Source: Bacteroidaceae bacterium
GTDB taxonomy: Bacteria > Bacteroidota > Bacteroidia > Bacteroidales > Bacteroidaceae
Assembly (NCBI GenBank): GCA_045597745.1
Contig: JAZLKQ010000528.1
Location: forward strand, 2,208 to 66,207
DNA length: 64,000 bases
Reading direction: 5' to 3'
Below are positions 1 through 64,000 of this stretch, piece after piece (within the stretch, counting starts at the first letter, position 1; the number at the start of each line of letters is the position of its first letter). A program made the position numbers and the translations under genes. The notes beneath the pieces are model-generated. The model was given only the letters and a program-made list of their open reading frames with translations. It was not told the origin of the DNA and made no database searches.

Positions 1-1205
1 AGCAGCACCTCACCTGTCTCGTCCGATGCCAGCTCGCACTTGTCGCGCACCTCGGCATCAAACCATACACGGAAGTAGCTGTTGCCCAGATTGTGGTTGA
101 GGCCAAGGTCATCCACCGCACATTCCATCTCAGGGCCGCTCTGCCAGTCCTTGACGTCTGCCCAGTCGGTGCCTGCCGTGTTTCGCGCCTGTGTGTGCCA
201 CAGGATATCAAGGAATATCTCCGGGTGAGTGACCTCACGTCCTCCGTTGGTGATGACTGCATAGTTGAAATACTCTCCCTGACGTACAGGGATGTCAGTG
301 CCACGTCCCACGAAGCCATCCAGCTCTGCCCTGATGACGCGCTCCACGTCTATCTGCTCCTGTGCTATGACGGCATAATTGCGGACAAACTCAATGCGGT
401 ATGATGCCTTGTCAATGAGACGCAGGTCAAGCGTGACATAAGGATATGACACAGATACCAGCTCCGGGTGGTCTATGTCTGCCGAAATGACAGCGTTGGT
501 AGTGGCATCCACCACCTGCATGGTAGTACCGACAGGCAGCGAGCCGATAGGAGTGCTGCCCTTCACAAGGCGGCATTCAATCTTCTGGAGATAGTCCTTG
601 CCGCTGGCAGCAGGAGCATCGCCACCCTCACCGATGGCGGACAGGTAGTCATACATCAGCTTGGGGTCGGCCATAGGGTCATACTGAATCCTGCCGTATG
701 AGACAAGGGCAGCGAACATGTCAACACCCTTCTCCGTTGTGGCAAGCACCAGCGTGTCACTGCGCATCTCATAGACCAGGCCTGTGCGCCAGTCCACCAT
801 CTTACCGCTGAACTCCAGCTCAAAGACCTCCTCCGGGCTGACGTTGCGCTTGACAACGAGCATGCCGCGCGTGTCGGATGCCGTCTTCACAATCTCATAG
901 TCGCGTGACTCAACCCAGCCGGCATCTGCCAGGCTCTTGCCGTTCACCTTCCATGTAAGTGAGTCCAGGTCAAGGTATTCATTGCCATTGCCATGAGCAA
1001 ACACGCGGTCAGTGTCTATGACTCTCACCTCCGGCAGGATATATGTAGGAGAAAGCCCCCTGTTAGGCTCATACTCATTACCCCCCAAGTCATACTCCTG
1101 TAGGCATGGAGAGTCAGCAGACATACACACAAGAGAGCAGGACACCGTGAGCGGTGTGAACTGCAGGCGCGTGAACTGCTGTGGCGAGATAATTGTTTTT
1201 CCCAT
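1..1205 (-). CDS. hypothetical virion/tail-module protein, 3' end outside the window
   Basis: ATG at 1205..1203 (MGKTIISPQQFTRLQF...). I hand-translated this frame down to nt 1 without a stop (about 401 codons). It is missing from the ORF track only because no stop lies in the window. It is the last gene of the minus-strand structural block. Confidence 0.7.
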   Translation of the reverse strand, partial: MGKTIISPQQFTRLQFTPLTVSCSLVCMSADSPCLQEYDLGGNEYEPNRGLSPTYILPEVRVIDTDRVFAHGNGNEYLDLDSLTWKVNGKSLADAGWVESRDYEIVKTASDTRGMLVVKRNVSPEEVFELEFSGKMVDWRTGLVYEMRSDTLVLATTEKGVDMFAALVSYGRIQYDPMADPKLMYDYLSAIGEGGDAPAASGKDYLQKIECRLVKGSTPIGSLPVGTTMQVVDATTNAVISADIDHPELVSVSYPYVTLDLRLIDKASYRIEFVRNYAVIAQEQIDVERVIRAELDGFVGRGTDIPVRQGEYFNYAVITNGGREVTHPEIFLDILWHTQARNTAGTDWADVKDWQSGPEMECAVDDLGLNHNLGNSYFRVWFDAEVRDKCELASDETGEVL

Positions 1206-1218
1206 CTTTTATATGATT

Positions 1219-2001
1219 TTATTGATTTAACTTCAAGACACCCTCCAGACTACCATACTCGGAATAGGCCATGAACGTGAACGTGTTGTACGTCCTGCCG
1301 TCCGAAATCCTCACATCATTGCGTGATATGAGTATCTCGTTGCCGCAGTTGACATGCTCCCTGTTCCACACATAGTCAGAGACCTCATCACCGCTGTCCC
1401 TTGTGCATGACCAGCCATAATACTCATCCGTGACATCGTTGCCCAGGCCATCCTCAACCCTTGCCGTCACCACCTCGGTATCATTGTACCCAAGGATGCC
1501 GTCCAGGGACTGCGTAATCACCATGTGGCGCTTCACTCCAAGCTGCTCTATCAGGACAAGGATGTCACTCTTGAGCTTGTACATCTCCTGTATGAGAGGC
1601 TCTATCTCGGCTCTTGACACCGCAGACATGGCATTGCTGTACAGGCTTATCTCTGTGCCTTCCGATATCACCGTGTCCGTACCCGGAAGCTCGTCTGTGC
1701 GTTCTTCACACACCACGAACGCATTGTGATAGTCTATCTGACAGAAACGGACACCGTCCTTGCGCAGCACGATTCTCAAGGAGTACATGCCATTGAAGGC
1801 CTGTTCCTCTTTCTTGAAGAGCCATGACACAACATTGTTGTTCAATCCCGATACAGATGTAGTCATCCTTCCGATGCACCCCCTGCCCGTGAACACCATC
1901 ATGTCATACTCATACTCCCCAAGGTCCAGCGGACTGCCGTCAACCTTAAGAATATGCCACAGGATCGTTATGTCCTTCTCTCCGCGGACAAACTGATTCA
2001 T
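1219..2001 (-). CDS. hypothetical structural-module protein
   Basis: 260-aa ATG ORF, tightly packed (13 nt to the next gene), on the same strand as the capsid block. No motif recognised. Confidence 0.6.
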   Translation of the reverse strand: MNQFVRGEKDITILWHILKVDGSPLDLGEYEYDMMVFTGRGCIGRMTTSVSGLNNNVVSWLFKKEEQAFNGMYSLRIVLRKDGVRFCQIDYHNAFVVCEERTDELPGTDTVISEGTEISLYSNAMSAVSRAEIEPLIQEMYKLKSDILVLIEQLGVKRHMVITQSLDGILGYNDTEVVTARVEDGLGNDVTDEYYGWSCTRDSGDEVSDYVWNREHVNCGNEILISRNDVRISDGRTYNTFTFMAYSEYGSLEGVLKLNQ

Positions 2002-2010
2002 GACTATTGA

Positions 2011-2667
2011 TTACTGATTGAATGATGATAACTTGAAAAAATACTCTGCCTTGTCCGTTTCCCCAAAGATGGCCAGCACCATGCCTGTCAGCTGATAGAT
2101 GATGTTGTCGGCCACGTTCTCGGCCACGTTGTAGGACGTGACACCAGAGCTGTATGCGTAACGCGGCAGATACTCAAAACGTGATATGGCTTCGCCCGGC
2201 TTATCATACTCCTTGCTCAAGGTGTAGTAACGGAATGATGTTGTCCCGTCACTCTTCTTTCCCTGGCACAGCACAAGTACGGGAGCATCATACACGCCCC
2301 TGGTGTACGGATTCTGCTGCATGCGCCCAACAGGAGAATGCTCCGGCACAGCCAAGGCAAGCGGCACAGGAGAGTCCTCTGCCCGGAACGTCACAAGGCG
2401 TAGGAAGTCCTTCTGTATGTCGAAGGACAGCACCCCATCCACTATCGTTGCCGACAGGATATCTGTAGCCGACATTATCTGTCCGTCAAGAATCTCTGCT
2501 GGTGCTGCCTGGTGAACAATGTTGATAGCCTCCGGCAAGGTCTTTGCTATGACATCATCAAGGGACGCATTGTCACCGTCCGCGAACATGGCAGACTCGT
2601 TGACACCTGCTTCATCAAGGTTCTTCCTTACGGCAGTAACCGCGTCAGACAATAGAAGGCTCAACAT
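2011..2667 (-). CDS. hypothetical structural-module protein
   Basis: 218-aa ATG ORF with 6-nt and 9-nt gaps to its neighbours in the head-gene operon. No motif recognised. Confidence 0.6.
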   Translation of the reverse strand: MLSLLLSDAVTAVRKNLDEAGVNESAMFADGDNASLDDVIAKTLPEAINIVHQAAPAEILDGQIMSATDILSATIVDGVLSFDIQKDFLRLVTFRAEDSPVPLALAVPEHSPVGRMQQNPYTRGVYDAPVLVLCQGKKSDGTTSFRYYTLSKEYDKPGEAISRFEYLPRYAYSSGVTSYNVAENVADNIIYQLTGMVLAIFGETDKAEYFFKLSSFNQ

Positions 2668-2673
2668 GGCTTA

Positions 2674-3174
2674 TCAGAGTACAAAGTTGGGGAATACGAT
2701 GCCCTTCTCGTTTGCAAAGGCTCTCATCTTGTCAACGTCAACAAGGACACCTGCCTTGGCACCTGCGGCCTTGAGTACGGCTCTTGCGCCATCAATGGTA
2801 GTAACGTCTGCAAACTCGTTACCCTCGCCACCATCCGTAGGATTCTCTTTCAGCTCTTCTGTGACAGGCTTCTCGGCCGGCTTGTCTGTCTTGCCACCCT
2901 TGCCGCCCTTTGCAGGCTTCTCCACCTTTGCAGGCTGTGGCTCTGCCTCACCATACTGACTGAAAACAACGATCTGTGAGCCGAACATCTTGCTCTCCTC
3001 AATCATGAGCTGCTCGGTAGGGTCGCATGTGACGTAGGTTGCAGGACGGTAGTAAGCGCCAGCAAGAGGATTGCCACCCTTGAACTCCAATGAAAGGAAT
3101 GCGCCACTGTTACCTACTGGTACCTGAATCTTTGCCTGTGTGTAGCCGTAAATGCCGTAAACTTTGGTAATCAT
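2674..3174 (-). CDS. hypothetical head-associated protein (decoration/auxiliary role is a guess)
   Basis: 166 aa. First gene after the capsid terminator. Beta-rich N-terminal half, a PAKVEKPAKGGKGGKTDKPAEKP low-complexity linker and a helical C-terminal tail. Confidence 0.55.
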   Translation of the reverse strand: MITKVYGIYGYTQAKIQVPVGNSGAFLSLEFKGGNPLAGAYYRPATYVTCDPTEQLMIEESKMFGSQIVVFSQYGEAEPQPAKVEKPAKGGKGGKTDKPAEKPVTEELKENPTDGGEGNEFADVTTIDGARAVLKAAGAKAGVLVDVDKMRAFANEKGIVFPNFVL

Positions 3175-3197
3175 ACTTTGTTTGTGTGTTGTTGTTA

Positions 3198-3231
3198 AAT
3201 AAAAATGGGGAAAGGGAAAGTCCCTCTCCCC
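3198..3231 (-). terminator. intrinsic terminator after the capsid candidate
   Basis: Minus-sense GGGGAGAGGGA-CUU-UCCCUUUCCCC (11-bp stem with one G.U, which would be an A.C mismatch on the plus strand) followed by ATTTTTATTT. Confidence 0.75.
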
Positions 3232-3253
3232 ACTATCAGGTTAATAAATTAGA

Positions 3254-4960
3254 TTAGACATGCTCGTTGATGATGCCCTGGAACTTTACCCAGCCTTCCA
3301 GCTCGGCATCCCACTCAACAACATCACCCTTGTCAAAGCCGTTCTCTGCATCGGCAGCAGTCAGGTAGTACTTCTTCTGCTTTGCCTCTGCTGTGAGAGA
3401 GCCGCCAGAAGGAAGTGCAGCTACTGACTCGAAGCTTGCCTGGATGCCACCAAGGTTTGCGGCATTGAGGGCAGCAGATGAAGGACATACAAGAACTGCG
3501 TTGTGACCCATCAGGTCGATGCAGTCAATGCGTACAAGGTTGTACTCCTTGGCCTCGCGTGCCTCGGCAGTCTTAGACATATCGCGCTGTGTCTGCTTTT
3601 CGTTCACAAGGTATGGACGCTCAGCGTTCTCAAGATCAAGGACGGCCATATAGTCGCTGTAACCCAGGTCGTCGAGAGCCTGTGCCCAGATGAACTCCAG
3701 TGTACCGAAGTTGTCCTCATACTTGCGGATCTTGATACCGAAGCGGTTAACCTCAACCTTGCCGATATCCTTGTACTTTGAAGCAGAGTTAACGTACTTA
3801 ATGACGCGTGACAGCTCCTTCTTGCCGCAGAATGCGTATGCATGGTCGTTTGAAGCGTTCACGGTGAACATCAGGGTAGTGATTGCCAGGAAGTCATCGT
3901 CGGTCATGTCTGCACCATGAGTGTAGAGCATAGGAATCTGACGGAGCATACCCTTCTCTGTGAATACGTCCTCACGCTGGCCTGTCTCAGGAACAAACAC
4001 CTGGATGCGTGTCTCGGTAGAGTTCCAGTGTGAACGTGCGCACTTTCTCTTGAAGTTCTCCTTTGCAGAAGCAAGGACGTGACGTGTCTTGAACGACATC
4101 TTCTTCTCTGACTCCTCAAAGAAATCAGTAACGGTAACGGTCTCAATCTTCTTCTGGAGATAGCACTTGTCATCTGTTGGGATGAATGCATCAGAAGCAA
4201 CCTTCATCTGTGACTCGGCACCAGCGGTTGACATCACATGCAGCACGGCTGTAGGATTGATGGTAACGGTCTGCGAAGCCTCAACAGGAGCATTCAGCAC
4301 CTTGAACACAACCTTGTCTGAGCCGTCCTTGTGGTCCTTGACGAACAGCACAAGCTCGCCGTCAACGATGGCATGATTCTCGTTGTCCTTCTTGTAACCC
4401 TTGACACCCTCAACAACTACGGTAGAGAACTCGGTAAGGATCTCGACGTTGTCAAATGCAGCAGCAGGGATTGTCAGCTCCTTGGTAGCAGCGGTGTATG
4501 TACCAGCTACGTTAGAGGTAGAGAATGTGATTGCGCTGCCAGTATAGGTAGCATCCAGGTCGGTAGAACCGGTAATCCAGTGTCTGTGGATATAGTCCTT
4601 TGCCTTCACTGGCTTGCAGACGCGGGCGATGATTGCCTCCTCCGGAAAGCGGAACTTACGGAACTCAACGGTCTTCTCATCATAGTCCTCTGCCATGAGA
4701 CCAGCATCGCGGATATCGGTGCCTGTCTGTGTGTGGTTAGGCAGCTGGGTCTTGTTGCCCTGCTCATCCTTCACAGGCTTCTCACCATCAGGACGGTCTT
4801 CAATATTCTCAGATGGATTAGGGTTTTCAGCATCCTGCACCGGATCCACCACTGCCATAGCAAAGCCGCAGTCAACACCTACGAAGGCTGCGAGCAGCAC
4901 AAGCAGAGCTGACAGTACACTCATCTTGTGACTCTTGATAAAATTGATTGTCTTCATCAT
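3254..4960 (-). CDS. major capsid protein candidate
   Basis: 568 aa, directly downstream of the scaffold-like ORF and followed by a strong terminator. The call rests on size and position only. The N-terminal 35 aa are oddly hydrophobic, so the true start may be a later ATG (for example 4858). Confidence 0.5.
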   Translation of the reverse strand: MMKTINFIKSHKMSVLSALLVLLAAFVGVDCGFAMAVVDPVQDAENPNPSENIEDRPDGEKPVKDEQGNKTQLPNHTQTGTDIRDAGLMAEDYDEKTVEFRKFRFPEEAIIARVCKPVKAKDYIHRHWITGSTDLDATYTGSAITFSTSNVAGTYTAATKELTIPAAAFDNVEILTEFSTVVVEGVKGYKKDNENHAIVDGELVLFVKDHKDGSDKVVFKVLNAPVEASQTVTINPTAVLHVMSTAGAESQMKVASDAFIPTDDKCYLQKKIETVTVTDFFEESEKKMSFKTRHVLASAKENFKRKCARSHWNSTETRIQVFVPETGQREDVFTEKGMLRQIPMLYTHGADMTDDDFLAITTLMFTVNASNDHAYAFCGKKELSRVIKYVNSASKYKDIGKVEVNRFGIKIRKYEDNFGTLEFIWAQALDDLGYSDYMAVLDLENAERPYLVNEKQTQRDMSKTAEAREAKEYNLVRIDCIDLMGHNAVLVCPSSAALNAANLGGIQASFESVAALPSGGSLTAEAKQKKYYLTAADAENGFDKGDVVEWDAELEGWVKFQGIINEHV

Positions 4961-4981
4961 AACTATAAAGTATTAGATTCT

Positions 4982-5749
4982 TCACTCTACATCATCCCAT
5001 ATGTTGTATGGCTTTGGTGGCTGTGGTGCAGGAGTGTGCATACCACGTCCTCCCGACATTGAAGGAGGCATGTTGCCAGCATCGTTCTTTGACCTGCGCT
5101 GTGCCACTATCTTCTGGTTGCGGCCGTCAACGATACCCTCCTGGCGTGCCGATGCCACGTCATTGTCATAGCCAAGTGCCTTGTTCGCCATCTCGAAGTC
5201 GGACTCGTCATAGGCATTGGTCAGACCCTTGTCATACACGTCAATGAGACGCACGGCAATATCCTTCTTGCGGTCAATGTCAAGACCCTTCTCATCACCC
5301 CACTTGTCCAGACGGTCAAGGAAGCTGTTCCAGTTGGCATCAGCCTCGGCAATTAGGTTGTCGTTCTCCTGCTTGCGTGTTCTCCATGACTGCAAGCCAT
5401 CAGCAAACTTGCCACGGCCATCTTCGGTAGCCAGGTCACTCAAATCATCACCAAACACCTTGACAAGGGCAGCTCTTGGGTCACCACTGCGTACCCACTC
5501 ATCAATGAAATCAGCACACTGCGGGTCACTCATCATGAGCTTCACAAGCGCCTCATCCTTCTGGCGGTATTCATCAATGGTCTTGCCCTGCTTATCCAGC
5601 ATGTCAAGAACGGCCTGTTCCAAATCGTCCACGGTTTCCCCGCTTTCCACGCTCACAGGACCGAATTTCTTGTCAGGATAGGCTTCGCTCATTCGTGCGC
5701 TGAGCCTGTCCCTGCTACTCTTAACTTCCTGAGTATTAGACTTTGACAT
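4982..5749 (-). CDS. scaffolding-like protein
   Basis: 255 aa, highly charged and helical-looking. First gene after late element #1 and immediately upstream of the capsid candidate. Confidence 0.5.
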   Translation of the reverse strand: MSKSNTQEVKSSRDRLSARMSEAYPDKKFGPVSVESGETVDDLEQAVLDMLDKQGKTIDEYRQKDEALVKLMMSDPQCADFIDEWVRSGDPRAALVKVFGDDLSDLATEDGRGKFADGLQSWRTRKQENDNLIAEADANWNSFLDRLDKWGDEKGLDIDRKKDIAVRLIDVYDKGLTNAYDESDFEMANKALGYDNDVASARQEGIVDGRNQKIVAQRRSKNDAGNMPPSMSGGRGMHTPAPQPPKPYNIWDDVE

Positions 5750-5783
5750 ATATTAATTGATTGAAATATTACAATTCAGCACT

Positions 5784-5827
5784 CAAAAATAAATCTGCTA
5801 AAAACGGCCGTTAGTCTATCTTAGCCT
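5784..5827 (-). promoter_or_regulatory. late-promoter-like composite element #1
   Basis: Minus sense: AGGCTAAGATAGAC (5827..5814), a 22-nt spacer, then TATTTTTG (5791..5784). It lies 34 nt upstream of the ATG at 5749. Confidence 0.55.
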
Positions 5828-5834
5828 AATGAAG

Positions 5835-5842
5835 TAACTTTG
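5835..5842 (+). promoter_or_regulatory. host-type -7 promoter box for the packaging operon
   Basis: TAACTTTG is a perfect TAnnTTTG (Bacteroides -7 consensus), 19 nt before the ATG at 5862. It is divergent from late element #1. Confidence 0.55.
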
Positions 5843-5861
5843 AATAGGAGCTGTATGACAG

Positions 5862-6284
5862 ATGAAAGATACTGAACTGAAGAAACAGAGGGACAGAGAC
5901 CTCTATGCCGCTTATGTTGAAGGACTCAGGCAGCGGACGTTCGCTTCGCTGGGTGAGGCGTCAGAGTATGCGCGTAAGCAGACAGCCCCCCAATACTATA
6001 TCTCCGCAAGGACTGCATCCCTGCTGATACACAAGATACAGAACAAGGTATCGCTCATTGACGTGCATGAGAGTTCGCGCAGGCGCATCTGGCAGCTCTA
6101 TGACCGTTACCAGGAATATCTGCGTGAGAACCCCGACACCAAGGAAGCGCGTGAGATCATCCTTGAGAAGCTCGTTGAGACGCCAGCACCGGAGTTCTTC
6201 CTGTCCGGCAGCAGGGCCAAGCATATCATAATAGAGGAGCGCAGACGCAGACGTTCCGTAATGCGTAACAAAGGACACCGATGA
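5862..6284 (+). CDS. small basic HTH-like protein (small terminase or transcription factor; undecided)
   Basis: 140 aa. First gene of the operon containing TerL. RDRDLYAAYVEGL...YISARTASLLIHKI looks like a Mor/HTH-type segment, and the C-terminus is RRRRR-rich. Confidence 0.6.
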   Translation: MKDTELKKQRDRDLYAAYVEGLRQRTFASLGEASEYARKQTAPQYYISARTASLLIHKIQNKVSLIDVHESSRRRIWQLYDRYQEYLRENPDTKEAREIILEKLVETPAPEFFLSGSRAKHIIIEERRRRRSVMRNKGHR

Positions 6285-6748
6285 TAGTAATCACCTTGCT
6301 TGCAGTAATCGTCCTGCTGTGTGTGCTGCACGTCAATCCGATGCTCACACCCTGCACCTATCAGTTCTTCCATGCCAACATCTTCCACATGTTGGCAAAC
6401 GGCCTTGCGCTCTACACTATATTCAGGCCAGGGAGAAAGGACAACATACCTGTTGCTGCCCTCTCCTACCTCATATCGGTGCTTGTGTTCCCGCTCTCGC
6501 ACCTCACACCCATAGGCATAAGCAACATGCTGTACGCAGCCATAGGCATGCGCACACCGCCATTCAGCAACAGATGGTGGACGGCAGCACCGACATGGAC
6601 GTTCCATGCCGTGACCATCCTCATGCTCCTCATACCGCATTTCAGCGCCGTGTCGCACATATATTCCTATATCATGGGGATATGTGCCGCCATTGTCATC
6701 CGTTTCCTCAAAGACCTCAGTCATGAAGAAGAAAGAGCCGTTAAGTGA
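6281..6748 (+). CDS. mini rhomboid-like intramembrane serine protease
   Basis: 155 aa with about six hydrophobic segments. FHANIFHMLAN fits HxxxxHxxxN, GISNMLYAAIG aligns with the rhomboid GASGAIFGLLG, and a later SHIYSYIMG supplies the TM6 His. ATGA overlap with the upstream ORF. Confidence 0.6.
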   Translation: MIVITLLAVIVLLCVLHVNPMLTPCTYQFFHANIFHMLANGLALYTIFRPGRKDNIPVAALSYLISVLVFPLSHLTPIGISNMLYAAIGMRTPPFSNRWWTAAPTWTFHAVTILMLLIPHFSAVSHIYSYIMGICAAIVIRFLKDLSHEEERAVK

Positions 6749-8861
6749 AGAAGACCTTGCGGCCATTGAGGCCATCGTCAAGGAGAACTACAAGCGCTGG
6801 GAGCAACTGCAGTGCAACTATGACCCCATCACGGGCGAGGGCCTTGCCGAACTCCTGGAGGAGAAGCGCGTAAGGCTGCGCATCCCCGACTTTGCCACAC
6901 CTGACATCCTTGTGCCGGAAGACATGATGAAGGTCAAGCTGGTTAAGAAGATTGTCAGGGCAGGAGGAATACAGAACTTCGTTGACACCTATAAGTTCAA
7001 GAGCGACACCAAGCCGACCTTTCAGGACATTGAAGACCAGCTGCGACGTGTGCGCCACAAGTACGACTACTGCCACTGGGCATACTTCTGCATCTGGATT
7101 GATGCCAAGCTTGGCGGTCGCATCCGCTTCAAGCTCAACTACGCACAGATACAGGTGCTGAAGCTGTGTCTGCGTCTCATGCGGGCAGGGAAGCCTATCA
7201 ACATTGTCATTGACAAGGCACGTCAGTGGGGCGGCTCCACGTTCTGCATCTTCTTTCAGTTCTGGATTGCCGTACACTGGGACCACTACCACTCCTTTGC
7301 TGTGGCAGCACATGTACAGGACGCAGCGCACAACGTATTCAACATGCTGACCGATGCCCTTGCCGAATATCCTGCATGGGATCTCGGTCTGCCAAGAGGC
7401 ACGGAGCTGCATTTCGGCAATGCTGGCGGCAACAAGCATGCATGGCAGATCAAGGACAAGAACAACAAGGCCGTCATGCCGTTCAAGATATTCATCGGCT
7501 CGGCAGAACGTCCTGACTCCCTGCGTTCCGGCCGTATCAGTGGCGCACACTACTCTGAGGTTGGTGTATGGCCCAACACACCGGGCAAGTCAGCGGAAGA
7601 CCTTGTGGCAGATATCTCTGGTGGTATCCCAAAGCAGCAGAAGCTCGCCATGCAGGTCTTTGAGTCCACCGCCAAGACATCCGATGACTACTTCCATGAC
7701 CTCTGCTATGACGCAGACGCAGGAGAGAGCAACTTCACCCTGCTGTTCATCGCGTTCTTCCTCATACCGCATGACACCATGCCGATTGATGACCTGTATG
7801 AGTTCGCCACATGGCTGTGGACAAACAGGAAGAACGACACACCGAAAGATGGCTGGAAGATGCCCGGCAAATACTACTGGTGGCTATGGGAGCAGGGTGC
7901 ATCCTTGCAGTCCATACAATGGTACCGCTATGAGGAGAAGAACTTCTCCAAGCGCTCACAGATGGTCAACGAGGCACCAGCATCCATGCCGGAGTCCTTT
8001 CAGTCAGCCGGACAGAAGGTCTTTGACTTCTATGACGTGGACTACATGGCACGTCACACACGCGCACCGCTGTATGAAGGTGACCTTATCAGTGATGCAG
8101 ACAAAGGGCCGGAGGTACTCAACAATATACGTTTCATCTCCAAGGCTGGCGGCAACCTCAAGATCTGGGAAATGCCCGATGACACTCCCGTCAATGACCG
8201 CTATGTGGTGGCCGTTGATGTCGGTGGCCCTAACCCGACCAGTGACTACTCTTCCGTGCGCGTCCTTGACCGCCTCATGATGATGGAGGACTTCGGTCTT
8301 GACGGCAAGCCTAACGTGGTAGCGGAAATGCACTACCATACAGACCTTGACCTGCTGGCCTACGATGCCATGCGCCTTGCCGAATGGTACAACACCGCCC
8401 TGCTGGTCATAGAGTCAAACACCATGGAGACGCGCGACCCCAACCGCGACACTGGGCCTGACGGCTTCGAGTACATCATGGACATCATTGCTGACATCTA
8501 CGGAGCAAAGAACCTGTACGCACGTCATAACAAGGAAGAGGACATGGCTGACAAGGTGGAACACAAGTGGGGATTCCATACCAACGTCAGCACCAAGCCG
8601 AAAATCATCAACAACATGAAGGTCTGTCTGCGTGACAGACTCTGGGATGAGCCAAGCAAGATTGTCACAAATGAGCTGTCCGTATATGTTGAGGACAAGA
8701 AGAAGCTGACAGCACCGAAAGGCAAAAAGGATGATGCGCTCATGGCAACCGCCATTCTCCTTTGGATAGCCTACAAGGAGATGCCAGCACCAACATGGAA
8801 GAAGAAAGAGACATTAAAGAAAGACAGGATAGTAAGCACCAACAACGCAGCAAGCCTATAA
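6723..8861 (+). CDS. terL: terminase large subunit
   Basis: KARQWGGSTF deviant Walker A, followed by an ATPase core. The C-terminal RNaseH-like nuclease has VVAVDVGG...DYSS and ...KKDDALMATAILLW acidic motifs. The start is moved to the ATG at 6723 (MKKKEPL). Confidence 0.85.
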   Translation: MKKKEPLSEEDLAAIEAIVKENYKRWEQLQCNYDPITGEGLAELLEEKRVRLRIPDFATPDILVPEDMMKVKLVKKIVRAGGIQNFVDTYKFKSDTKPTFQDIEDQLRRVRHKYDYCHWAYFCIWIDAKLGGRIRFKLNYAQIQVLKLCLRLMRAGKPINIVIDKARQWGGSTFCIFFQFWIAVHWDHYHSFAVAAHVQDAAHNVFNMLTDALAEYPAWDLGLPRGTELHFGNAGGNKHAWQIKDKNNKAVMPFKIFIGSAERPDSLRSGRISGAHYSEVGVWPNTPGKSAEDLVADISGGIPKQQKLAMQVFESTAKTSDDYFHDLCYDADAGESNFTLLFIAFFLIPHDTMPIDDLYEFATWLWTNRKNDTPKDGWKMPGKYYWWLWEQGASLQSIQWYRYEEKNFSKRSQMVNEAPASMPESFQSAGQKVFDFYDVDYMARHTRAPLYEGDLISDADKGPEVLNNIRFISKAGGNLKIWEMPDDTPVNDRYVVAVDVGGPNPTSDYSSVRVLDRLMMMEDFGLDGKPNVVAEMHYHTDLDLLAYDAMRLAEWYNTALLVIESNTMETRDPNRDTGPDGFEYIMDIIADIYGAKNLYARHNKEEDMADKVEHKWGFHTNVSTKPKIINNMKVCLRDRLWDEPSKIVTNELSVYVEDKKKLTAPKGKKDDALMATAILLWIAYKEMPAPTWKKKETLKKDRIVSTNNAASL

Positions 8862-8863
8862 CT

Positions 8864-9244
8864 ATGAACAAGATTATTGCATTTTTCAAGAAGTTGAGAC
8901 TGAAGATTGCCCGCATTATAGTCATCGCCTGGGCAAAGTTGAACTACCGCATAGCCGTTGACAAAGCCAACAAACGCTATGAAGAGGAACGCACCATGAT
9001 ATATGTTGTCGCGCAGCCGTTCCAGCCGGACGTACTCACTACCTATGACCACAGACGTTTCAAGGCAGAGAAGGCCGCATGGGGCAGACAGTACGCAGCA
9101 TTCCTCACGCTGGCAGGCATGAAAGCCGGATGCTACTATCACACTCCAGACAGAGCTGGCAACCAGGCCATGACACCGGAAGAGATAGAGAAGCGCAAGG
9201 CATACTTCATCCGCGAAAGACTCTACAAAGCAAAACTATTATAA
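8864..9244 (+). CDS. hypothetical protein
   Basis: The ATG at 8864 lies 2 nt after the TerL stop (MNKIIAFFKK...). 126 aa and basic. Confidence 0.55.
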   Translation: MNKIIAFFKKLRLKIARIIVIAWAKLNYRIAVDKANKRYEEERTMIYVVAQPFQPDVLTTYDHRRFKAEKAAWGRQYAAFLTLAGMKAGCYYHTPDRAGNQAMTPEEIEKRKAYFIRERLYKAKLL

Positions 9245-9249
9245 AGCAG

Positions 9250-9286
9250 AAAGCCCTCGTTTCACAACGGGGGCTTTCCTTTTACA
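9250..9286 (+). terminator. intrinsic terminator of the packaging operon
   Basis: AAAGCCCUCG-loop-CGGGGGCUUU (10-bp stem with one U.G, plus-strand specific) followed by a T-rich tail. It sits between convergent genes. Confidence 0.65.
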
Positions 9287-9324
9287 ACTAAATAACTAAT
9301 AACTCAAATATGAAAAAACATTGA

Positions 9325-11304
9325 TCACACTATCGGTTGCTGTCCGGGCTGCGGCCTGATGCCCTGCGGCACCACAGCCTGCTGCTGTTCCGGTGTTGCG
9401 CCAGCACTCTTCATTTCTGCCTGACGTGCCTCACGTCTCTGCTTCAGCTTCTCAATCCACGGACGCTTGCTTATCTCTGTGTAGTCATCCATGCTAATCA
9501 GACCATTGATGAGGAACTCCTTGGCATCTGCCTCGGCAATCTCACGGTAAACAGGTGTCTCTGTTGACTCCTTCACGCGCAGGTCATATGTTATGTTGCG
9601 AATCTCATTCAGCTTGAGGTTCTGGTTGTCGAATACTCCGTCAATCTCACCGCATATCTGCTGCCACCTTTCCTCATCATAGAAGGTCACAAGGTTCTTC
9701 ATCTTCTTGATGTGTATCTCCTCAATGAAGTTGTGCAGCTTCTTCAGGAACGCGGCAATGGACGTAGTAGAGTTGTTCGCCATCTGCTGGTAGAGTGCGC
9801 CCGATGCTCCGGCAAACGGTGTCTTGCCCTGCAATGCGTCCGTGATGGCTGTTGACTTGTCACCCATGCGTGAGAACGTGTCAAGGTACTTGGCCACGTC
9901 AAACGTCTGTGCATTGCCGTAGAACACCTTCGGCATCATATTCTCCATGCCCGGCTTCATATCAATGAACACCATGTCATCAATACTTGTCCATGCGTTC
10001 GCAAACTCATGCGGATCCATGTTACCCAGAATCTGCTTCGGCACTACCACAACACCCTTGGCATTGGTTCTGATGAGCCAGTCATTGAGGATGATTGCGC
10101 GGTTCATGATGATGTTGTGGTCAATCTCCGGATACAGATAGCCTTGTATCTTGCCGTCCATCATAGGTACTGCGCGAACGGTGAACGGATGTGACCTGTC
10201 AGGCAGCGGTGACTCGCCTTCCCACAGGATAGTGCCATCGGGAGCCAGGAAGCGGCAATACCAGAACTCATCAATGAAGAAGCCATCATCACCGAACTCC
10301 GTGCCGTCACCTTCTATGTATGGTATCTCCTCCTCTGTCCATCCCTGAGCAAGACCCTTCTCGCGTCTTCTCACGTTCTCCTGACGGATATACTCGCGAT
10401 ACTGGAAGTCATCGGCATCAATAATCTCCTCCGTGGCATCATTCCAGTCATGCAGCTTGATACGCGCCTTAGTCTCTTTTGTCCATGCCTCCAGCACCAT
10501 GCAGACCGTAGGGTCAGGGTCTTCCATGAACGTCAGCACGGACTCCTTGAAGCGGTCCGTAGGGTTGATGATAGCCTTCGCCTTGAACAGCTCTGACTGC
10601 TGAGAATAGATGTCGCACAGGATAGCATAGTCTGTTGCGTTACGCGCAAACTTGGCCGCTACCTTGCCGAAATCAAACTTGCACATGCGGCCAAAAGCGT
10701 TGCCGTCCCAGAAGCGTGAGTCGTCCATCTGTGTGTCGAAGATGAACATGTTAGGGTTGACGTACTGCGTCCATGAGTCATACGTCCCGTCAGGGCCACT
10801 GGTGTTGTCCCAGCTCTCATAACCTACAAGCAGACCGCCCAGACATGCCTCACGCGCCCAATCAATGTAAAGCTCATCTATCCTGTTGCGGTAGCAGTTG
10901 GACTGCACACCATTGGTAACAACCTCGCCGTACTGCTGCTCATCCTTGTCCACGGCATGACATATCGGCTCCAGCGATTCCTTGACAAGGACACCCGCCA
11001 TTGTCTCTACCTTGTTCTGTACCTGGTTTGTCTGTAGGACGGTGTTGCCTGTCTTTTGCAGGTAACGTCTCTGCGTCATCACCTCGCCATTCACCTCTAT
11101 GAGGTCACCCCACTGATCATCGTAGCCAAAGCGCACCGCCCTTGCTCGCTGCGTGCGGAACGCCTCGTTGTTCTGCCACATGTCACGGAAATACTGGAGC
11201 ATGGCAAGGTCTTTCTCCTTGCCCACAACCTTCTGTCTTGCCTTGACAGTATTCATCTTTGCAGCAGATGGTGTCTTTCGTATTAGTCTGCTCTTTGCTT
11301 GCAT
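9325..11304 (-). CDS. portal protein candidate
   Basis: 659 aa and acidic. First gene after late element #2, adjacent to the terminase operon. The call rests on size and position only. Confidence 0.55.
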   Translation of the reverse strand: MQAKSRLIRKTPSAAKMNTVKARQKVVGKEKDLAMLQYFRDMWQNNEAFRTQRARAVRFGYDDQWGDLIEVNGEVMTQRRYLQKTGNTVLQTNQVQNKVETMAGVLVKESLEPICHAVDKDEQQYGEVVTNGVQSNCYRNRIDELYIDWAREACLGGLLVGYESWDNTSGPDGTYDSWTQYVNPNMFIFDTQMDDSRFWDGNAFGRMCKFDFGKVAAKFARNATDYAILCDIYSQQSELFKAKAIINPTDRFKESVLTFMEDPDPTVCMVLEAWTKETKARIKLHDWNDATEEIIDADDFQYREYIRQENVRRREKGLAQGWTEEEIPYIEGDGTEFGDDGFFIDEFWYCRFLAPDGTILWEGESPLPDRSHPFTVRAVPMMDGKIQGYLYPEIDHNIIMNRAIILNDWLIRTNAKGVVVVPKQILGNMDPHEFANAWTSIDDMVFIDMKPGMENMMPKVFYGNAQTFDVAKYLDTFSRMGDKSTAITDALQGKTPFAGASGALYQQMANNSTTSIAAFLKKLHNFIEEIHIKKMKNLVTFYDEERWQQICGEIDGVFDNQNLKLNEIRNITYDLRVKESTETPVYREIAEADAKEFLINGLISMDDYTEISKRPWIEKLKQRREARQAEMKSAGATPEQQQAVVPQGIRPQPGQQPIV

Positions 11305-11321
11305 AGTATTTGATTAATGCG

Positions 11322-11365
11322 CAAAAATGCCAACACACATCGGCTATGCTGGTCTATCTTAGCCT
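11322..11365 (-). promoter_or_regulatory. late-promoter-like composite element #2
   Basis: AGGCTAAGATAGAC (11365..11352), a 22-nt spacer, then CATTTTTG (11329..11322). The TAA stop of the upstream gene lies inside the 14-mer. It lies 17 nt before the ATG at 11304. Confidence 0.55.
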
Positions 11366-11760
11366 TTAACGCTCCTCTTAGCCAGATAATACGATATGAC
11401 ACCTATGAGAGCCAGGAACATAAGCACACCGAAAATCTTGCCAATCTGCATCCACATGACCTGCCAGCCGGACAGGTCCTTCTCCACCTCTACGGTCACA
11501 ACCTCGCGTATGGTTGTGGTATCATGGACAGCCACCTCCTTGTCGCGCCACCTCTCGCGCCACTGCACGGAAGTCTTCTCAACATATACCGTGTCACCCT
11601 TCTCGCGTATAATGCTGGTGTTCTCTACATAGATGCTGTCGCGCACGGCAATGCTGTCATGCACCACCTGGATAATCACGTCCTCGCTCTTAGGCTGAGG
11701 AATGCTCCTGCATGATGCCATCATCAGAAGCAGAATAATGAAATATATTGTCTTTCTCAT
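11359..11760 (-). CDS. u-spanin-like outer-membrane lipoprotein with C-terminal TM anchor
   Basis: MRKTIYFIILLLMMASC lipobox signal, a beta-strand-rich middle and a C-terminal TM segment (IFGVLMFLALIGVISYYL). It is the last gene of the lysis cassette. Confidence 0.6.
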   Translation of the reverse strand: MRKTIYFIILLLMMASCRSIPQPKSEDVIIQVVHDSIAVRDSIYVENTSIIREKGDTVYVEKTSVQWRERWRDKEVAVHDTTTIREVVTVEVEKDLSGWQVMWMQIGKIFGVLMFLALIGVISYYLAKRSVKG

Positions 11761-11849
11761 GGTCTTGATAAATCAAATGGGGAAAACTTCACAGCCTCCC
11801 CCACTCCCAAAGTAACGTTCAATAATACAAAACAAAATGTCTAAAGTGG

Positions 11850-12212
11850 TCATCCGTAATAGTGCCATACAACACCGCGTGAGAGCTTCCGGCTTGTGTC
11901 GATGTGTATGTATGTCTTGCCTATCCCTATGCGTGTGACACCACATGCCAGGGCAGCTGTTATTATCTTGTATCTGTTGGAATCTGTGTTGCACCTGATA
12001 TCTACGGCGCGTCCTTCGGTGTGTGCGCCTGTGCCACTCCTGCCCTTTGATTTGTCATAGGCCGATGAACGGTAGGCAGAGTTGAGGACAAGCGGGATGC
12101 CTGCCTTTTCGCGTATGCGGTCCAGTGTTGCCATGAACTCTGGATCCATGTCGTCTATGCTGCATGAAGGGCTGCACTTCCTGAACTCGCTGTCATTGAA
12201 ATATCTTGCCAT
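11850..12212 (-). CDS. endolysin, peptidase M15 (zinc D-Ala-D-Ala carboxypeptidase-like) family
   Basis: NSAYRS...GAHTEGRAVDI...YIHIDT matches the H-x(n)-D ... H-x-D zinc ligand pattern of M15 peptidoglycan peptidases. 120 aa. Confidence 0.8.
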   Translation of the reverse strand: MARYFNDSEFRKCSPSCSIDDMDPEFMATLDRIREKAGIPLVLNSAYRSSAYDKSKGRSGTGAHTEGRAVDIRCNTDSNRYKIITAALACGVTRIGIGKTYIHIDTSRKLSRGVVWHYYG

Positions 12213-12214
12213 GG

Positions 12215-12556
12215 CTACTTCTTGTTGATTACCTTGTATGCTGCAAGTTCTTTCTCAAGGACTGTGACCTTCTCAGTAAGCGAGTTTATCAACGCGCCCT
12301 GCTTACTGATCAGCTCATCCTTCTCAATCATCGTCCTGTTCATCTCCAGTATGCGCTGACGCATCTCGTCAAGCAGCTTGCCCTGCTCCTCATAGAGCTT
12401 GCCCTGTGCTGCTATGCGCTCTTCCAGATACTGTGTCGATGCTTTCGCAACACCAAGGTTGGCCTCTTTCAGCTTAGGCCCGTAATACAGAATGGAACCG
12501 CCGCCACCAAGCAGCAGTCCGGCAAGAGTTGTGAGTATTGAAGTCCAGTCCATCAT
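12215..12556 (-). CDS. holin or i-spanin-like membrane protein
   Basis: 113 aa with a single N-terminal TM segment (WTSILTTLAGLLLGGGGSILYY) and then a long coiled coil. It lies directly upstream of the endolysin and is the first gene after late element #3. Confidence 0.5.
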   Translation of the reverse strand: MMDWTSILTTLAGLLLGGGGSILYYGPKLKEANLGVAKASTQYLEERIAAQGKLYEEQGKLLDEMRQRILEMNRTMIEKDELISKQGALINSLTEKVTVLEKELAAYKVINKK

Positions 12557-12573
12557 GTTTCTTTTTCTTGATA

Positions 12574-12617
12574 CAAAAATGGGAGCAATCGCTTGCTCCC
12601 ATAGTCTATCTTAGCCT
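12574..12617 (-). promoter_or_regulatory. late-promoter-like composite element #3 (spacer doubles as a terminator hairpin)
   Basis: AGGCTAAGATAGAC (12617..12604), a 22-nt spacer containing the hairpin GGGAGCAA-GCGA-TTGCTCCC, then CATTTTTG (12581..12574). The TAG stop of the 901-aa ORF lies inside the 14-mer. Confidence 0.55.
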
Positions 12618-15311
12618 GTTGGCAAATCGTGTCTCATAATCTATATCTATCCAAGACAGCCGTTCATCGGCCGTCAGCGTTCCCAGGATCACCATGCGGA
12701 ACATCTTCCATGAGCCGCCCCGCAGTGAAGACAGCACCTTCCATTCCCTTCCGTCCATTGAGCCAAGCAGGATATAACGTGCGTGTGCCTTGTCAAAGTC
12801 ACCGCGCAGACGTATGTCCTTTATCACCTTCCTTACGTCCGTCTCGCCAAGGTCAAACGCCCTTGTGTATATCACCTGCGGCAATGCCGTGCGCTCTCCT
12901 ACTGGCGGCAAGGAAAGGCTGTAAAGCTTGCAGATGTCACCCGTTCCCTCATACACAGATACCAGTGCTTCCGGGAAGCTGGCTACCACCCCCTGCACCT
13001 TGAGGCCTGTTGCCATGGTGTGCCATGTCTGCATTGCAAGGTCATACACCATCATGTGCGTAAAATTAGGCATGAAAAATATCAGCCTTGCTCCGGCATA
13101 ATCGTACAGACACTTTGAGTTTCTCAGCCATGCAGCGAACTGAATCGGCCCTGATACCGCATTCAGCACCCAGAAACATTCATGGTTCTCAAGCATGGTA
13201 CGCACTTCTCGCGTGACAATCTCCTTCTTTCCCATCATGGCATCGCTGATATTCTGCACCTGTGAGCCACTGATGATGTTGATACCCCTCTCTGTAAAGT
13301 ACACCACGGCCTGCTGTGTCGTTGTCACGTTGGATCCAGAGACAACAATGTCACGCGACACAAGAGGAGTCTCAATAGGAATGCCCACGCCGTTTGTCTT
13401 GGCAAGGTATATGCCTATTGACGTGAATACATAAAACGCATAGCTCTGAAGATGCTCCAGGTTGATTGTTGCGCTTGCCACGTCAAGCACGTCACCGGCA
13501 AACGTCAGCCTACCCTCGTTCACGAACAGGAACGGATTGGCACTCTCTGACATTAGCAGCTTGGTCTTGTCAGTGAATGTTGAAGCTGACGCCTCCAGTC
13601 TCTTCCTTATGAAACGTGCTATAGCATCAGCATTAGGCTCATCTACCACCCTGCGTATTGATCTACTCTTGGTGTTGTCCAGCAGGACGGCATCAAGACC
13701 ACCAAAATAGTATGACGTATTGAGCAGAGGATGCTCCTTCATGGTGAATGACCAATATACAGGGGTTGCCATGCTGATTATCTCTGCCTTATAGCACTTG
13801 GCGCTCGGATAGGAAAGGTATGCGTAAACATCAGTGTTTTCTGGTATTTCAATCTCCTGCGCCCTTGCACACTTGAAGCCACCCTCCTCGTTGGTGTACC
13901 ATATCACCGTGTAACGCTTTTCTTTACCGTCTGTACCTATTCTTGTTGCAGGGAAATGCGGATAAGACTCAGGGATATGTGCTGTCACTCCGGCAAGCAC
14001 AAGACGCTCTGCATACTCCATGGCCCTTGATGCTGCCGTATAGCGGTAATGGCTGTTCTCATCATCCTTAAGGCGCGTTTCCACGGACAGCATGTCCTGG
14101 CTCTTCGGCTCCAGCGTGACACCAACGGAAAGCTCTGCAAGGTCTTCAATGTCGTATGATGCCACCTTGTAGAACTCGCTCTTCTCCGTCATGAGGTCTT
14201 CCAGAGTCTTGCCCTCATAGTCAAACTCAACCTTGCATGTGCATGATGTCTCTCCCAAGCTGGTAATCTCCGTGAAGCGCTTTATCTTGCTTGCCATCGG
14301 CGGATTGTTCAGATCCTTGCTCAAGAAGATGTCAATGCCCTTGATGACGTCCTTCCACTGCTCCACGTCAACACTTGTCAGCAGCTTGGCAGTTGCTGTG
14401 TATGTGTCAGCAGGAGCATAGTAGAATACGCACAGAGTCTTCTCATTATTCTCATCGGTGTCACCGTCATTATATGTCAGCAGGAGACCAAGGTTCATCG
14501 TGCTGTTGACTCCGGCACCAAGAAGGACAGGCACTGACTGCATGATGTATGAGTCATCGTACAGACGCAGGGCATAACGGACAAAGACAGGAGCCGTGAA
14601 CTTCTTGTTCAACGTCTTCAGTTCGTACTGGTAGTTGTTGTACCCATCCCACAAAGCACCTTCAAGAGTCGCAATGTTCTGCTTTATATGCTCTGCCGTC
14701 AATGCGTTGCCTGTATTTGTCACGTCATAGGAGCCAGCAAGGACGTTGTTGTAATAATTCAGGAACCTCTTGTTGCCCTTCTCATAGGCCATGAACAGCT
14801 TGGTTGAGCCAGACCTTGCTAATGGTGCTTCCTTCGCCGTTGTCGTGAACTGCACGTCAACTTCGGGAAGGCCGTTGCCAATAGTCTTGTATGCTCCATC
14901 CTTGAACAGCAGATAGTACGAATCCTTGTCGGTCACAATGATGACGGTGTTGCCTATGGCCACCGTTGACAGAATCTTCTCCAGCACGTCAATGTCAAAC
15001 ATATAATCAAGAAGCTTATAAGTTTCTCCCTGTTTCACACATGCGCTGATATAAGACCTGTCATCTTTTGACAGGCGCACAAAATAGTTGGTATATGCAG
15101 ACGTCCGGTGTACGAAGAAATACAGACCTTCCTCATACCCGGCATACACGTCAGGCAGGCCTATCTCTTCTGTTACGTCCACCGGGGCAGGCATTGGTGC
15201 CTGTTCCCTGTGGTCTATCATCATGTTAGCGGATTCTGCCAGTCCTCCGTCCTCGTTCATCCTGTCACTTGGGACGCGCGATATTCCTCTCAGTTGAATT
15301 TGCTTTATCAT
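12606..15311 (-). CDS. large virion protein (tail/baseplate-size), hypothetical
   Basis: 901-aa ATG ORF that starts 1 nt after the stop of the giant ORF. No motif recognised. Confidence 0.6.
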   Translation of the reverse strand: MIKQIQLRGISRVPSDRMNEDGGLAESANMMIDHREQAPMPAPVDVTEEIGLPDVYAGYEEGLYFFVHRTSAYTNYFVRLSKDDRSYISACVKQGETYKLLDYMFDIDVLEKILSTVAIGNTVIIVTDKDSYYLLFKDGAYKTIGNGLPEVDVQFTTTAKEAPLARSGSTKLFMAYEKGNKRFLNYYNNVLAGSYDVTNTGNALTAEHIKQNIATLEGALWDGYNNYQYELKTLNKKFTAPVFVRYALRLYDDSYIMQSVPVLLGAGVNSTMNLGLLLTYNDGDTDENNEKTLCVFYYAPADTYTATAKLLTSVDVEQWKDVIKGIDIFLSKDLNNPPMASKIKRFTEITSLGETSCTCKVEFDYEGKTLEDLMTEKSEFYKVASYDIEDLAELSVGVTLEPKSQDMLSVETRLKDDENSHYRYTAASRAMEYAERLVLAGVTAHIPESYPHFPATRIGTDGKEKRYTVIWYTNEEGGFKCARAQEIEIPENTDVYAYLSYPSAKCYKAEIISMATPVYWSFTMKEHPLLNTSYYFGGLDAVLLDNTKSRSIRRVVDEPNADAIARFIRKRLEASASTFTDKTKLLMSESANPFLFVNEGRLTFAGDVLDVASATINLEHLQSYAFYVFTSIGIYLAKTNGVGIPIETPLVSRDIVVSGSNVTTTQQAVVYFTERGINIISGSQVQNISDAMMGKKEIVTREVRTMLENHECFWVLNAVSGPIQFAAWLRNSKCLYDYAGARLIFFMPNFTHMMVYDLAMQTWHTMATGLKVQGVVASFPEALVSVYEGTGDICKLYSLSLPPVGERTALPQVIYTRAFDLGETDVRKVIKDIRLRGDFDKAHARYILLGSMDGREWKVLSSLRGGSWKMFRMVILGTLTADERLSWIDIDYETRFANRLR

Positions 15312-15312
15312 A

Positions 15313-17050
15313 TCACTTCACTTTACGTTCAATTGCATTAATCAGGTCTTTTCTCACGGCATCCTGGGCCTTCATGAGTTCCTTGCGTTCATCATCACTC
15401 TCTGCTGCGCGTATTGCCTTGTCCAGGGCATTCAGCTCGCTCTTGAAGTCGTTATACAGCTCCATGATGCGGTAATCACCGTTGTCCATCAGATGCTGCA
15501 GCTTCTTCTTATCGCCAGCCTTCCTTGCTTTCTTGACAACCGTTGCCGTATGCTCGGCCTCTGCCTTGTAATACTGGAACACGTCATTCACATACGCATT
15601 GCGGTATCTCTCATCCGTTGACAAGAACAGACGTGACAGGACCGGGAACTGCCCAAGCTTGAACTCATTTCCGAACCTCTCTCCGAAGCTGCCCGGTATC
15701 TGTCCTATCAGTGCGCCAAGTGTGCCACGGTACAGCTTTTCTGCCGTTGTGCCGACACCACCTGTCACACCCTCAAAGATGTGTTCAAGGTCAGCAGGGT
15801 TGACATTGATGATACCAGCATCGTACTCATCACCGCCACTGATTACGTTCAGCATCTTTGAAACCTCAATCCAGAACTTGCCAGTATTGTTGAATACCTG
15901 GTCATACTTAGGAGTACGTTTCTTCTCCTCTTCCGTCAGGTACTTGTTTTCCTTGCGTATTGCAGCGCCCTTATAGTCCCTGTTCACCCATACCTCAAAG
16001 AACGGACTGGCGATAGAAGGAACAAATGCTGCCACTCCGTCAGTAGGATTGAGCGGCATGACATCAAGCATTGCCTTTAGTACCTCACCCATGAAGTTCT
16101 CATCGGCAGAACGGCCCATGATCTTGTTTGTAGCAATGTCACCAAGAGCATAGAATACTCTCATTTCCTGTGGCAGTGACCATTTGAAGTAAACATGGTC
16201 GTCACCAATCTTTCCACCCAGCAGAAGGTTTGTCCTTCTTGTGAAGTCAGACTGATCCAGGTAATCGTCATCATCGTCCATCATTGCATGAATGATTGCA
16301 TTCAATGCGGCAAGACCTGCATACATACCTACAAACTGGAGTGATTTCCTCTTGTCCTTCTGATACAGCTTATATGTGTTATAAAGGCCCTGTACCGAAG
16401 CATTAAAGAACATGATGAACTTGCGCCCGTTTTCTGGAATCCAGCTGAGTATTGCCGCAATCTTTGCTTCTCTGTCTGTCAGATTTTTGCCGTTCTTCCA
16501 TCTCAGTTTCTTTGCCTCCTCAACAGTAAGACTCTGGCCACTACCCTTGCGGTTGAAGTTTACGGTAATCTCCTTTGCGTCAGCGATGCACTCGCGGATA
16601 TCCTTGCCCTGCTCCCTTGATGTAAGGAACGCAGCGAAACGTGTTATCTGCTCCATGCTCTCACCGAAGCGAATGACATAGTTTGCGGCATTTACAAGAG
16701 CATATTCATCGTGCGAGAGGATTCCTCCACCATTGTAAAGGTCATTCTCCCACTCTTGCGCACTCTTGATCTGGGTGAAGCCCGTCACACCGCCATTCTC
16801 CTTGAACTCCCTGAATCTTTCATCCAGGTATGAGTTACCAAGCGTTCCGTTGGCATCAGCGTTGTTCATCTTGATTACCTTGAGCGCAATTACAAGATTC
16901 TTCCTGAACGCCCTGTTGTATTCAGGATCATTCTTGATATATGATGACATCAAAGCAAACAGAAGGTCTCGCTGTATGTTGCTTACCCAGAACTCAGGGT
17001 TGTATGATGTGCTGATGCCGGAGAAATAGCGCAGCAGCTTTCCAAAGAAA
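15313..17050 (-). other. giant ORF: C-terminal module with hydrophobic helices
   Basis: FFFGKLLRYFSGISTSY..NIQRDLLFALMSSYI (about 16921-17050), AAILSWIPENGRKFIMFFNASVQGLY, and LQFVGMYAGLAALNAIIHAMMDDDDD (16264-16345). Confidence 0.45.
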
Positions 17051-20000
17051 AATGTCTTGGAGTACGACACCTCCACGTTCAGCTCATTGTTGATTGCCTG
17101 AGCCGCCCGTGGATTGCCGTTCACATACATCATCATATCCTTGCCCATGACCTTGAACTTGATAATGTGAGCATTCTTCTCGCTTTCGCTGATATGTATC
17201 ACACTATGGTTAAGGTCAAGCTTGCTTGTTCCCTTGAACGCCAGACCTTCCTTGGCCTTGCGTTTCATGCCTGCCTCCCATGCCTCATAGGAAGCTCTTG
17301 CCTCTTCGCTTGTCAGCGATTCGCTGAGAGGTGGATAAACAGGTCTGAATACCAGTCTTCCATTATCATCCCTTACTGGCTCTCCGTCAGCATCAACCTC
17401 TTTCTCATACCACACATCGGAAATCTTCAGCAGGTTGTTGTCTGCTCTGTTGCCAGCGCAGTAATAGAGAGCAAGCTTTGCGCTATTCTTCTCGCCCTGT
17501 GCTACTGTGCTTGATGCCATGGCACCGATATAGCCGATAGGAGAAGTAGCCTGGCTCTTACGGCCCTTTGCCTCAATGATAGGATGCACGAACGCGCTCC
17601 CTGTGTAAGAACTATCATATGAGTAGAAATCATTTGCCGTGTTCTCCTTGAAACCACGCAGAGGAACGTAGTATTCAAACATGCTTGTAAGGTTGTTGTA
17701 CTGCTCGCGTGAAATCAGGTTGTAATCATACTGCATCTTAAGCGTTGACTTGGTAGCAGCGTTCACCCTCTTCCAGAGTTCATCGGCAAGGTCACCCATA
17801 CGATTCTCCACGTCTGCAACGTCCTTTGCGGCCTGTGCCTCAGTCTCTGCAATGGTCTCAAACATCGGCTTCCTTGCTTCAAGGTAACGCGCGTTGTAAT
17901 GCTCTTCTGACTCATTAGCACCCTTCTGTGGGTCGAACTTATCATCAAGCTCGCTGTATATACCAGTCAGACCGCCGTAGTCCTTCTCGCGGTATTCCTT
18001 GTACTTCGGATCAGTGCCCTTCTCAATAGCATCAAGATGCTTCTGCAGTCTTGCTTCTGCCTTCTTTTTCTTTGCATCCTTCTCCAGCTCGGTAAGGTCA
18101 GAGTTCTCTATGGCGTTGATTGCGGAATCATACTCTGCCTTGTAGTCATTGCGTGCATCGCGCTTTGCAAACACCTCGTTGCGCTCAATGCCGTGCTTTT
18201 TCATGAGGTAGTCTTCTACTTCCTCAATGGACATGCCAGTCTTTTCAACAATCTCATGAACAACCTTGTATAGAGGCTTCGCATAGTTCTCCCTCCATTT
18301 GTCTATGGCCTCCTTACCTTTTCCAGGTGCCTGGTTCAGTGCCAGTCGCACATCCTCAAACGCTTTTACCTTTTTGCCAGAAGACTTCTCCAAGGCTTCA
18401 ACAAGATGGTTAACCGAACTATACATGTCCACGGTTATTTCCTTGAACCTTGAGAATATATAAGACTCCGAATTGTTATACATGTTGGCCGCATCGTTCT
18501 CCATGCGCTCCTCAACCTCCCTGTCCCTGATGATGTCATAGGCCTTTGCCTTTGCTTCAAGGACGTCATAGGAGAAGCCAAGCCTGTGAGCAAGCTTCGC
18601 ACGTCTTACAGCCACATCAAGGGAATCTGCCCTGTTGGCATGGTAGCTCTGGAAGAGCATGTAGCGGATGTCATTGCCGCTGAGAGGAACACGGAAGAAT
18701 GGGACATGACTACGCAGCCATGACTTGATCTTCTCCCATGCCGACTGCTCACCAGGCTCAGAAGAATAGTTGTCCGTTTCTGCAAGTCCGGCAATGTACT
18801 CCTCAGTTGCCTGTGAGATATCCCAGCCATGGTGTTCACGTGCCAAGTCTATGATGGCCCTCCTTGACTTTGGCAGGTTCCTGTATATCCACCTGCAGAA
18901 GGCATCCATCTTCTCATCACCTATGAGCTTGCGCAAGCCCTCATGGCCAACTGCCTCATGGAGAACGGTCTTGACAGCTTCATTGGCACTGATGTTGTTG
19001 GCAAGACACAACACAATCTTCCCGTTGCGCCAGAAACCCATGCTGAACTTATGTCCGGCAGGCATTTCCTCGCGCGACAGGAACTCAATCTCAACACCGA
19101 TTTCCTTTGCGGCGTTGAGTGCTGCGTCACGCTTGCTTAAGGAAACCTGAGAATCGTGTACTCCGATGGATCCGTCTCCTCGAGTTCCTTCAGGCCGTCC
19201 ATCAGAAACCTCAGTGCCTCTTTCGCTTCCCGGCACTCCTCTGGAGTTCTTCTTTTCTTCTTCCGTTTCATATCCTATCTGCTGAGGATTTTCTACTGCC
19301 GACTGGGCAGTCCTTAGAACTCCACGTCTCCGCCTTCCTTCCCTTCCTTTGAATCCTTCAGTGATTCCTCCAGAAGCTCCTTCAGCCAGGCCATATCCTC
19401 CTTCGTTGCCTTCTTTCCCTTCTTCGTCTGTTCCATAATCAATGTTATCGAGATACCTTTCAACAAAATCTCTCTGCCATGAGTTCATGTAATCCATCAG
19501 CTCTACGATCCTGCTTGTTGTTATAGCTCTTGCAATCGTATGAGCCGCGAACTCTTCTGCGCCGTCTAAGTTAGAAACAAATTCGTAATAATCCTCTCCC
19601 CAGAAATCCTGAACTGCATATTTTATAGATTCTTTAAAGGTTCTTGCAAATCTGGCCTTCTCAATGATGAAATCTTCCCTACTGAGACTACTATATACCA
19701 TCTTGAAGAACGCGTGCAGATTCTCGTGGAATAATGTCCTCAACACAGACTCTGTAGTAGTCCTGCCATTTGCTATCAGCAATATCTTGTTGGCAGGAGC
19801 TTCCAGATTCCATCCATTGTACTTCCTTATTTTACCAGATACGAATTTCTCTGCATCCTCAAGGCTCATTCCTGTCTTCTGGGAAAGCTCTTCCGCAGTT
19901 ACGTCTGTAGGAACTACAACAATTTCCTTCAATGAATTAAACCTTCTGCTGAAATACCCTACAACTCTGTTGGCGAAATCGACGTCACTCTCACCCTTGT

Positions 20001-23000
20001 GTCTGTCTTCAGGGTAGTCCGTGCGGTCACGTGTGGTATCGGCCTCTGTCACATTCTCTGCACCGACATATATGCCGTCGTTGTCAAAGAACTCATCAGG
20101 CGCAACAGTCATGTCATTCTTGTGGCTATTGTACCAGAACAGACCCTGCTCCATGTCAGCAACCTTCTGCCTTGACTCTTCGTAGAACCTCTTTGCAAGT
20201 TCATCGCTTGCGTCTGCATCAGCATCAGCCTTCAGCGACTCCATTTCTGTACGTTCATCAGCAATCATGCGCTCCAGCTCAGCAGGGATATCCTCATGCT
20301 TGTACTCTGCGCCACCGAATGCCTCCTTGACAATTGCCGGAACATCTGGATGCTCGGTCAGGTCCATGCCGTCATAGTATGTCCTGAACGCTCCGCTAAG
20401 ACCTTTCTCAATGGCAGCTTCACTGCGCTCAATGTCATCCATGTTGGTAACATCAACAGAAGCTATCTGCTCGTTCATGGCTTCATGTGCCTTGCGCTTG
20501 CCTGCCTCTGTAATGCTCAGTCTGTCCGGTGCCAGGAACTTCTGCACCTCTGCATCAACGGCAGCCTTGCCGGAAATCGGCTTGGTGTCTCCTTCAACGC
20601 GCTGTGGCTCACGTCCGGCTTCACGGACAAGAGCGTCAACCTCATCCTTTGTCAGGATCTTGTTGACCTTCATCGCGCCAGTGATAATCCATGGGTCTGT
20701 TGCAGGGTTAGGATTGGTGCGGTACTCATAGTAACCATCCTCCGGCAGTCTCTTGAGTCCTGCAAGGGAGTGCTGGAACTTGCCGCTTGCGGTCATGCCT
20801 TCCTGCATGGCCTCCTCCTGGTAGTTCTTGTCCATAGCATACTCAACTTCTGCCCAGACAAAATCCTTCGGGAACAGCGTCTTGTTGCCATTCTCGTCCT
20901 TGCGGTTGAACTGAAGGGCATACGGAATCTTACCCAGATGCCATCCCGGTCTGTATGCCAGAGTGCCGGAACCGCCCTGCGTTCCCTTGCCGCCCTGCTT
21001 TACCTGTGGTCTGCCAGTCTTGGAGTCAGGAGCCTTCGTGCCTTCCTCTGCGTCAAGCCATACGCCTACAGGAGTATCAACACCGCCCTGGTTTGCAACC
21101 ATCGGTGGATACAGCTTGCCGTCCTTGCCTTTGTAGAACACCTTGTAGCCTACACCCGTCTTCTTCGGTGCTGGCTTCGTGCGGATAGCGGCTTCAACAT
21201 CGCCCTCAACAGGCTCTCCAAGATCAGTCTTGTTGACCAGGTCATACAGCACGCGGTCTGTCACCTGCTCAATGCTGTCAAAGCGCATGCCGAACAGCTC
21301 TGTGCCTACCCAGTTCCAGAACTTTTCCAGGGCCTGCTTCATGCGGTCGCGCAGACGGATAGCCTTTGCTTTCTCAAGTACGCCGTCAGCCTCTGCAATA
21401 GCCTTCTCAGCCTCTGCAATCATCTTCTTGGCATTCTCACTGCCGCTTATGCGTGAAAGCACCTCGCTGGCAATGGCATCATCACTATTCAGGTTCTGAT
21501 AGTTCTCATCAGCAAGCACCTCGTTCCATACGGCTGTACCCTTCAGCAGCTTCACGATGTCTGCCCAACCGGCAGGATTGCGCTTCTGCATGGCCTTTGC
21601 CCACAAGTGAGTGTACTCATGGATAGGAGTGTTCGGATTGATGCCGTCCGGTGACAGGTACACCTTGCCGTCCTTGGCATAGCCGTACACGGTACGGCCG
21701 TTCTTTGAGAACTGTGTCTTGTCAGTGATCTTGATATCCTTGTCGTTGAAGATGACGGCACATTCTTTATCATGCATGCCATTGTACCTGATGCCAACAA
21801 ATCCTGCATCATACAAATACTTGCTTGCATTTTCCTTGCTGCCTTCCTTCTCTGACAAGCGTTCATACAACTGATGGAAATTGTTTATATATCCATGGTC
21901 AACACCATAGGTAAACATATCAGCATACTTACCAAGCCTTCCGGCAATTTCCTTAAGGTAATTCCTATTGTCGTTACCCTCATCAATATAGTTGCTGCCG
22001 TTGTTGTCTGGAATATCTACATTATAGAGAATACCACCAAAATCAACTTTTGAAACCTCAGTCTTTAAATCGCCGACACCTTCCAGTGCGTCCCTTATCT
22101 CATCAATAAGAGCTATGTTGTTTGAGAATGTCTTTATAGCATGTTCATTGTTCTCCTTCTTTGCATCATTGAGCATCTTCTCGTATGACTTCCTGCTATT
22201 TTCAAGGTCAATCATTAGATACTCCTTCCGGTATAGTTCCTTGTTTCTCACGATGCCGTCAAGAAGAGATTTTGCACCATATACAGATGTGTCTGCCGTG
22301 ATCTCCTTGCCTGCAAAGTCAACCGTCAGATACTTGCCAGCCATAGTAGCGGCATACCTTCTGCTTGTGTCGCTATTGAATGCTACATAAGTACCCCAGC
22401 CGTGAACCTGATGACCTTCGCCCTCTCCCATGTGCGAGTGGTCGAATGCGTCAAAGTCTGCGGCAGAGCCATGGTAGGCAACCATGAGTTCCGTTTTCTC
22501 TTCCCGTATTGTTGGATTTGAGAAATCATTCAGTATCTTTGCAACAGATTTAAGTTCTGAACTTGCATCTTCGGGCATGAGGCGGATGAGGCTAACTCCG
22601 AAGAGCCAGTTTAGAACTTTTTCTTTTTCAACCCACCTCAATGAGTTTTTAAGTTCTCCTTCTCTAAGCGAAGACAGTCTTTCAAGCTCCCTGTTTGCAT
22701 CTTTAGGATGAATGCTTCTCACATTGTCTATCTCAGACACGTTGCCATTCTCATCAATCTTTACGGATATTGACAGCTTGCCGCCATTTGCTTCAAGCTC
22801 TGTCACAACAACAATGTTGGGTTTATTGTCACCATGCTTATACACAAGCATTGGTTCCTGTATTGCAGAGGCCAATCCCTTAAGGTCATCTGTTGAAAGA
22901 TTGTGCTTCTTGAGGTGCTTGTTCAAGACGTTAGGCGAAAGGGTAAGCTCTTCTGCATTGATGCCGCAAGCCTTAAGTTTTGCCATTGGCTTGCCAAGGT

Positions 23001-26000
23001 GTAGAAGTTCGTTCTGCGTCTTGTTCTTAAACCTGTCAAGTTCGCTGTCAAAGCGCTCGCTTGCAGACATCCTTTCAACATCGTCACTGAATGCTTCCTT
23101 CTCTGCCTCTTCCTGGCTTACAAGCATCACGTCATCGCCAAGTATGTCAAGCAGCTCATGTGTCACCCACTGCTTGGCATCTGTGTCGTTCTCAAAGGTC
23201 TCGTCACCCTGGGCAATCTGAGCCTCGGACCTCGCCCTTTCATATATAGGGTTAGGCTCCATGAGTCCATAGTCCGCAGCAGATACATAGTCACTGATAG
23301 GGAAGCCGTCAACGCGGTTCTTCAGGTTGATGACATCAAGAACCCTAACATTGAACTTTCTTGCCTCGTCAGCAATCTTTGATGCCGAGTTGGTATTGAT
23401 ATTGTTACCATAGACCACAAACATACCTGCGCCCATGCGTGTTGCCATGTCAGAAGCATCCTTTGCGATAGCGCTCTCATTACCCTCAATGGTGTCGTAT
23501 GGCAGATGTATGTTTCCGACAACACCCATGTCATTAGTGATGACAAGCGCACTGATCTTGTTTCTCAATCCCAGACGCTGTGTTGCGATGTATTCTGCGA
23601 TATCATTTGAGCCGGTGACCCTCTTGCGAACAGTTCCGTTTACGAAGCTGAGTTTATCAAAAGAATATACCTTCTGCTTCTTCTCCTTCTCAGGAGCATC
23701 AAGCATATCTGCAATATCCTTGTCGTAACCATTGAATGTTGCATACTGATTCTTGAACGAGTCAATGATGATTCCATCAGCAACCTTGTCACCAAATGCT
23801 TTATGGAAAGCTTCAAGCATATACCTGTCCTCACGCGAAGGATTAAGATTTCCGCTTGGATGGTTATGAACCATGAATATCTTGTCCGGGATGATGTCGT
23901 TGACAGCCGGAATAATCACACGCAGGTCAACTGAAGTACCAGCAAAGCCTCCTATGCCAAGATGAATGATAGTAGGCTTTCCGTTCTTGACAAGGACAGC
24001 GAAGGAATGCTCCACAGCAGAATCCTGTAAAGTCTTGAAGATATAGGCCACATCCTCGTATGTCCTAATCCTGTTGTTTGATGTGAAGCTGTAATGCTTG
24101 TTCTCGGTGTACTGAGCTTCCACCAGACAGAACTCATCACCTTCTAATTGACGTAACCCGATTTCGGTTGGTCTATTAACCTTCCGTTGTACTCTATTGG
24201 ACCCGGCCCTGTTATTAGCGGCTTCTCCTCCTCTATCCGATACGCTTTCGCTTTCTTCTTCCGATTCATGCAGCAAAGATACATATTCTGTTTCTTTTCC
24301 GTCTGCTGAAGTGTAAACTACGCCTGGCTCATTAAGCATCACTTTGCCATCCTCACCTACCTGCTCGTCTATGACGTTGAAAAGATTCTCAAATGCTCCG
24401 TCAATAGCCGGAATCTCCTCGCCTGCAGGGTATGGGGTATGTTCCCATGCTGCCATATACAAATCTGACTTGTCATAGGTAAGATAGTCTGACGTTCCGC
24501 CGTTGGCCTTGATCCTGCGATCAACGAACGACTCGAAGCAGCGTGCAAACAACTCAACCTTTGTGCTCCAATAAGAAGATGCACGGCCCTTATCGAACCA
24601 GATGCTGTCATCAACAAGACGTGTAGGGATAGTCTTGGTATTGGTCTCAGTATTTCTTCTCTTCTCAAGCGAAGCCTTTGCCTTCTGCAGCCTATCCATC
24701 TGATACCATACATTGTGCATGGTCTTGAACTTGCCGTGTTCTCCAGGCTTTACATCCTTGACAAGCTCAAGGAGCTTCTCTGCTGCTTCACCCTTTGGTG
24801 CAAAATTACCTGCGAACTTTCCGGTAGTAGTCCATTCCCACTTGTAGTCGGTGGAGTTCTTCAGCTCCTCTATCAGCCTGTCGTATTCTGCAAGCTGCTC
24901 AGGTGTAGGCTTGGTCACTACCTGCTCACGCTGCTTGGTCTTACGATTATACTTGTATCGTGTAAGTCCTCTCTCGAACTGCTCTCTGTAGTACTTGGCC
25001 TCGCGGTCAATCTGCTTCAGCATCTTCTCTACCTCAGCCTCAGCGTCACTGACTGCGCTCTCGTTCTCCACCACCTGCTCGGTCATTGCCTTGACGATGG
25101 CATCGAACGCTGACAGGATTTCCTTTCTTGCACCACCTCTGTAGCTGCGGCCATTGGTGAGATAATGATCTGTGCTGTGCTTTTCGGCCTTCCTATCCTG
25201 CTTGTTGTCCATCATACCGAAGTAGTTGTCCAGGGCATGTGCCCACTCATGGGCAAGCGAGCCCGCACCGTTCATCTTAGTCAGGTTGATGACAGCCCTC
25301 GCGTTCTCATAATGTGCAGCACCAGCACCGCGGAATCCTGCATTGCCCGTACCTCTCGCGCCAAACGCAATGCCCAGTTCTCCGTTGAGGCTTATTGCCT
25401 TCGGTGATATGCCAAGCACGGCAGCAAGGTCCATGAGGGAATCATATGCTATGTTCAGCACTGACTGACGTTCCTCTGTGCTGAGCCAGTTGCCGAACTC
25501 ACCGCCACGGAAGCCGAATGTATTCATGAACTGCTCGGTGGTGACGTTCTTGCCCTTCCTGTAGTCCGGCATGTTTGTTCTTGTTACCTCAGTCAGTCCA
25601 GGAATATCAAAGTTCTCGCGCTTATGCTCAACAAGTGACCTTGCGCCTTCAGGTGAAGCAAGATATGCTGCTGCCTCCTCCTTGGTATCGAACTCTGCAT
25701 ACTGTACCTCCTTGCCGTTGCTTGCACGTCTGTAGATAATATGCTTTCCCTTGTCGTTAGTGCCGACACGGAAGCCTACAGAATGTGCCTCGAACACAGG
25801 AAGAACAGCTTCTGCCTCTTCCATGGAGTTAAACACAACAAGGTTACGCTCGGAGTCAACTACAGGATGGTTTATGACACGCTTGAACATGCCCTTACCC
25901 TTCTCTTCCTCCCAGAAGGCTACAAACGGCTTTGTCTCATCATACAAAGGCTTACCCAGAGTGATAACCTCAGACTCCTTTAGAACCATTATCATGTCAG

Positions 26001-29000
26001 CAGCAGGAATCTTGAATCCCTTCTGCTTCTCAAATTCCGCGATAAGATCCTGCTTATCCTGGGTGTAATTCCTGAACTGGTATTTCTTTCTCCATGCAGG
26101 AACATCACTCTTCTTGCCAGTCCTCTTGCGTGTAATAACCTCATCCTTTCTTGCACCGCCAATCTTTTCACCGAAATCTTCCGGACGTTCAGTGATTGGT
26201 TCCTCAATGTTTACCGATGCAAGTTGTGCCTTGACTTTCACAGCGTTTGCCTTCACAGCATTTTCGGTCGGATTTTCTGCCAACTCTTCGGTCTTTGACT
26301 CAACCTCGGTTGCAGGTCCGTCCGTACCGGTAGGCGGTGTTGTGTTGTCATGCTCATCAATAATCTTTTTGATGACCGGAATGAGTTCGGCATATCTCTT
26401 GCTGAGGAGTTCGCTTGATGTGAACTCTTCATAGCGCTTCTTAAGAGAATCAAGCATGTACTGCTCACTCTCGTTGCCGTTATAGTAGTAACCGCCCTTG
26501 GTAAGGAAGAATACGGAACGCAGATCATTCACGTTGAGTTCCGGAATGGTCACGTCCTTATTGTTCTTCAGCTCATTCTTTCCTCTTTCGTATTCGGAAA
26601 CCTGGAAATCGTGAATCTCCTGCAACGCCTGCTGACTGTATGGGTCAAGCATGCTGTCAATCTTATGCTGCAGGCTGACACGCTCATTAATCAGCTCCTC
26701 CCTGTTGGCTTCTGCAAAGATGTCGTTACCTACATTCTTGAGTTCCTTACCAATTGCCTCAATGCGGTCACGCATCTCATCAATCTGTGCGTACTGCTTT
26801 GCTGTCAGCCCTGCCTCATAGACAAATTCCTGCTTTTCCAGCTTCCACTCCGGCATGGTAGTCACATTGCCGTATGTGTTGGTGCCATCAGCACTAAGGT
26901 CATAGTAGAACTTGCCCAAACCGTTAGGAAGGATTCGGATAACCGTCATTTCCTTGCCGTCAACCATGAACCTGTCACCATATCCAAACTTGGCATTGCT
27001 CATGTCCTGTGACTTGATTTCGTTCACTACCTTGTTCCAGATTTGGCGCATCTCAGCGTCACTGCCTGGGCCAGGAACATCCCTTCCTCCGTGAGTGTCC
27101 ATAGGCTCCCAGCCTTCCTCTACAATGTGAGGATTGTGGGTAAGAAGGTTGCGCACACGATTTTCGTATGCCTTTGCACCGCGTGCATCGTTTTCCTTTG
27201 ATGCAGGCTGCTCTGCTTTGTTCTCTCCGGCAATTATGCCAGCCTCCACAAGAACGTCATTCTTGCGCTCCTTGCTGTGTTCGTAGGTTTCTACGCCATC
27301 AACCCATGATGCGTTAGTGTATTCGGAAACGCTGATACGTCCACCTTCAAGCTTCCTGGCTACCACAAGAACATCTGCATCCTTAAGGTAATAGGCAAAC
27401 GTGCCGTCAGTGCGCTTCTCCATGCCGATGAACCTGTCAAGGACTGGCATGAGCTTTGCACAGGCCTTTGTAGTAGGCTCCATTTCGCTGTAGCGGGAAT
27501 ATTCCGTATCATCACCGACAGTCCTTGCAAGTCTTGGGCCGTATGCTGCTCTTGACTTGGAATCGGTTGCAGGGTTGACACCAGCATGTGCATCAATGAC
27601 AAACTTCTTTATTTCCTCCTCAACAGCCTTGCTGAACTTGTAAGGAACAGCCTGCTCAATAGCCTTCTGCTGTGCAGCATCAGCCTCGGCATGGCTGACC
27701 CCGCTGAGCTCCTGAGCCTTCTTCCTCTTTGCTTCATACTCTGCCTGCCTCTGGGCATATCTGTCTGCGGCATCCTCAAATGCTTTCTTTGCTGTCTCGA
27801 TCTGCTCCTTGTACTGCGGGTAGAGTGACAGCAGACGTTCGTATGTCTTGGCAATAGCGGCCTTGCCGTCCTGCTTGTTACCCTCATAGTTCATGGCATG
27901 GCGGTCTGCTGCACCCTTCAGGTCTCTGTCAATAAACTGATATGAGAACTTGCCAGTGATGGAATAGTACACAGCATCAGCAAAAGCTGTGTCACCGCCC
28001 TCAAAGTCACGGATATTGATTCCGTACTTCTTGTCTGCGATGATGTCATCATTGCTGTCAAGACCGTATTCCTCGCGCTTTGCCGCCAGTTTCTTTGCGT
28101 CAAGCATCTTGTATGTCTTATACATACGGAAAGCGGTGTCATTGGCAACAGGGCCGTTGTATGCGAGCGCAAAACCGTTAATACACACCTTTGTGGCAAG
28201 GTTGTCCATGATTGGCAGACCCTCTTCCGTGAATCCTGTCACCTTATAGAGGCCGCTACCATCTGAATGTGTATAGTAACCTCCAACCTTGAAGCGCTTC
28301 TCTCCTGGAACGGAACCAGCAGGCTTCTGCTCCTTTGCTTCGGCCTTCGGTGCATCTGCATTCCCCTTCTTTGTCTCGGCCTTAGTTTCCTTCTTGCCAA
28401 GTGAATCCAGCTGCTTCTGCAGTTTCTCGCGCTCCTTCTCAAGTTCTGCGCGTTCATCGGCAGCGAAGATGTCATCAGCAGGGATTCTCGCAATCTTCTC
28501 GTTGATGAGAGCAATCCTTGCCTTGATGCCAGCGCCCTTGCTTTCCTTGCGGCTCATTGTGCTTGTGCTTACACCAAGGGCATTTGTCTTTGGCTCAGGA
28601 CGCTTCTCTTCGGCCTTGAACGCAACATCGGCAGGCATGCTGTATGTTGCATCCGGCTTTGTGTTCTTTTCCACATCAAAGTTGTCTGAATATACAGACT
28701 CACCCGACACCCTATGTACAGGTACCGAACCGCCGCCTGTACCATGCTCCCGGTAGAACGTGAACTCATCGTACTGAGGACTGTAGCCTTCGTATTTTAT
28801 TGTCACCGCGTTCTTGCCCTTGCCAATCGTGGCTGTGCCATACATATCGTTGGCTACCATTGCACGCATAACCTCACCTTCCTTGCCCTCCGGGAACTTG
28901 TAGTTCTTGAGATCCTTCGGAAGGAATGGTATCGGCTTGAATACGTCTGTCATGAAGTTGAAGTAATCCTTAATGGATGTCACCACAAGACGGTCACCGT

Positions 29001-32000
29001 ACAGCGCAAGCGAAGTGTTTGGGAACCTTTCTTTATGTGCCAGCGCACGTCTGCCAATCTCCTTTGTCCAGTCTGCGCCCTTCTCGTCAGGAAGGAATGT
29101 AGTAAATATGGTGTCTATGTATGCTATCGGCTTTCCGTCAACATCATGTGTTCTCGGCCATTCGTAGTTTCTTCTGGCAGATGTCACGGACTTGTCGATA
29201 TGCACCTCATTACCGGAAGACACGGTTACACCTTCAAGGTCTTCTGCCTCATCAAGGAACGCATCAATAGCCTTGTCTCGTTCCTCCTTGGTGCTTGTCC
29301 AGACGGCATCACCTGTAGGGAACACGGCAAGACCGAACTTGTCGGCTCTGGCTTTCTCCTTTGCTTCAAGCTCAATCTGCTTCTGTGTCTTGTATGCGAT
29401 GCTCTTTTCCAGGCAGTCAACAGCAAAGTCGTACACATGTTCAATGAGTTCCTTGTACTGCGGATATTTCTTCAGCGCAAGCGGCTTCTTTTGTCTTGTC
29501 TTTTCAAGTGCGCGTGTATCACTTTCAATGTCATCAATGTTGCGGAGCCTGCTGCCTTGATAGCATTCTGTTTTTTGAAGCAGTGACTCGATTGCATCTG
29601 TTGCGTATCTGTGCCCCTCCAGTGCAAAATGTACGATACGGTCTGCAAGACTGTTGGCATTCTTGTAAATAAAGAAGTCACCCAGCGCTGCCTTCTGCTT
29701 GTCAGACATCTTGTCTTGCTCATCCTTGTATGAATCAAAGTTCCAAGCCTTTGCAAGCCTTGCAGCCTCTTTCTTAATGCGCTCACGGAAATGCTCCCAT
29801 GTTTCTTCGTCTTCCTGCTCCTCTATACGCTGCTGTGCAAGCATGGTCTGTGCTATGGCAGCACCAGCCTCTGCATGTGCTTCCTGCTCCTTCTTGAGAT
29901 TCTGTGCTGTGGCAATGGCATCCGGCTTCTCTTTGTCGAAGTTGGTAACGTCAAACGCCAGGACGTCATTGTATGAGTCCATTTCTCCCACCATGCCAGA
30001 AGCTTCCGGAAGGTCGCGCACTGCATTGTAGAATGATTTGAGGTATGGACGCACCTCATCACCAAGGTCAGCAATCATGCTTGACGCGTAGTTCACGAAC
30101 TTTCGTGCGCCACGCTCAAGATGATAGACAGCCATTTCGGTACCGATGGCAAGAATCTCTGGATCTATGCCCATGTTCATCTGACCCGTGAGTTTCTTCT
30201 TCATGCGGGCCTTCAACTGCGCATACCTCTCATCAGTAACCAGTCTGTTGCCGGAAGGATTGTGGTTCACATCGCTGTGCTCGTTGACTACAGGAGAAAT
30301 CTGCTCTTCGGTTGCAAATGCTATCTCTTTGCCGGACTTAAGCCTGTAACCATTGTTGTCTGTTCCAGCAGGAATGTAATGGCCGACAATGGTGTATTCC
30401 TTGCCATTGAACATGACATTGGAACCCTGCGGATACTTGAATGACTCCCAGCGACTCTTTTGTGGCTCAGTTACACCTTCCTCGCTCTCGGTGTTTTCCA
30501 CAGCCTGGGCAGGAGTGTTGGCGCTTTCATCTGCCTTCTGCTCCTGCTCGCCAGTCTGTGTGTTGGTATTAGATTGTATGAGTTCTGCGAATGGTACATA
30601 GCCATCAGGCAAGTAAGACTGTCTGTCAGCCTTGCTTACTCCACAGCGAGAAAGAAGAATCTCAACCCATTCCTCGCGTTCTTCTGCGGCCTTTCTGATG
30701 TTATTTAATGATGCCTGTCTTCTGCGCTCGTTAGCTGCACCTATTGTCGTGATAGTGCTTTCCAGATCTTCGTACTTGCCGCCAGCCTCAACCTTGGTGT
30801 TGTTCTTTTTATAGACGCGGCTTGCCCAGTCCTTGTACTCCTTTGCATAGCCAGGAATGTCTGCAAGAATCTTCGCAATAGCCTCACGCACATTGCTTGA
30901 TGTCGCAAGGGCCGTTGCATACTCATTCCTGCCGTGCTTGGCTTCCTGTGCAAAACTGGCCTTCTCCTCATCAAACTTGCGCTGAACCTCATCAGTTGCA
31001 TTGCCATTAGAATCAACAAGCACGTTTCGCGGACGAAGATCCTTAACTATTAGACTTGCGAATCCATGACGCTGACGCGGTGCTGGCTTGGAACCTTCAA
31101 ACTCTGCGTCAACAACATGAATATTGCCATTAGAATCAACAAGCACGTTTCGCGGACGAAGATCCTTAACTATTAGACTTCCGTTTGCATATTCCCCTTT
31201 GCCAACCCTTGAGAAGCCAAGTTGACGCATATAATCGTCTATCTGCTCCTCTGTGCATAATTTTGCATTATTAACAAATCGCTGGCGATATACGACATAA
31301 GCAGTTCCTTCCCCAAAACTTGCAATTCCAACAAGCTCGTATGCAGATTCTGGGAATAAACTATTGAATAGGGCTACTCTTTGCAGCAAATTTGCTATGC
31401 TGCCTCCCGTATGTGACAGATTGTTTACTTTGTAGATATACCCATCTTCCGATAGGTAATTATCATTCTCATCACCAGACTCAAATGGTGTACCGAAATT
31501 GGCTGTGGAAAGTTCGTGCCAAACACCTCTTTCCTTTGCCCATTTGATTGCGGCCGCAGCCTGTTCCTGACCGCTCTTGCCTTTTACTTCTCTTTCAAGG
31601 CTGAGTGCATCTTCCTGTGACGCTCCACTTCCTCCTGGACGTTCACTGGACCTTGATTCCTCAGATACTCCATTGCCTTCTGTGAGTTCTGACGGTGATA
31701 TTCGTTGAGATACTGTGTCATCGTTTTGATTTTCTTCTGCAAAGTTATCATTATTATTTTTTCCAGCAACTTCTGCTGACTGAGTTTTGCCCTTTCTTAC
31801 AAGAGTGATATTTTTTGGGATGTTCTCGCTCCAGGTTGTGCCGTCTTCCTCAAAGTACACATTGATTGCAGGCTGTCCGTTGAAAACAGTCTCCTTGATT
31901 TTCGTGATAGTCTTTTCGCCCTTATAGCCACGGACGTTGATAACATCACCAACTGCAAGCTCGTTGCCATCCTTATCTTTTGCAACATTCTCTTGTTTAT

Positions 32001-35000
32001 TTGAAGCAGCACCATTACCTTTGCTGTCAGAATCATCACGAGCAGAAAGGGGACTGCCGGATACTGATGTATGACTGATGGTGGAACGCCCGCCCACCGA
32101 TGATTTTTTCTCAATATCCTTCTTGTTCTTGTATGGCTCAGCTTTTTCATTCCAGAAGAATGATTTGTGCATTACTATTTTCCCTCCCTCATTATACATT
32201 CTGATAACAACAGCGTAACCTTTACCAATCATTTTGGTGAATGCTACACTACCATTGCTCAGGTCTTTCACATGGTCTGGATTGTTCAGAACATCTTGTA
32301 TCAGGTTGTAATCCTCATGATCAACTTCCGGATGGTGATTAACAGCATGGTCTATAAAATAGCCTTTACCGCAGTATATCCTGTTGTCTTTGAGTGTTCC
32401 ACCAAACAAAGATTGCATCCAGTCAGATGGTATATATGCAATAGGTTCAAGCTTGGCACCAAACTTTGCCACGATATCCTTTAATTCCCTTGCTTCTGCC
32501 CATTCCAAATCAGGATCGTTAAGCCAATCCTGCATTCTCTTCTGCATTTCCTTGGTATGGGCACCATCTTCAAACGATGTCTCTTCTGATTCATTCTGCT
32601 GGCTCGCATGCTTGGCATTGTAATAGTCTGCGGCCTCGGAATAGAGGATGAAGTCCACACCTGGGAACATGGCAGACAGCTCTGCCTTGAGCTTGCTTGC
32701 CACCTCAAAACCTGGAGCGTCCTCTTCGTTGAAGGACATATCATTTATGAGGACGGTAGCAATACCGTTCTCATTTAGTGTCTCTCCCTCGTTTGCTGCT
32801 ATGATGAACAGGCCGTCCCTGTATGCAGAGCCGGACCCTGTACCCATTGCAGCAGCTGCTGCCCTTGTATTCTCGTCAGCACCAAGAGGTGCAGTATAGA
32901 GTGCTGTACGGTCGTGTGAGATACCGTTGGTAAGAAGTTCAACAAGACGTGCAAGCGGATTATCCTTGGCCAATCCATGAGCATCAATGCCTACCGTCCA
33001 GTCAGGAAGGTTGTCAAGATACAGCGTACCCTCAAACTTCGCTGTGGCATCATGGATTGTTTTCTTTGCCCTTTCAACGGTAAGGCCAATCTTGCTGAGT
33101 ATGTTCCTCGCAAGATTCTCAAACTTGTTTACTTGCTCTGCTGGCTCATCCACCACGTCAGGACTGCCCGGAGCTGTGTCTGCTTGTCCTTGCTCTTGAG
33201 TTCCTGCGGTGTTATCAGCTTCTGCTGTGATGCCCAGTTCAGTGCCTCTGCCACTATCTGCGGCTTGTTCTCCTGCGCTTTCCACCACTCCTGGAACTGC
33301 GCTTTCCTCGTCTGCATTGTTTTCAGATCCATATAATGCGTTATAGTATTCGTTAATTTCATTGGCAGGTATCTCCACAAAGACACCGCCATTCAGTATT
33401 GCCTCCTCAAAGATGGTATATTCTTCCCAATTCTCAAAGCCGTAAGCCTGTGCGAATGCGTCCTGTGCATTCTGCTCATCGGCTACTGTCTGTGACTGCA
33501 TGCGTCCCAATTCGCGCTGACGTGCATCGTAGAGACCACGGACAGCGGCATAAGGAGAGTTGTTGCCAAGCACCTCATCAAGGATGTGGTCAAGTATCTC
33601 TGATACCGATGTCATGCCCTGCATGTACTCCGGCATGTTGTTGTATATGCTTTCGGCCACCTCTTCCGGGTACAGACCGCCCTTGTCGCGGTTGGCAAGC
33701 CATGAAATACGCTTCTTTCGCTCTTCCTCGGAGTCGCTGATGGTGTGCGCACCAAGTCCCTTAGTGCCGTTTGTGGCGTTGCCCCAAACGAACTTGTAAG
33801 AAGGAAGGGAACGTGTCACATACTCTGTCCATGACATAGGTTCGCCAAGCTGTGCATCAATCTCTTCAAGCGAAAGATCAGAAGAGTCTGCCTCCATGTC
33901 TATGTTACTGTCAGGTATGTTGATATTCTGCTGCTGAGCAACAGGCTTGTTGTAGCCGTCAATGATAGCCTGCAACTTGTCAATGCGCTGCTGGAGCTGG
34001 TCCTTCTCTGCAATGAGTTCCTTGCGCTCCTTGAAGTCAAGCGTCTTGTTGAACTTCTTCTCATTGTCAGCAACAGCTTTCTGCAGGGTGTTTATGACAA
34101 GGGCAATGTAGTTCTTTGAGTCCTCACCACCATCACCCTTCTGCTCATCGTTCCATGCGGCCCAGCCTTCCGGGTTCATGTTCCAGAACTGTTCTTCATT
34201 GACAGAGCCATCAGCATCAAGAGGAATAAGGTTGCCGTCCTTGTCCCTTGGACGGCCGTCATCTTCAACATCAGGCTTGGCAAGCTCATCAGCCTGCTCC
34301 TCAACGGCATCCTCTGTAGTCTCTTCAACGGCTTTGTTGGCCTCAATCAGTCCTGCAACCTCCGGCATTGTCAGCACAAGACGGATAGGACGGCCAAACT
34401 CATCCTTTGCATAGACCTGCAGGTACAGATCACCAATCTCATTGCTTACCCATTCACCAGTGCCGGTTATCTCATACGGCTGTCCCTCATGGTCAATCTT
34501 GGCAGACACTACAGTGGAACGGAAGTCCTGACGTATGTTCTCAAGCTCCATTTCATGCTTGACCTCTGCTGCATCCATCTGCTCATCGGTCATGACGTTG
34601 ATAGGTGTGCCAAGTGCAGCGGCCGCAACTTCAAGTGAAATATTTTCTGTATTGCCATTGGCATACTTGACAACATAGCCTCCAGGATACTCTGTCTGTA
34701 TTTCGCACATCTTCGGCTCCTCAACGGTACCAAGGTTGAGCTGGACACCTGGCCCAAGGTTCTTCATTGCCTCTTCGCGCTGTGCCTGTTCGTCAGACTG
34801 CATACGCTGTGCCTGGAGTTCTGCCTTGTGTTCCTTGATATAGTTATCAATGTAGGCATCATTGTCCATTGCTCCATGATCAACAATTGAGCCGTCTTCT
34901 ATGCCGTGCTGCAGCATGTCATCATCAACGAAGTGCTTTGTGCCATCCTCACAGATGACAGCACCATCAGCAGACTGGTAGAATCCGCGTGTCACCTTGC

Positions 35001-37206
35001 CGTTCTTGCCGACAAAGTCTATCTGGTGTATCTGCGGCTTTTCCTTGGTCTCATCAAGGTATTCGTATGACTCACCGCCTACGATGTTGCTTACCTCGCC
35101 ATACGCCTGTTCGCGCTCAATATTGTGTATTTCCTCTTCCATGGCCTGACCCATTTCGTTCATTGCCATGCCATGAGCGAGATCCAGGAGCTTTCTATAT
35201 TCCTTCTCATCCTTGCAGAGTGAAGCATAAGGAGCAAGCGCACGACCAATGTCCTCCGGTGTTGCAAAGCGCTTGTTGAAGAGTTCTGCAAGTTCCTCTC
35301 TTGTACCTTCCGGATCTGCGCTGTTACCTACGAGTATATCAGACATCTGTGCCACGTTGCTTGCGTACTGCTTGCTCATGGCTCTCATCTTGCGTATCTG
35401 TGTTGCTCCACTGATGCCTGTCATAAGACCGAACGAAGCAGCCATTTCAAGCTGTGATTCCCATGCTGTGCGCCTTGCACGCTGTGCATCTGTCAGGCCA
35501 TCCTCGCCAACCGTAGTGTTGTCATAGCGCACACCAGCAAGGAAAATGTCACCACCAAACTTGCCGAACTCCTTGCCGGACATGATGTCAATGCCTGGAA
35601 GGTAGCTTGCACCTACCCTTGCTGCATTGCCAATCCATTCCTCGCCCATTTCGCCAAGGAAGCCATTGAAGCCCATTTCCTTCATGAGCTGCACACCTCT
35701 TGCTGATGCTGCCCACTTGCCCATCTGATGCAGTGATACACCGCCCAGTGTTATGCCACCAGCAGCCTTGTCTATGCCTTTACCTACACCGCGCAGTATG
35801 CCGTTCAGTGACGCATCAACAGCGCCACCCATGCCCTCTGACCATACCTCTATGATAGCGTCAAGACCGCCAGAGATTATTGCGCGACCTGTGCCAAGCA
35901 GTTCTCCATCATCGGTGATGGTGTTCATGTTCTCAATGACGGTGTTCCATGATGCAGGCTGTAAAGCAACCTTGGACACAGCTTCAGTGATAGGCTTCTC
36001 AACATACCTGTATAGTCCTGCCTGTGTCTTGGTCATTTTTGAAACACGGTCAGCCATTGCAACCTCATCCTGTATTGATGTCATGAGTTCACGCGACAGC
36101 CATTTTACCATTGCGTTCTCCGACTTGCTCAGTGCCGCACCGATGCCCTTTGTCACTGCACCACTCAGCCAGAACTGAGCCATGAACGCGAGCGATTCCG
36201 TTGCGCCCTGTCCGGCAGAATAGCCCATAGACAAGTCATCTGCACGTCTGGCCTGTGCCAGCTGCATTGCAGTGAATGATTTGAGAAGAGCAGCCTCTGA
36301 AGGTGTCAGTATCCTGTCAATGTCATCAGGAGTAATCTCGTTGAGGTTGACAAGAGATTCCTGGAGCTTCTTATATACCTTGTGAACGCCACGCGCTTCT
36401 GCCGCGTCACTCAGGTTCATGGTAAGCAGTCCAAGATCCATGGCATCCCTCATGCCTTTCCAGTAGTTGACAAGGCCGTTGCTGTCATCGTACTTGCTTG
36501 GTGCTTCCCACATCTTACGCGCATCGTCCATCATGCGGTAAGCCTTGCGGTAGTTGCTCTTCGCGTCCTCACGTCCCTTGTTGGTGGACTCATCAGCCAT
36601 GCGCTGATACTCCTCTGCCGTGTGTGCTGCATTGCGGGCATTCCAGGCATAATCCTCGCCAACAGTAGGGATGGAATAATAGTCACGTCTAAGGCCTTCA
36701 CGTTCCTTGACAAGGTCATTGTAACGTCTTATCATGTCGTAGCCAGCCTGTGAAGGCGCACTCTGATTTGTCTTGATGTCCTTCAACAGCTGATCATATT
36801 CCTGCTGATGTGATTTGAGCCAACCGCCACGCTCAGCGTCATCCTCAAACTCTCCCATCCGCTGGAATGCTTCAAGCTCCTTGCCACGGAAATAGTTGCC
36901 GCGCTCATCGTTCACTACTTTCACGGTTGCATCAGGATGCTCCTTGTAGAGCTGGTCCTTCTTGGCCATGAACTTATCGTAACCGACAGACACACCCTGC
37001 TTGGCTCCGGCAAACTGCACTACAAACGAAGACTGCTTGTCAATGTTGTCACTGACAAGCGGGTCGTAGTCAAATACCTGCTGAACTGTTGCGTTAGGAT
37101 GTTCCTTGTAAAGCTGGTCCTTCTTGGCGTTGTAGGCATCTTCATCTACGAATACACCCTGCTTTGCGCCTTCAAACTGGACATAATACTGCTTCTTGTT
37201 ATCCAT
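15313..37206 (-). CDS. giant polyvalent multi-domain protein (7,297 aa)
   Basis: Uninterrupted ATG..TGA frame. It contains four HExxH-type sites, a RadC-type JAB site, an ART-like H-Y-E module, a kinase-like catalytic loop, a RelE/barnase-type nuclease-like module and C-terminal hydrophobic helices. Confidence 0.9.
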   Translation of the reverse strand: MDNKKQYYVQFEGAKQGVFVDEDAYNAKKDQLYKEHPNATVQQVFDYDPLVSDNIDKQSSFVVQFAGAKQGVSVGYDKFMAKKDQLYKEHPDATVKVVNDERGNYFRGKELEAFQRMGEFEDDAERGGWLKSHQQEYDQLLKDIKTNQSAPSQAGYDMIRRYNDLVKEREGLRRDYYSIPTVGEDYAWNARNAAHTAEEYQRMADESTNKGREDAKSNYRKAYRMMDDARKMWEAPSKYDDSNGLVNYWKGMRDAMDLGLLTMNLSDAAEARGVHKVYKKLQESLVNLNEITPDDIDRILTPSEAALLKSFTAMQLAQARRADDLSMGYSAGQGATESLAFMAQFWLSGAVTKGIGAALSKSENAMVKWLSRELMTSIQDEVAMADRVSKMTKTQAGLYRYVEKPITEAVSKVALQPASWNTVIENMNTITDDGELLGTGRAIISGGLDAIIEVWSEGMGGAVDASLNGILRGVGKGIDKAAGGITLGGVSLHQMGKWAASARGVQLMKEMGFNGFLGEMGEEWIGNAARVGASYLPGIDIMSGKEFGKFGGDIFLAGVRYDNTTVGEDGLTDAQRARRTAWESQLEMAASFGLMTGISGATQIRKMRAMSKQYASNVAQMSDILVGNSADPEGTREELAELFNKRFATPEDIGRALAPYASLCKDEKEYRKLLDLAHGMAMNEMGQAMEEEIHNIEREQAYGEVSNIVGGESYEYLDETKEKPQIHQIDFVGKNGKVTRGFYQSADGAVICEDGTKHFVDDDMLQHGIEDGSIVDHGAMDNDAYIDNYIKEHKAELQAQRMQSDEQAQREEAMKNLGPGVQLNLGTVEEPKMCEIQTEYPGGYVVKYANGNTENISLEVAAAALGTPINVMTDEQMDAAEVKHEMELENIRQDFRSTVVSAKIDHEGQPYEITGTGEWVSNEIGDLYLQVYAKDEFGRPIRLVLTMPEVAGLIEANKAVEETTEDAVEEQADELAKPDVEDDGRPRDKDGNLIPLDADGSVNEEQFWNMNPEGWAAWNDEQKGDGGEDSKNYIALVINTLQKAVADNEKKFNKTLDFKERKELIAEKDQLQQRIDKLQAIIDGYNKPVAQQQNINIPDSNIDMEADSSDLSLEEIDAQLGEPMSWTEYVTRSLPSYKFVWGNATNGTKGLGAHTISDSEEERKKRISWLANRDKGGLYPEEVAESIYNNMPEYMQGMTSVSEILDHILDEVLGNNSPYAAVRGLYDARQRELGRMQSQTVADEQNAQDAFAQAYGFENWEEYTIFEEAILNGGVFVEIPANEINEYYNALYGSENNADEESAVPGVVESAGEQAADSGRGTELGITAEADNTAGTQEQGQADTAPGSPDVVDEPAEQVNKFENLARNILSKIGLTVERAKKTIHDATAKFEGTLYLDNLPDWTVGIDAHGLAKDNPLARLVELLTNGISHDRTALYTAPLGADENTRAAAAAMGTGSGSAYRDGLFIIAANEGETLNENGIATVLINDMSFNEEDAPGFEVASKLKAELSAMFPGVDFILYSEAADYYNAKHASQQNESEETSFEDGAHTKEMQKRMQDWLNDPDLEWAEARELKDIVAKFGAKLEPIAYIPSDWMQSLFGGTLKDNRIYCGKGYFIDHAVNHHPEVDHEDYNLIQDVLNNPDHVKDLSNGSVAFTKMIGKGYAVVIRMYNEGGKIVMHKSFFWNEKAEPYKNKKDIEKKSSVGGRSTISHTSVSGSPLSARDDSDSKGNGAASNKQENVAKDKDGNELAVGDVINVRGYKGEKTITKIKETVFNGQPAINVYFEEDGTTWSENIPKNITLVRKGKTQSAEVAGKNNNDNFAEENQNDDTVSQRISPSELTEGNGVSEESRSSERPGGSGASQEDALSLEREVKGKSGQEQAAAAIKWAKERGVWHELSTANFGTPFESGDENDNYLSEDGYIYKVNNLSHTGGSIANLLQRVALFNSLFPESAYELVGIASFGEGTAYVVYRQRFVNNAKLCTEEQIDDYMRQLGFSRVGKGEYANGSLIVKDLRPRNVLVDSNGNIHVVDAEFEGSKPAPRQRHGFASLIVKDLRPRNVLVDSNGNATDEVQRKFDEEKASFAQEAKHGRNEYATALATSSNVREAIAKILADIPGYAKEYKDWASRVYKKNNTKVEAGGKYEDLESTITTIGAANERRRQASLNNIRKAAEEREEWVEILLSRCGVSKADRQSYLPDGYVPFAELIQSNTNTQTGEQEQKADESANTPAQAVENTESEEGVTEPQKSRWESFKYPQGSNVMFNGKEYTIVGHYIPAGTDNNGYRLKSGKEIAFATEEQISPVVNEHSDVNHNPSGNRLVTDERYAQLKARMKKKLTGQMNMGIDPEILAIGTEMAVYHLERGARKFVNYASSMIADLGDEVRPYLKSFYNAVRDLPEASGMVGEMDSYNDVLAFDVTNFDKEKPDAIATAQNLKKEQEAHAEAGAAIAQTMLAQQRIEEQEDEETWEHFRERIKKEAARLAKAWNFDSYKDEQDKMSDKQKAALGDFFIYKNANSLADRIVHFALEGHRYATDAIESLLQKTECYQGSRLRNIDDIESDTRALEKTRQKKPLALKKYPQYKELIEHVYDFAVDCLEKSIAYKTQKQIELEAKEKARADKFGLAVFPTGDAVWTSTKEERDKAIDAFLDEAEDLEGVTVSSGNEVHIDKSVTSARRNYEWPRTHDVDGKPIAYIDTIFTTFLPDEKGADWTKEIGRRALAHKERFPNTSLALYGDRLVVTSIKDYFNFMTDVFKPIPFLPKDLKNYKFPEGKEGEVMRAMVANDMYGTATIGKGKNAVTIKYEGYSPQYDEFTFYREHGTGGGSVPVHRVSGESVYSDNFDVEKNTKPDATYSMPADVAFKAEEKRPEPKTNALGVSTSTMSRKESKGAGIKARIALINEKIARIPADDIFAADERAELEKEREKLQKQLDSLGKKETKAETKKGNADAPKAEAKEQKPAGSVPGEKRFKVGGYYTHSDGSGLYKVTGFTEEGLPIMDNLATKVCINGFALAYNGPVANDTAFRMYKTYKMLDAKKLAAKREEYGLDSNDDIIADKKYGINIRDFEGGDTAFADAVYYSITGKFSYQFIDRDLKGAADRHAMNYEGNKQDGKAAIAKTYERLLSLYPQYKEQIETAKKAFEDAADRYAQRQAEYEAKRKKAQELSGVSHAEADAAQQKAIEQAVPYKFSKAVEEEIKKFVIDAHAGVNPATDSKSRAAYGPRLARTVGDDTEYSRYSEMEPTTKACAKLMPVLDRFIGMEKRTDGTFAYYLKDADVLVVARKLEGGRISVSEYTNASWVDGVETYEHSKERKNDVLVEAGIIAGENKAEQPASKENDARGAKAYENRVRNLLTHNPHIVEEGWEPMDTHGGRDVPGPGSDAEMRQIWNKVVNEIKSQDMSNAKFGYGDRFMVDGKEMTVIRILPNGLGKFYYDLSADGTNTYGNVTTMPEWKLEKQEFVYEAGLTAKQYAQIDEMRDRIEAIGKELKNVGNDIFAEANREELINERVSLQHKIDSMLDPYSQQALQEIHDFQVSEYERGKNELKNNKDVTIPELNVNDLRSVFFLTKGGYYYNGNESEQYMLDSLKKRYEEFTSSELLSKRYAELIPVIKKIIDEHDNTTPPTGTDGPATEVESKTEELAENPTENAVKANAVKVKAQLASVNIEEPITERPEDFGEKIGGARKDEVITRKRTGKKSDVPAWRKKYQFRNYTQDKQDLIAEFEKQKGFKIPAADMIMVLKESEVITLGKPLYDETKPFVAFWEEEKGKGMFKRVINHPVVDSERNLVVFNSMEEAEAVLPVFEAHSVGFRVGTNDKGKHIIYRRASNGKEVQYAEFDTKEEAAAYLASPEGARSLVEHKRENFDIPGLTEVTRTNMPDYRKGKNVTTEQFMNTFGFRGGEFGNWLSTEERQSVLNIAYDSLMDLAAVLGISPKAISLNGELGIAFGARGTGNAGFRGAGAAHYENARAVINLTKMNGAGSLAHEWAHALDNYFGMMDNKQDRKAEKHSTDHYLTNGRSYRGGARKEILSAFDAIVKAMTEQVVENESAVSDAEAEVEKMLKQIDREAKYYREQFERGLTRYKYNRKTKQREQVVTKPTPEQLAEYDRLIEELKNSTDYKWEWTTTGKFAGNFAPKGEAAEKLLELVKDVKPGEHGKFKTMHNVWYQMDRLQKAKASLEKRRNTETNTKTIPTRLVDDSIWFDKGRASSYWSTKVELFARCFESFVDRRIKANGGTSDYLTYDKSDLYMAAWEHTPYPAGEEIPAIDGAFENLFNVIDEQVGEDGKVMLNEPGVVYTSADGKETEYVSLLHESEEESESVSDRGGEAANNRAGSNRVQRKVNRPTEIGLRQLEGDEFCLVEAQYTENKHYSFTSNNRIRTYEDVAYIFKTLQDSAVEHSFAVLVKNGKPTIIHLGIGGFAGTSVDLRVIIPAVNDIIPDKIFMVHNHPSGNLNPSREDRYMLEAFHKAFGDKVADGIIIDSFKNQYATFNGYDKDIADMLDAPEKEKKQKVYSFDKLSFVNGTVRKRVTGSNDIAEYIATQRLGLRNKISALVITNDMGVVGNIHLPYDTIEGNESAIAKDASDMATRMGAGMFVVYGNNINTNSASKIADEARKFNVRVLDVINLKNRVDGFPISDYVSAADYGLMEPNPIYERARSEAQIAQGDETFENDTDAKQWVTHELLDILGDDVMLVSQEEAEKEAFSDDVERMSASERFDSELDRFKNKTQNELLHLGKPMAKLKACGINAEELTLSPNVLNKHLKKHNLSTDDLKGLASAIQEPMLVYKHGDNKPNIVVVTELEANGGKLSISVKIDENGNVSEIDNVRSIHPKDANRELERLSSLREGELKNSLRWVEKEKVLNWLFGVSLIRLMPEDASSELKSVAKILNDFSNPTIREEKTELMVAYHGSAADFDAFDHSHMGEGEGHQVHGWGTYVAFNSDTSRRYAATMAGKYLTVDFAGKEITADTSVYGAKSLLDGIVRNKELYRKEYLMIDLENSRKSYEKMLNDAKKENNEHAIKTFSNNIALIDEIRDALEGVGDLKTEVSKVDFGGILYNVDIPDNNGSNYIDEGNDNRNYLKEIAGRLGKYADMFTYGVDHGYINNFHQLYERLSEKEGSKENASKYLYDAGFVGIRYNGMHDKECAVIFNDKDIKITDKTQFSKNGRTVYGYAKDGKVYLSPDGINPNTPIHEYTHLWAKAMQKRNPAGWADIVKLLKGTAVWNEVLADENYQNLNSDDAIASEVLSRISGSENAKKMIAEAEKAIAEADGVLEKAKAIRLRDRMKQALEKFWNWVGTELFGMRFDSIEQVTDRVLYDLVNKTDLGEPVEGDVEAAIRTKPAPKKTGVGYKVFYKGKDGKLYPPMVANQGGVDTPVGVWLDAEEGTKAPDSKTGRPQVKQGGKGTQGGSGTLAYRPGWHLGKIPYALQFNRKDENGNKTLFPKDFVWAEVEYAMDKNYQEEAMQEGMTASGKFQHSLAGLKRLPEDGYYEYRTNPNPATDPWIITGAMKVNKILTKDEVDALVREAGREPQRVEGDTKPISGKAAVDAEVQKFLAPDRLSITEAGKRKAHEAMNEQIASVDVTNMDDIERSEAAIEKGLSGAFRTYYDGMDLTEHPDVPAIVKEAFGGAEYKHEDIPAELERMIADERTEMESLKADADADASDELAKRFYEESRQKVADMEQGLFWYNSHKNDMTVAPDEFFDNDGIYVGAENVTEADTTRDRTDYPEDRHKGESDVDFANRVVGYFSRRFNSLKEIVVVPTDVTAEELSQKTGMSLEDAEKFVSGKIRKYNGWNLEAPANKILLIANGRTTTESVLRTLFHENLHAFFKMVYSSLSREDFIIEKARFARTFKESIKYAVQDFWGEDYYEFVSNLDGAEEFAAHTIARAITTSRIVELMDYMNSWQRDFVERYLDNIDYGTDEEGKEGNEGGYGLAEGASGGITEGFKGREGRRRRGVLRTAQSAVENPQQIGYETEEEKKNSRGVPGSERGTEVSDGRPEGTRGDGSIGVHDSQVSLSKRDAALNAAKEIGVEIEFLSREEMPAGHKFSMGFWRNGKIVLCLANNISANEAVKTVLHEAVGHEGLRKLIGDEKMDAFCRWIYRNLPKSRRAIIDLAREHHGWDISQATEEYIAGLAETDNYSSEPGEQSAWEKIKSWLRSHVPFFRVPLSGNDIRYMLFQSYHANRADSLDVAVRRAKLAHRLGFSYDVLEAKAKAYDIIRDREVEERMENDAANMYNNSESYIFSRFKEITVDMYSSVNHLVEALEKSSGKKVKAFEDVRLALNQAPGKGKEAIDKWRENYAKPLYKVVHEIVEKTGMSIEEVEDYLMKKHGIERNEVFAKRDARNDYKAEYDSAINAIENSDLTELEKDAKKKKAEARLQKHLDAIEKGTDPKYKEYREKDYGGLTGIYSELDDKFDPQKGANESEEHYNARYLEARKPMFETIAETEAQAAKDVADVENRMGDLADELWKRVNAATKSTLKMQYDYNLISREQYNNLTSMFEYYVPLRGFKENTANDFYSYDSSYTGSAFVHPIIEAKGRKSQATSPIGYIGAMASSTVAQGEKNSAKLALYYCAGNRADNNLLKISDVWYEKEVDADGEPVRDDNGRLVFRPVYPPLSESLTSEEARASYEAWEAGMKRKAKEGLAFKGTSKLDLNHSVIHISESEKNAHIIKFKVMGKDMMMYVNGNPRAAQAINNELNVEVSYSKTFFFGKLLRYFSGISTSYNPEFWVSNIQRDLLFALMSSYIKNDPEYNRAFRKNLVIALKVIKMNNADANGTLGNSYLDERFREFKENGGVTGFTQIKSAQEWENDLYNGGGILSHDEYALVNAANYVIRFGESMEQITRFAAFLTSREQGKDIRECIADAKEITVNFNRKGSGQSLTVEEAKKLRWKNGKNLTDREAKIAAILSWIPENGRKFIMFFNASVQGLYNTYKLYQKDKRKSLQFVGMYAGLAALNAIIHAMMDDDDDYLDQSDFTRRTNLLLGGKIGDDHVYFKWSLPQEMRVFYALGDIATNKIMGRSADENFMGEVLKAMLDVMPLNPTDGVAAFVPSIASPFFEVWVNRDYKGAAIRKENKYLTEEEKKRTPKYDQVFNNTGKFWIEVSKMLNVISGGDEYDAGIINVNPADLEHIFEGVTGGVGTTAEKLYRGTLGALIGQIPGSFGERFGNEFKLGQFPVLSRLFLSTDERYRNAYVNDVFQYYKAEAEHTATVVKKARKAGDKKKLQHLMDNGDYRIMELYNDFKSELNALDKAIRAAESDDERKELMKAQDAVRKDLINAIERKVK
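18940..18960 (-). other. giant ORF: zincin-like site 4 (HEAVGHE)
   Basis: VKTVLHEAVGHEGLRKLIG, read from the reverse complement of ctcatggccaactgcctcatg. Confidence 0.45.
19714..19728 (-). other. giant ORF: zincin site 3 (HENLH)
   Basis: RTLFHENLHAFFK, read from the reverse complement of gtgcagattctcgtg. Confidence 0.5.
20620..21160 (-). other. giant ORF: conserved-looking module of unknown function (GYKVFYKGKDGKLYPP...LAYRPGWHLG...)
   Basis: The motif string YKVFY..GKLYPPMV..GVWLDAEEG..LAYRPGWHLGKIPYA..DFVWAEVEY..DGYYEYRTNPNP..WIITGAMKV was read from the translation. Confidence 0.35.
21607..21621 (-). other. giant ORF: zincin site 2 (HEYTH)
   Basis: NTPIHEYTHLWAKAM, roughly 35-40 aa C-terminal of the ART-like module. 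Confidence 0.55.
21720..22490 (-). other. giant ORF: ADP-ribosyltransferase-like (H-Y-E) module
   Basis: LMVAYHGSAADFDAFDHSHMGEGEG..HGWGTYVAFNSD ... GFVGIRYNGMHDKECAVIFNDKDIKI. The order His, Tyr, Glu matches PARP/diphtheria-toxin-type ARTs of polyvalent proteins. Confidence 0.5.
23740..24060 (-). other. giant ORF: RadC-like JAB/MPN metalloprotease module
   Basis: IFMVHNHPSGNLNPSREDRYML (HNHPSG at 23851..23868) is the canonical RadC/JAB HxHPSGxxxPSxxD signature. Confidence 0.8.
24480..25530 (-). other. giant ORF: zincin site 1 module (FGFRGGEFGNW ... HEWAH ... ELFARCFE)
   Basis: FMNTFGFRGGEFGNW (25486-25530), GSLAHEWAHALDNYFG (HEWAH at 25237..25251) and VELFARCFESFV (about 24515-24570). Confidence 0.55.
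26141..26182 (-). other. giant ORF: EDFGEKIGGARKDE motif
   Basis: Read from the reverse complement. It sits N-terminal to the zincin-1 module after a Thr/Pro/Glu-rich linker. Confidence 0.3.
31000..31180. repeat. perfect 58-bp direct repeat (31000..31057 and 31123..31180), in frame, inside the giant ORF
   Basis: attgccattagaatcaacaagcacgtttcgcggacgaagatccttaactattagactt occurs twice, 123 bp apart (41 codons). It duplicates SLIVKDLRPRNVLVDSNGN. Confidence 0.95.
31000..31560 (-). other. giant ORF: protein-kinase-like module
   Basis: GYIYKVNN (Lys), then LIVKDLRPRNVLVDSNGNIHVVDAEF, which resembles the HRDLKPxN catalytic loop plus a DFG-like metal-binding Asp. Confidence 0.45.
32145..32435 (-). 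other. giant ORF: barnase/EndoU/RelE-type nuclease-like (PBECR-like) module
   Basis: LKDNRIYCGKGYFIDHAVNHHPEVDHEDYNLIQDVLNNPDHV..GSVAFTK..GYAVVIRMYNEGGKIVMHKSFFW. The pattern recalls PBECR modules of polyvalent/MuF proteins. Confidence 0.4.
36895..37194 (-). repeat. giant ORF: tandem duplicated N-terminal module (2 x about 45 aa)
   Basis: YVQFEGAKQGVFVDEDAYNAKKDQLYKEHPNATVQQV and VVQFAGAKQGVSVGYDKFMAKKDQLYKEHPDATVKVV. The DNA copies are clearly related. Confidence 0.85.
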
Positions 37207-37238
37207 GTATGATGTATGTGTGTGTGTTGTTTATATGA

Positions 37239-38360
37239 TTACAGACCGTAAAAGGTTTTTGCTCCTGCTGTCTGGTCAACTGTCCCATCTGCACTGACTC
37301 CACTCATTCCATAAGCCGAAGAAGCCACTTTGCTGAGAAGTTCGGCAGACTTGTTTACATAAGGAAGCAGTTTATGACCCGCCTCGCTTGCAGTCATCTT
37401 GCCATTGTCAACGTCGTCGAGTATGTTTTTCACCTTTGCCATATCCGTACCGTCAAGGTCAGCCACATTACCAATGTGTGAGTATATGTTTGCATATAGC
37501 GACTCCGGCTTGATGTCCATGACTTGACGCTGACCGCCATTGGCATCACCTTCTATTGTGATTCTGATACTTGAAGATGAACCGCCACCACCTTCAACAG
37601 AAGCCTTTACCCTGCCGTTGGCAGCAGCACGTTCCATTGCCAGCGACTCATCGTAGCGATAGCCGCCAGGAGCTGATGCGTCCGGCACAAAGCCATTGGC
37701 CAGCATGGACGCATCCTTGCTTGATTTAGCCATGCTTTCCTGCTGTTCGGCACCGATACCCTGCATTGTCGCGCTCATCTGTGTCTTGTTGATGTCTGTC
37801 TGTGCGCCGTAAGCCTCCTTTGCTATGCCCAGTCTGCCGTTTGCCTGTTTGTCAGCAGCAGAGATCTTGAGCTGTGCCAGGTTGGTAGTGTTACCCTGAC
37901 GCAGTTGTGCAAGGTGCATCTGTGCCTGTGCTTGCTTATCCTTGATAGCATCAAGACGTGACTGCCTATGCTTGCGGTTTGCGTCTGCCTCTCGCATCCA
38001 GTTCTGTGTCATGCCCTGATACTGCTGATTGCTTGCACCCCTTGCCACTCCTGCAAGGTTGGCAATAGCCGTAGCCATTTCTGTAGCTGCGGCCCATGTA
38101 TTGCGCTTGGTCTCGGCATTGGTCAGGATATCATTCTCCTTTTGCGCGTTCTGCAAATCCTGATTGCGCTGATTAACGATGTTATAGAACGATGCCTCGG
38201 CCTGTTGGTTGGCATTGTTAATTACATCTATCTGCTCTTGTGTTTGCTGATTCTGCTCATCAAGAGCCTGCTGTGCTTGCTGTATGTACTGACCGGAAGC
38301 GGCTTGCTGCTGCTGTGCATACTTGTCAGCCTCATCCTGGTAATTCTTCTTTACACCCAT
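37239..38360 (-). CDS. Q/N/A-rich coiled-coil protein (internal/ejection or tape-measure-like; a guess)
   Basis: 373 aa with low-complexity QQAQQALDEQNQQTQEQ... ATGA overlap with the upstream ORF, and it ends 32 nt before the giant ORF. Confidence 0.6.
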   Translation of the reverse strand: MGVKKNYQDEADKYAQQQQAASGQYIQQAQQALDEQNQQTQEQIDVINNANQQAEASFYNIVNQRNQDLQNAQKENDILTNAETKRNTWAAATEMATAIANLAGVARGASNQQYQGMTQNWMREADANRKHRQSRLDAIKDKQAQAQMHLAQLRQGNTTNLAQLKISAADKQANGRLGIAKEAYGAQTDINKTQMSATMQGIGAEQQESMAKSSKDASMLANGFVPDASAPGGYRYDESLAMERAAANGRVKASVEGGGGSSSSIRITIEGDANGGQRQVMDIKPESLYANIYSHIGNVADLDGTDMAKVKNILDDVDNGKMTASEAGHKLLPYVNKSAELLSKVASSAYGMSGVSADGTVDQTAGAKTFYGL

Positions 38361-38944
38361 CAGTTATTCTCCTTTTGAAGTTTCAGACGTTCAATCTCTG
38401 CCTGTGCCGCCTGATCCTGACGCGCACCGATATAGTTGACACCAGCCGCAACACCCTGCCCTGCTGCCTGTGCTATTGCCGCACCCTGCTGTGCATGCAT
38501 TTGTGCCTGCTGCTGTGCAAGAGCATTGTCAGTCTGCTGATATCTCTGCTCAACACCTTCCTTGTAGCTCTCGGCATTAGCGGCTATGTTGCTTGTTGTC
38601 TCTGCCACGGAATCTGCGGCCTGCTGCTTCTGCATTGCTACCGATGCATCAGTGCCACCAGCAACAGCATTAGTTGCCCTTGCCGTCTTAAGGCCGTTCT
38701 GCAACAGCTCTCTCTGCTTGTTGATTGCAGCCTTTGAATCTGCTCTCTCGGTGTAGTCCTGATTCATGCGTATGTTGTACCATGCCTCGTTCTTTGCCCT
38801 CTGATTACTGATTAACCTGCGTGCCCTGTCATTCTCACGCTTGCTCTGTATTGCGCCATAGATAGCACTGCCAAGAGCAACAGCGCCACCAATAGCGCCA
38901 CCCTGCAAATTGCTTACTGCCTGCTTTATCAAATCCTCTGCCAT
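38360..38944 (-). CDS. Q/A-rich hypothetical virion protein
   Basis: The start is moved to the ATG at 38944 (MAEDLIKQ) because the longer start at 38983 falls inside late element #4. Gly/Ala-rich hydrophobic N-terminal stretch. Confidence 0.55.
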   Translation of the reverse strand: MAEDLIKQAVSNLQGGAIGGAVALGSAIYGAIQSKRENDRARRLISNQRAKNEAWYNIRMNQDYTERADSKAAINKQRELLQNGLKTARATNAVAGGTDASVAMQKQQAADSVAETTSNIAANAESYKEGVEQRYQQTDNALAQQQAQMHAQQGAAIAQAAGQGVAAGVNYIGARQDQAAQAEIERLKLQKENN

Positions 38945-38965
38945 GATGATATTTCCTTGTGGCTG

Positions 38966-39009
38966 CGAAATAAATGCAGGCATCTTTCTCTGTTGGTCTA
39001 TCTTAGCCT
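38966..39009 (-). promoter_or_regulatory. late-promoter-like composite element #4
   Basis: AGGCTAAGATAGAC (39009..38996), a 22-nt spacer, then TTATTTCG (38973..38966). It lies 21 nt before the ATG at 38944. Confidence 0.5.
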
Positions 39010-39089
39010 TACGCAGGTCATGTTATTCTGGTGTTATCCTGTGTTATTATTACATAGGTGATGCACACTTAACACAGCAAGTAGAAAAT

Positions 39090-39166
39090 TATCTATTGGT
39101 ACACATTTTCAAGTGGTGGTCTCGGATTTTCTCGGGAAAACACTTTAGCACCTGTATCTATTGGTA
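39090..39166. repeat. two copies of TATCTATTGGTA in a 320-bp non-coding region
   Basis: Perfect 12-mers at 39090..39101 and 39155..39166. GGCGAATAA also occurs twice nearby (about 39182-39199). Confidence 0.8.
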
Positions 39167-39215
39167 GAATTTTACTGAAAAGGCGAATAAAAGGGCGAAT
39201 AAGCACACACGCGCA

Positions 39216-39250
39216 CATAAAAGCAATGCCCACCCTCACGGGCAGGCATT
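39216..39250 (-). terminator. intrinsic terminator after the connector-gene operon
   Basis: Minus sense: AAUGCCUGCCC-GUGA-GGGUGGGCAUU (11-bp stem with two wobble pairs, minus-strand specific) followed by GCTTTTATG. Confidence 0.6.
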
Positions 39251-39301
39251 ACCAACGAATTTAAAAACATAAAACTTATATGACTATTTCACAGTATCAG
39301 A

Positions 39302-39607
39302 TTATCCTTCTTCTGATAGGGCATCAAGTTCCTCCTTGAAGCCCTTATGCTCTATATCAGCCTTAACCTCAACAGAAGCCAGCTTAGGCAAGACGTAAGG
39401 CACCAGGTCTTTCATTATCCTTGCTCTTTCTGCCGGATCCATGTCTTTGAGGTCTTCTGCAAGGGAGAACTCCGCTCCCTCACCTCCGTTTATGTACCCC
39501 TCAACCACAGGCGCAAGTATGTTGCGCATCTCCCTTGTGGTCTTGTTAGGTGTGTTTGGTTTGCGCCCAGCACCTGCCGGACGTTTGTCTCCTTTCTTGA
39601 ATGGCAT
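39302..39607 (-). CDS. small basic-N-terminus protein (DUF5681/small-terminase-like N-terminus; uncertain)
   Basis: 101 aa. MPFKKGDKRPAGAGRKPNTPNKTT is followed by an acidic helical tail. 1-nt overlap with the upstream ORF. Confidence 0.55.
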   Translation of the reverse strand: MPFKKGDKRPAGAGRKPNTPNKTTREMRNILAPVVEGYINGGEGAEFSLAEDLKDMDPAERARIMKDLVPYVLPKLASVEVKADIEHKGFKEELDALSEEG

Positions 39608-40146
39608 CAGAAATATCTCTTTTTAGGGCCAAAAGGCTGCATAGGCCTCTTGACCACGTTGGTTGAACGTAAGTTGTTTGTTATCTCATTCTCCAGGTCC
39701 TTGAGCTGCTTTTCGTACTCGCGGCTCTGCTGCATGCCCATGCCGGCCCCGTACCAGTCAAACAGCGCACCATACACCAGGTATCTGTGTATGTATGTGG
39801 CAACAGCCTTAAGCAGCGCATCCTTGAAGGTTGCATCAAGTATGAACTTGTATATTATCTTGCCGTCCAGAACCTGCTCGTTCCCGGCAACGTGTATCTC
39901 TACGTCATCGGCCAGGGCAAACGAAAGGAGTTGGCGCAGCTTTGCATCACGGAACTCTATGTTGCGCGAAAGAATGTGACCGTCCAGATCCTCCGTAGAA
40001 TCACTTGACATCGCATTCTCTACTTTCGGCTGTGGGACACTTGATGCTTCCGCAAACTTGTACGTCAAAGCGTCAATATCCTTATATAGCTCATCCTTTA
40101 TGATGCAAATTACGCGCTCCTTCTTTTCTTCTGTATCGTATATCAT
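39607..40146 (-). CDS. hypothetical head-tail connector-size protein
   Basis: 179-aa ATG ORF with a 4-nt overlap with the upstream ORF, in the late operon. Confidence 0.6.
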   Translation of the reverse strand: MIYDTEEKKERVICIIKDELYKDIDALTYKFAEASSVPQPKVENAMSSDSTEDLDGHILSRNIEFRDAKLRQLLSFALADDVEIHVAGNEQVLDGKIIYKFILDATFKDALLKAVATYIHRYLVYGALFDWYGAGMGMQQSREYEKQLKDLENEITNNLRSTNVVKRPMQPFGPKKRYF

Positions 40147-40616
40147 ACCTGTGGCGGCTCCTTGGTGTATATCAGTTCATCTATCTCATTGCCTATCTCT
40201 ATTGCCCGTAGGCTCCTGTTCTTGCTCATTTCTCCCTGCCCCACGTTAGCGTAGTGACGTGTCAGTATCAGGTTAACCAGAAACTCCTGCATCTTGTCGC
40301 ACAGAGACACGACCTTGTTTGCTGCACGTCTCTCTGACATCTGAAGCTGGAACACGATACTCTCCGGCATCGCCACCATAAGGTTGTCGGCAGTCGCTGG
40401 CACCGCGTCAATCACCACCGCACGTTTCAGCACGCGATGCATGACGCGCTTGAGGCTTCCCACGGCATACGTCAGTTCACGGTATATCTCTTCCCGGTTG
40501 TTAGTGCCTACCTCGGCAGAATAGCGCACGTCAGGATCCTGTATGCCTGCTGCCTCCTGACGGCTCAGCCTCTCCAGCTCGCGGAAGATTTTATCTGTGT
40601 ATAGTGTTATCTCCAT
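40143..40616 (-). CDS. hypothetical head-tail connector-size protein
   Basis: The ORF-track start at 40628 is a GTG. The ATG at 40616 (MEITLYTD) lies 1 nt after the upstream stop. Confidence 0.6.
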   Translation of the reverse strand: MEITLYTDKIFRELERLSRQEAAGIQDPDVRYSAEVGTNNREEIYRELTYAVGSLKRVMHRVLKRAVVIDAVPATADNLMVAMPESIVFQLQMSERRAANKVVSLCDKMQEFLVNLILTRHYANVGQGEMSKNRSLRAIEIGNEIDELIYTKEPPQV

Positions 40617-40617
40617 A

Positions 40618-41268
40618 TCACAACTCACTTGTTATTGTCCTGCGTGTAAGCAGCAGATTCTTTGCCTTGGCAAGCAAGGCCGTACTCTTGTCTGCATACT
40701 CCTGCACCTTGGCTTCGTACTTCTCCGCACACCAGTATGCTACCACGCTCATGATTATGTAGTCATCAATGACTGGCTTTGCCATGGCCTCCGTCCCCTT
40801 GTCCAGGTCTGGAAGGTAAAGACCGAATCCGTCACGATACAGGTCAAACGGACGTTCCGGTCCGGCACCTGTATAGGTCAGGACTATGTCGGTGTCTCCG
40901 ATATGCAGATGATATATAGGGTCTGCCTTTGGCGGCTGTACGATATACAGCTCACCACCGGACAAAGTACCGTCCGCATTGAGAACCTTGCTTCCCTGGG
41001 CAGGATTAGGCGACGTTGTGAAATACTGCCTGTTGTTATCTCCCTGCCATCTGTACCACAGCAGAGGAGTGACATACCGCGCCATGGACATGACGAAAGT
41101 GCTGACGGCATTGTCCACCATCAGCTGCAATGTTTCCTTGTCCCTTGACGTGATTGCTATGCCGTCATACAGTAGGTTGCCGTCCTTGTCCACGGCATTA
41201 GCCGCAAGGCGTGACACCTCGCGCTTTATCCCTTCCTGTATCAGAGTATCATCGATGATATATTCCAT
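40618..41268 (-). CDS. hypothetical late protein
   Basis: The ORF-track start at 41286 is a TTG inside late element #5. The first ATG is at 41268 (MEYIIDDT), only 5 nt after the -7-like box. Confidence 0.55.
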   Translation of the reverse strand: MEYIIDDTLIQEGIKREVSRLAANAVDKDGNLLYDGIAITSRDKETLQLMVDNAVSTFVMSMARYVTPLLWYRWQGDNNRQYFTTSPNPAQGSKVLNADGTLSGGELYIVQPPKADPIYHLHIGDTDIVLTYTGAGPERPFDLYRDGFGLYLPDLDKGTEAMAKPVIDDYIIMSVVAYWCAEKYEAKVQEYADKSTALLAKAKNLLLTRRTITSEL

Positions 41269-41273
41269 GGCCG

Positions 41274-41317
41274 CGAAAATATGCAAGCCATGGAACGCTG
41301 TAAGTCTATCTTAGCCT
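41274..41317 (-). promoter_or_regulatory. late-promoter-like composite element #5
   Basis: AGGCTAAGATAGAC (41317..41304), a 22-nt spacer, then TATTTTCG (41281..41274). The integrase TAA stop (41311-41313) lies inside the 14-mer. Confidence 0.5.
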
Positions 41318-42378
41318 ATTTGAGGTATCAGCTCTGCCGCCTCGCGCTTCTTCTTGTCCACCACCTTTGCGTAAATCTGCGTAGTGTTTACGTTAGAGTG
41401 TCCCAGCAGCCTTGATACGGTGTATATGTCTGCTCCGTATGTTATGAGCAATGTCGCGTATGTGTGACGTGCGCAGTGAAATGTTATGTGCTTATTGATG
41501 CCTGCCCTCTTCACCCATGTGGCCAGCACCTCGCCCAAAGCATTACGGTTGAACGCGCGGAAAACGTTCTTCATATACGGATTGCGTTTCGGAAGCCATG
41601 CTATAGCATTTTCCGTCAGTGGCACCTGCACCATCCTCTTTGTCTTGACCTGCACCTTCTCCACCATCATGCCGTTCTCATCCTGCTTTATCTCTTCCCA
41701 CGTCAGAGTCTCCAGGTCTATGAGACGGAGTCCCGTGAAGCATGAGACAAGAAACATGTTCTTGACAAGAGACTGACAAGGAGTTGCCATAAGCTTCTTC
41801 ACCTCATCAAGCGTGAGAAATTCACGCTTTACCTCTTCCATTTCCGGCTTTTCCTTTCTTGCCAGCTTGCTTGCTGGGTTGATGTCAAGAAGATCTTCGC
41901 GCACCGCAGCACTGAGCAGGGTGACAATGGTGAAAAAGTATGTGTAGCATGTGTTCACACTATACTTGCCCGTCCTCTGTAATGAACGTGAGAATTCCCT
42001 CAACCATGCACCATCTATCTCATCAAGGTACAACTTGCCCACGAACTTCTTTACCTTTGCATACCCCTCTGCGCGTGAGTGACTGCCACGACTCTCATAC
42101 TCCGCGACCTTTTCATCTATGTAATCCGAAAACAACTTGCGCTGTCTCTTCGGCTTTATTCCGGCCATACCGTTCTGGAGATCTATAGTGCGCTGTGCCT
42201 TGATGGTCATTGCCGCCTTCATGGTCTCCTGGTTCTGTATCTTGTCCAGCTTTGTCTTCTCTGCAACAAGGTACATCTTAAGATATTCCTTGCGTCTTAC
42301 ACCATTGATGCTGTAATCAAGATACAAGCTCTGTCCCTCGCGCATCGGCTTCTTCCTGAGTGTTACAAGCTCCTTCAT
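41311..42378 (-). CDS. int: tyrosine site-specific integrase
   Basis: C-terminal HCARHTYATLLITYGADIYTVSRLLGHSNVNTTQIYAKV carries the R..H-x-x-R..Y catalytic signature. The N-terminal LRKKPMREGQSLYLDYSINGVRRKEYL is a Bacteroidales-type arm-binding domain. The first ATG is at 42378. Confidence 0.9.
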   Translation of the reverse strand: MKELVTLRKKPMREGQSLYLDYSINGVRRKEYLKMYLVAEKTKLDKIQNQETMKAAMTIKAQRTIDLQNGMAGIKPKRQRKLFSDYIDEKVAEYESRGSHSRAEGYAKVKKFVGKLYLDEIDGAWLREFSRSLQRTGKYSVNTCYTYFFTIVTLLSAAVREDLLDINPASKLARKEKPEMEEVKREFLTLDEVKKLMATPCQSLVKNMFLVSCFTGLRLIDLETLTWEEIKQDENGMMVEKVQVKTKRMVQVPLTENAIAWLPKRNPYMKNVFRAFNRNALGEVLATWVKRAGINKHITFHCARHTYATLLITYGADIYTVSRLLGHSNVNTTQIYAKVVDKKKREAAELIPQIG

Positions 42379-42624
42379 AATGAGGTACAAAAAAGGGACA
42401 AATAATTAGGAAAATGTGGGAAATAGGCGGGAATTAAACGGGTAATTCCGTCCCTTCTAACACCATTTGTACCATACTCAAAAGACACTATGTCAGTCAT
42501 TTGGATAGTCATTTTACACGTTTTGCTTCTGAACATATTTACTTATATTTATATTGTATTTATATTACTAATCTATAATCTTTTATCGTGTTTTCTACAA
42601 CCCCACCCAGGGCCACTCAAGGGA

Positions 42625-43359
42625 CTAAAAGGCATTCTGGTACAAGAACACATCTGCTTCATGGGTGCCATGGTACAGATATGGCTTGCCGTTGCTATGT
42701 TTGTACTTCACATTTATCAGAAGATATTCCCCGGACAGAGATATTACATTCTGGGAATGCAGGAACTCAATGATGTTCTGCGCTATCACAAGGAAGCGGA
42801 ACCTACCCACATCCTCACGCAGTGCAATCACATAGACAACGTTGTGCTGACGGTTGTTGTCAAACGAAGCCTTGCTTATCTTTACACTTGCCTTAAGATT
42901 CTGATCCAGGTGTGTAGTCTTCACCTGGACAAAGGTGAACTTGTTATCCTTGCTGGCAACAATATCTATCCCCTCATCCACCGTCATGAGCGTTGCGTTA
43001 TATCCTCTCATCAGATACTCCGTCATGACAGCATACTCTCCTGCCCTGCCTATGAAATTGGTATCCTTTCCGCTGCCGCTATTACCGACTGGCGGTTCTG
43101 GAAGTTCCGCTTCCATCTTTGTCCTATATACACCCCTTTTGCACGAAACACTACTATCAGGGTCAGCAGACAGTTGGTAAAGAGCATCCTTTATTACCTT
43201 GATGTATTCTTTTCTTTCCTTCTCATCCTTGCCCTTGTTGAACAGCTCTCCCTGGGGAGCAAGCTTTCCAATTATCTGCTCCCTTGTCAGCCCCTTTGAG
43301 TCTGTCTTCTCAAGGATGCGTTCAATATCCTTTATGACTACTTCTATGCTTGGAATCAT
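42625..43359 (-). CDS. winged-helix + PD-(D/E)xK (restriction-endonuclease-fold) protein
   Basis: GRAGEYAVMTEYLMRGYNATLMTVDEGIDIVASKDNKFTFVQVKTT parallels the YraN/Hjc-type motif GE..A...L...GY......GEIDLIA....vfVEVK. The N-terminus is winged-helix-like (HARE/Mrr_N-like). It is the last gene of the repressor operon. Confidence 0.55.
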   Translation of the reverse strand: MIPSIEVVIKDIERILEKTDSKGLTREQIIGKLAPQGELFNKGKDEKERKEYIKVIKDALYQLSADPDSSVSCKRGVYRTKMEAELPEPPVGNSGSGKDTNFIGRAGEYAVMTEYLMRGYNATLMTVDEGIDIVASKDNKFTFVQVKTTHLDQNLKASVKISKASFDNNRQHNVVYVIALREDVGRFRFLVIAQNIIEFLHSQNVISLSGEYLLINVKYKHSNGKPYLYHGTHEADVFLYQNAF

Positions 43360-43733
43360 TTCACCACGCTTATTTCTGCCCTTGCTCCTCCTCCCTGGTT
43401 CCTACTCATGTCCAGAAAGGAGTCAAAGAGCTTATGATAATCCTTCTTCGCGCCAAGCAACTCCTTGCGCAGGTTCTCAACCTCTTTCAGGAGTGTGCCG
43501 TTATTCTCAACCAACTTGTAGTTGTTCTCTATCAGCTGATCACGGGAATGTTCCAAGCTTGTCAGGTGCTTGTCGTATATCTCCATCATGTCCTTGCACG
43601 TTCCCTGCAACTTCTCAACAATCTCGTTAGTACGGTCTATCCGGGCTTCCGATTCTTTCAGCATCGTCAGGAATGTAGGTTGCAATCCCAAGACAACGCC
43701 TTGTATAACCCTTTTAACATCTTCATCATTCAT
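43356..43733 (-). CDS. coiled-coil hypothetical protein
   Basis: 125 aa, overlapping both the cI-like gene (8 nt) and the nuclease-like gene (4 nt). Confidence 0.55.
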   Translation of the reverse strand: MNDEDVKRVIQGVVLGLQPTFLTMLKESEARIDRTNEIVEKLQGTCKDMMEIYDKHLTSLEHSRDQLIENNYKLVENNGTLLKEVENLRKELLGAKKDYHKLFDSFLDMSRNQGGGARAEISVVK

Positions 43734-44115
43734 GACCTAACTTCTTTATCAAGTCCTGTATCATGTTCCAGTACTGCTCGCACCTTGCTTCGGACTGCTC
43801 ACACCTTGCCTCGGACTGCTTCAACAGGGACTCAAGATGCTCAATCTTTATCTTGTAAGCTTCCTCATTACCACCTATTTTAATAGAGGCTGTGTTTGCG
43901 ATGCCGTGCGCAGACGCAGACATAGTCATACCATCCTGCAACATTGATGTGTCCCAGCCGTTTTCGTTTTCAAGAATCTTACGCAAGTTGTCTTCCGACG
44001 GATTGTTTACTCCATTAACCATTCTTGATACTGATGGCTCTGTTACACCTAAATATGCAGCCAATTCCTTCTGCTTAATTCCGTTTTTTCTCAAAAATTC
44101 TTTAATTCTACTCAT
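43726..44115 (-). CDS. cI-like repressor (XRE-family HTH)
   Basis: IKQKELAAYLGVTEPSVSRMVNG is an HTH_3/XRE motif, followed by a coiled-coil C-terminus. The gene is divergent from a cro-like gene. Confidence 0.75.
   Translation of the reverse strand: MSRIKEFLRKNGIKQKELAAYLGVTEPSVSRMVNGVNNPSEDNLRKILENENGWDTSMLQDGMTMSASAHGIANTASIKIGGNEEAYKIKIEHLESLLKQSEARCEQSEARCEQYWNMIQDLIKKLGHE
43774..43815. repeat. 21-bp tandem duplication inside the cI-like gene
   Basis: ctgctcgcaccttgcttcgga / ctgctcacaccttgcctcgga (2 mismatches). It encodes the duplicated heptad EARCEQS. Confidence 0.85.
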
Positions 44116-44132
44116 AATTTCTTCTCAACTTG

Positions 44133-44163
44133 TTTGTAACTTACGTAAGTTACGTTATCTTTG
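44133..44163 (+). promoter_or_regulatory. host-type early (cro-side) promoter
   Basis: TTTG (44133-44136), a 19-nt gap, then TATCTTTG (44156-44163). This matches the Bacteroides -33 TTTG / -7 TAnnTTTG architecture. Confidence 0.65.
44136..44153. promoter_or_regulatory. 18-bp perfect palindromic operator
   Basis: GTAACTTAC|GTAAGTTAC lies between the -33 and -7 elements of the early promoter, 21 nt from the cI-like start codon. Confidence 0.65.
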
Positions 44164-44219
44164 CGGTTGTCAAAGGCCTCAACATCCAACCTTCAAAACC
44201 TTTGACACCGAAAGACAAA

Positions 44220-44474
44220 ATGCAAAGTAACGATTTAAACTTGATTGACGCAAGGACTTTCCCCGAAATTTACAAGTCCATGCCTGCTGCAATGCAGCGA
44301 ACAATGCGCGAACAATTGTCGCATCAGATGAACGTGACACGCGCAACAGTTTACAACTGGGCTAATGGTACCACCACCCCACCGTATGATGACATCAAGA
44401 AGAAGGTTCAGCAGATCCTGCAAAAGAACTTCGGCATCAACGCTAACTTCCAATCTTTATTCCCGAAGAAATGA
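44220..44474 (+). CDS. cro-like HTH regulator
   Basis: The ATG at 44220 (MQSNDLNL...). QMNVTRATVYNWANG is an HTH turn motif. First gene of the rightward early operon. Confidence 0.65.
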   Translation: MQSNDLNLIDARTFPEIYKSMPAAMQRTMREQLSHQMNVTRATVYNWANGTTTPPYDDIKKKVQQILQKNFGINANFQSLFPKK

Positions 44475-44668
44475 AACCTTTCTGTGTCATGTCGGCCGTT
44501 ATCGGCTCTCTATTCAACTCGCAGTTTTACTATTTCGACACCATCCTTGAAGCCAGGCAGAAGCAGGCAGAACTACTTGTCACACTCCCGGCCAAGTATG
44601 AGGTTGAGATTTATCACACCGACCCATGGAAGAAATACAAGCGCAACTTAGTGAAATTAAGAAGCTGA
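44471..44668 (+). CDS. hypothetical protein
   Basis: 65 aa with an ATGA overlap with the cro-like gene. It overlaps the next ORF by 43 nt, so its boundaries are uncertain. Confidence 0.4.
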   Translation: MKPFCVMSAVIGSLFNSQFYYFDTILEARQKQAELLVTLPAKYEVEIYHTDPWKKYKRNLVKLRS

Positions 44669-44862
44669 CCTTGCTTGCCGCAAAGAACGTGCTTTCCGTG
44701 GCCGACCTTGCCTTGCTGCTTGACCGCTCTCCCAAGACCATATACAACAGCCTTGATGAGATACCGCACTACCGCAACGGCAAAGGCATCTGGTTCAAGC
44801 GCAGCGAGATTGAGGCATGGCAGTGTCAAGTAAAATGCTCCCCAAAGACAATACGAAGATGA
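44626..44862 (+). CDS. excisionase/AlpA-like HTH (MerR-type HTH_17) protein
   Basis: VLSVADLALLLDRSPKTIYNSLDEIPHYRNGKGIWFKRSEIEAW matches the Xis/HTH_17 pattern. Confidence 0.6.
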   Translation: MEEIQAQLSEIKKLTLLAAKNVLSVADLALLLDRSPKTIYNSLDEIPHYRNGKGIWFKRSEIEAWQCQVKCSPKTIRR

Positions 44863-45134
44863 AAACAACAATGACTATAACCTGCAAAGCAGAATTTGCC
44901 AACTACATCAAGACATGCCTGGGTTTCATCGGCTCCGGTACATACTCCTACGATGAGCTTACACACACTTTTAGGATGAACGTGTCACCGCACCACAAGG
45001 CGATGCTGCGTGACTTTATCCTTGATATCCTCAGACACGACCCGCAGGTCACAGAGAAGCCGGAGAAGATCGTGCATTTCAACCTGTGCGCAGAGAACAT
45101 CACACTATCGGAATCAATAGCACTGGCACAATGA
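44859..45134 (+). CDS. hypothetical protein
   Basis: The ATG at 44859 forms an ATGA overlap with the upstream stop. 91 aa. Confidence 0.5.
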   Translation: MKTTMTITCKAEFANYIKTCLGFIGSGTYSYDELTHTFRMNVSPHHKAMLRDFILDILRHDPQVTEKPEKIVHFNLCAENITLSESIALAQ

Positions 45135-45295
45135 AGAAGATTATCAACACCGCACTCGTCCTACTCTTCCTCGCAGGCGCATACGTCTGCTGTTTTGACA
45201 AGGCAGGCAAGGCACAGATGGTTTACAACATGGCATTCATGTGGGGATATATCCCTCTCATGTGTGGAGTAATCATGACCAACAAAACAAAGTAA
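45131..45295 (+). CDS. small membrane protein
   Basis: The ATG at 45131 (ATGA overlap). 54 aa with two hydrophobic segments. Confidence 0.45.
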   Translation: MKKIINTALVLLFLAGAYVCCFDKAGKAQMVYNMAFMWGYIPLMCGVIMTNKTK

Positions 45296-45301
45296 CGCAA
45301 T

Positions 45302-46129
45302 ATGAGCAACCTGAAAGAATTTAACCTGGCAATAGGTCAGGAAAGAACCAAGGACTACCTCAAGGGTATGCTTGGCAGTGAGAAGAAACGCGACTCTTTT
45401 GTCACAACCCTTACGGCTGCTGTCAGCGATGACAAGCTCTTGCAGAAATGCGACCCCATGAGCATCATGTATGCAGCACTCAAGGCCACCGCCCTTGACC
45501 TGCCGATAGACAAGAATCTCGGTTATGCCGCCCTGATCCCATACAAGGACAACGAGAGCGACAAAGAAGTAGCGCAGTTCCAGATCATGCGCAACGGATG
45601 GATAGAGCTGGCACAGCGAAGCGGCAAGATACGCACCATCGTGAACGAAGTTGTCCATGAAGGCGAGCTTGTCAGCAAGAACAAGTTCACAGGCGAATAC
45701 ATCTTTGATGAAGACAAGCGCACATCTGACAAGGTTATCGGCTACATGGCTTACGTCTATACCACCGACGGGTTCCAGAAGACAATCTATTGGGACGAGA
45801 AAAAATGCCGCCAGCATGCAAAGACCTACTCCAAGACCTACAAGAAGGGCAAAGGACTCTGGGTTACAAATTTTGATGCCATGGCTCTGAAGACGGTGCT
45901 GAAGCATCTTATCACCAAGTATGTGCCAAAATCGGCCGCTATGCTTGAGGCTATCCGCACAGACCAGGCTGTACTCGGTGAAGACCTTGCACCCAAGTAC
46001 ATTGACAACCCTGTTGAGTACACGGAAGCGCAGGACGTGACCGATGAGACACCGGCATACAACGACCTGGTTGAGGAGAAGAAGGAAGAACTGCGCCAGC
46101 GTCAGAACACAGCACCTGAACTGCCATGA
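45302..46129 (+). CDS. recT: RecT-family single-strand annealing protein
   Basis: CDPMSIMYAALKATALDLPIDKNLGYAALIPYKD...AQFQIMRNGWIELAQRSGKI follows the RecT core pattern. Confidence 0.75.
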   Translation: MSNLKEFNLAIGQERTKDYLKGMLGSEKKRDSFVTTLTAAVSDDKLLQKCDPMSIMYAALKATALDLPIDKNLGYAALIPYKDNESDKEVAQFQIMRNGWIELAQRSGKIRTIVNEVVHEGELVSKNKFTGEYIFDEDKRTSDKVIGYMAYVYTTDGFQKTIYWDEKKCRQHAKTYSKTYKKGKGLWVTNFDAMALKTVLKHLITKYVPKSAAMLEAIRTDQAVLGEDLAPKYIDNPVEYTEAQDVTDETPAYNDLVEEKKEELRQRQNTAPELP

Positions 46130-48165
46130 ACAAGTACAGCAGTTATTCCGCAGACCAGTTAGAGGAACTCTTCTCCAACTATCTGATAGACTCCTGGAGC
46201 TACAGCAAGGTAAGCACCTTTGCACGTAATGAGAAAGCATTTGAAATGCTCTACATCTACTGCGAGAAGGAACGCCGTTCAGTGTCATCCATTGCTGGAA
46301 ACGCCTATCATGAAGCGCTGAAAGCCTACTTTGAGAACTGGACAGCCGTAATAGGCAGCAACCAGAACATCGTGTCCATGACAGAGCTGGCCTATCAGTA
46401 CATTGATGAGATCCCGGCTAACGACTGGCGTCTGTCCGACAAGTTCCCTACGGTTGACGCAGCAAGAGAGGAAGCCACAAAGCTTGCAACCGCCCTCATA
46501 ACGAACTTCCTTGCCGAAGCAGACATCTATACGCATGACCTTGCAAAAGTCCTGTCAGTAGAAGTCAAGGAATCAGCATGGGTAGTGTGCAACGGTGTTG
46601 ACATACCTCTGCCTCTGCATTACATTGCAGACCTTGTGGCTGAGACCTTTGACGGCAAGACCATCGTAATAGACCACAAGAGCAAGTCAGCCTACACCCC
46701 TGCCGATGAGATTGCACTTACCCACGGACAGCAGGCAATCACCTACGTCCTGGGATATGAAGCAACCAACCCAGGAAGCAAGGTTGATGAAGTCTGGTTC
46801 ATTGAGAACAAGGCAAGCAAGAACCGCGACAAGTCAGCACAGCTCCGCAAGCACGTCATCACCATGGACGATGACACACGCAAGCTGTATGAGTACTATC
46901 TGTATGAGCCACTGAAGCGCATGCTGTCAGCAGTCTCTAACCCCGATTATTCTTATCTCATCAACAACACCGACAACCTTACGGACAAGGCTGCTCTCTA
47001 TGAGTTCTCTGCCCGTACACTCATTGCCGAGGTTGATGACTTCAACGTACCGGACGGAAAGAAAGAGGCCATTGCCCGCAGACTCCGCAAGATCAAGGAC
47101 TCCAGCATGGCCATGATTTCCCCGAAGGTTATCTCAACGTTCCGCAAGAACGCTGCATCATTCATCACTTTTGACTACACGAACACGAATATGACAAACA
47201 CAGAGAAGATTGAACACGCTTTCCGTTCATTCGGCAAGCAAGTGCAGGTGGCCCATGAGATTGAAGGCTTCTCCTGCAACACATACCTGTGCCAGGTTGC
47301 CGCCGGAGTGCAGCTTGGTTCCCTCAATTCATACGTCAAGGACATTGCATACGCTCTTGATGTACCTACGGTACGCATCGCCCGGGAACTTGTCATGTAT
47401 GACGGCAAGTCCTATCTGAGCATTGAGGTCAACAAGAAGAACACCGAGACCCTGCTGTGGGACAACGGCTATGCACATGACAAGGTTATCCCTGTCGGCC
47501 TGAACAACTTCCGTCAGCCCGTAGAATGGAACCTTGACAACCACTCCACACCACACGTCCTTGTCTGTGGCGCTACTGGCTCCGGCAAGTCCGTCATGGT
47601 ACGTTCATCAATCCGCTACGCGCAGTACATCGGAGTCCAGGACATCATAATCCTTGACCCAAAGTATGAGTTCTGCGACATTGAAGGTGACAGCAATTGT
47701 GAAATCCGCGTCTATAACGACATCCGCGACATTGAGACCGCCCTTGAAGGCATGGTAGCAACCATGAACGAAAGGGTACGCAACAAGGAGAAGAAGCTTA
47801 CGCTTGTAGTCTTTGATGAGTTTGCCGATGCTCAGGACCAGTCCAAGGAACTGCACCGCAAGGATAAGGACTACCCTACAATGCCGATGGAGGTATCATT
47901 CAAGATGCTCCTTCAGAAAGGACGTTCATGCGGTTTCCGCTTCCTTGCCGCTACACAGCGAGCAGACACCAAGACCATATCAGGCAGCACCAAGGTCAAC
48001 TTCCCGGTGCAGATCTGCTTCCGCGTACCAAAGGCAATTGACTCAAAGGTTGTCATTGATGAGGAAGGAGCCAACGGCCTTGCAGGTAAGGGTGACGGAC
48101 TGATGAAGTCACCGGAGTATCTTGACCAGCTTGTACGATTCCAGGGATTCTATTGCGAAGAGTGA
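46126..48165 (+). CDS. RecB-like PD-(D/E)xK nuclease fused to FtsK/HerA-type ATPase
   Basis: N-terminal half: IADLV...IVIDHKSKS...HGQQAITYVLGY (D, DxK and QxxxY motifs). C-terminal half: LVCGATGSGKSV (Walker A), LTLVVFDEFAD (Walker B) and FLAATQRAD (FtsK-type ATQRP). Confidence 0.75.
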   Translation: MNKYSSYSADQLEELFSNYLIDSWSYSKVSTFARNEKAFEMLYIYCEKERRSVSSIAGNAYHEALKAYFENWTAVIGSNQNIVSMTELAYQYIDEIPANDWRLSDKFPTVDAAREEATKLATALITNFLAEADIYTHDLAKVLSVEVKESAWVVCNGVDIPLPLHYIADLVAETFDGKTIVIDHKSKSAYTPADEIALTHGQQAITYVLGYEATNPGSKVDEVWFIENKASKNRDKSAQLRKHVITMDDDTRKLYEYYLYEPLKRMLSAVSNPDYSYLINNTDNLTDKAALYEFSARTLIAEVDDFNVPDGKKEAIARRLRKIKDSSMAMISPKVISTFRKNAASFITFDYTNTNMTNTEKIEHAFRSFGKQVQVAHEIEGFSCNTYLCQVAAGVQLGSLNSYVKDIAYALDVPTVRIARELVMYDGKSYLSIEVNKKNTETLLWDNGYAHDKVIPVGLNNFRQPVEWNLDNHSTPHVLVCGATGSGKSVMVRSSIRYAQYIGVQDIIILDPKYEFCDIEGDSNCEIRVYNDIRDIETALEGMVATMNERVRNKEKKLTLVVFDEFADAQDQSKELHRKDKDYPTMPMEVSFKMLLQKGRSCGFRFLAATQRADTKTISGSTKVNFPVQICFRVPKAIDSKVVIDEEGANGLAGKGDGLMKSPEYLDQLVRFQGFYCEE

Positions 48166-48166
48166 T

Positions 48167-49054
48167 ATGGAAGTCAAGGGATTCGTATTCTACAAATCAT
48201 TCCTCACGGCAATTACTATGCTGCCGGAAGACTGTCAACTCCAGATGTTCAAGGCTATATGCGACTATGGCCTTGAGCATATTGAGCCGCAGTTTACAGG
48301 AAACCATGCGCAGTTTCTTGTTGCGCTATGGGTAAGCATTCAGCCACAATTGGACGCAAACTATGACAGGTTCTTGAATGGCTGCAAAGGTGGCGCTCCG
48401 CTTGGTAATCAGAACGCAAGAAAACAACCTAAAACAACTCAAAACAACCCCAAAACAACTAAAACAACAGAAACAACCGAAAACAACCAAAAACAACCTA
48501 AAGATAAAGTAAAAGAGAAAGAGAAAGAAAAAGAAAAAGCAAAAGAGAATGATTCTTTTTATTCTTCTTCTTTTCCTCCTTTGTCGGAAACTCCGAAGAA
48601 AGAAGAACAACAAAAAAAAGATTTTCTTCTTCAGATCCAGGAAACATTCTTCTTCCGCAACTACCAGACGCCAAGCAAGGAGGTGCAGGATTTCCTTTCG
48701 TACAACAACCTTGGTGACCGCACCTGGGAGACCATGACAGCCGCACAGCGCAACGCAGCACTGCAACGATGGACGCAGAAGCCGCCACAAAAGCCGCGCT
48801 TCACCGATGAGCAACTGGCCATGTGGAAGGAAGTACTTGGCAACATCCGCAGAAGCAAGGCCCCAGAGGACATCATCGCAGACGCGATAGCAGACTCGCT
48901 GAACTTCCTGCACAAGGGAGAAACGCTTAAGATCTGTTGCTCTGATGCACTGATGCACTACCTGGAAGCGAACCTCAACATCGTGGCATCGCCAATACGC
49001 AAGTACATGGCAGCACACGGACTCAAGGAACTGCATTACAACATCACGAAATGA
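48167..49054 (+). CDS. replication-organizer-like protein (DUF6291-like N-terminus)
   Basis: The ATG at 48167. GFVFYKSFLTAITMLPEDCQLQMFKAICDYG...DRFLNGCKGGAPLGNQNA is typical of phage replisome-organizer N-domains. The central low-complexity linker is encoded by the iteron array. Confidence 0.55.
   Translation: MEVKGFVFYKSFLTAITMLPEDCQLQMFKAICDYGLEHIEPQFTGNHAQFLVALWVSIQPQLDANYDRFLNGCKGGAPLGNQNARKQPKTTQNNPKTTKTTETTENNQKQPKDKVKEKEKEKEKAKENDSFYSSSFPPLSETPKKEEQQKKDFLLQIQETFFFRNYQTPSKEVQDFLSYNNLGDRTWETMTAAQRNAALQRWTQKPPQKPRFTDEQLAMWKEVLGNIRRSKAPEDIIADAIADSLNFLHKGETLKICCSDALMHYLEANLNIVASPIRKYMAAHGLKELHYNITK
48421..48497. repeat. iteron-like array: 8 x AAAACAAC at 9-11 bp phasing
   Basis: Copies start at 48421, 48431, 48441, 48452, 48461, 48470 (one mismatch), 48480 and 48490. 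A polypurine tract (48500-48550) follows, then a T/C-rich tract (48553-48583). Confidence 0.85.
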
Positions 49055-49224
49055 ACAGGAACAAGGAGAATACGATACGCAGGCTGATGTACGATATCCG
49101 CGAGATTACCGACAAGGAACTGCCAACAGGACTTGCACTCAGGGTAAGCAACAAGATTGACAAGATTAGCCTCATACTGAAAAGAGACCGCACAAGGCCA
49201 TTTAATTGCCCTGAGAAGAAATGA
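49051..49224 (+). CDS. small hypothetical protein (57 aa)
   Basis: ATGA overlaps at both ends (MNRNKENTIRRLMYDIREI...). Hand-translated; below the ORF-track cutoff. Confidence 0.4.
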   Translation: MNRNKENTIRRLMYDIREITDKELPTGLALRVSNKIDKISLILKRDRTRPFNCPEKK

Positions 49225-49400
49225 AAGACGTTGGAAGTATAATTGCCTACCGCACCCTAAACGGAGAGCGTAGAGGGAAAATTAGAGAGATTATCAAGGG
49301 AAGCAAAATTTTGAAGATAACAACAGCAACCGTAGCCTACCTTGTCGAGCTTGACAACGGCAAGAAGGTAGTGGTTGGAGAAAGCAGCATAATAGAATGA
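49221..49400 (+). CDS. small hypothetical protein (59 aa)
   Basis: ATGA overlaps at both ends (MKDVGSIIAYRTLNGERRGKI...). Hand-translated. Confidence 0.4.
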   Translation: MKDVGSIIAYRTLNGERRGKIREIIKGSKILKITTATVAYLVELDNGKKVVVGESSIIE

Positions 49401-50170
49401 TAAAACCAGAGAAACTGATAATGGCAACGGCAGAGCTTGCCGGATGCAGGTACGGAGAGATAATAGGCGACGAGAGGACTGTTCCCCTGCCCTTCTGCCG
49501 CATGCTCATTGCGGAATACTACAAGTTGCAGCACATGAGCAACAAGCAGGTTGGAGAGGTCATAAACAAGCATGCGAGTACAATAAACCATTACAACAGA
49601 CAGCTTGCCAGCATCAAGGCCCAGCCGAGCATGTCAGAGCAGGCAATACTCAACAAATGGGACGATACCATTGCAAGGCTGGAACGCGAAGAACTGGAAG
49701 AGCAACTGAAAAACATTCCGGTCAAGGTGGTAGAGAAGCCGCACAAGTGCCAGCTGTCAAAGCAGCTTGAGAAAACCCGCGAAGGCAAATGCGTCATGAG
49801 TGACATGGCTGTCCTGTACTGCTGCTGCGACATTGTGGACACGCTGACAAAGGAACTGCTTGAAAGAGGCCCCCATGTAGGAGTAAAACTGACATCTGAG
49901 CTGAAATTCGCAGTAAGCAAGCTGGCGTATGGCGGCAAGCTGTTCCGCAACCAGATAAGCAAGGAGCCAGTATTTCAGCAGAACGCAGTACGCATCTGTG
50001 CAGACATCTTTCTGCTTTTTATCCGCACCATCATTGACCGCTCAACAGAAGACGTTGACATGAAGATCATGTACGATGCCCTTGTGAACACGTTCCCAAG
50101 CAAGAGAGGATTCTATGACCTTGACTCTGCCAAGGCATTCGTTGAACTTGTAAAGAAAGAAAATGGCTGA
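49397..50170 (+). CDS. DnaA-domain-IV-like HTH protein
   Basis: ERTVPLPFCRMLIAEYYKLQHMSNKQVGEVINKHASTINHYNRQL resembles the DnaA C-terminal DNA-binding domain pattern (R...aR.iamYl......s...IG..f...HSTV.h). Confidence 0.5.
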   Translation: MIKPEKLIMATAELAGCRYGEIIGDERTVPLPFCRMLIAEYYKLQHMSNKQVGEVINKHASTINHYNRQLASIKAQPSMSEQAILNKWDDTIARLEREELEEQLKNIPVKVVEKPHKCQLSKQLEKTREGKCVMSDMAVLYCCCDIVDTLTKELLERGPHVGVKLTSELKFAVSKLAYGGKLFRNQISKEPVFQQNAVRICADIFLLFIRTIIDRSTEDVDMKIMYDALVNTFPSKRGFYDLDSAKAFVELVKKENG

Positions 50171-50288
50171 CAAATGTAAAGGATGCAAGCACTACCGCCG
50201 GGTATGGGATAGTGACCTGGAATGCTGGGAACACATCTTCCAGGACGAGTGTTTCAAATGTAAAGACAACAGCAACTACGAAAAATAA
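50163..50288 (+). CDS. 41-aa Cys-rich (CxxC...CxxC) micro-protein
   Basis: MADKCKGCKHYRRVWDSDLECWEHIFQDECFKCKDNSNYEK. Hand-translated; it overlaps the upstream stop by 8 nt. Confidence 0.35.
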   Translation: MADKCKGCKHYRRVWDSDLECWEHIFQDECFKCKDNSNYEK

Positions 50289-50289
50289 C

Positions 50290-50820
50290 ATGGAAAGAAA
50301 GATAGGAGAAGTTTTTAAGTACGACGGCAAGGCGTATATGGCAGTTATGGATACAAATCATTCTTGTTCTAACTGTGCGTTTGTCAAGCAACCTAAATGT
50401 ACAAGTTTGGCTGAGGTGGGTTTATGTTCGAAGCTTGACAGGAAAGACAGAACTGATGTCGTGTTTGCAGAAGTAACGCATGCTGAGCCAGACAAAGCAA
50501 GAGAACCGATAGAGGGAGCAAGACGTCTGATAGAGGGTTCAAATTTTGACGCCATCCTGAAGGAAATGTCAGAACTTCACAAGAAGAAAAATACAGACTA
50601 CGGAAACGCATTCGCAGACTCATTCAAGGAGTTTGGATTGGTTACTGCTGTTATCCGTCTGAACGACAAAATGAATAGACTTAAGAGTCTCGCAAAGCAG
50701 GAGGCACAGATCAAAGGAGAGAGCATCCGCGATACACTGATAGACCTTGCATGCTACGCAGTAATGACAATTGAAGAACTTGATAAAACAAAAGACATTG
50801 AACGTAAAGAGTCAAAATAA
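50290..50820 (+). CDS. DUF1599-like (nucleotide-modification-associated) protein with Cys-rich N-terminal domain
   Basis: The ATG at 50290. C-terminal KKNTDYGNAFADSFKEFGL..AVIRLNDKMNRLKSL...ESIRDTLIDLACYAVM matches the DUF1599 pattern. Confidence 0.55.
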   Translation: MERKIGEVFKYDGKAYMAVMDTNHSCSNCAFVKQPKCTSLAEVGLCSKLDRKDRTDVVFAEVTHAEPDKAREPIEGARRLIEGSNFDAILKEMSELHKKKNTDYGNAFADSFKEFGLVTAVIRLNDKMNRLKSLAKQEAQIKGESIRDTLIDLACYAVMTIEELDKTKDIERKESK

Positions 50821-50821
50821 C

Positions 50822-51097
50822 ATGGAAAGCAAAACGATACTGAAGATAAGCACCTGCAACGAAGGTGTCACTATTGAAGGAAACCTTGAATCCAAGCTGA
50901 TAACAAGGACAGCGCAGACCATCGGCGAGAATCTGAAAACAGACGAAGACGGCCAGATGAGCAAGCTATTCGCATTCTTTGTCATGGTACTGGAGATGGC
51001 AATGGCTAACATGACACCGCTCAACGCGGCCGAGTTCATGACAAGGGTCATGGAGAGTTCTGACGCAATCAGGGAAACAATGAAAAATGACAAGTAA
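50822..51097 (+). CDS. hypothetical protein
   Basis: The ATG at 50822 lies 1 nt after the upstream stop. 91 aa. Confidence 0.5.
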   Translation: MESKTILKISTCNEGVTIEGNLESKLITRTAQTIGENLKTDEDGQMSKLFAFFVMVLEMAMANMTPLNAAEFMTRVMESSDAIRETMKNDK

Positions 51098-51701
51098 GAT
51101 GAATACATTATTAGCAAGCCACAACAGCTGGTCATACTTAAGACCAAAGAGTTTATTCATGCGCCCCTTTGCTTTCATGGCAAGGTGCCAGGAGACAACA
51201 ATCAGCCAGCAGTGGGCATACGGAGTAAGATGCTTTGACCTGCGCGTCCGCTTCGATGCCGACGGCAAGCCGTACCCATGCCACGGACTGATACGCTATG
51301 ACGGTGACGTGATAGCAGACCTGATAGAACTGAACAAGATAGCAAGGGCCTGGCATAACACCTTCCATGTGCGCGTCATGCTTGAGGACAACATCTTCAC
51401 GTTTGACATTGCCTATCAGCACAGACACTACTTTGATTTCTGCAAGGCAATTGACAGAGGAGATTTCCCGTACCTGCAGTTCTTTGGCGGCTGGACCAAG
51501 AGCGAATGGCGCTCCGCCACCATCTACGACTTCAAGACAAAGGAGCCGAGCATCATAGAGAGACACGCATCGGTGTCCGGCTACGGCCATAACCTACGCG
51601 CCCTGTGGCCCAAGCTCTACGCAAAGCGCCACAACAGGGAATCGTTCTACGGCAGCCACTCTGCTGACTACCTCATGTTGGACTTCATAAACCAGATCTG
51701 A
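51087..51701 (+). CDS. PI-PLC X-domain-like phosphodiesterase
   Basis: LASHNSWSY...ARCQETTISQQWAYGVRCFDLRVRFDADGKPYPCHGLI aligns by eye with Bacillus PI-PLC PGTHDSGTF...[24 protein letters not shown]....LHHG. An alternative ATG lies at 51099. Confidence 0.55.
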   Translation: MTSKMNTLLASHNSWSYLRPKSLFMRPFAFMARCQETTISQQWAYGVRCFDLRVRFDADGKPYPCHGLIRYDGDVIADLIELNKIARAWHNTFHVRVMLEDNIFTFDIAYQHRHYFDFCKAIDRGDFPYLQFFGGWTKSEWRSATIYDFKTKEPSIIERHASVSGYGHNLRALWPKLYAKRHNRESFYGSHSADYLMLDFINQI

Positions 51702-51868
51702 TGGAAACACTGCAATGGATAATACCCTACTTCTTTGACTCAACGAAGCATTTCCTGGAACTCCTGCTTCTGATATTCGCGTCATTCGTGACCATCAAGG
51801 CATCGTTCCATCATTACATACACCGATACAACGACTACGGCGATGACGAAGCAGGACGTGATAAATGA
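51701..51868 (+). CDS. 55-aa small membrane protein
   Basis: METLQWIIPYFFDSTKHFLELLLLIFASFVTIK... Hand-translated; 1-nt overlap with the upstream stop. Confidence 0.3.
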   Translation: METLQWIIPYFFDSTKHFLELLLLIFASFVTIKASFHHYIHRYNDYGDDEAGRDK

Positions 51869-52241
51869 GCTGGAAGCCGCTTTCGGGCCACTTGTCAGCG
51901 CAGAGGAAATGGAACTGCTGACGGACTACTCAATAGCACGCGGCACGATGCCGACCAAGCAGGAGGTTGCCGCACTCAAGTTCGCAAAGGCATGGGCAGA
52001 GAAGAAAGCAGAAGGCGAGGTCATAAGGCTCAAGGCTTGGAACCTCAAGTTCTATCAGCATATCTCATCCCAGAGCAACGCGCTTAAGATGTGGAAGCAG
52101 ACCATGCACAAGCCGGAACTGGAGAACGAACATAAGCAATGGACCATGAGGTGCCGTAAGCTTGAGGAACAGGCAGAACAGATAGTGAGAGACGTTGAAA
52201 GCAAACGTGCAGCAGCACAGGCAAGATTACAATTCGGGTAA
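51843..52241 (+). CDS. hypothetical coiled-coil protein
   Basis: 132-aa ATG ORF in the early operon. Confidence 0.5.
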   Translation: MTKQDVINELEAAFGPLVSAEEMELLTDYSIARGTMPTKQEVAALKFAKAWAEKKAEGEVIRLKAWNLKFYQHISSQSNALKMWKQTMHKPELENEHKQWTMRCRKLEEQAEQIVRDVESKRAAAQARLQFG

Positions 52242-52243
52242 TT

Positions 52244-52651
52244 ATGGAAAGCAAGTACCACAGCAAGAAAGTAAAGACCAAGGCCGGAAAGTTCGACTCC
52301 AAGCTGGAGTATTACAGGTATCTGATGCTGGCCAAAGCAGAGCAGCAGGGACTAATCTCAGACCTGCGCAGACAGGTCGAGTACGAACTGATTCCACGGC
52401 AGACTGAGCAGGAAATAACAGAAGAGACGGTGCAGCTCAAGACAAGAGTCAAGACCAAGGTCAAGGTAGTGACCAAAGTTGTAGAGCGCTCTTGTTCATA
52501 CAAGGCAGACTTCGTATATGTCAAGGACGGCAAGGAGATCATTGAGGACACCAAGGGCATGCACACCCCTGACTACATCATCAAGCGCAAGCTCATGAGA
52601 TACCAGGGCCACCCTATCAGGGAGATAATGAAATCAACAGACAGCATCTGA
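52244..52651 (+). CDS. DUF1064-like (PD-(D/E)xK, resolvase-like) protein
   Basis: KFDSKLEYYRYLML...QVEYELIP...YKADFVYVKDGKEIIEDTKG...IKRKLM follows the DUF1064 pattern. Confidence 0.6.
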   Translation: MESKYHSKKVKTKAGKFDSKLEYYRYLMLAKAEQQGLISDLRRQVEYELIPRQTEQEITEETVQLKTRVKTKVKVVTKVVERSCSYKADFVYVKDGKEIIEDTKGMHTPDYIIKRKLMRYQGHPIREIMKSTDSI

Positions 52652-52653
52652 CT

Positions 52654-53049
52654 ATGAAACTGATAGACATTTCTTCGGGAGAGCTTCATAACGAAGCCTC
52701 CCTCCGCCTGACAGAAGGCAAGTACCGATGCACCCTGTCTGCCAAGGCATGCGAACTGCTGGGGCTGACAAAGGAGAACAACAAGATCCGCTTCGTGACA
52801 ACCGAGAACACCCCTGGCAGGCTGTACGTCTGCGCAACCAAGAGACGCACAGGCATTCCGGTTAACGTGTCCATCAAGGACAGGAAGGCTGGCTACATAC
52901 ACTCCAAGAAGCTGTACAAACTGCTTGCCGGGAAACTCCAGGGACCAGGACTCTACCGCATCTGCGAAGAGGATACCATAACCGATGACTACGATGGAAC
53001 GGTATGCTACGGCATATTCTTCCGCAACTTACAAAGTACAAGAAACTAA
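52654..53049 (+). CDS. hypothetical protein
   Basis: 131-aa ATG ORF, 2 nt after the upstream stop. Confidence 0.5.
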   Translation: MKLIDISSGELHNEASLRLTEGKYRCTLSAKACELLGLTKENNKIRFVTTENTPGRLYVCATKRRTGIPVNVSIKDRKAGYIHSKKLYKLLAGKLQGPGLYRICEEDTITDDYDGTVCYGIFFRNLQSTRN

Positions 53050-53060
53050 AACAGAAATCT

Positions 53061-53249
53061 ATGACAGACTACAAAAAGACAAAGACCAGACTCAGATGTC
53101 TGGAAATGGCAATTGACACTGCAAAATGTTGCGGTCACTTATCAGACACCAGAAAAATACTCCACGAAGCAGAAGCGTATTATGCATTTATCGCAGACGA
53201 ACAGCACCCGGTGCTGGATACGTTTCTCCCTGAAAGACTCCCACTATGA
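53061..53249 (+). CDS. hypothetical protein
   Basis: The ATG at 53061 (MTDYKKTKTRLRCLEMAID...). 62 aa. Confidence 0.4.
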   Translation: MTDYKKTKTRLRCLEMAIDTAKCCGHLSDTRKILHEAEAYYAFIADEQHPVLDTFLPERLPL

Positions 53250-53395
53250 AAAGAACTATCCTTTTATTCCTTACAATGATTGCTTTCTACGCAATGGGAA
53301 TAGTTGAGAGTTATATCCACTCTATTGTGTTTGCAATAGCCGTTGGTATCTTGGCTGCTGTGATTGCATCATATATTAATGAGAAGATGAAATAA
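53246..53395 (+). CDS. 49-aa membrane micro-protein
   Basis: MKRTILLFLTMIAFYAMGIVESYIHSIVFAIAVGILAAVIASYI.. ATGA overlap. Hand-translated. Confidence 0.35.
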   Translation: MKRTILLFLTMIAFYAMGIVESYIHSIVFAIAVGILAAVIASYINEKMK

Positions 53396-53438
53396 AATGG
53401 ACAAGGCACTATTTAATAAACGATAACAACAAATAACG

Positions 53439-54098
53439 ATGAAAACGTACAAGGGTTTTGACAAGAACTTGCAGTGTAGGGGCTTTCAATACGAAGTCGG
53501 CAAGGAGTATGAAATTGAGGGTGAGATATCAGTGTGCAACAGGGGCTTTCATGCCTGCGAGTCACCACTGGAGGTGTTTGACCATTATGACATGTTGACT
53601 TCCAGATTCTGCGAGGTTGAGCAGACAGGCAAGATTGACAAGGGAAATGGCACAACAAAGGTGTGCTCGTCAAAAATAAAAGTCGTTGCAGAGCTTAAGC
53701 TGGCTGACATGATTAGGCTGGGCGTGGAATGGCTCAAAGAGGTGACATCGCACACAACAGGTGCAGAAAATGATAATGGCGGTTACTATGCACAGATAGG
53801 CAGTAGCGGTGACTCTGCAAAGATAGGCAGTAGCGGTGACTATGCAAAGATAGGCAGTAGCGGTGACTCTGCAAAGATAGATTCAACTGGCAGCGATAGT
53901 GTTATCTGCTGCGCAGGTAATAACTCTGTTGTCAAGGCAAAAAAAGGCAGCTGGATAACGCTTTCGGAATGGAAATACGATGATCAGAAAGAGCGGATGG
54001 TCCCGGTATGTGTAAAGACGGAGTATGTGGACGGTGACCGCATAAAGGCAGACACTTGGTATTGTTTGAAAAATGGCGGTTTTGTGGAGGTAAAATGA
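53439..54098 (+). CDS. conserved phage hypothetical protein (YKGF..C.GFqYe..C..GFHAC N-domain + SGDxAKIGS repeat domain)
   Basis: MKTYKGFDKNLQCRGFQYEVGKEYE...CNRGFHACESPLEVFDHYD, followed by IGSSGD[SY]AKIGSSGD repeats. Confidence 0.6.
   Translation: MKTYKGFDKNLQCRGFQYEVGKEYEIEGEISVCNRGFHACESPLEVFDHYDMLTSRFCEVEQTGKIDKGNGTTKVCSSKIKVVAELKLADMIRLGVEWLKEVTSHTTGAENDNGGYYAQIGSSGDSAKIGSSGDYAKIGSSGDSAKIDSTGSDSVICCAGNNSVVKAKKGSWITLSEWKYDDQKERMVPVCVKTEYVDGDRIKADTWYCLKNGGFVEVK
53794..53880. repeat. 27-bp in-frame tandem repeat, 3.2 copies
   Basis: agataggcagtagcggtgactctgcaa at 53794, 53821 (1 mismatch) and 53848, plus a partial copy at 53875-53880. Confidence 0.95.
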
Positions 54099-54427
54099 AG
54101 CACATATACATATCCCTGCCAATGACTGGCAGAAAAGAAGCAGATATTGAGGGTGACATCATGGTCGCAAAGGCAAAGCTCAAGCAGATGTTCCCTGATT
54201 GTGAGATAACAAGCCCTTTGGACATATACAAAGCAAACAAGGAGATTGTTGGGCATCTGCCAGACGGACTCAAATACGCGGTCTTGATGGGCAAAGACGT
54301 TGAGCATATCATCGGTCGGTGCGACACGGTGTATTTCTGTTGTGATCCTGCAAGTTGTAGCAGTAGAGGTGTCCGCGCTGAGTTTGAGATTGCAAAGGTG
54401 TATGACAAGGAAATACAGATTGGGTAA
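54095..54427 (+). CDS. DUF4406-like (nucleoside 2-deoxyribosyltransferase-fold) protein
   Basis: MKHIYISLPMTGRKE...GRCDTVYFCCDPASCSSRGVRAEFEIAKVYDKEI follows the pattern iYiagPmtG...cD.v..l.gW..S.Ga..E...A. ATGA overlap. Confidence 0.55.
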   Translation: MKHIYISLPMTGRKEADIEGDIMVAKAKLKQMFPDCEITSPLDIYKANKEIVGHLPDGLKYAVLMGKDVEHIIGRCDTVYFCCDPASCSSRGVRAEFEIAKVYDKEIQIG

Positions 54428-54429
54428 TC

Positions 54430-54669
54430 ATGAGTAGAAAATTGATGGCATACATGGCATCTGCACTTGCCATGAGCGCGACAACAGGATATGTTCCTAA
54501 CAGCCAAAGAGGGCCGTCTGATACACGCAACAAAGGCTGCAACCCTAAGAGGTGCAAGTCATGCGCGTTATTCCACAAGCACAACTCTTATAGGTGTAAT
54601 TGCGACAAATACCCACTTAGAAGCCCTATGGATATAGCGTGTAATGATTATAAAAAACGTAAGAGATAA
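54430..54669 (+). CDS. Cys-rich hypothetical protein
   Basis: 79 aa: KGCNPKRCKSCALFHKHNSYRCNCDKYPLRSPMDIACNDY. Confidence 0.45.
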   Translation: MSRKLMAYMASALAMSATTGYVPNSQRGPSDTRNKGCNPKRCKSCALFHKHNSYRCNCDKYPLRSPMDIACNDYKKRKR

Positions 54670-54681
54670 ACTATATATGAT

Positions 54682-54846
54682 ATGAGCTTATACAAGAGAT
54701 TCGTACCTTATCACACTTGCACCGAATGTGGTTCTCATCTTGAAGAAGGAGATCCTATGTGGGTTGAAGGCTTTACAATCCTGTGTGAAGACTGCGTGAA
54801 TAAAGAGACAACGCAAACGAAACAATTTAACACAAAACAACTATGA
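54682..54846 (+). CDS. 54-aa zinc-ribbon-like micro-protein
   Basis: MSLYKRFVPYHTCTECGSH...ILCEDCVNKE (CxxC...CxxC). Hand-translated. Confidence 0.35.
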   Translation: MSLYKRFVPYHTCTECGSHLEEGDPMWVEGFTILCEDCVNKETTQTKQFNTKQL

Positions 54847-55199
54847 GTGAAATTTACTGGATTACGAGATTGGACGGCATTATAATCGCCTCTTTTATTG
54901 TCTGCTTAGTATCAGTCGTTATTGCGGTGATATATTCCGTTGTGGCAGTGGATAACTACCGAGAGTATGGCGAAGACGACAATGACTATAAGTCCGCCAA
55001 AAGGATTGCAAAGAAAGCATGGATGGCACTCATCATTTCCCTACTCATTACCGTTTTCTGCCCGTCAAAAAAAGAAATGCTGGCCATCTGTGGCATCGGT
55101 GGTACTATTGACTACATCAAAAGCAATGACAAGGTGGAGGAACTGCCAGAAAAGGTGATTGATGCTTTGGACAAGTATGTCGATACGTTGACAGAATAA
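54843..55199 (+). CDS. membrane protein (2 TM)
   Basis: 118 aa with the hydrophobic segments IIIASFIVCLVSVVIAVIYSVVAV and AWMALIISLLITVFC. Confidence 0.5.
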   Translation: MSEIYWITRLDGIIIASFIVCLVSVVIAVIYSVVAVDNYREYGEDDNDYKSAKRIAKKAWMALIISLLITVFCPSKKEMLAICGIGGTIDYIKSNDKVEELPEKVIDALDKYVDTLTE

Positions 55200-55221
55200 T
55201 AAACCTAACACAACAGAAGAC

Positions 55222-55599
55222 ATGGATAGGAATAAAGCTATTGAGATATCAAACACAATACACGTATTAAGACCTTTTGAGGACATCGTAACGAGACAAA
55301 CACGTTATGCGGTATTACCGCCACCTGACCCTATTAGGGAGTCTTGTATTTGGAAAGAACCTCTTTTCAACACAGAAGCGGAAAACGTAAAGGAGGTAGG
55401 AGAAAAGTTTAGGGCATACCACACGTTTGGGCATCCGAGTTTGTTTAAGCCATCTTTGACTGAAGCGTTGGAAGCCATACCAGAGGAGTTGGTTGGAAAG
55501 TTCAATGCCATTTCTATTGAGTATCAAGGATTCAATTATGATAACTCAAAGCACCGTTCTATGGTGACGGCTTATTCTGTTGATATAAAGACGTATTGA
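55222..55599 (+). CDS. hypothetical protein
   Basis: 125-aa ATG ORF. Confidence 0.5.
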   Translation: MDRNKAIEISNTIHVLRPFEDIVTRQTRYAVLPPPDPIRESCIWKEPLFNTEAENVKEVGEKFRAYHTFGHPSLFKPSLTEALEAIPEELVGKFNAISIEYQGFNYDNSKHRSMVTAYSVDIKTY

Positions 55600-55600
55600 A

Positions 55601-55765
55601 ATGAAGACAAAACTATTAAAGAAGTACGGCAAGGCGATGAGCATCTTTGCTGTCTATTGCGGTGACAAGTCTGCAAGGGCTGTGATACATGAGTATCACT
55701 TCTGGCGCAGATGGCTAAAGCGGAGAGATTATAAGACGTACAAGAAATTAAAACAGGAACAATGA
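55601..55765 (+). CDS. 54-aa basic micro-protein
   Basis: MKTKLLKKYGKAMSIFAVYCGDKSARAVIHEYHFWRRWLKRRDYKTYKKLKQEQ. Hand-translated. Confidence 0.3.
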   Translation: MKTKLLKKYGKAMSIFAVYCGDKSARAVIHEYHFWRRWLKRRDYKTYKKLKQEQ

Positions 55766-55914
55766 GTAGAGAACTTGAAATAGCACAAATGAAACCTTGG
55801 CAGAGTCAAGGATCAGAATGTGAGTTTGACTGCATCGGATGCCCATACTTTTTAGGTGTGAGCATGCAATGCGGCAACGTATATATATATTGTGATTCAC
55901 CAATCGGAAAGTAA
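55762..55914 (+). CDS. 50-aa Cys-rich micro-protein
   Basis: MSRELEIAQMKPWQSQGSECEFDCIGCPYFLGVSMQCGNVYIYCDSPIGK. Hand-translated; ATGA overlap. Confidence 0.3.
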   Translation: MSRELEIAQMKPWQSQGSECEFDCIGCPYFLGVSMQCGNVYIYCDSPIGK

Positions 55915-55956
55915 TATGAGTTTTTTTGCATGAGACTTCCGTAAAGCAATGGAACT

Positions 55957-56274
55957 ATGAGCAAATATTTGAATTTTAACCAGAATTACAACGGCAAGTT
56001 GTGGAATAAGTACTTCACCACAATCAGAAGCAAGGAAACAATACAAGAGAAAGAACTGTATATAGGCGATGTTGTTGATATACAAAAAGACCATCTTTCG
56101 TTGTTTCGTGCAGAGATTATACATATTGAGCATATAGACCTTGACAACCTTACGGAGTCACAAAGAACGTTGTTGATGATTGATGTTGGTTGTCATTGGA
56201 CACAGGCGGCTTATTTCGCGAAGAGCGTTTATAAGTCAAACGAAGTAGCTGTAATAACCTTAGAAAAAAGATAA
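55957..56274 (+). CDS. ASCH-like domain protein (tentative)
   Basis: 105 aa. The call is tentative: the size and beta-rich composition resemble ASCH/PUA-like small domains, with no motif-level proof. Confidence 0.4.
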   Translation: MSKYLNFNQNYNGKLWNKYFTTIRSKETIQEKELYIGDVVDIQKDHLSLFRAEIIHIEHIDLDNLTESQRTLLMIDVGCHWTQAAYFAKSVYKSNEVAVITLEKR

Positions 56275-56276
56275 CT

Positions 56277-56486
56277 ATGACAAGAGAAGAACTGAGAAAT
56301 GGAGCAGTTGTGTGCCACGTTAAGCACAACCGTAACTACAGGATAGTATCCTGCAATATGAGGTACAAAGACAGCGTAAATGGATGGACTGACGCAGTTA
56401 CATACACACCTCTGTATGACAACGATTACGAAATGTTTACGAGGGAGTTGCAGTCATTTTTGGACGAATTTGAATTGAAGAAATGA
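56277..56486 (+). CDS. DUF1653-like small protein (tentative)
   Basis: VVCHVKHNRNYRIVSCNMRYKDSVNGWTDAVTYTPLYDNDYEMFTRELQSF resembles the DUF1653 pattern (Y.H.K....Y.v......vvY..ly...vRp...F). Confidence 0.45.
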   Translation: MTREELRNGAVVCHVKHNRNYRIVSCNMRYKDSVNGWTDAVTYTPLYDNDYEMFTRELQSFLDEFELKK

Positions 56487-56680
56487 GAGCAATATGTAAT
56501 GTGTGCAAGGACAAGGATACTTGCTCATACCTCAAGCGAGGCAAGGAGAGTGACTGCATAGATGTCCAGACCTCAGACTATGGTTATGAAGAAGCCGTAA
56601 ACAAGTCTGCTGAATGGATGAGAAATCACAATGCGGGAGAAGAGGTCATTGAACAATATGTTAAAGACATGGAGGGATAA
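56483..56680 (+). CDS. Cys-containing hypothetical protein
   Basis: 65 aa, ATGA overlap. MRAICNVCKDKDTCSYLKRGKESDC... Confidence 0.45.
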   Translation: MRAICNVCKDKDTCSYLKRGKESDCIDVQTSDYGYEEAVNKSAEWMRNHNAGEEVIEQYVKDMEG

Positions 56681-56683
56681 AAT

Positions 56684-56845
56684 ATGGCAATACACAACAA
56701 AATTGAAAGTCACGGCAAGGAACATCTCAGACTCCGTAGAAAGATGAAGCGGTGGATGAATAAGTACATTCGCAGACAGCCTATTGAAGAAGACGAGGCA
56801 GGTAGAAAGACTAATCGTAAACCAACAAAAGACTGGGAGTATTAA
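56684..56845 (+). CDS. 53-aa basic micro-protein
   Basis: MAIHNKIESHGKEHLRLRRKMKRWMNKYIRRQ... Hand-translated. Confidence 0.3.
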   Translation: MAIHNKIESHGKEHLRLRRKMKRWMNKYIRRQPIEEDEAGRKTNRKPTKDWEY

Positions 56846-56848
56846 CGT

Positions 56849-57010
56849 ATGAACATAGCGGAAATCGCAAAATGTAGTGTTGATTTTGACTACCTCAGTG
56901 ATTGGTATCTCAGCAGCATAAGTGATGAAGAACCACCTGTATGGACGGAGGAGCATCTGAAAGAATTATTCAACGATTTCTATGTTATACCGAAGAATAA
57001 CAATGTTTAA
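56849..57010 (+). CDS. 53-aa acidic micro-protein
   Basis: MNIAEIAKCSVDFDYLSDWYLSSISDEEPPVWTEEHLKELFNDFYVIPKNNNV. Hand-translated. Confidence 0.3.
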   Translation: MNIAEIAKCSVDFDYLSDWYLSSISDEEPPVWTEEHLKELFNDFYVIPKNNNV

Positions 57011-57024
57011 AAAATAAAAGGACT

Positions 57025-57420
57025 ATGATAAAGGAAGACAAAGCAATAGAGTACGTTCAGAATGTCACTAAAGACAGATTAAACATTGATGCAGAACCAT
57101 GCTTCTCAGAATATCAAATGGTAAATGCATGGTTGGCAGGATATAAAAAGGCACAGCAAGAGGTGTTTGACGACATTCTGGAACATAACAAGGACGTGTT
57201 GGAAAGGCTCAAAAACAACGTGCCACCACCAACAGAATCAAAGTACAAGAACCTTGATTGGAAGGATATCAGGCAGATAGTTTTACTTGCTGACAACATG
57301 CTTGACATGGCAGACAAGAAAGAGTTGTTGGCATTCGGGCAGGAGGGCTATTACAGAAATATTCTTGATAGGCTAATAAAGATTGAGGAGTATGACCGCA
57401 ATAAAAGCACAGACAAATAA
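57025..57420 (+). CDS. hypothetical protein
   Basis: 131-aa ATG ORF, last larger gene of the early block. Confidence 0.5.
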   Translation: MIKEDKAIEYVQNVTKDRLNIDAEPCFSEYQMVNAWLAGYKKAQQEVFDDILEHNKDVLERLKNNVPPPTESKYKNLDWKDIRQIVLLADNMLDMADKKELLAFGQEGYYRNILDRLIKIEEYDRNKSTDK

Positions 57421-57466
57421 ACAAAGCAAACGTAGGATGAAATACAATTTGGAAAGATGATGAACG

Positions 57467-57637
57467 ATGAGATTAATATGTGACCCAAAACAAAATGCAC
57501 TATTAAAATGCAGATGCGGTGCTATCATTGAATTAACACGTGAGGAATATAAAGAAAAAGTGGAGCTCGCAAGTTTTAATAATTGGATAGATTGTCCTTG
57601 TTGCTATAGAATGTTAATCCCGTCAATGCGACTATGA
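57467..57637 (+). CDS. 56-aa zinc-ribbon-like micro-protein
   Basis: MRLICDPKQNALLKCRCGAIIELT...WIDCPCCYRMLIPSMRL. Hand-translated. Confidence 0.3.
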   Translation: MRLICDPKQNALLKCRCGAIIELTREEYKEKVELASFNNWIDCPCCYRMLIPSMRL

Positions 57638-57777
57638 ACGAAGAGAGATGTTGCGGCAACTGCAAGCACTTTGAGGACGAGGACATACACGGCAGAGGGT
57701 TCTGCACTCTGACAAAAGGATTGTACGGCTGGAGCTGGTGCAGTGACGTATGTAAAGATTGGGCAGAGAATACATAA
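57634..57777 (+). CDS. 47-aa Cys-rich micro-protein
   Basis: MNEERCCGNCKHFEDEDIHGRGFCTLTKGLYGWSWCSDVCKDWAENT. ATGA overlap. Hand-translated. Confidence 0.3.
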   Translation: MNEERCCGNCKHFEDEDIHGRGFCTLTKGLYGWSWCSDVCKDWAENT

Positions 57778-57810
57778 AAAAGGCAGGGAGATTCATCAAG
57801 AGTCTCCCTG
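57775..57810 (-). terminator. intrinsic terminator between convergent blocks
   Basis: Perfect 8-bp stem CAGGGAGA / TCTCCCTG (57784-57791 and 57803-57810). In the minus sense it is followed by CCTTTTTTATG. It may also stop plus-strand transcription. Confidence 0.65.
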
Positions 57811-58218
57811 TCTTGTAGTACAGCCGCTGCACAGGAACTGTATAGCTTCCGGGTACACCTTCTCTGCAATGAGTCCGCGCAGATACTCTATCTCCTCCCC
57901 TTCTGGATCCAGGTGAATCTTCTGCGCTATATGCTCGGCAAGGTGACCCTTCTCATGGTCCAATGTATTCCAGAACTGGGCAGCATCAGAAGTCCGCCCT
58001 ATCACCATGACAGACGCACGTCTCGCGTTGTTGGTGTAGGTAAGACCATTGTTCAGCTTCCCGGCCATAAGGTTGCGCGTTGCACGTCTCATAAGATGAT
58101 GAGGACAGTCATATCTCTTCAAAGCCATAAGAACGGCATCGGCATCAGACGGAACCACGTCATAGAACGCAATGATCTCCCAATCCCAGCCATACAGATA
58201 AATGTGACGCACCATCAT
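57796..58218 (-). CDS. small HExxH metalloprotease-like protein
   Basis: The ATG at 58218 forms an ATGA overlap (the ORF-track start is a GTG). FWNTLDHEKGHLAEHIAQK recalls the ImmA/IrrE-type motif HExxHxxxH. Confidence 0.5.
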   Translation of the reverse strand: MMVRHIYLYGWDWEIIAFYDVVPSDADAVLMALKRYDCPHHLMRRATRNLMAGKLNNGLTYTNNARRASVMVIGRTSDAAQFWNTLDHEKGHLAEHIAQKIHLDPEGEEIEYLRGLIAEKVYPEAIQFLCSGCTTRQGDS

Positions 58219-58619
58219 AGCATATCCTCCCACATGATAGGCTCACCGCTGCCGATGCAGTCAGCATAGAAGCGTGTGAACGCAATACCGTCATAGCCGT
58301 CTGGGTCATCCAGGTAGTCCCGGACAAACAGGGCAAGACGCGCCTCCTCAACGATTGCAGAGTTCCAGTAGTCAGCCTTCGCCATGGCAAGGACGTACAC
58401 ATGATCGTAGCCCTTGGCATTCTTCAGCTTGATGCCATGACGCGCAAGCAGCTCATCAGCATCCTGCTTTGTACAGGTGACCTTGTTTCCGTTCCTGTCA
58501 CGCATCCTGCCGACGGCCCACTCACACATGGCCTTACTGAAATGCCAGGAATAGGCCGACAGGTATTCCTCCATGCCAGAAGGAAACCTGTCCTTTGAAT
58601 CAAGCCTACACTTACACAT
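58215..58619 (-). CDS. hypothetical protein
   Basis: The first ATG is at 58619 (the ORF-track start at 58622 is a GTG). 134 aa. Confidence 0.5.
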   Translation of the reverse strand: MCKCRLDSKDRFPSGMEEYLSAYSWHFSKAMCEWAVGRMRDRNGNKVTCTKQDADELLARHGIKLKNAKGYDHVYVLAMAKADYWNSAIVEEARLALFVRDYLDDPDGYDGIAFTRFYADCIGSGEPIMWEDML

Positions 58620-58631
58620 CACAACAACAAT

Positions 58632-58895
58632 TTACATGTAACGTCCGTTGCGACCACGGCTCCTGCGCTCGCCCATGTAGCCGCCTCTGCGACCCATGCG
58701 CTCACCCATTCCACCATGACGCATCCCGTAGCGCTCACCCATATCTGGGTCATCGCCCATTTCTTCCATGGCTGCTTCGTAACCCTCTTCGTAGCCACAT
58801 TCATAGGCCTTGCGCTCTTTCTCGCTCATGTCATCCGGCATCTTGTCACCGTATGACTCTCTTATTTCCCAATACTTTGCCATAACATCACACAT
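58632..58895 (-). CDS. hypothetical Gly/Arg/Met-rich protein
   Basis: 87 aa with an acidic N-terminal half and a C-terminal (Y)MGER(R) repeat tail. An alternative ATG lies at 58883. Confidence 0.45.
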   Translation of the reverse strand: MCDVMAKYWEIRESYGDKMPDDMSEKERKAYECGYEEGYEAAMEEMGDDPDMGERYGMRHGGMGERMGRRGGYMGERRSRGRNGRYM

Positions 58896-59241
58896 TGATT
58901 AACTGAAGTCTATTGTTCACTCTGTCGTAGAAGCACAGCAGTATGCCACCTGTGGTAGCAATGTCTGCAACGGTAGCCAGTGTACCATCATACATATACA
59001 GAGGTAACCCACTGCCCACTACTCCCTGCGTACCGAACTCCACATTGTTGTCCTGTGCAAGAGTTGCGGTGTTGACGTTTATCTTTACCCAGAAGCCACC
59101 GAAGAACGGTGCGCGTCTCTGTGGATGGTCGTTGAACAGGAATGTAGTAATGGTTGCAGGTGCTGCGCTCTCACTCACACCGATGGTTTCTATCATCGGA
59201 AAACCGCCACGATTGGCATATCTCAATGGTACTGTAGCCAT
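58888..59241 (-). CDS. hypothetical beta-rich protein
   Basis: The ORF-track start at 59280 is a TTG. The ATG at 59241 (MATVPLRYANRGG...) lies 10 nt after the upstream stop. Confidence 0.5.
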   Translation of the reverse strand: MATVPLRYANRGGFPMIETIGVSESAAPATITTFLFNDHPQRRAPFFGGFWVKINVNTATLAQDNNVEFGTQGVVGSGLPLYMYDGTLATVADIATTGGILLCFYDRVNNRLQLINV

Positions 59242-59251
59242 AACGATAGAT

Positions 59252-60094
59252 TTATGACCACACTCCGTTGTTGACACCAATGCCGTAAGGATTCAGGCCA
59301 AATGCCTGATATGCTACACAGTTAGGTACCGCGGTAAACGGCTGATAAGGCACGTTGTAGGTTTGCGGTTGCTTGCACTGGATATCGTTCAGCATCTGAA
59401 GGATTGGAGCAAGCTCCGCCTGACGTTCTGCACGGCTGTTAGCAGCGGTAAGGGCGGCAGTAAGAGAAGCAATCTCCCTATCCTTGCGAGAGTCCTCAAT
59501 GGCATCAAGTTTACCAAGCACAGCGCGCGTGTTGGCATCATTGTTTGCTGCCAAGTCACCAAACCCACGCTGAATCATATTAGACTGCTGAAGGTTGTTG
59601 ATTTGATTCTCATAACCCATCCTTGTCACGTCCTGCCTTACGTCACAGCAGCATGACTGCAACTGATTAGCAAGAGCCATATTGCCGTTCTGGATAGAGT
59701 TCACAATCTGTGCTGATGACATACCAATCTGGTTGCCTATGTTACAGATAGAAGACTGCACACCATTGATAGCGGCATTTACAGCGTTAAAGTCGCAGTT
59801 GATGGCGGTAGCAAGTTCATGTACCGCACCCTGATTACCCTTGATGGCATCCATCAGGAGAGTAGAGTTCTGGTTGTCACTCAACTGCTCACGGATAGAG
59901 TTGAGGTTGCAGTTGGCATTGCCGCCATTACCAAACATACCACCATTCTGAAAAGCGGCAAGGAATATCAATGCCCAGATAGGGTTATTGAAGTAGTTGC
60001 CACCACCGAAGCCTCCGTTCATAGACAGAAGCAGATTGGGGTCTAAGCCCCCGTTTCCAGATCCCTCTGGAAAAACATACGTTTTGTCACTCAT
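59252..60094 (-). CDS. Asn/Gly/Cys-rich hypothetical protein with one hydrophobic segment
   Basis: 280 aa: GSGNGGLDPN..NGGFGGGNYFNNPIWALIFLAAFQNGGMFGNGGNANCNLNS, then a coiled-coil-like middle with a spaced Cys pattern. Confidence 0.55.
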   Translation of the reverse strand: MSDKTYVFPEGSGNGGLDPNLLLSMNGGFGGGNYFNNPIWALIFLAAFQNGGMFGNGGNANCNLNSIREQLSDNQNSTLLMDAIKGNQGAVHELATAINCDFNAVNAAINGVQSSICNIGNQIGMSSAQIVNSIQNGNMALANQLQSCCCDVRQDVTRMGYENQINNLQQSNMIQRGFGDLAANNDANTRAVLGKLDAIEDSRKDREIASLTAALTAANSRAERQAELAPILQMLNDIQCKQPQTYNVPYQPFTAVPNCVAYQAFGLNPYGIGVNNGVWS

Positions 60095-60149
60095 AACATA
60101 AAAATTTTAGTACACATCACCGGGACTCCGCGCGTCAATCCCGACAGGA

Positions 60150-60157
60150 CAAAGTTA
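60150..60157 (-). promoter_or_regulatory. host-type -7 promoter box
   Basis: Minus-sense TAACTTTG is a perfect TAnnTTTG, just downstream of the terminator at 60166-60195 and 55 nt before the ATG at 60094. Confidence 0.5.
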
Positions 60158-60165
60158 TGAGCAAT

Positions 60166-60195
60166 AAAAAAGGCCACCTAAAAGTTAGGTAGCCT
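60166..60195 (-). terminator. intrinsic terminator
   Basis: Minus sense: AGGCUACCUA-ACUUU-UAGGUGGCCU (10-bp stem with one U.G, which would be a C.A mismatch on the plus strand) followed by TTTTTT. Confidence 0.75.
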
Positions 60196-60231
60196 ATACG
60201 AATCAAGTTCTGCGCAAATAACGCGCTTGTT

Positions 60232-60597
60232 TTATGCTTGCTTGTGTCTCAGACACATCAAATCAAAAGCCTCATGGCAATACTCTGCCATCTGCTGGCT
60301 GGTCTTGATGAACTGCTTGTTGTTGTTACAGCGCTCCGAATAGTCACGGAAGATCTTGCAGACATACTTTGCCTTTGAACGTATCTCCTTCGGCTCCAGC
60401 TCCTGTCCTCTTGCAAGATATACGGCAAGGGCTACGTCATCATTGCTGTACCCAAGCCTACGCATGTACTGCACCACAAGATACCTGGCATCAATGGCGG
60501 CATTAATCTTTGAGTCCTCAAGGATCCAGGACACAGGACACTCACACAACTCTGCTGCTTTGTTCAGCAACAAATCCAATACCTCAGTTCTTTTCAT
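60232..60597 (-). CDS. DnaA-domain-IV-like HTH protein (tentative)
   Basis: VSWILEDSKINAAIDARYLVVQYMRRLGYSNDDVALAVYL fits the DnaA_C-like pattern (..R.....aR.l..Y..r..g.s...ia...). Confidence 0.45.
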   Translation of the reverse strand: MKRTEVLDLLLNKAAELCECPVSWILEDSKINAAIDARYLVVQYMRRLGYSNDDVALAVYLARGQELEPKEIRSKAKYVCKIFRDYSERCNNNKQFIKTSQQMAEYCHEAFDLMCLRHKQA

Positions 60598-60802
60598 GGC
60601 TTCTATATTTTGGTATCAATGTATTCATGATATAATCCCTCTGCTTCGCACGCTTATGCTTGATTGCAGCGTGAACGTCCTCAAACCTCCAGCGCAGAGT
60701 ATTATTGACAGATACAATATACGCACCAGCATTCCTGTCATACCGGGCAGCACAGACCCTGCCAGCTTGCTTGCGCAAACGCTTTAGTAACTTAGTTTTC
60801 AT
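60584..60802 (-). CDS. small basic hypothetical protein
   Basis: The start is moved to the ATG at 60802 (MKTKLLKRLRKQ...) because the longer start at 60862 lies inside the terminator hairpin and upstream of the -7 box. Confidence 0.45.
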   Translation of the reverse strand: MKTKLLKRLRKQAGRVCAARYDRNAGAYIVSVNNTLRWRFEDVHAAIKHKRAKQRDYIMNTLIPKYRSHEKN

Positions 60803-60817
60803 TGTGATGCTTTTCTG

Positions 60818-60825
60818 CAAATATA
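60818..60825 (-). promoter_or_regulatory. host-type -7 promoter box
   Basis: Minus-sense TATATTTG is a perfect TAnnTTTG, 15 nt before the ATG at 60802. Confidence 0.5.
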
Positions 60826-60846
60826 CAACAAACAAGATTTCACAAT

Positions 60847-60873
60847 ATAAAAAGGAGAGCATTTCTGCCCTCC
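60847..60873 (-). terminator. intrinsic terminator after the tail-fibre gene
   Basis: Minus sense: GGAGGGCA-GAAA-UGCUCUCC (8-bp stem with one G.U and a GNRA-type loop) followed by TTTTTAT. Confidence 0.7.
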
Positions 60874-60917
60874 TCCAGGATTAGGACAACCGATTTCAAT
60901 TCGTTGAATCCAACGAA

Positions 60918-62165
60918 TTAACCACCGTTATATATGCGGTTGAAAACAAGCTTGCCATTTTCCTCTGCTGCACGGAAGCGGCCGTTGCTTACTATATCAA
61001 AGCCCTGTGGTGAGACACGGAAGCCAAAGCTGCCAATGGTACCTTCTATCATACCATCATCCTCACTGACCTTGAACATGCGTGTATTCTGTTCCGTAGT
61101 ACCGAAGCGGCAGAGGATGCCGTTTGTCGCAACTATGACCAGGTTGGTGCGCTTAACCGAACCGTGTACATATCCACTAAGGTAAGCAGGAAAAGAATAT
61201 GGACCAGTCATGGCACCTGGGCCACCGACAGAACAAACTACTATCACATGAAGATAATAATGCCCATCGTTCGGTATGTCAGCGGTAAACCCTTTGCTGA
61301 GATATTGCCTCAACACCCTATGGTTTGGGTCTGTTGTTCCTTCAAAGAAGAACACCTCTTCGTAAAGTTTCTCCCTATCTGTGGTATCATACAGATAGAA
61401 GGTAACAGTATAACTTACATTACCTATTCCAGCCGTAGAGCTTTGGCCATCATAGTTGAGAGGACCCCGGTATGCTTCTATCCAAGACCTGCTCCCGCTC
61501 ACTTCAATGGTGTTACCCTTCTCCTGCTGTCCCAAGTCAATGAAATGCGCACCTATCTGCTGTGTCCCCCAATGACCATTGCAGTCTATGTCTGCGTCTG
61601 ACCGCGGAATGGACGTTATAAGCGTTGATGTGGATTGCTCCTCAACGTCACCAATCCCACCGGCAACAACCCTTGCAACAGGCACACCCTTGCTGTCAAG
61701 AATCTGTATGGAGTCACCTTCTATTACAACCTTGTTGTTGTTGCGTGACGGCAGGGTATCCAGCCGCTTGACCGTCAGGGCATCAATGAATGCCTGTGAT
61801 GCCGCCAGGCTCTGCACATTGATATAATCGGCAGAGAGCTGCTTTGTCAGTATGAGTGGAGAGATCAGCGGACGCAGCACGTCCGCTTTCTCCCAATACT
61901 CGCCCTCTACCAATGGTACGGCAGAGGATGACGTGTGTGTCTTCCTGCACACATAGGCATTAAAGTTGTCGCGTCCATAGATGCTGACATCCCGGTCAAT
62001 GACAACATCAAGGTAGCGCACCCCATCCGTCTTCAAGGCCTCATCGTTGTGGTACTCAATGCCCATCTGCCACACGGACGTGCGTACAGAGCAGCCATCG
62101 TAGCCAGTGTCACCCTTCGGCCCCGGCTGCATGAACCTCACTGTCTGCGACCCACGGATTGCCAT
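60918..62165 (-). CDS. tail fibre protein
   Basis: 415 aa with an N-terminal collagen-like PGPKGDTGYDG. The following motif YVCRKTHTSSSAVPLVEGEYWEK is common in phage fibre shafts. 1-nt gap to the upstream ORF. Confidence 0.6.
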   Translation of the reverse strand: MAIRGSQTVRFMQPGPKGDTGYDGCSVRTSVWQMGIEYHNDEALKTDGVRYLDVVIDRDVSIYGRDNFNAYVCRKTHTSSSAVPLVEGEYWEKADVLRPLISPLILTKQLSADYINVQSLAASQAFIDALTVKRLDTLPSRNNNKVVIEGDSIQILDSKGVPVARVVAGGIGDVEEQSTSTLITSIPRSDADIDCNGHWGTQQIGAHFIDLGQQEKGNTIEVSGSRSWIEAYRGPLNYDGQSSTAGIGNVSYTVTFYLYDTTDREKLYEEVFFFEGTTDPNHRVLRQYLSKGFTADIPNDGHYYLHVIVVCSVGGPGAMTGPYSFPAYLSGYVHGSVKRTNLVIVATNGILCRFGTTEQNTRMFKVSEDDGMIEGTIGSFGFRVSPQGFDIVSNGRFRAAEENGKLVFNRIYNGG

Positions 62166-62166
62166 A

Positions 62167-62526
62167 TCAGCCTACTATTGCGTGACCAGCCTCTGCGCAC
62201 ATCGTGCGCCACATATCAAAGCCACGGAAGGCAACGATGCCCTCACCATCAAGGTTACCTGCAAGGATATCCTTCACGGCATTGGCAAGAAGCGCAATCT
62301 CATCCTTTGGGGCAAAGGCAGCTTCAATGAGCTGACTCTTGATATGGCCATACTCCTTCAGACCGTCAATCTCTACCTGGAAGGCTTCGTATGTTACAGA
62401 CTCTGCACCTTCTGCATCAGTGCCTACAATCTCTTCAATGTCCAGGCTGACAGTCTTTGTCTCTGGATCATACACAGCTGGCATGACATCCATGCTGCGC
62501 TTTGACAACATTCCAATCTTCTTCAT
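62167..62526 (-). CDS. acidic hypothetical protein (fibre-associated?)
   Basis: 119-aa ATG ORF between the RT and the tail fibre. Its acidic composition is unlike Avd. Confidence 0.5.
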   Translation of the reverse strand: MKKIGMLSKRSMDVMPAVYDPETKTVSLDIEEIVGTDAEGAESVTYEAFQVEIDGLKEYGHIKSQLIEAAFAPKDEIALLANAVKDILAGNLDGEGIVAFRGFDMWRTMCAEAGHAIVG

Positions 62527-62541
62527 ATCAGAACAGATTTA

Positions 62542-63927
62542 TTATTCTTTATACACAATCTTACCATCCACAAGGCTCACGTCCTTGCCACCAATGGCCA
62601 GTATCTCTATTTCGTCATCCACCATGTCATAGTTGTTGCCGTCCTGCCGTATAATAGTAGAAAACCTTGATACGTCATTGTCATCAAGAGCCTTGACCAT
62701 CGCCTTGATGCCTATGCTGTTGGTGATGACCTTGCCCTTCATGCCACCGCTCAAGGTGACATGCATCGCAAGCCTGTTAGGCCCATGCTTGGTCTTCACG
62801 CCAAACACCCAGTCTGAAATGACAATCCTGTCTCCCACCACCATGCGCATGCTCATCGGGCGTTCATCAATGATTCTCACGCCATCCCTGTCAGCACGCG
62901 GCTGACGCGCGATGCCCAGCTCCTTCAGTCCAACCTTTGACATAGTGTTCTTCTTATATAGTTCATGGCAGCTCCTTCCTCCATGTTTAAGCATTCCCCA
63001 CGCCGCAGCATCCAGCTCCCTTATGCGCTTCTTGCTGGTGACATGACTCCTGTGTCTCAGCCACCGTGCCTTGTTACGTCTGCGCCAGTACATGATGCCA
63101 TCCTCATAGTACACGAAGCCCAGGATATCCAGGCCACTGTGAAGAGGAGCGACAACCATAGGGTGCAGCCTGAAGCCAAGCGCCTCAAGACGTGCCACCA
63201 GCCGCTTTGCATTACGCCTCACCTCGCCCTTTGTCCTGCCCATGATGAGTATGTCATCAAGGTATCTGAGGTAATAGTGTATGCGGAGCGCCTCCTTGGC
63301 ATGGTGGTCAACACCATTCAGGGCGATGTTGCCCGCCAACTGACTCACCCTGGCACCCAGAGGTATGCCTACACCATCCTTACGGAACGTGCGTAACGGT
63401 TCAACGAATGCTTCAACATATTCCCTGTCCTTGAAGATACGCAACATCTCTGACTCAACAAGTGCATGAGGAATGTTCTCATAGTACTTGCAGATGTCAA
63501 GCTGTGCATACCAGCGCGTGCCGTCAGGATCTCTCCGTATCCAGTCACGCGCCTGAAGCGCAGCCTTTATCTGTCCATATCCCTTACGGCTGGCATAGGT
63601 GTGCCGTATGAAGGACTTATCAGCCCGGTTTTCGCCAGCAAGGACAAGGCTCTGCTGTTGTATATGATTAGGATGGAAATGGAGCTTGCTGATGTCCCTC
63701 ACCTTGTCAGAACCGCTCTTGCGCTTCTCCGTGATGTAGGGATGTGTCTTCATCGTGCGGTCTATCATCTGCTGCTGTATCTCAACCATGTTGGCCATGC
63801 GGTTTGCCACATGCAGCTTGAGACCCCTGTTGTGCTTCATCTTCCTGCGTACCGTGACCGTCTCTGCATAGCGCAGGTTGTCCCAGTCCCACATGGTATC
63901 ATATATGTTACCTTTCCTCTTAGGCAT
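62542..63927 (-). CDS. DGR-type reverse transcriptase with C-terminal extension
   Basis: GIPLGARVSQLAGNIAL (63337-63369) fits the DGR signature [ILV]GxxxSQ. YLRYLDDILIMG (63244-63279) is the YxDD box. By eye it is collinear with Bordetella phage Brt (LDICKYYENIPH, GLDILGF). About 125 extra residues follow the thumb. Confidence 0.85.
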   Translation of the reverse strand: MPKRKGNIYDTMWDWDNLRYAETVTVRRKMKHNRGLKLHVANRMANMVEIQQQMIDRTMKTHPYITEKRKSGSDKVRDISKLHFHPNHIQQQSLVLAGENRADKSFIRHTYASRKGYGQIKAALQARDWIRRDPDGTRWYAQLDICKYYENIPHALVESEMLRIFKDREYVEAFVEPLRTFRKDGVGIPLGARVSQLAGNIALNGVDHHAKEALRIHYYLRYLDDILIMGRTKGEVRRNAKRLVARLEALGFRLHPMVVAPLHSGLDILGFVYYEDGIMYWRRRNKARWLRHRSHVTSKKRIRELDAAAWGMLKHGGRSCHELYKKNTMSKVGLKELGIARQPRADRDGVRIIDERPMSMRMVVGDRIVISDWVFGVKTKHGPNRLAMHVTLSGGMKGKVITNSIGIKAMVKALDDNDVSRFSTIIRQDGNNYDMVDDEIEILAIGGKDVSLVDGKIVYKE

Positions 63928-64000
63928 TGCGATTAATGCTTGCTTCTATTCTTCAAGGAGCGTTCGAATCACTGCTGACCTACTAACACCTTTGGGCAGT

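Follow-up and report, generated by a model that had tools for sequence, protein, structure and literature searches.

Bacteroidales phages are abundant in the gut and the rumen, and to our knowledge the timing of their late genes is essentially unknown. In the stretch of 64,000 nucleotides analysed here (called the window below), the same 14-bp sequence recurs in front of several phage operons, which raises the question of what this sequence does and what reads it. In full-text searches of the literature, neither this motif nor any other late promoter of a Bacteroides phage was found described. A reading made from the sequence alone (the sequence-only reading) had proposed that it marks a phage-specific late promoter. 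In the present work, we examine this proposal within the window and in related phages, and we compare it with a number of other explanations. We will argue that the copies are probably the upstream elements of a family-specific, two-part late promoter with fixed spacing, which would depend on a factor acting in lytic growth.

A search of the whole window on both strands finds GTCTATCTTAGCCT (plus strand; AGGCTAAGATAGAC in the minus sense) with no mismatch at 5814, 11352, 12604, 38996 and 41304. All five copies have the same orientation, and no copy with one or two mismatches occurs in the window. By chance, any given 14-mer is expected about 0.0005 times per 128 kb of two-strand sequence. Read in the minus sense, every copy is followed by exactly 22 non-conserved nucleotides and then by an octamer of the -7 type. 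The five composite sites, and the main genes behind them, are the following.

41274..41317, minus strand: putative late promoter 1, before the connector operon (14-mer 41304-41317, spacer 41282-41303, box TATTTTCG 41274-41281)
38966..39009, minus strand: putative late promoter 2, before the giant-ORF operon (14-mer 38996-39009, spacer 38974-38995, box TTATTTCG 38966-38973)
12574..12617, minus strand: putative late promoter 3, before the lysis cassette 11359-12556 (14-mer 12604-12617, spacer 12582-12603, box CATTTTTG 12574-12581)
11322..11365, minus strand: putative late promoter 4, before the portal gene (14-mer 11352-11365, spacer 11330-11351, box CATTTTTG 11322-11329)
5784..5827, minus strand: putative late promoter 5, before the scaffold/capsid genes (14-mer 5814-5827, spacer 5792-5813, perfect box TATTTTTG 5784-5791)
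15313-37206: giant ORF of 7297 aa
11850-12212: endolysin gene, within the lysis cassette
9325-11304, minus strand: portal gene (phrog_156)
3254-4960: SU10-type capsid gene, behind the scaffold-like gene 4982-5749

The boxes in the window score 4 to 6 of 6 positions against TAnnTTTG, and behind them an ATG comes after 5 to 34 nt. Start codons located 4 to 35 nt from the box are compatible with a transcript start a few nucleotides past it. At promoter 1, the ATG (41266-41268) is located just 5 nt past the box, and this suggests that the mRNA is leaderless or nearly so. The ATG of promoter 3 is at 12554-12556, and the likely start codon of promoter 2, whose operon encodes a 194/207-aa protein, a 373-aa protein, the 7297-aa ORF and a 901-aa protein, is at 38942-38944. 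At three sites the stop codon of the preceding gene is contained within the 14-mer. These are the TAA of the integrase ORF 41311-42390 (at 41311-41313, promoter 1), the TAG of ORF 12606-15311 (promoter 3) and the TAA of ORF 11359-11760 (promoter 4).

The number and shared orientation of the perfect copies, the constant spacer before the octamer, the three embedded stop codons and the nature of the downstream genes are all reproduced here as the sequence-only reading had described them. Its further claim, that the motif stands in front of every late operon, was overstated. It is true of five operons, but the 14-mer is missing from the terminase operon (5862-9244, plus strand), from the genes past the capsid terminator (below 3197) and from the minus-strand block 57796-63927. 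Since the terminase operon and this block lack the element, it covers no more than a part of the late programme.

We now turn our attention to the related phages. In 35 related contigs with a total of 631 kb, sites were picked on the upstream core alone, GGnnAAGA(T/C)AG(A/G)(C/A), which gave 85 distinct core sites, many of them from a few clades and not fully independent. At 83 of these, a box that agrees with TA..TTTG at 4 or more of the 6 positions follows exactly 22 nt downstream; about 5% of random octamers would score 4 of 6. One further site has a perfect box at 23 nt, and the last one is on the opposite strand and has no box. All 84 box-bearing sites are located before late genes and in the sense of those genes, they include positions homologous to all five sites of the window, and at these five positions they are kept before homologous genes even when the proteins are only 30 to 55% identical.

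Conservation is widest for promoter 5, which has 27 distinct homologues. It extends to phages at a greater distance, namely the cultured Bacteroides phage BS-TP4 and its relatives L110 and L112, where the site reads GTAAAAAGATA(A/T)AC-N22-TATTTTTG. The portal-gene site (promoter 4) has 16 distinct homologues in relatives. Promoter 1 has counterparts with the same gene downstream in L051, L052, L060, L064, L067, L070, L083, L094 and L102, and counterparts of promoter 2 are present in L051, L052, L060, L083 and L102. The motif is thus retained at homologous positions as far out as cultured Bacteroides phages, with the spacing of 22 nt unchanged and the spacer sequence variable. Its absence from such positions, which the sequence-only reading had named as a refutation, is not what the relatives show. 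The core AAGATA-AC is common to phages of different host genera.

It is important to point out how these relatives were reached. The exact motif combined with the octamer of the sequence-only reading gave no match in IMG/VR; this octamer definition is too strict, and relaxed patterns succeeded. A query with the 373-aa protein in IMG/VR yielded no relatives, and neither megablast (12 kb) nor tblastn (capsid protein) gave a match against cultured phages. With TerL as the query, on the other hand, three Bacteroides temperate phages were found among cultured phages. BS-TP4, BF1-TP2 and BKO1-TP3 are relatives in culture (PMC12694917). Exact-protein look-ups with window proteins and with P0001 gave no match. 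A pattern scan of metagenomes returned 34 stretches, five of which are relatives, while the remaining ones are most likely random matches, as judged from a rough chance estimate.

The conservation pattern resolves the site into two parts. Over 54 sites with unrelated spacers, most of the information is carried by GG, AAGATAGAC, the T and C that flank them, and the A, TT and G of the box, and close to none by the 22-nt spacer. The upstream element is asymmetric and about 16 bp long, t-n-GG-n-(A/T)-AAGATAGAC-c, and the downstream box is (T/C)A-H-H-T-T-(T/C)-G. All 54 sites have the TT and the G of this box, 49 have the A, and 51 begin it with T or C.

Bacteroidota housekeeping promoters, which are those of sigma-ABfr, have TTTG at -33 and TAnnTTTG at -7. 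The box found here matches this -7 element. It also agrees with the refined host consensus TAHHTTTG, in which the defined positions are T-12, A-11, T-8, T-7, T-6 and G-5 (PMC6847099), as G occupies only 1 of 108 cells at the nn positions. With the first T of the box set at -12, the upstream element extends from about -49 to -34 and is centred near -41.5, positions that are counted from the box and not from a mapped start. The regular -33 TTTG, which should precede the box by about 19 to 21 nt, is missing at most sites, and the spacer columns carry almost no information; only some spacers of the lysis type begin with TTTG, at a distance of 18 nt from the box. The sequence-only reading had suggested that the 14-mer replaces the -33 element. 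The long conserved element is just upstream of that place and abuts the -33 position rather than covering it. It should also be noted that host promoters of Bacteroidota themselves show little conservation of the -33 element (PMC6847099), so its absence here is no proof of activator dependence.

One alternative is that both halves of the promoter are read by a phage sigma-like factor, and not by the host sigma together with an activator. Two elements held rigidly at an invariant distance are what one would expect of a promoter bound by a single sigma protein, and phiEco32 gp36 and T4 gp55 are phage sigma-like factors that read promoters of their own. Furthermore, the capsid in the window is of the SU10 type, and phiEco32-like relatives of SU10 encode a sigma factor (PMC8948821). 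However, no Sigma70_r2 or Sigma70_r4 match, and no other match to a sigma-70-family protein, is present among the window proteins scanned. The box agrees with the host consensus down to the avoidance of G at the nn positions, and 14 to 16 bp is long for a contact of the -35 type. A phage sigma factor is thus an unlikely reader.

The preferred reading, a host-type box combined with a phage-specific upstream element, can be compared with several known systems. Class II activators, such as CAP and FNR, bind as dimers to palindromes centred near -41.5. The element here has the same inferred centre, abuts the -35 region and is held in strict helical phase with the core promoter (22 nt in 83 of 84 sites), but it has no dyad symmetry, and we suggest for this reason that its reader is a monomer or a tandem-domain protein. 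At the late promoters of Mu (lys, I, P and mom), the site of the phage activator C overlaps the -35 region, which leaves the downstream element to the host sigma (PMC4461284). Our case resembles Mu in being a temperate phage with several dispersed late promoters, and the single phage activator of Mu has its counterpart in the one proposed here. It differs in that no Mor/C-family protein was found in the window, the element is asymmetric, the sigma is that of Bacteroidota with a -7 box, and the distance of 22 nt is rigid. T4 middle promoters keep a host -10-type element and have a new upstream motif that is read via the RNA-polymerase-modifying phage proteins MotA and AsiA (PMC6070864). The retention of a host-type downstream element next to a new upstream motif is shared with the present promoter, while no homologues of MotA or AsiA were detected in the window. 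The MotA box is centred near -30, whereas the element here is at -49 to -34.

Next, the early promoters have to be considered. TAnnTTTG boxes are found at 5835 (plus), 44156 (plus), 60150 (minus) and 60818 (minus), and all of them lack the 14-mer, as the sequence-only reading had noted. The early promoter at 44156, TTTG-N19-TATCTTTG, overlaps a unique 18-bp palindromic operator, GTAACTTACGTAAGTTAC (44136-44153), which adjoins a CI-like repressor gene. The 14-mer can thus be ruled out as the CI operator, since the operator is a separate and unique palindrome and the 14-mer is not at the early promoter.

These observations bear on the possibility that the 14-mers are dispersed repressor operators that silence the late operons in the lysogen or block read-through. 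Many identical asymmetric repressor sites, in one orientation and spread over the genome, are known as the stoperators of mycobacteriophage L5 and the C1 operators of phage P1. The sites examined here are likewise identical, asymmetric, scattered and in one orientation relative to transcription (84 in the late-gene sense and one on the opposite strand in the family), and they are found at operon boundaries and over stop codons in a temperate phage. In contrast to L5 and P1, none is at the early promoter, and the apparent immunity operator of the CI-type repressor is a different sequence. In addition, steric repression needs no invariant 22 nt to a -7 box, and yet this distance is kept, with the element located upstream of the core promoter and not over it. 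We consider repressor operators to be distinctly improbable.

At promoter 5, the element also faces a promoter of the opposite direction.

5835..5842, plus strand: host-type -7 box TAACTTTG of the divergent terminase operon, with the 14-mer at about -33 to -20 of this opposing promoter

In relatives, the distance between the motif and the terminase box ranges from 8 to 74 nt. The overlap is hence specific to the clade of the window, and the idea that the element overlaps the divergent terminase promoter throughout the family, for autoregulation, was rejected.

Three of the copies are transcribed as the end of the preceding gene, which raises the possibility that the element acts on the RNA level and directs processing, termination or antitermination where the upstream operons end. 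The lysis site adds to this, as the element is followed there by a hairpin.

12579..12602, minus strand: GC-rich hairpin within the promoter 3 spacer, the 3' arm of which extends into the start of the box, with the T run next to it

The hairpin has an energy of -16.3 kcal/mol at promoter 3, and the stems in the family are 8 to 10 bp long with energies of -13 to -19 kcal/mol. Over 15 homologous promoters, 98.3% of the cells are paired and 6 of 8 pairs are changed on both sides, compared to 51 to 62% paired when the 3' partners are slid by 1 to 3 columns. With its GC-rich stem, T run and compensatory changes, the hairpin reads as an intrinsic terminator of the upstream giant-ORF operon that overlaps the lysis promoter. 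Its T run would at the same time serve as the -7 box, a neat overlap of signals in a compact genome. We propose that this terminator insulates the lysis genes from read-through, such that they rely on their own promoter. However, hairpins are confined to the lysis-type sites, and the most conserved copy, that of the scaffold gene, is in a divergent intergenic region which no upstream co-directional transcript can enter, and it can therefore not be a processing or termination signal on such a transcript. Nor would a signal in the RNA account for the fixed distance to a host-type -7 box. We thus give very little weight to an RNA signal.

Another option considered was that the conserved sequence is itself a -7 box of the opposite strand, which would drive antisense transcripts or, at 5814, those of the terminase. 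The reverse complement indeed contains TATCTTAG, and in the relatives L009 and L012 it contains TATCTTTG, identical to the early box at 44156. However, the conservation pattern is the reverse of what such a box requires, with the 'nn' bases (TC) and the flanks being invariant while T7 (A/T/G) and G8 (G/A) vary, and from four of the five copies transcription would run into upstream genes at their 3' ends. On the basis of this pattern the option was rejected, and we attach hardly any probability to it.

The sequence-only proposal of a phage-specific late promoter finds strong support, accordingly, in the host-type -7 box and the phage-specific upstream element that are kept together in relatives; that transcription initiates at these sites is what we infer from them. 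In this promoter, the primary sigma factor of the host, which is of the sigma-ABfr type, would be the simplest reader of the -7 box. A factor present in lytic growth only, either phage-encoded or phage-modified, would bind the element on one face of the helix. There it may contact the RNA polymerase in the manner of a class II activator, or substitute for sigma region 4, and in this way it would switch on jointly the connector, internal/giant protein, lysis, portal and scaffold/capsid operons. A conserved host factor reading the core AAGATA-AC would also fit, since this core is kept across host genera. The conserved promoter provides a means to annotate the late regulons in this phage family, and it could potentially be used as a tight phage-inducible promoter part and in prophage-induction reporters for Bacteroides engineering.

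As to the protein that would read the element, three HTH ORFs had been put forward. Of these, 49397-50170 and 60232-60597 have no family matches and no homologues in the related loci examined, but the third is conserved together with the motif.

5862..6284, plus strand: basic protein of 140 aa, a tandem repeat of a three-helix unit

This protein is the leading but unproven candidate. In every relative examined, its gene is the first one of the divergent operon (140-aa protein, rhomboid-like protein, TerL) that adjoins the scaffold promoter. Its family comprises more than 522 clusters and is an orphan with no Pfam match; when 25 of its members were scanned against Pfam, no weak match recurred consistently among them. 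The AlphaFold model has a pLDDT of 94.8. Fold searches with the whole model gave no significant neighbour, while a search with the half-domain returned mostly winged-helix domains as top matches, none of them significant (E > 2). Motif variants and the helices of the protein covary along the phylogeny, and this covariation is not decisive. The element, for its part, can serve as a DNA bait in a search for the regulator, with this orphan protein as a candidate.

The arrangement recalls RinA, ArpU and LtrC of Gram-positive phages, small activators that are encoded directly upstream of the terminase and control packaging, morphogenesis and lysis genes. The 140-aa gene has the same position relative to the terminase, but there is no sequence or Pfam similarity, and the terminase operon here is devoid of the element. 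The 140-aa protein could equally be the small terminase subunit instead, and its place as the first gene in the TerL operon fits TerS; compared to TerS families, it has no Pfam or PDB sequence match and no significant fold match. In the roughly 60 window proteins that were scanned, Pfam and PHROG searches found no homologue of Mu Mor/C, P2 Ogr, lambda Q, RinA/ArpU or T4 MotA/AsiA. A conserved protein of 135 to 178 aa, encoded just 5' of the late region in some relatives, was also considered as the regulator and was rejected, as it has no homologue in the window.

It is possible, although we hold it only tentatively, that the 140-aa family represents a new class of monomeric late activator or sigma-appropriating factor for the Bacteroidota RNA polymerase. 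Its two winged-helix-like repeats would then each bind one half of the asymmetric 16-bp element at -41.5. The protein would be made from the sole morphogenesis operon that lacks the element, and, once bound, it would shut off its own divergent promoter in the clade of the window. If true, the late-transcription switch would thereby be defined for a large family of temperate Bacteroidales phages from gut and rumen, which was previously undescribed and has cultured Bacteroides phages among its members.

Two minor observations concern other parts of the window. A reverse transcriptase is encoded there, and a TR/VR pair was looked for within the window and not found. The sequence AAGATAGGC, which occurs in 27-bp repeats at 53794-53880, was rejected as a candidate, these being coding repeats (AKIGSSGD) of a DUF7666 protein.

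The window carries a podovirus-like temperate phage, as a phage genome or a prophage, whose host is a member of the Bacteroidales. A long gene block occupies the minus strand from the CI-like repressor/integrase end to the SU10-type capsid gene, with small structural genes between the integrase and a 7297-aa ORF, and the gene for a 901-aa protein between that ORF and the lysis cassette.

Principal features of the phage genome
43726-44115, minus strand: CI-like HTH_3 repressor
41311-42390, minus strand: integrase
15313-37206, minus strand: 7297-aa ORF
11850-12212, minus strand: endolysin of the lysis cassette
9325-11304, minus strand: P22-type portal
4982-5749, minus strand: scaffold-like gene
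3254-4960, minus strand: SU10-type capsid gene
5862-9244, plus strand: four-gene terminase operon, between portal and scaffold genes
from about 44220, plus strand: early operon with RecT, nuclease/FtsK-like and replication-type genes

The four products of the terminase operon are a 140-aa protein, a membrane protein of rhomboid-like type, a large terminase of 725 aa and a small protein. Relatives are prophages in MAGs of rumen Bacteroidaceae and Cryptobacteroides, along with IMG/VR contigs between 45 and 72 kb long; more distantly related are cultured temperate phages of Bacteroides, namely BF1-TP2, BS-TP4 and BKO1-TP3 (PMC12694917). The contigs with the motif form one family by protein homology (identities of 50 to 59% for the capsid, 43 to 54% for the portal, 48 to 52% for TerL and 39 to 58% for the 140-aa protein).

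The five perfect copies of the 14-mer in a single orientation, described in the sequence-only reading, were borne out, and near-copies are absent from the window. Read in the minus sense, each copy is indeed followed by 22 unrelated nucleotides and then by TATTTTTG, CATTTTTG, CATTTTTG, TTATTTCG or TATTTTCG, with an ATG 5 to 34 nt past this box. Three upstream ORFs terminate inside the motif, and the four plain TAnnTTTG boxes designated early are present, both as had been reported. The statement that a copy precedes every late operon holds for the connector, giant-ORF, lysis, portal and scaffold/capsid operons, but it is too strong, as no copy is found for the terminase operon, for the genes that follow the capsid terminator or for the block 57796-63927. 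In several phages, just 4 to 5 nt separate the −7 box from the start of the connector operon's first gene (41266-41281, minus strand, in the window; also the related loci L052, L083 and L051), whose N-terminus, M-x-Y-Y/I-I-D, is conserved; this suggests that the connector mRNA is leaderless or nearly so.

As the suggestion of a phage-specific promoter entails, the motif is found at homologous positions in related phages, before homologues of all five operon leaders. The 14-mer is rare in its exact form but common as a family motif. Relatives obtained first, by way of the portal protein, have the variants AGGCCAAGATAGAC, GGGCTAAGATAGAC or GGGTAAAGATAGGC located 22 nt upstream of CATTTTTG, TACTTTTG or TACATTTG, at sites preceding lysis, portal and scaffold genes. 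Freeing two positions of the pattern, to GGNNAAGATAGAC-N22-YANNTTYG, brought in many IMG/VR contigs, each of which has 3 to 5 sites. A further set was then chosen by the upstream core alone, leaving the box unconstrained. It comprises 85 distinct sites from 35 contigs, 631 kb in total, and at 83 of these a box matching in no fewer than 4 of 6 positions lies exactly 22 nt downstream; another site has TAACTTTG, a perfect box, at a distance of 23 nt, and the last is on the other strand, without a box. Conservation at homologous sites excludes a chance or mobile repeat.

Distinct sites by downstream gene
scaffold: 27
portal: 16
connector: 10
lysis: 7
207-aa ORF (38360-38983; at the head of the operon that includes the giant ORF): 6
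901-aa protein: 1
without assignment, several of lysis type: 17

For 54 sites with unrelated spacers, the information is confined to two blocks, t-n-GG-n-W-AAGATAGAC-c and (T/C)A-H-H-TT-(T/C)-G, while the 21 spacer columns between them have almost none. The downstream block is a predicted Bacteroidota −7 element. This element has T-12, A-11, T-8, T-7, T-6 and G-5, and G hardly ever occurs at the two bases in its middle (PMC6847099); here, G occupies the middle two positions in 1 of 108 cells. Numbered in the same way, the upstream block extends from about −49 to −34, directly upstream of the expected −33 TTTG, which is absent at most sites. There is strong comparative evidence in support of the 14-mer and its box as a putative promoter. 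For comparison, the early promoter of this phage has the ordinary layout, TTTG-N19-TATCTTTG, and overlaps a unique palindromic operator.

44136-44163, plus strand: immunity switch, with a unique perfect 18-bp palindrome, GTAACTTACGTAAGTTAC, filling the spacer of TTTG-N19-TATCTTTG

The switch is flanked by the CI-like gene (43726-44115, minus strand) and a Cro-like gene (44220-44474, plus strand).

The invariant 22-nt distance, combined with a free spacer sequence, points to a protein on the upstream block that touches RNA polymerase in one geometry. It could be an activator of class II type, a substitute for the contacts made by sigma region 4, or a reader resembling a sigma factor. That the 14-mer is instead a repressor operator is unlikely: the CI operator is separate, and the spacing to the box is rigid, whereas a merely obstructing repressor needs no fixed distance. 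An RNA-level signal is also unlikely, since the most conserved site of all, that of the scaffold gene, stands between divergent genes. We also considered a −7 box on the opposite strand. The reverse complement is similar (TATCTTAG), but its conservation is the wrong way round: invariant where a −7 box would be free, and variable where such a box would be fixed. In the DUF7666 protein gene, tandem coding repeats of 27 bp (three to four copies of AKIGSSGD-x; 53794-53880, plus strand) contain AAGATAGGC, which resembles the promoter core by chance.

About 20 lysis-cassette promoters, the window's included, have an 8 to 10-bp GC hairpin with a tetraloop within the 22-nt spacer. Its 3′ arm finishes in the first base(s) of the box, which is why lysis-type boxes start with C, and a T run follows. 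Across 15 of these promoters, pairing reaches 98.3% of cells and two-sided changes occur in 6 of 8 pairs, compared with 51 to 62% pairing in controls where the 3′ partners were slid by 1 to 3 columns. The hairpin is a predicted terminator within the promoter, implying that transcription of the giant-ORF operon would stop just where that of the lysis genes restarts. Similar elements occur elsewhere in the window.

Terminator-like GC hairpins with a T run
39217-39250: after the connector operon
3197-3231: after the capsid gene
9243-9277: between the convergent portal and terminase operons
11770-11802: within the lysis cassette
60163-60196: before the TAACTTTG box at 60150

We now turn to the protein that might read the element. 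No member of the sigma, Mor/C, Ogr, Q, RinA/ArpU or MotA/AsiA families was detected among the approximately 60 window proteins scanned. Three HTH ORFs had been proposed as factors; the one at 5862-6284, which encodes the 140-aa protein, occurs in every relative, but those at 49397-50170 and 60232-60597 have neither a family match nor a homologue in the related loci compared. The 140-aa gene is always first in the divergent operon beside the scaffold promoter, BS-TP4 (gp9) and BF1-TP2 (gp58) included. The protein is basic (30 K+R vs 20 D+E), and its family is an orphan one with more than 522 clusters, none named. Its confident model consists of two repeats of a three-helix unit (pLDDT 94.8), for which a fold search returned no significant neighbour; with the half-domain alone, winged-helix domains dominate the top list, every match having E > 2. 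For an asymmetric site of 14 to 16 bp, a monomer with tandem domains would be a good fit. The operon of this gene is the sole morphogenesis operon without the element, as expected if the protein must be made first. By position, however, it could equally well be the small terminase subunit, and the overlap of the element with the gene's own promoter is not conserved (distance 8 to 74 nt). We consider the 140-aa protein a candidate activator, although a rather doubtful one.

The proposed system would work like two known ones: the four dispersed C-dependent late promoters of Mu, with the activator site over the −35 region (PMC4461284), and the T4 middle promoters, with polymerase redirected by MotA and AsiA towards a new motif (PMC6070864). 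It is not a member of either family: their regulators are absent among the scanned proteins, the site here is asymmetric and the host sigma is of the Bacteroidota type. Full-text literature searches returned no earlier description of this promoter system.

Some further observations concern the genome itself. The integrase lies mid-genome, directly upstream of the connector promoter, in the window (41311-42390, minus strand) and in the related loci L064, L070 and L080, while in the L001/L011 relative it has another location and the opposite orientation (L011 1421-2497); within the family, therefore, the lysogeny module has changed its place. The DUF1064 gene belongs to the early operon in the window (52244-52651, plus strand) and is found in L070, L083 and L102 between the connector operon and the promoter of the giant ORF. 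A 123-bp tandem duplication is present inside the 7297-aa ORF near 31000-31161, and comparable giant ORFs are found in BS-TP4 (16.2-kb CDS) and BF1-TP2 (3633 aa). A reverse transcriptase gene of the DGR-like kind is located at 62542-63927 on the minus strand (phrog_1423, RVT_1), and no template/variable repeat pair for it was found within the window. The rhomboid-like gene (6281-6748, plus strand) keeps its place between the 140-aa and large terminase genes in all relatives examined, which is odd for a packaging operon. In the cultured Bacteroides phages, the large terminase homologue is annotated as 'tail spike protein' (PQ571263.1, PQ571277.1, PQ571269.1; loci L108 and L109); its matches are large terminase subunits from Stx-converting, Vibrio and Roseobacter phages. 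Finally, eight tandem 27-bp repeats are located at the left end of BF1-TP2 (L108 121-417).

Follow-up and report, generated by a model that had tools for sequence, protein, structure and literature searches.

P1 DarB is a large protein that is packaged in the phage head, injected, and protects the incoming DNA. Polyvalent proteins were described as a class with 2-15 domains per polypeptide, "often >2,000 aa", in a paper which already placed the Kinase-PolyVal type in Bacteroidetes (pro)phages and cited the processing of P1 DdrB as a precedent (Iyer et al. 2017; PMC5512222). JC1 gp69 (4,515 aa) was detected by mass spectrometry in CsCl-purified virions of a phage that gives 22% of its genome to one giant gene (PMC9144972). 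The gp47 protein of phi24B (vb_24B_48, ~2,810 aa) is abundant in virions and invisible in the cryo-EM reconstruction, and its authors proposed it to be an encapsidated ejection protein (phi24B preprint). Knock-down of PTXU04_00025, an LPD38 protein, impairs infection, this protein being required for efficient infection of the laboratory host. Finally, the temperate Bacteroides phages BS-TP4 and BKO1-TP3 encode gp3 (5,391 aa) and gp55 (5,553 aa), respectively (PQ571277 and PQ571269), in a report that mentions neither DarB nor polyvalent proteins (PMC12694917). Neither a described "largest phage protein" nor giant polyvalent proteins of Bacteroides phages came up in the literature searches, which returned nothing relevant.

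We analysed a stretch of 64,000 nt from a Bacteroidaceae bacterium (assembly GCA_045597745.1, contig JAZLKQ010000528.1), hereafter the window. The first-pass annotation had singled out an uninterrupted 21.9-kb minus-strand ORF filling one third of the window, and both the ORF listing and the translation confirmed it (Table 1): the ORF starts with ATG, its translation contains no stop other than the terminal one, and it makes up one third of a 67-kb phage contig. This giant ORF is a single genuine gene, since (i) its frame is open far beyond chance (~1e-169 for 7,297 stop-free codons, from base composition) and an identical protein has been recorded from a 67,070-nt NCBI contig, (ii) uninterrupted genes for 5,391 and 5,553 aa occupy the same position in the cultured phages BS-TP4 and BKO1-TP3, and (iii) the ORFs of stitched IMG/VR relatives range in length from 5,690 to at least 7,902 aa. 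Scanning IMG/VR with the C-terminal module as a single protein yielded no close relative, an alignment-based scan being successful, and a megablast comparison of the giant gene and the neighbouring 25 kb with GenBank phages gave no match.

Table 1. Features of the giant gene and of the genes around it, in window positions
Feature	Coordinates	Strand	Residues (aa)	Evidence or remarks
SU10-like capsid gene	3254-4960			
Terminase-like ORF	6684-8861			
P22-like portal gene	9325-11304	-		phrog_156 and PF16510
901-aa ORF, start 1 nt after giant stop	12606-15311	-		phrog_32516 (function unknown)
Whole giant ORF	15313-37206	-		7,297 aa, 818 kDa, pI 5.2
Conserved C-terminal module	15316-19191	-	~6006-7297	LPD38 112 bits; phrog_14770 matches
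LPD38	15721-16272	-	6979-7162	Pfam, 112 bits, above threshold
phrog_30118 module	20617-21162	-	5349-5530	E 6e-40; 74-75% identity with two relatives
HEYTH zincin-like module	21214-21660	-	~5183-5331	36-49% identity with relatives
ART-PolyVal-like module with long insert	21697-22497	-	4904-5170	Pfam PF18760, 29.2 bits, below GA 31.2
MuF_C (PBECR-type)	22615-22923	-	4762-4864	Pfam PF18819, 51.9 bits
RadC-like JAB	23758-24060	-	4383-4483	Pfam PF04002, 39.7 bits; HNHPSG at 4447; PDB 2qlc, E 4e-4
LPD1	24364-24594	-	4205-4281	Pfam PF18796, 62.9 bits
CLCA_X-type zincin metallopeptidase	25075-25575	-	3878-4044	NCBIfam NF041907, E 2.9e-39; HEWAH at 3986
Orphan block	26386-29589	-	2540-3607 (1,068)	no detectable homologue; ~15% of protein
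Central helical module	29887-30255	-	2318-2440	phrog_10089, phrog_14770, phrog_938 matches
Exact 58-nt direct repeat, in frame, 123-nt period	31000-31190	-		within the kinase catalytic-loop sequence
Kinase-PolyVal	31099-31569	-	1880-2036	Pfam PF18762, 104 bits
PBECR3 nuclease-like (barnase-EndoU-colicin-RelE fold)	32155-32394	-	1605-1684	Pfam PF18812, 33.1 bits vs GA 30
Conserved N-terminal module	33922-37206	-	1-1095	BLASTP, 22-32% identity to extreme N-termini of relatives
Ala/Gln-rich ORFs of 373 and 207 aa, immediately upstream of giant gene	37239-38983	-		composition

The phage is a temperate phage of Bacteroidales with a P22-like portal, an SU10-like capsid protein and a tyrosine integrase. 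The giant gene lies near the portal gene, in agreement with its initial placement in the virion-gene block, and 112 related loci contain a portal homologue, which in the loci listed is downstream of the giant gene. The giant-gene stop TGA (15315-15313) is followed, after one base, by the ATG (15311) of a 901-aa ORF; this spacing is as first described, but the structural nature then attributed to the neighbour was not upheld, the ORF having no Pfam match and no significant PDB match. In the closest relatives, full-length matches to this ORF separate the giant gene from the portal gene. On the other side, the reported distance of 32 nt between the giant-gene start and the end (37239) of the 373-aa ORF was also correct; 15% of the residues of this ORF are Ala and 11% Gln. 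The 207-aa ORF recurs, conserved, in 20 related loci; where these were examined, it lay upstream of the giant gene. The two small ORFs have no family match, and it is possible that they are internal or ejection proteins.

The order integrase, small ORFs, ORF of ~370-390 aa, giant gene, portal, opposite-strand terminase, capsid and reverse transcriptase is that of BS-TP4 and BKO1-TP3 (the integrase being visible in the BKO1-TP3 stretch only), whose hosts are Bacteroidales, as are those of the genomic relatives of the window phage. Two other ideas about this phage were discarded, namely that the giant gene is a target of the phage reverse transcriptase (the window holds no template/variable repeat pair) and that the phage belongs to the "Quimbyviridae" (DarB, polyvalent and giant proteins all go unmentioned in the Quimbyviridae paper).

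Homologues in other family members cover 83% of the residues of the giant protein, and wide sharing is limited to its N-terminal, central and C-terminal modules. The N-terminal module was located at the N-terminus in 52 family representatives. It has two tandem beta-alpha-beta repeats at aa ~5-100, and the duplication reported there in the first-pass annotation was recovered as 98 nt at 77% identity, 162 nt apart; within a Gly-rich helical stretch, E519, E522, E523, G526 and R530 are invariant. Foldseek comparison of its AF2 model (pLDDT 65, pTM 0.35) with the PDB gave nothing significant, with Tudor/KOW/PWWP hints at E 0.2-0.8. As the model is of low confidence, these hints are not taken as evidence, and the several SH3/KOW-sized linkers proposed earlier come down to them. 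The central module is the most conserved piece of the protein (48-65% identity where present), being found in 9 of 9 relatives of one comparison and in 6 of 8 large relatives of another, and absent from the remaining two. This module also occurs in stand-alone InPase proteins of ~409 aa on long contigs.

The C-terminal module (~1,290 aa) is helical and opens with a HExxxH site, which was seen as HE[AG]V[AG]H in 9 of 9 relatives checked. Only one weakly hydrophobic helix was detected in it (aa 6958-6976; Kyte-Doolittle mean 1.55); the C-terminal hydrophobic helices described earlier come down to this segment, and a membrane module is not evident. Its AF2 model (pLDDT 78, pTM 0.68) had no fold match in the PDB by Foldseek, including the solved ejection and internal-core proteins, which leaves a conduit role without structural support; in BFVD it had 81 matches, and the listed ones are large phage proteins, either polyvalent or uncharacterised.

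Between these parts lie the cargo modules. PBECR3, Kinase-PolyVal, LPD1, RadC and MuF_C, as well as LPD38 in the C-terminal module, scored above their Pfam thresholds, and were accompanied by a CLCA_X zincin, which also matched phrog_616 and phrog_30335. Named Pfam and NCBIfam families of the 2017 set thus match, and the assignment to the polyvalent proteins of Iyer et al., made at first from the letters alone, is borne out, as are the barnase/RelE-type module, the kinase-like catalytic loop and the RadC-type JAB site. All motifs then listed are present, at aa 3678 (FGEKIGGARKD), 3986 (HEWAH), 4447 (HNHPSG), 5196 (HEYTH), 5827 (HENLH) and 6083 (HEAVGH); the three HExxH sites compare with 0.22 expected by chance, and the HEYTH site recurs among relatives as HEY[KT]H. 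The H-Y-E ADP-ribosyltransferase-like module gave a mixed result: AYHGS and HGxGxYVA, which carry the H and the Y, are conserved in 4 of 4 aligned relatives, whereas the ART-PolyVal match is below threshold and spans profile positions 3-60 of 140 only, and only two of these relatives retain the Glu of ECAVIF, the other two having Pro instead. Taken together, the cargo zincins and the kinase, RNase-like and ART-like modules are predicted enzymes. When the whole protein was searched by sequence against PDB chains, RadC was the only match. Self-comparison of the protein revealed no internal repeats at E<=1e-3; at looser settings, a weak recurring helical linker motif was seen.

Two features of the giant protein are unusual: an orphan block of 1,068 aa and, in the kinase, the in-frame repeat of exactly matching 58-nt copies. 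The orphan block (aa 2540-3607) had no Pfam, PHROG or NCBIfam match, no match among 316 family sequences, and none among 5.8 billion proteins. The repeat doubles the catalytic-loop peptide SLIVKDLRPRNVLVDSNGN (aa 2010-2028 and 2051-2069), and could be a local assembly error. GC3 is 0.33 in the kinase module and 0.33-0.46 in several cargo modules, compared with ~0.6 in core genes.

When the C-terminal module was compared with clustered proteins, it matched at least 5,141 clusters (E<=1e-3). In nearly all representatives among the matches listed, the module was at or near the C-terminus; the best 147 representatives had a median length of 4,805 aa, with five exceeding 7,000 aa and a maximum of 7,703. 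By its LPD38-containing module of ~1,200 aa at the extreme C-terminus, the giant protein is thus recognisable as a large member of a known, very common family of LPD38-terminated phage polyvalent proteins. The first-pass annotation had held its size and its kinase module to be beyond what is described; neither is, since the same family has many proteins of 4,000-7,700 aa, and Kinase-PolyVal was named in the 2017 paper for Bacteroidetes (pro)phages. Module gain and loss, for which a comparison of related phages had been advised, was evident: the kinase, zincin and RadC modules differ in position among relatives, and some of these carry ddrB-ParB, InPase, a Sno-type helicase or Zeta toxin as alternative cargo. 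Judged from these alignments, the giant protein has fixed ends (~1,100 aa N-terminal and ~1,290 aa C-terminal) with shuffled cargo between them.

Like the polyvalent proteins of Iyer et al., it combines many conflict-type domains on one polypeptide encoded beside the portal-terminase packaging genes, and shares with them a putative ART, HExxH/HExxxH metallopeptidases, a truncated kinase, PBECR, RadC and LPDs (PMC5512222); unlike them, it reaches 7,297 aa, ~15% of which (the orphan block) has no detectable relative. The order zincin, LPD1, MuF_C and C-terminal LPD38 is collinear with that of phi24B gp47 (BLASTP against vb_24B_48: zincin 44% identity, E 2e-40; LPD1, 8e-8; MuF_C, 1e-3; LPD38 region, 3e-27), but the window protein is 2.6 times longer, with only 25% identity in the LPD38 region, an additional N-terminal part of ~3,800 aa, and a shared series interrupted by RadC, ART-like and other modules. 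The giants of BS-TP4 and BKO1-TP3 share the central and C-terminal modules, the latter at only 27-28% identity, and BS-TP4 gp3 carries another set of cargo modules (ddrB-ParB, InPase and a Sno-type helicase with AAA_34 and Helicase_C_4).

As in the window phage, the "DarB-like" virion proteins of Bcep22-like phages (Bcep22 gp75, JC1 gp69) are each encoded by a single giant gene; this gene ends the morphogenesis module in those phages, whereas it lies beside the portal gene in the window. The C-terminal module is shared with proteins of the Burkholderia phages BcepIL02 and DC1, and both the central and C-terminal modules with phrog_10089, labelled DarB-like. In one record, the protein is labelled transglycosylase/helicase/methylase, domains which were not found in the window protein. 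Across all closest studied homologues, the identity in the C-terminal module is only 21-25%. Searches of 820-aa tiles against Pfam and NCBIfam, with matches accepted up to E 5 per tile, brought up neither an N6-adenine methyltransferase nor a DExH/Sno-type helicase. The label "DarB-like" was rejected for the window protein on account of these missing domains; the P1 DarB analogy drawn at the outset is a loose one, of function only.

We consider it probable that the giant gene is a late gene for an LPD38-terminated polyvalent protein that is packaged, injected and cut by its zincins, with ends serving delivery or ejection and a cargo serving counter-defence. Packaging and injection can reasonably be proposed by analogy, since mass spectrometry identified homologues that share the C-terminal module as virion proteins (PMC9144972; phi24B preprint). 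The protein would be made together with the head genes, given the position of its gene upstream of the portal gene and of its stop 1 nt from the start of the next ORF, and would be built into the capsid, as shown for its homologues. At infection, it may leave through the portal and the tail channel, with or ahead of the DNA. Its zincin domains could then cut it into separate enzymes, for which P1 DdrB processing and CLCA autoproteolysis provide precedents. The conserved ends would act in delivery or ejection, while the cargo, comprising the PBECR3 RNase-like module, the truncated kinase, a CLCA-type zincin of self-cleaving style with LPD1, RadC/JAB, MuF_C, the ART-like module, two further HExxH modules and the orphan block, may, to judge from the domain families, modify host proteins and RNAs and blunt defence.

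An alternative is a protein that is only a dispensable counter-defence cargo like P1 DarB, packaged and injected but needed only on hosts with particular restriction or abortive-infection systems, the ends being mere packaging tags. The PHROG label "DarB-like antirestriction" of related families, the conflict-type enzymes of the cargo and its fast turnover between relatives, as expected of arms-race genes, speak for such a protein; yet we regard it as unlikely, in that the DarB-defining methyltransferase and helicase are absent, ~2,400 aa of conserved ends is far above what a packaging tag needs, the C-terminal module is retained in more than 5,000 clusters, and the PTXU04 LPD38 protein is required on a laboratory host. 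This last requirement would equally suit a purely structural ejection or internal-core protein forming an envelope channel, like P22 gp7/16/20 or T7 gp14-16, with enzyme-like modules that are degenerate or serve wall or membrane penetration only, as would the role proposed for gp47 by the phi24B authors, the podovirus-type head genes of the window phage and the small Ala/Gln-rich ORFs just upstream. It is nevertheless unlikely that the protein is of this kind: neither conserved end resembles a solved structure in fold, any deposited ejection proteins included, Pfam and NCBIfam brought up no wall-degrading domain such as a lytic transglycosylase, and the single hydrophobic helix is weak, while the good kinase, RadC and PBECR profile matches and the HNHPSG motif argue against plain degeneration.

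That the protein is not packaged at all, being a cytoplasmic late polyprotein, or that the frame is an assembly artefact or a decaying gene, is barely credible. The 58-nt repeat is of a kind that short-read assemblers can mis-join; against this stand the improbability of a frame open over 21.9 kb, the homologues covering most residues, the equally long intact genes with the same ends and order in independent isolates and metagenomes, and the detection of homologues in virions. We also raise as a tentative and somewhat doubtful possibility that the conserved ends (~2,400 aa, with no solved-fold match) are an uncharacterised essential protein-delivery scaffold of podovirus-like phages, by which a polypeptide of more than 7,000 residues is threaded through the tail and nearly any cargo is accepted. 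If so, the orphan block and the other unassigned stretches would encode new kinds of counter-defence activities.

Overall, the giant gene brings no new principle; its value is mainly that of a well-mapped example with clear module borders, signs of recent module acquisition, an orphan block and a kinase repeat. As a third of the phage genome is given over to this one 818-kDa protein, the protein must pay its way. The questions that it raises are those of the whole family, namely how the capsid stores and expels so long a polypeptide, whether cleavage occurs and by which zincins, and which function the conserved ends have. Very large, and common in gut Bacteroidales prophages, the family swaps its interior modules between relatives, so that its genes would amount to a collection of candidate anti-defence enzymes along with a natural carrier system.

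The giant gene accounts for 34% of the window and consists of one ATG-to-TGA frame in which the sole stop is the final codon, as seen in both the ORF listing and the translation; computed from the base composition, the probability of an open frame of this length is ~1e-169, and the uninterrupted ORF proposed by the first-pass annotation is real. The same protein sequence is recorded for a 67,070-nt NCBI contig, 33% of which is occupied by the giant gene. The product (818 kDa, pI 5.2) has only 18 cysteines. Every motif previously listed was located in the translation, which contains three HExxH sites against 0.22 expected by chance, and the N-terminal duplication likewise proved genuine (98 nt, 77% identity, 162 nt apart in the DNA).

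Scanning of overlapping 820-aa tiles against Pfam, NCBIfam and PHROGs yielded a domain map (see the table) whose family matches bear out the identification of the giant protein as a polyvalent protein, and the RadC-type JAB site is upheld by family and PDB matches alike. The kinase-like module, which the first-pass annotation had placed beyond what is described, matches Kinase-PolyVal, a family already described, and the membrane module it had suspected is not evident, as only one segment (aa 6958-6976) approaches membrane-helix hydrophobicity. The ADP-ribosyltransferase-like (ART-like) module has conserved H and Y motifs, but the score is slightly below threshold and, since 2 of 4 aligned relatives have Pro in place of the Glu, the assignment stays unproven. 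The HEAVGH site at the start of the C-terminal module reads HE[AG]V[AG]H in 9/9 relatives checked, in agreement with the HExxxH metallopeptidase class of Iyer et al. (PMC5512222). The label "DarB-like" is to be dropped because methyltransferase and helicase domains were absent from the giant protein in the Pfam and NCBIfam scans. A weak helical motif, ..REEL..E...LQ..ID.L, recurs at aa ~1061, 2915, 3502, 4710 and 6375 (E 0.1-1.4, not significant); the copies lie at or near module borders and may represent a common linker or cleavage context.

Modules of the giant protein (aa) and features of the window (nucleotide positions)
Feature	Position	Strand	Evidence or remark
Giant gene	15313-37206	-	7,297 codons
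PBECR3	aa 1605-1684		33.1 bits
Kinase-PolyVal	aa 1880-2036		104 bits
Exact direct repeat, 58 nt	31000-31190 (aa 2010-2069)		copies 123 nt apart, in frame
Central helical module	29887-30255 (aa 2318-2440)		common to phrog_10089, phrog_14770 and phrog_938 (PHROG matches, aa ~2318-2440)
Orphan block	26386-29589 (aa 2540-3607)		1,068 aa
CLCA_X-type zincin with HEWAH	aa 3878-4044		E 2.9e-39
LPD1	aa 4205-4281		62.9 bits
RadC/JAB	aa 4383-4483		39.7 bits; PDB 2qlc
MuF_C	aa 4762-4864		51.9 bits
ART-PolyVal-like	from aa 4904		29.2 bits
phrog_30118 module	aa 5349-5530		E 6e-40
LPD38	aa 6979-7162		112 bits
SU10-like capsid protein gene	3254-4960		family match
Terminase-like ORF	6684-8861	opposite to giant gene	
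P22-like portal gene	9325-11304	-	family match
901-aa ORF	12606-15311	-	phrog_32516; between giant gene and portal
Ala/Gln-rich ORFs, 373 and 207 aa	37239-38983	-	directly upstream of giant gene
Tyrosine integrase gene	41311-42390		
RecT gene	45302-46129		
27-nt tandem repeats	53762-53869		plus-strand region
Reverse transcriptase gene	62542-63927	-	phrog_1423

Comparison by BLASTP and phmmer with relatives revealed three widely shared pieces totalling ~2,500 residues: the N-terminal ~1,095 aa (22-32% identity by BLASTP; located at the very N-terminus of 52 representatives), the central ~120-aa module, which is the most conserved piece (48-65% identity where present; 9/9 relatives in one set and 6/8 large relatives in another), and the C-terminal ~1,290 aa (27-50% identity). 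The remainder is patchily shared or unique; for 83% of all residues at least one family member has a homologous stretch, the orphan block being the exception. Relatives differ in where their kinase, zincin and RadC modules lie, and the cargo (the interchangeable modules between the conserved ends) of BS-TP4 gp3 differs from that of the giant protein in comprising ddrB-ParB, InPase and a Sno-type helicase; ddrB-ParB together with a Zeta-toxin kinase is found in another relative, which is at least 7,902 aa long. Because GC3 is lower in the kinase module (0.33) and in several other cargo stretches (0.44-0.48) than in core genes (~0.6), these stretches fit a recent acquisition. The central module also occurs in stand-alone InPase-domain proteins of ~409 aa on contigs of 200-400 kb.

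The predicted structure of the C-terminal 1,200 aa was usable and mainly helical (pLDDT 78, pTM 0.68); it matched no solved structure (best Foldseek E 0.19), but among predicted viral structures it had 81 matches at E<=1e-3, those listed being large phage polyvalent or uncharacterised proteins. The N-terminal model was poor (pLDDT 65, pTM 0.35), except for two small initial repeats and some beta domains, and gave no significant structural match.

As read from its sequence, the window is phage; megablast of the giant gene and the neighbouring 25 kb found no DNA-level similarity to GenBank phages. When combined, two cultured temperate phages of Bacteroides, BS-TP4 and BKO1-TP3, display the same gene layout as the window: integrase (observed in the stretch from BKO1-TP3), small ORFs, an ORF of ~370-390 aa, giant gene (encoding 5,391 and 5,553 aa in BS-TP4 and BKO1-TP3, respectively), portal, opposite-strand terminase, capsid gene, large DGR target and reverse transcriptase. 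The reverse transcriptase has a counterpart in both of these DGR-bearing relatives; no template/variable repeat pair was found for it inside the window, and the expected ~2,600-aa DGR target gene is probably located outside the window, past its start. As the first-pass annotation had stated, one base separates the stop of the giant gene from the ATG of the 901-aa ORF, and 32 nt separate its start from the end of the 373-aa ORF. Full-length matches to the 901-aa ORF, which has neither a Pfam nor a significant PDB match, were confined to the closest relatives. The 373- and 207-aa ORFs, the latter kept in 20 related loci, have no family match and may encode small internal or ejection proteins. 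Outside the giant gene, the tandem repeats form three overlapping 54-nt copies at 27-nt spacing.

When the C-terminal 1,200 aa served as query in an exhaustive search that used no profile, 5,141 clusters were retrieved at E<=1e-3 (1,114 at E<=1e-30). The best 147 representatives of the 5,141 have a median length of 4,805 aa; 57 reach at least 5,000 aa, 15 at least 6,000 aa and five at least 7,000 aa (7,050, 7,283, 7,524, 7,568 and 7,703 aa). In IMG/VR, the ORFs extended past the 10-kb upstream flank in most of 80 loci, and after contigs were stitched the ORFs ranged from 5,690 to at least 7,902 aa. The size of 7,297 aa, held earlier to exceed anything described, is not unusual within this LPD38-terminated family. 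Our literature search found no paper discussing very large versions of such proteins; they are plentiful in public sequence data. With one genome scanned per species, relatives of the C-terminal module turned up at 206 places; most of the 79 loci listed belong to gut Bacteroidales of humans and ruminants, and some loci sit within contigs of hundreds of kilobases.

The sole unusual details of the giant protein are the orphan block and the in-frame kinase repeat. The former had no match in Pfam, PHROGs or NCBIfam, among 316 family sequences or in a search of 5.8 billion proteins, and its GC3 is like that of phage core genes. The latter doubles the peptide of the kinase catalytic loop at the 3' border of this low-GC3 module. 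It may be the scar of a recombination event, act as an on/off switch or stem from an assembly error; were the two copies to recombine, 41 aa would be lost, the VVDAEF strand among them.

Our analysis establishes that the gene is real, which domain families it encodes, how the protein is built and how wide its family is; presence in virions and importance for infection have been shown for homologues. The C-terminal half is collinear with phi24B vb_24B_48 (gp47), which is abundant in virions, absent from the cryo-EM map and proposed to be stored in the capsid and then ejected (phi24B preprint). JC1 gp69 (4,515 aa, Bcep22-type) was detected in purified virions by mass spectrometry (PMC9144972), and related Burkholderia phage proteins have the C-terminal module in common with the giant protein. 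In phage PTXU04, infection is impaired when the LPD38 protein is knocked down. Metallopeptidases have been proposed to process polyvalent proteins, with P1 DdrB as the cited precedent (Iyer et al., PMC5512222). The best reading is that the giant protein is a conserved two-end delivery scaffold with exchangeable enzymes, which would be packed in the head, expelled when the phage infects and probably cleaved by its own zincins, and whose cargo enzymes would act on their putative targets.

Follow-up and report, generated by a model that had tools for sequence, protein, structure and literature searches.

Apparent recent copy of a catalytic-loop segment beside a minimal Kinase-PolyVal domain in a giant phage polyvalent protein

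A giant phage protein encoded on a metagenome-derived contig carries a minimal protein kinase of the Kinase-PolyVal family (Pfam PF18762), and a 58-nt segment encoding the catalytic loop of this kinase recurs without a mismatch shortly past the end of the domain. The window (i.e., the whole stretch of DNA that was analyzed, 64,000 nt) is part of contig C528 (67,070 nt), which belongs to a metagenome-assembled genome (MAG) of 553 contigs with 78% completeness. In the account that we favor with moderate confidence, an intact Kinase-PolyVal domain resides in an injected phage effector, and a recent, probably neutral duplication of 19 codons placed a second copy of the loop segment in the linker that follows the domain.

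The kinase domain is a member of the already described Kinase-PolyVal family. In a Pfam scan of residues 1851 to 2100 of the giant protein, residues 1880 to 2036 matched PF18762 with an E value of 9.4e-31 (107.4 bits versus a cutoff of 27), and the match spanned profile positions 2 to 156 of 160. Generic models scanned over the same residues (Pkinase, E value of 0.036; APH, 0.056) were not significant alone, and the same holds for the best PDB sequence profile (0.16), although all three fit a kinase. Using an alignment of the segment from the window with 46 short homologues (alignment A1, 47 sequences), we found columns K56, N58, N78, Q105, D145, N150, and D163 to be invariant in 47/47 sequences. 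The 7297-aa protein keeps all seven of these residues (K1926, N1928, N1948, Q1975, D2015, N2020, and D2033), and it thereby retains the residues of ATP binding and phosphotransfer, namely, the strand-3 Lys (K1926), the catalytic-loop Asp and Asn (D2015 and N2020), and the DFG-equivalent Asp (D2033). Each of the residues singled out in the original prediction, in the motifs GYIYKV (Lys1926), DLRPRN (Asp2015 and Asn2020), and VVDAEF (Asp2033), is a family invariant. At position 1947, upstream of the catalytic Asp, 40 of 47 sequences have the His typical of the family and 6 of 47 have Phe or Tyr; the giant protein has Phe, so full kinase activity is not guaranteed. Phe1947 is a minority state within Kinase-PolyVal and gives no ground for exclusion from the family. 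Judged from its sequence, the kinase appears intact and is probably active; to our knowledge, no Kinase-PolyVal domain has been experimentally characterized.

The presence of a kinase had been taken as atypical of polyvalent proteins, which is wrong: the Pfam name of PF18762 is [quoted passage not shown] and the account of protein-modifying domains in Iyer et al. 2017 (PMC5512222) lists Kinase-PolyVal among four such domain families of polyvalent proteins. As described there, the clade consists of monophyletic protein kinases that lost the entire C-terminal subdomain and, despite the loss of this C-lobe, keep the ATP-binding and phosphotransfer residues (PMC5512222).

Structure prediction agreed with the family assignment. 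An AlphaFold2 model of residues 1871 to 2100, built with alignment A1, had a mean pLDDT of 86.6 and a pTM of 0.71, and the mean pLDDT of ten-residue blocks was 91 to 98 over model residues 1 to 170. A Foldseek search against the PDB yielded 34 matches at an E value of ≤0.001, and the best 50 ranks were all protein kinases. The minimal kinase HopBF1 was at the top (6pwg_A; E value of 1.1e-4; TM score of 0.47 on the target), with JAK1, MET, MerTK, Rio2, and further kinases in the next ranks. All 50 among the VIA-align matches listed were also kinases, with OspG first (4bvu_A; Z score of 8.2; rmsd of 3.6 Å; 128 residues aligned, corresponding to model residues 27 to 176). A Z score of about 8 is middling by VIA-align's own scale, and we call this a kinase fold because the Pfam match, the conservation of motifs, and the uniformly kinase match list agree, not on the Z score alone. 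The kinase-like module of the original prediction was thus borne out by its family match, by a pLDDT of >90 over the domain, and by a predicted fold whose best matches in both structural searches were kinases throughout.

The kinase domain is one part of a giant ORF with the features of a phage polyvalent protein (Table 1). Six domains in this ORF scored above the Pfam cutoffs (PBECR3, Kinase-PolyVal, LPD1, RadC-like JAB, MuF_C, and LPD38), and several biochemically disparate domains are therefore joined in one polypeptide, as is characteristic of this class of proteins. Also characteristic is the genomic setting, in which genes for capsid, portal, M15 peptidase, and integrase proteins share the contig with the giant ORF. 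Further products of the contig are an HTH regulator, a RecT protein, and a PD-(D/E)XK-FtsK protein. The tyrosine integrase indicates a temperate life style. In the model put forward in Iyer et al. 2017 (PMC5512222), phage polyvalent proteins are loaded into the phage head and enter the cell together with the injected DNA, and the context of capsid, portal, integrase, and MuF_C matches this injected-effector model as outlined in that work. We accordingly picture the 7297-aa protein as a putative virion-packaged, injected polyvalent effector of a temperate Bacteroides-type phage of about 67 kb. Its kinase would presumably phosphorylate host proteins early in infection, a role suggested by the family to which it belongs.

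Table 1 Features of the window discussed in the text, ordered by position
Feature	Position (nt)	Strand	Residues	Evidence or description
SU10-type major capsid protein	3254..4960	(-)		PF17236, E value of 1.2e-6
P22-like portal protein	9325..11304	(-)		PF16510, E value of 1.6e-11
Giant ORF, phage polyvalent protein	15313..37206	(-)	7297 aa	ORF listing and translation; Pfam domains
LPD38 domain	15721..16272	(-)	about 6979-7162	E value of 7.4e-32
ART-PolyVal-like stretch	22324..22497	(-)	about 4904-4961	E value of 3.8e-6; 28.1 bits, below the cutoff of 31.2
MuF_C domain	22615..22923	(-)	about 4762-4864	E value of 1.1e-13
RadC-like JAB domain	23758..24060	(-)	about 4383-4483	E value of 1.2e-9
LPD1 domain	24364..24594	(-)	about 4205-4281	E value of 1.3e-16
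Repeat copy 2	31000..31057	(-)	S2051-N2069	One base and 19 codons; predicted orphan copy in the interdomain linker
65-nt spacer	31058..31122	(-)		Encodes IHVVDAEFEGSKPAPRQRHGF(A); DFG-equivalent Asp2033 and end of the kinase domain
Kinase-PolyVal domain (PF18762)	31099..31569	(-)	1880-2036	Apparently intact minimal kinase without C-lobe
Repeat copy 1	31123..31180	(-)	S2010-N2028	One base and 19 codons; genuine strand, catalytic loop, strand, and turn segment
Lys1926 codon (YKVNN)	31429..31431	(-)	1926	Invariant putative ATP-binding Lys; K in 47/47 (A1)
PBECR3 predicted RNase domain	32155..32391	(-)	about 1606-1684	E value of 1.2e-7; 32.1 bits, cutoff of 30
Tyrosine integrase	41311..42390	(-)		Phage_integrase, E value of 7.7e-26; SAM-like and Arm-DNA-binding domains

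The two copies of the repeat (31000 to 31057 and 31123 to 31180) match at every position over exactly 58 nt, beyond which the bases differ on both sides. Their starts are 123 nt apart, corresponding to 41 codons, and both copies lie in frame within the minus-strand ORF, so that the perfect in-frame duplication of 58 bp described in the original prediction was confirmed to the base. In a repeat search, the pair was reported as 68 nt long with 94% identity; the added 10 nt match at 6 of 10 positions only. Both copies encode SLIVKDLRPRNVLVDSNGN, at residues 2010 to 2028 (copy 1) and 2051 to 2069 (copy 2), and each consists of one third-codon-position base and 19 whole codons. Because 58 nt amounts to one base plus 19 codons, the repeat is best described as a 57-nt in-frame copy with one fortuitously matching base. 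In reading direction, copy 1 continues into IHVVDAEF and copy 2 into ATDEVQRKF; copy 2 thus has no DAEF motif after it, as had also been noticed. With the exception of a 27-nt tandem array (53779 to 53880), this pair is the only exact repeat of at least 25 nt in the 64-kb window, and simple arithmetic gives a chance expectation of about 1e-26 for an exact match of 58 nt in 64 kb.

Two other interpretations of the repeated sequence were discarded. A match to the Pfam SBBP beta-propeller repeat (24.8 bits, two stretches) reflects a short VDSNGN match that takes in half of the profile (19 of 38 positions), and the score adds up the contributions of both copies. A link to a diversity-generating retroelement (DGR) was considered on account of a reverse transcriptase ORF at 62542 to 63927, but no template/variable-type repeat of at least 40 nt was found in positions 56000 to 64000; the kinase repeat is moreover perfect, whereas DGR repeat pairs are not.

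The position of copy 2 relative to the domain bears on what the duplication could do. Copy 1 contains Asp2015 and Asn2020 and is the real catalytic loop, with Asp2033 following shortly after it. Copy 2 starts 18 residues past this DFG-equivalent Asp, and the Pfam match stops ahead of it, at residue 2036. Almost all matches in a protein library clustered at 50% identity stop at query positions 184 to 192 (residues 2034 to 2042). The short homologues themselves end nearby, with C-termini no more than 25 residues past the DFG-equivalent Asp in 33 of 46 cases and no more than 9 residues past it in 23 of 46, and model residues 164 to 180 are the last ones that the structural alignments cover. The C-terminal kinase subdomain is thus absent, as the profile and all homology stop at about residues 2036 to 2040. 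Over copy 2 (model residues 181 to 200), the mean pLDDT was 45 to 64. This low value could merely mirror the absence of homologues covering copy 2.

From the sequence boundaries and the model together, we regard copy 2 as a predicted orphan peptide in the linker and not as a second active site. The notion of a duplicated catalytic loop therefore holds for the sequence and fails for the structure, where copy 2 belongs to a low-confidence linker and not to the domain. Copy 2 would have fallen into a flexible linker because Kinase-PolyVal ends right after the DFG-equivalent Asp.

The arrangement of the two copies provided clues about its origin. The ungapped identity of the 65-nt spacer was 25% to the 65 nt before copy 1 and 23% to the 65 nt after copy 2, against a null expectation of 26.5 ± 5.6% for 65-nt ungapped comparisons. 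This lack of similarity to either flank excludes a simple tandem duplication. Tandem models of the form A-B-A-B (with a diverged second B) and B-A-B-A were rejected for this reason; the sole local match, a gapped one of 11 of 12 nt, was judged to be due to chance. The nontandem A-B-A layout is also not the product of simple slippage. The most economical explanation is that a 57-nt, 19-codon copy was inserted between the GCA codon of Ala2050 and the GCA codon of Ala2070. The most likely ancestor implied by the present sequence would have had ...RQRHGFA joined directly to ATDEVQRKF..., and the mechanism probably belongs to the template-switching class, acting in the course of replication or repair. 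We suggest that, in a very recent event, the 19 codons of the strand, catalytic loop, strand, and turn were copied and the new copy landed 22 codons downstream, in the flexible linker past the kinase domain. Copy 2 would leave the fold and every catalytic residue untouched, and the extra peptide would most likely be a neutral or mildly deleterious passenger.

Comparisons with relatives indicated that the doublet is confined to this protein. When 390 family proteins were scanned for the loop motif (D-x-x-P-x-N-hydrophobic), 373 contained it at least once, and only the 7297-aa protein (P0001) contained two within 150 residues. One relative (P0002) contains two whole kinase domains in tandem, an architecture unlike the doublet of P0001. 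The clustered library contained 1,087 family representatives at an E value of ≤0.001, the best at about 52% identity; proteins of 2001 to 4012 aa were covered via this library only. Direct searches of other size classes returned 178 matches among giant proteins of 4013 to 12770 aa (best, 47 to 53% identity among the matches listed), 16 matches at an E value of ≤1e-30 among proteins of 526 to 2000 aa (best, 51%), and 349 matches at an E value of ≤1e-25 among proteins of 165 to 525 aa (best, 49% among the 120 listed). Among 300 other genomes from the host's family, 62 had a match (best, 48%). Pattern matches in viral contigs (18) and metagenome contigs (215) included none that was confirmed. GenBank phages gave no blastn match, and a tblastn search of 50,697 phage records, including BF1-TP2, BKO1-TP3, and BS-TP4, gave no Kinase-PolyVal match. 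Across these protein, contig, genome, and phage sets, no relative above about 53% identity was found that could reveal a single-copy ancestor.

An assembly artefact is the first alternative to the duplication that we favor, and we consider it unlikely. Under this explanation, only one true copy exists, and the 123-nt A-B-A arrangement was made during metagenome assembly, merging, or polishing. The fragmented state of the MAG would be compatible with such an error, as would the perfect identity of the copies, which fits a computational duplication, and the lack of the arrangement in every other sample or relative examined. The repeat size of 58 also equals k - 1 for k = 59, and 59 is a k value of a common metagenome assembler. 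However, overlap-duplication artefacts are tandem, whereas the copies here are not adjacent, and by our reasoning a de Bruijn assembler would need reads containing both the spacer/copy 2 junction and the junction of copy 2 with the downstream sequence. The 21.9-kb reading frame stays open across the repeat, an outcome with a chance of one in three. Additionally, a search of the genome's own contigs found the region once, with no alternative contig for it in the bin. That the DNA itself contains the repeat is an inference, as are our views of its mode of origin, its neutrality, and its proneness to deletion.

Provided that the duplication is real, slipped-strand or homologous deletion could act on the two 58-nt direct repeats, which enclose the 65-nt spacer. 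A deletion between them would remove exactly 41 codons, including that of the invariant Asp2033, and leave the remainder of the giant protein in frame, so that the product would be a kinase-dead protein. Short, close direct repeats are deleted by RecA-independent slippage. These properties lend some appeal to a second alternative, in which the repeats are maintained as a contingency device and frequent deletion of the Asp2033 segment generates a mixture of phages with and without kinase activity. Such a device would amount to a built-in, one-way "kinase-off" bet-hedge against hosts that sense kinase activity or are protected through it. We consider this reading highly improbable. A contingency locus switches reversibly and at high frequency by means of a repeat tract or an invertible element, whereas the locus described here has two nonadjacent direct copies. 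Because a deletion between such copies is irreversible, reversible switching is ruled out, and the loss of the kinase by deletion would be a one-way event, unlike true phase variation. The doublet occurs in 1 of 390 family members, with no sign of selective maintenance, and the perfect identity of its copies points to a recent rather than a maintained feature. With a doublet both perfect and unique, there is no evidence of selection for deletion.

The least probable alternative, which we give very little credence, is that the extra peptide is functional as an autoinhibitory or pseudo-substrate segment, a dimerization strand-swap element, or a decoy bound by some host factor with affinity for the loop; copy 2 is suitably placed for this, in frame and directly past the domain on a flexible tether, but it was predicted with low confidence and with no docked conformation in the model, occurs in none of the 389 relatives examined, and shows no accumulated divergence that could mark adaptation.

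The recent and probably neutral duplication that we favor is a private event in one metagenome-derived genome. Beyond annotation it has little significance, as the kinase is a regular family member in a described class of phage effectors. The C-lobe-less architecture does show why an insertion only 18 residues past the DFG-equivalent Asp can be tolerated. If the duplication is real, the locus would also be a natural construct in which one in-frame deletion silences one activity of a 7297-aa multienzyme effector, and such a construct could help to test what Kinase-PolyVal domains do.

The domain shares further features with the Kinase-PolyVal family as characterized in Iyer et al. 2017 (PMC5512222). 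Two conserved columns of alignment A1 appear to correspond to features named in that description, with E1913 (46/47 sequences) as the family-specific Glu before strand 2 and Q1975 (47/47) as the Gln of the final N-lobe strand. The domain resides in a polyvalent protein of a Bacteroidota-type (pro)phage, as the family does in that account (PMC5512222). It also ends, like its relatives, right after the DFG-equivalent Asp. Unlike them, it has a private 19-residue loop repeat 22 residues downstream (1/390 proteins), and at 7297 aa its host protein is longer than all 119 other giant relatives among the matches listed (4024 to 6018 aa).

The best structural matches were OspG of Shigella (PDB 4bvu and 4q5e) and HopBF1 (PDB 6pwg and 6pwd; VIA-align Z score of 7.6). 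Both are kinases of about 170 residues that lack most of the C-lobe and are delivered into a target cell, which are likenesses to the kinase module described here; their sequence identity to it is only 16 to 18%. OspG and HopBF1 are type III secretion effectors that act on eukaryotic hosts, whereas the domain in the window is part of a phage protein and presumably acts in a bacterium. The modeled similarity would support common descent only as far as the kinase superfamily. At the level of the whole phage, the portal protein is 29 to 31% identical to its counterparts in three temperate Bacteroides phages of 64 to 68 kb (BF1-TP2, BKO1-TP3, and BS-TP4). BF1-TP2 resembles the phage of the window in further respects, having a 68-kb genome, the same rhomboid and portal neighborhood, a tyrosine recombinase, and a 10.9-kb CDS annotated as a "hypothetical protein."

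The Kinase-PolyVal domain (PF18762) is frequent in Bacteroidota genomes and metagenomes, in contrast to its representation in GenBank phage records. Because a tblastn search with the 250-aa kinase segment of the giant polyvalent-protein ORF yielded no match among 50,697 GenBank phage records, deposited phage genomes seem to lack this domain, at least at the sensitivity of the search used. Within the kinase domain, residue 1947 of the giant protein is a Phe, where a His is typical of the family (40 of the 47 aligned members, i.e., the kinase segment itself and 46 short homologues); Phe or Tyr occupies the same position in six further members.

With 7,297 aa, the giant protein exceeds in length each of the 119 other giant Kinase-PolyVal proteins among the matches listed (4,024 to 6,018 aa). 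Pfam models match none of the greater part of its sequence (e.g., residues 1 to 1600, 2100 to 3800, and 5000 to 6900). A module of ~54 residues is present twice at its N terminus (residues ~5 to 100), and residues 27 and 81 mark the two occurrences of the motif AKKDQLYKEH, which has VQFxGAKQGV flanks.

The first 12 nt of the contig (67,070 nt) are identical to its last 12 nt, a match for which the probability of chance occurrence was calculated to be ~1e-7. The contig may represent a complete phage genome of ~67 kb that is circular or terminally redundant. An ORF matching RVT_1, which may be a reverse transcriptase of the DGR, retron, or group II intron type, is located close to the contig end; no template/variable-type direct repeats of at least 40 nt were found around it in positions 56000 to 64000 of the window. 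A tandem repeat was also detected within the DUF7666 ORF.

Features of the phage contig (window coordinates)
Feature	Position	Strand	Remark
Rhomboid-like ORF	6281-6748	+	Sub-threshold Pfam match
725-aa ORF	6684-8861	+	Follows rhomboid-like ORF; adjoins portal
Giant ORF	15313-37206	-	
Residue 1947 codon	31366-31368	-	
Duplicated N-terminal module	About 36900-37200	-	
27-nt tandem repeat	53779-53880	+	3.8 copies, 93% matches; DUF7666 ORF at 53439-54098
Reverse transcriptase ORF, 461 aa	62542-63927	-	RVT_1 match, E = 1.9e-12

The arrangement next to the portal gene, a rhomboid-like ORF and then a large ORF, is likewise found beside the portal of the temperate Bacteroides phage BF1-TP2, in which the annotation note for the large ORF cites a structural match to Terminase_6C.
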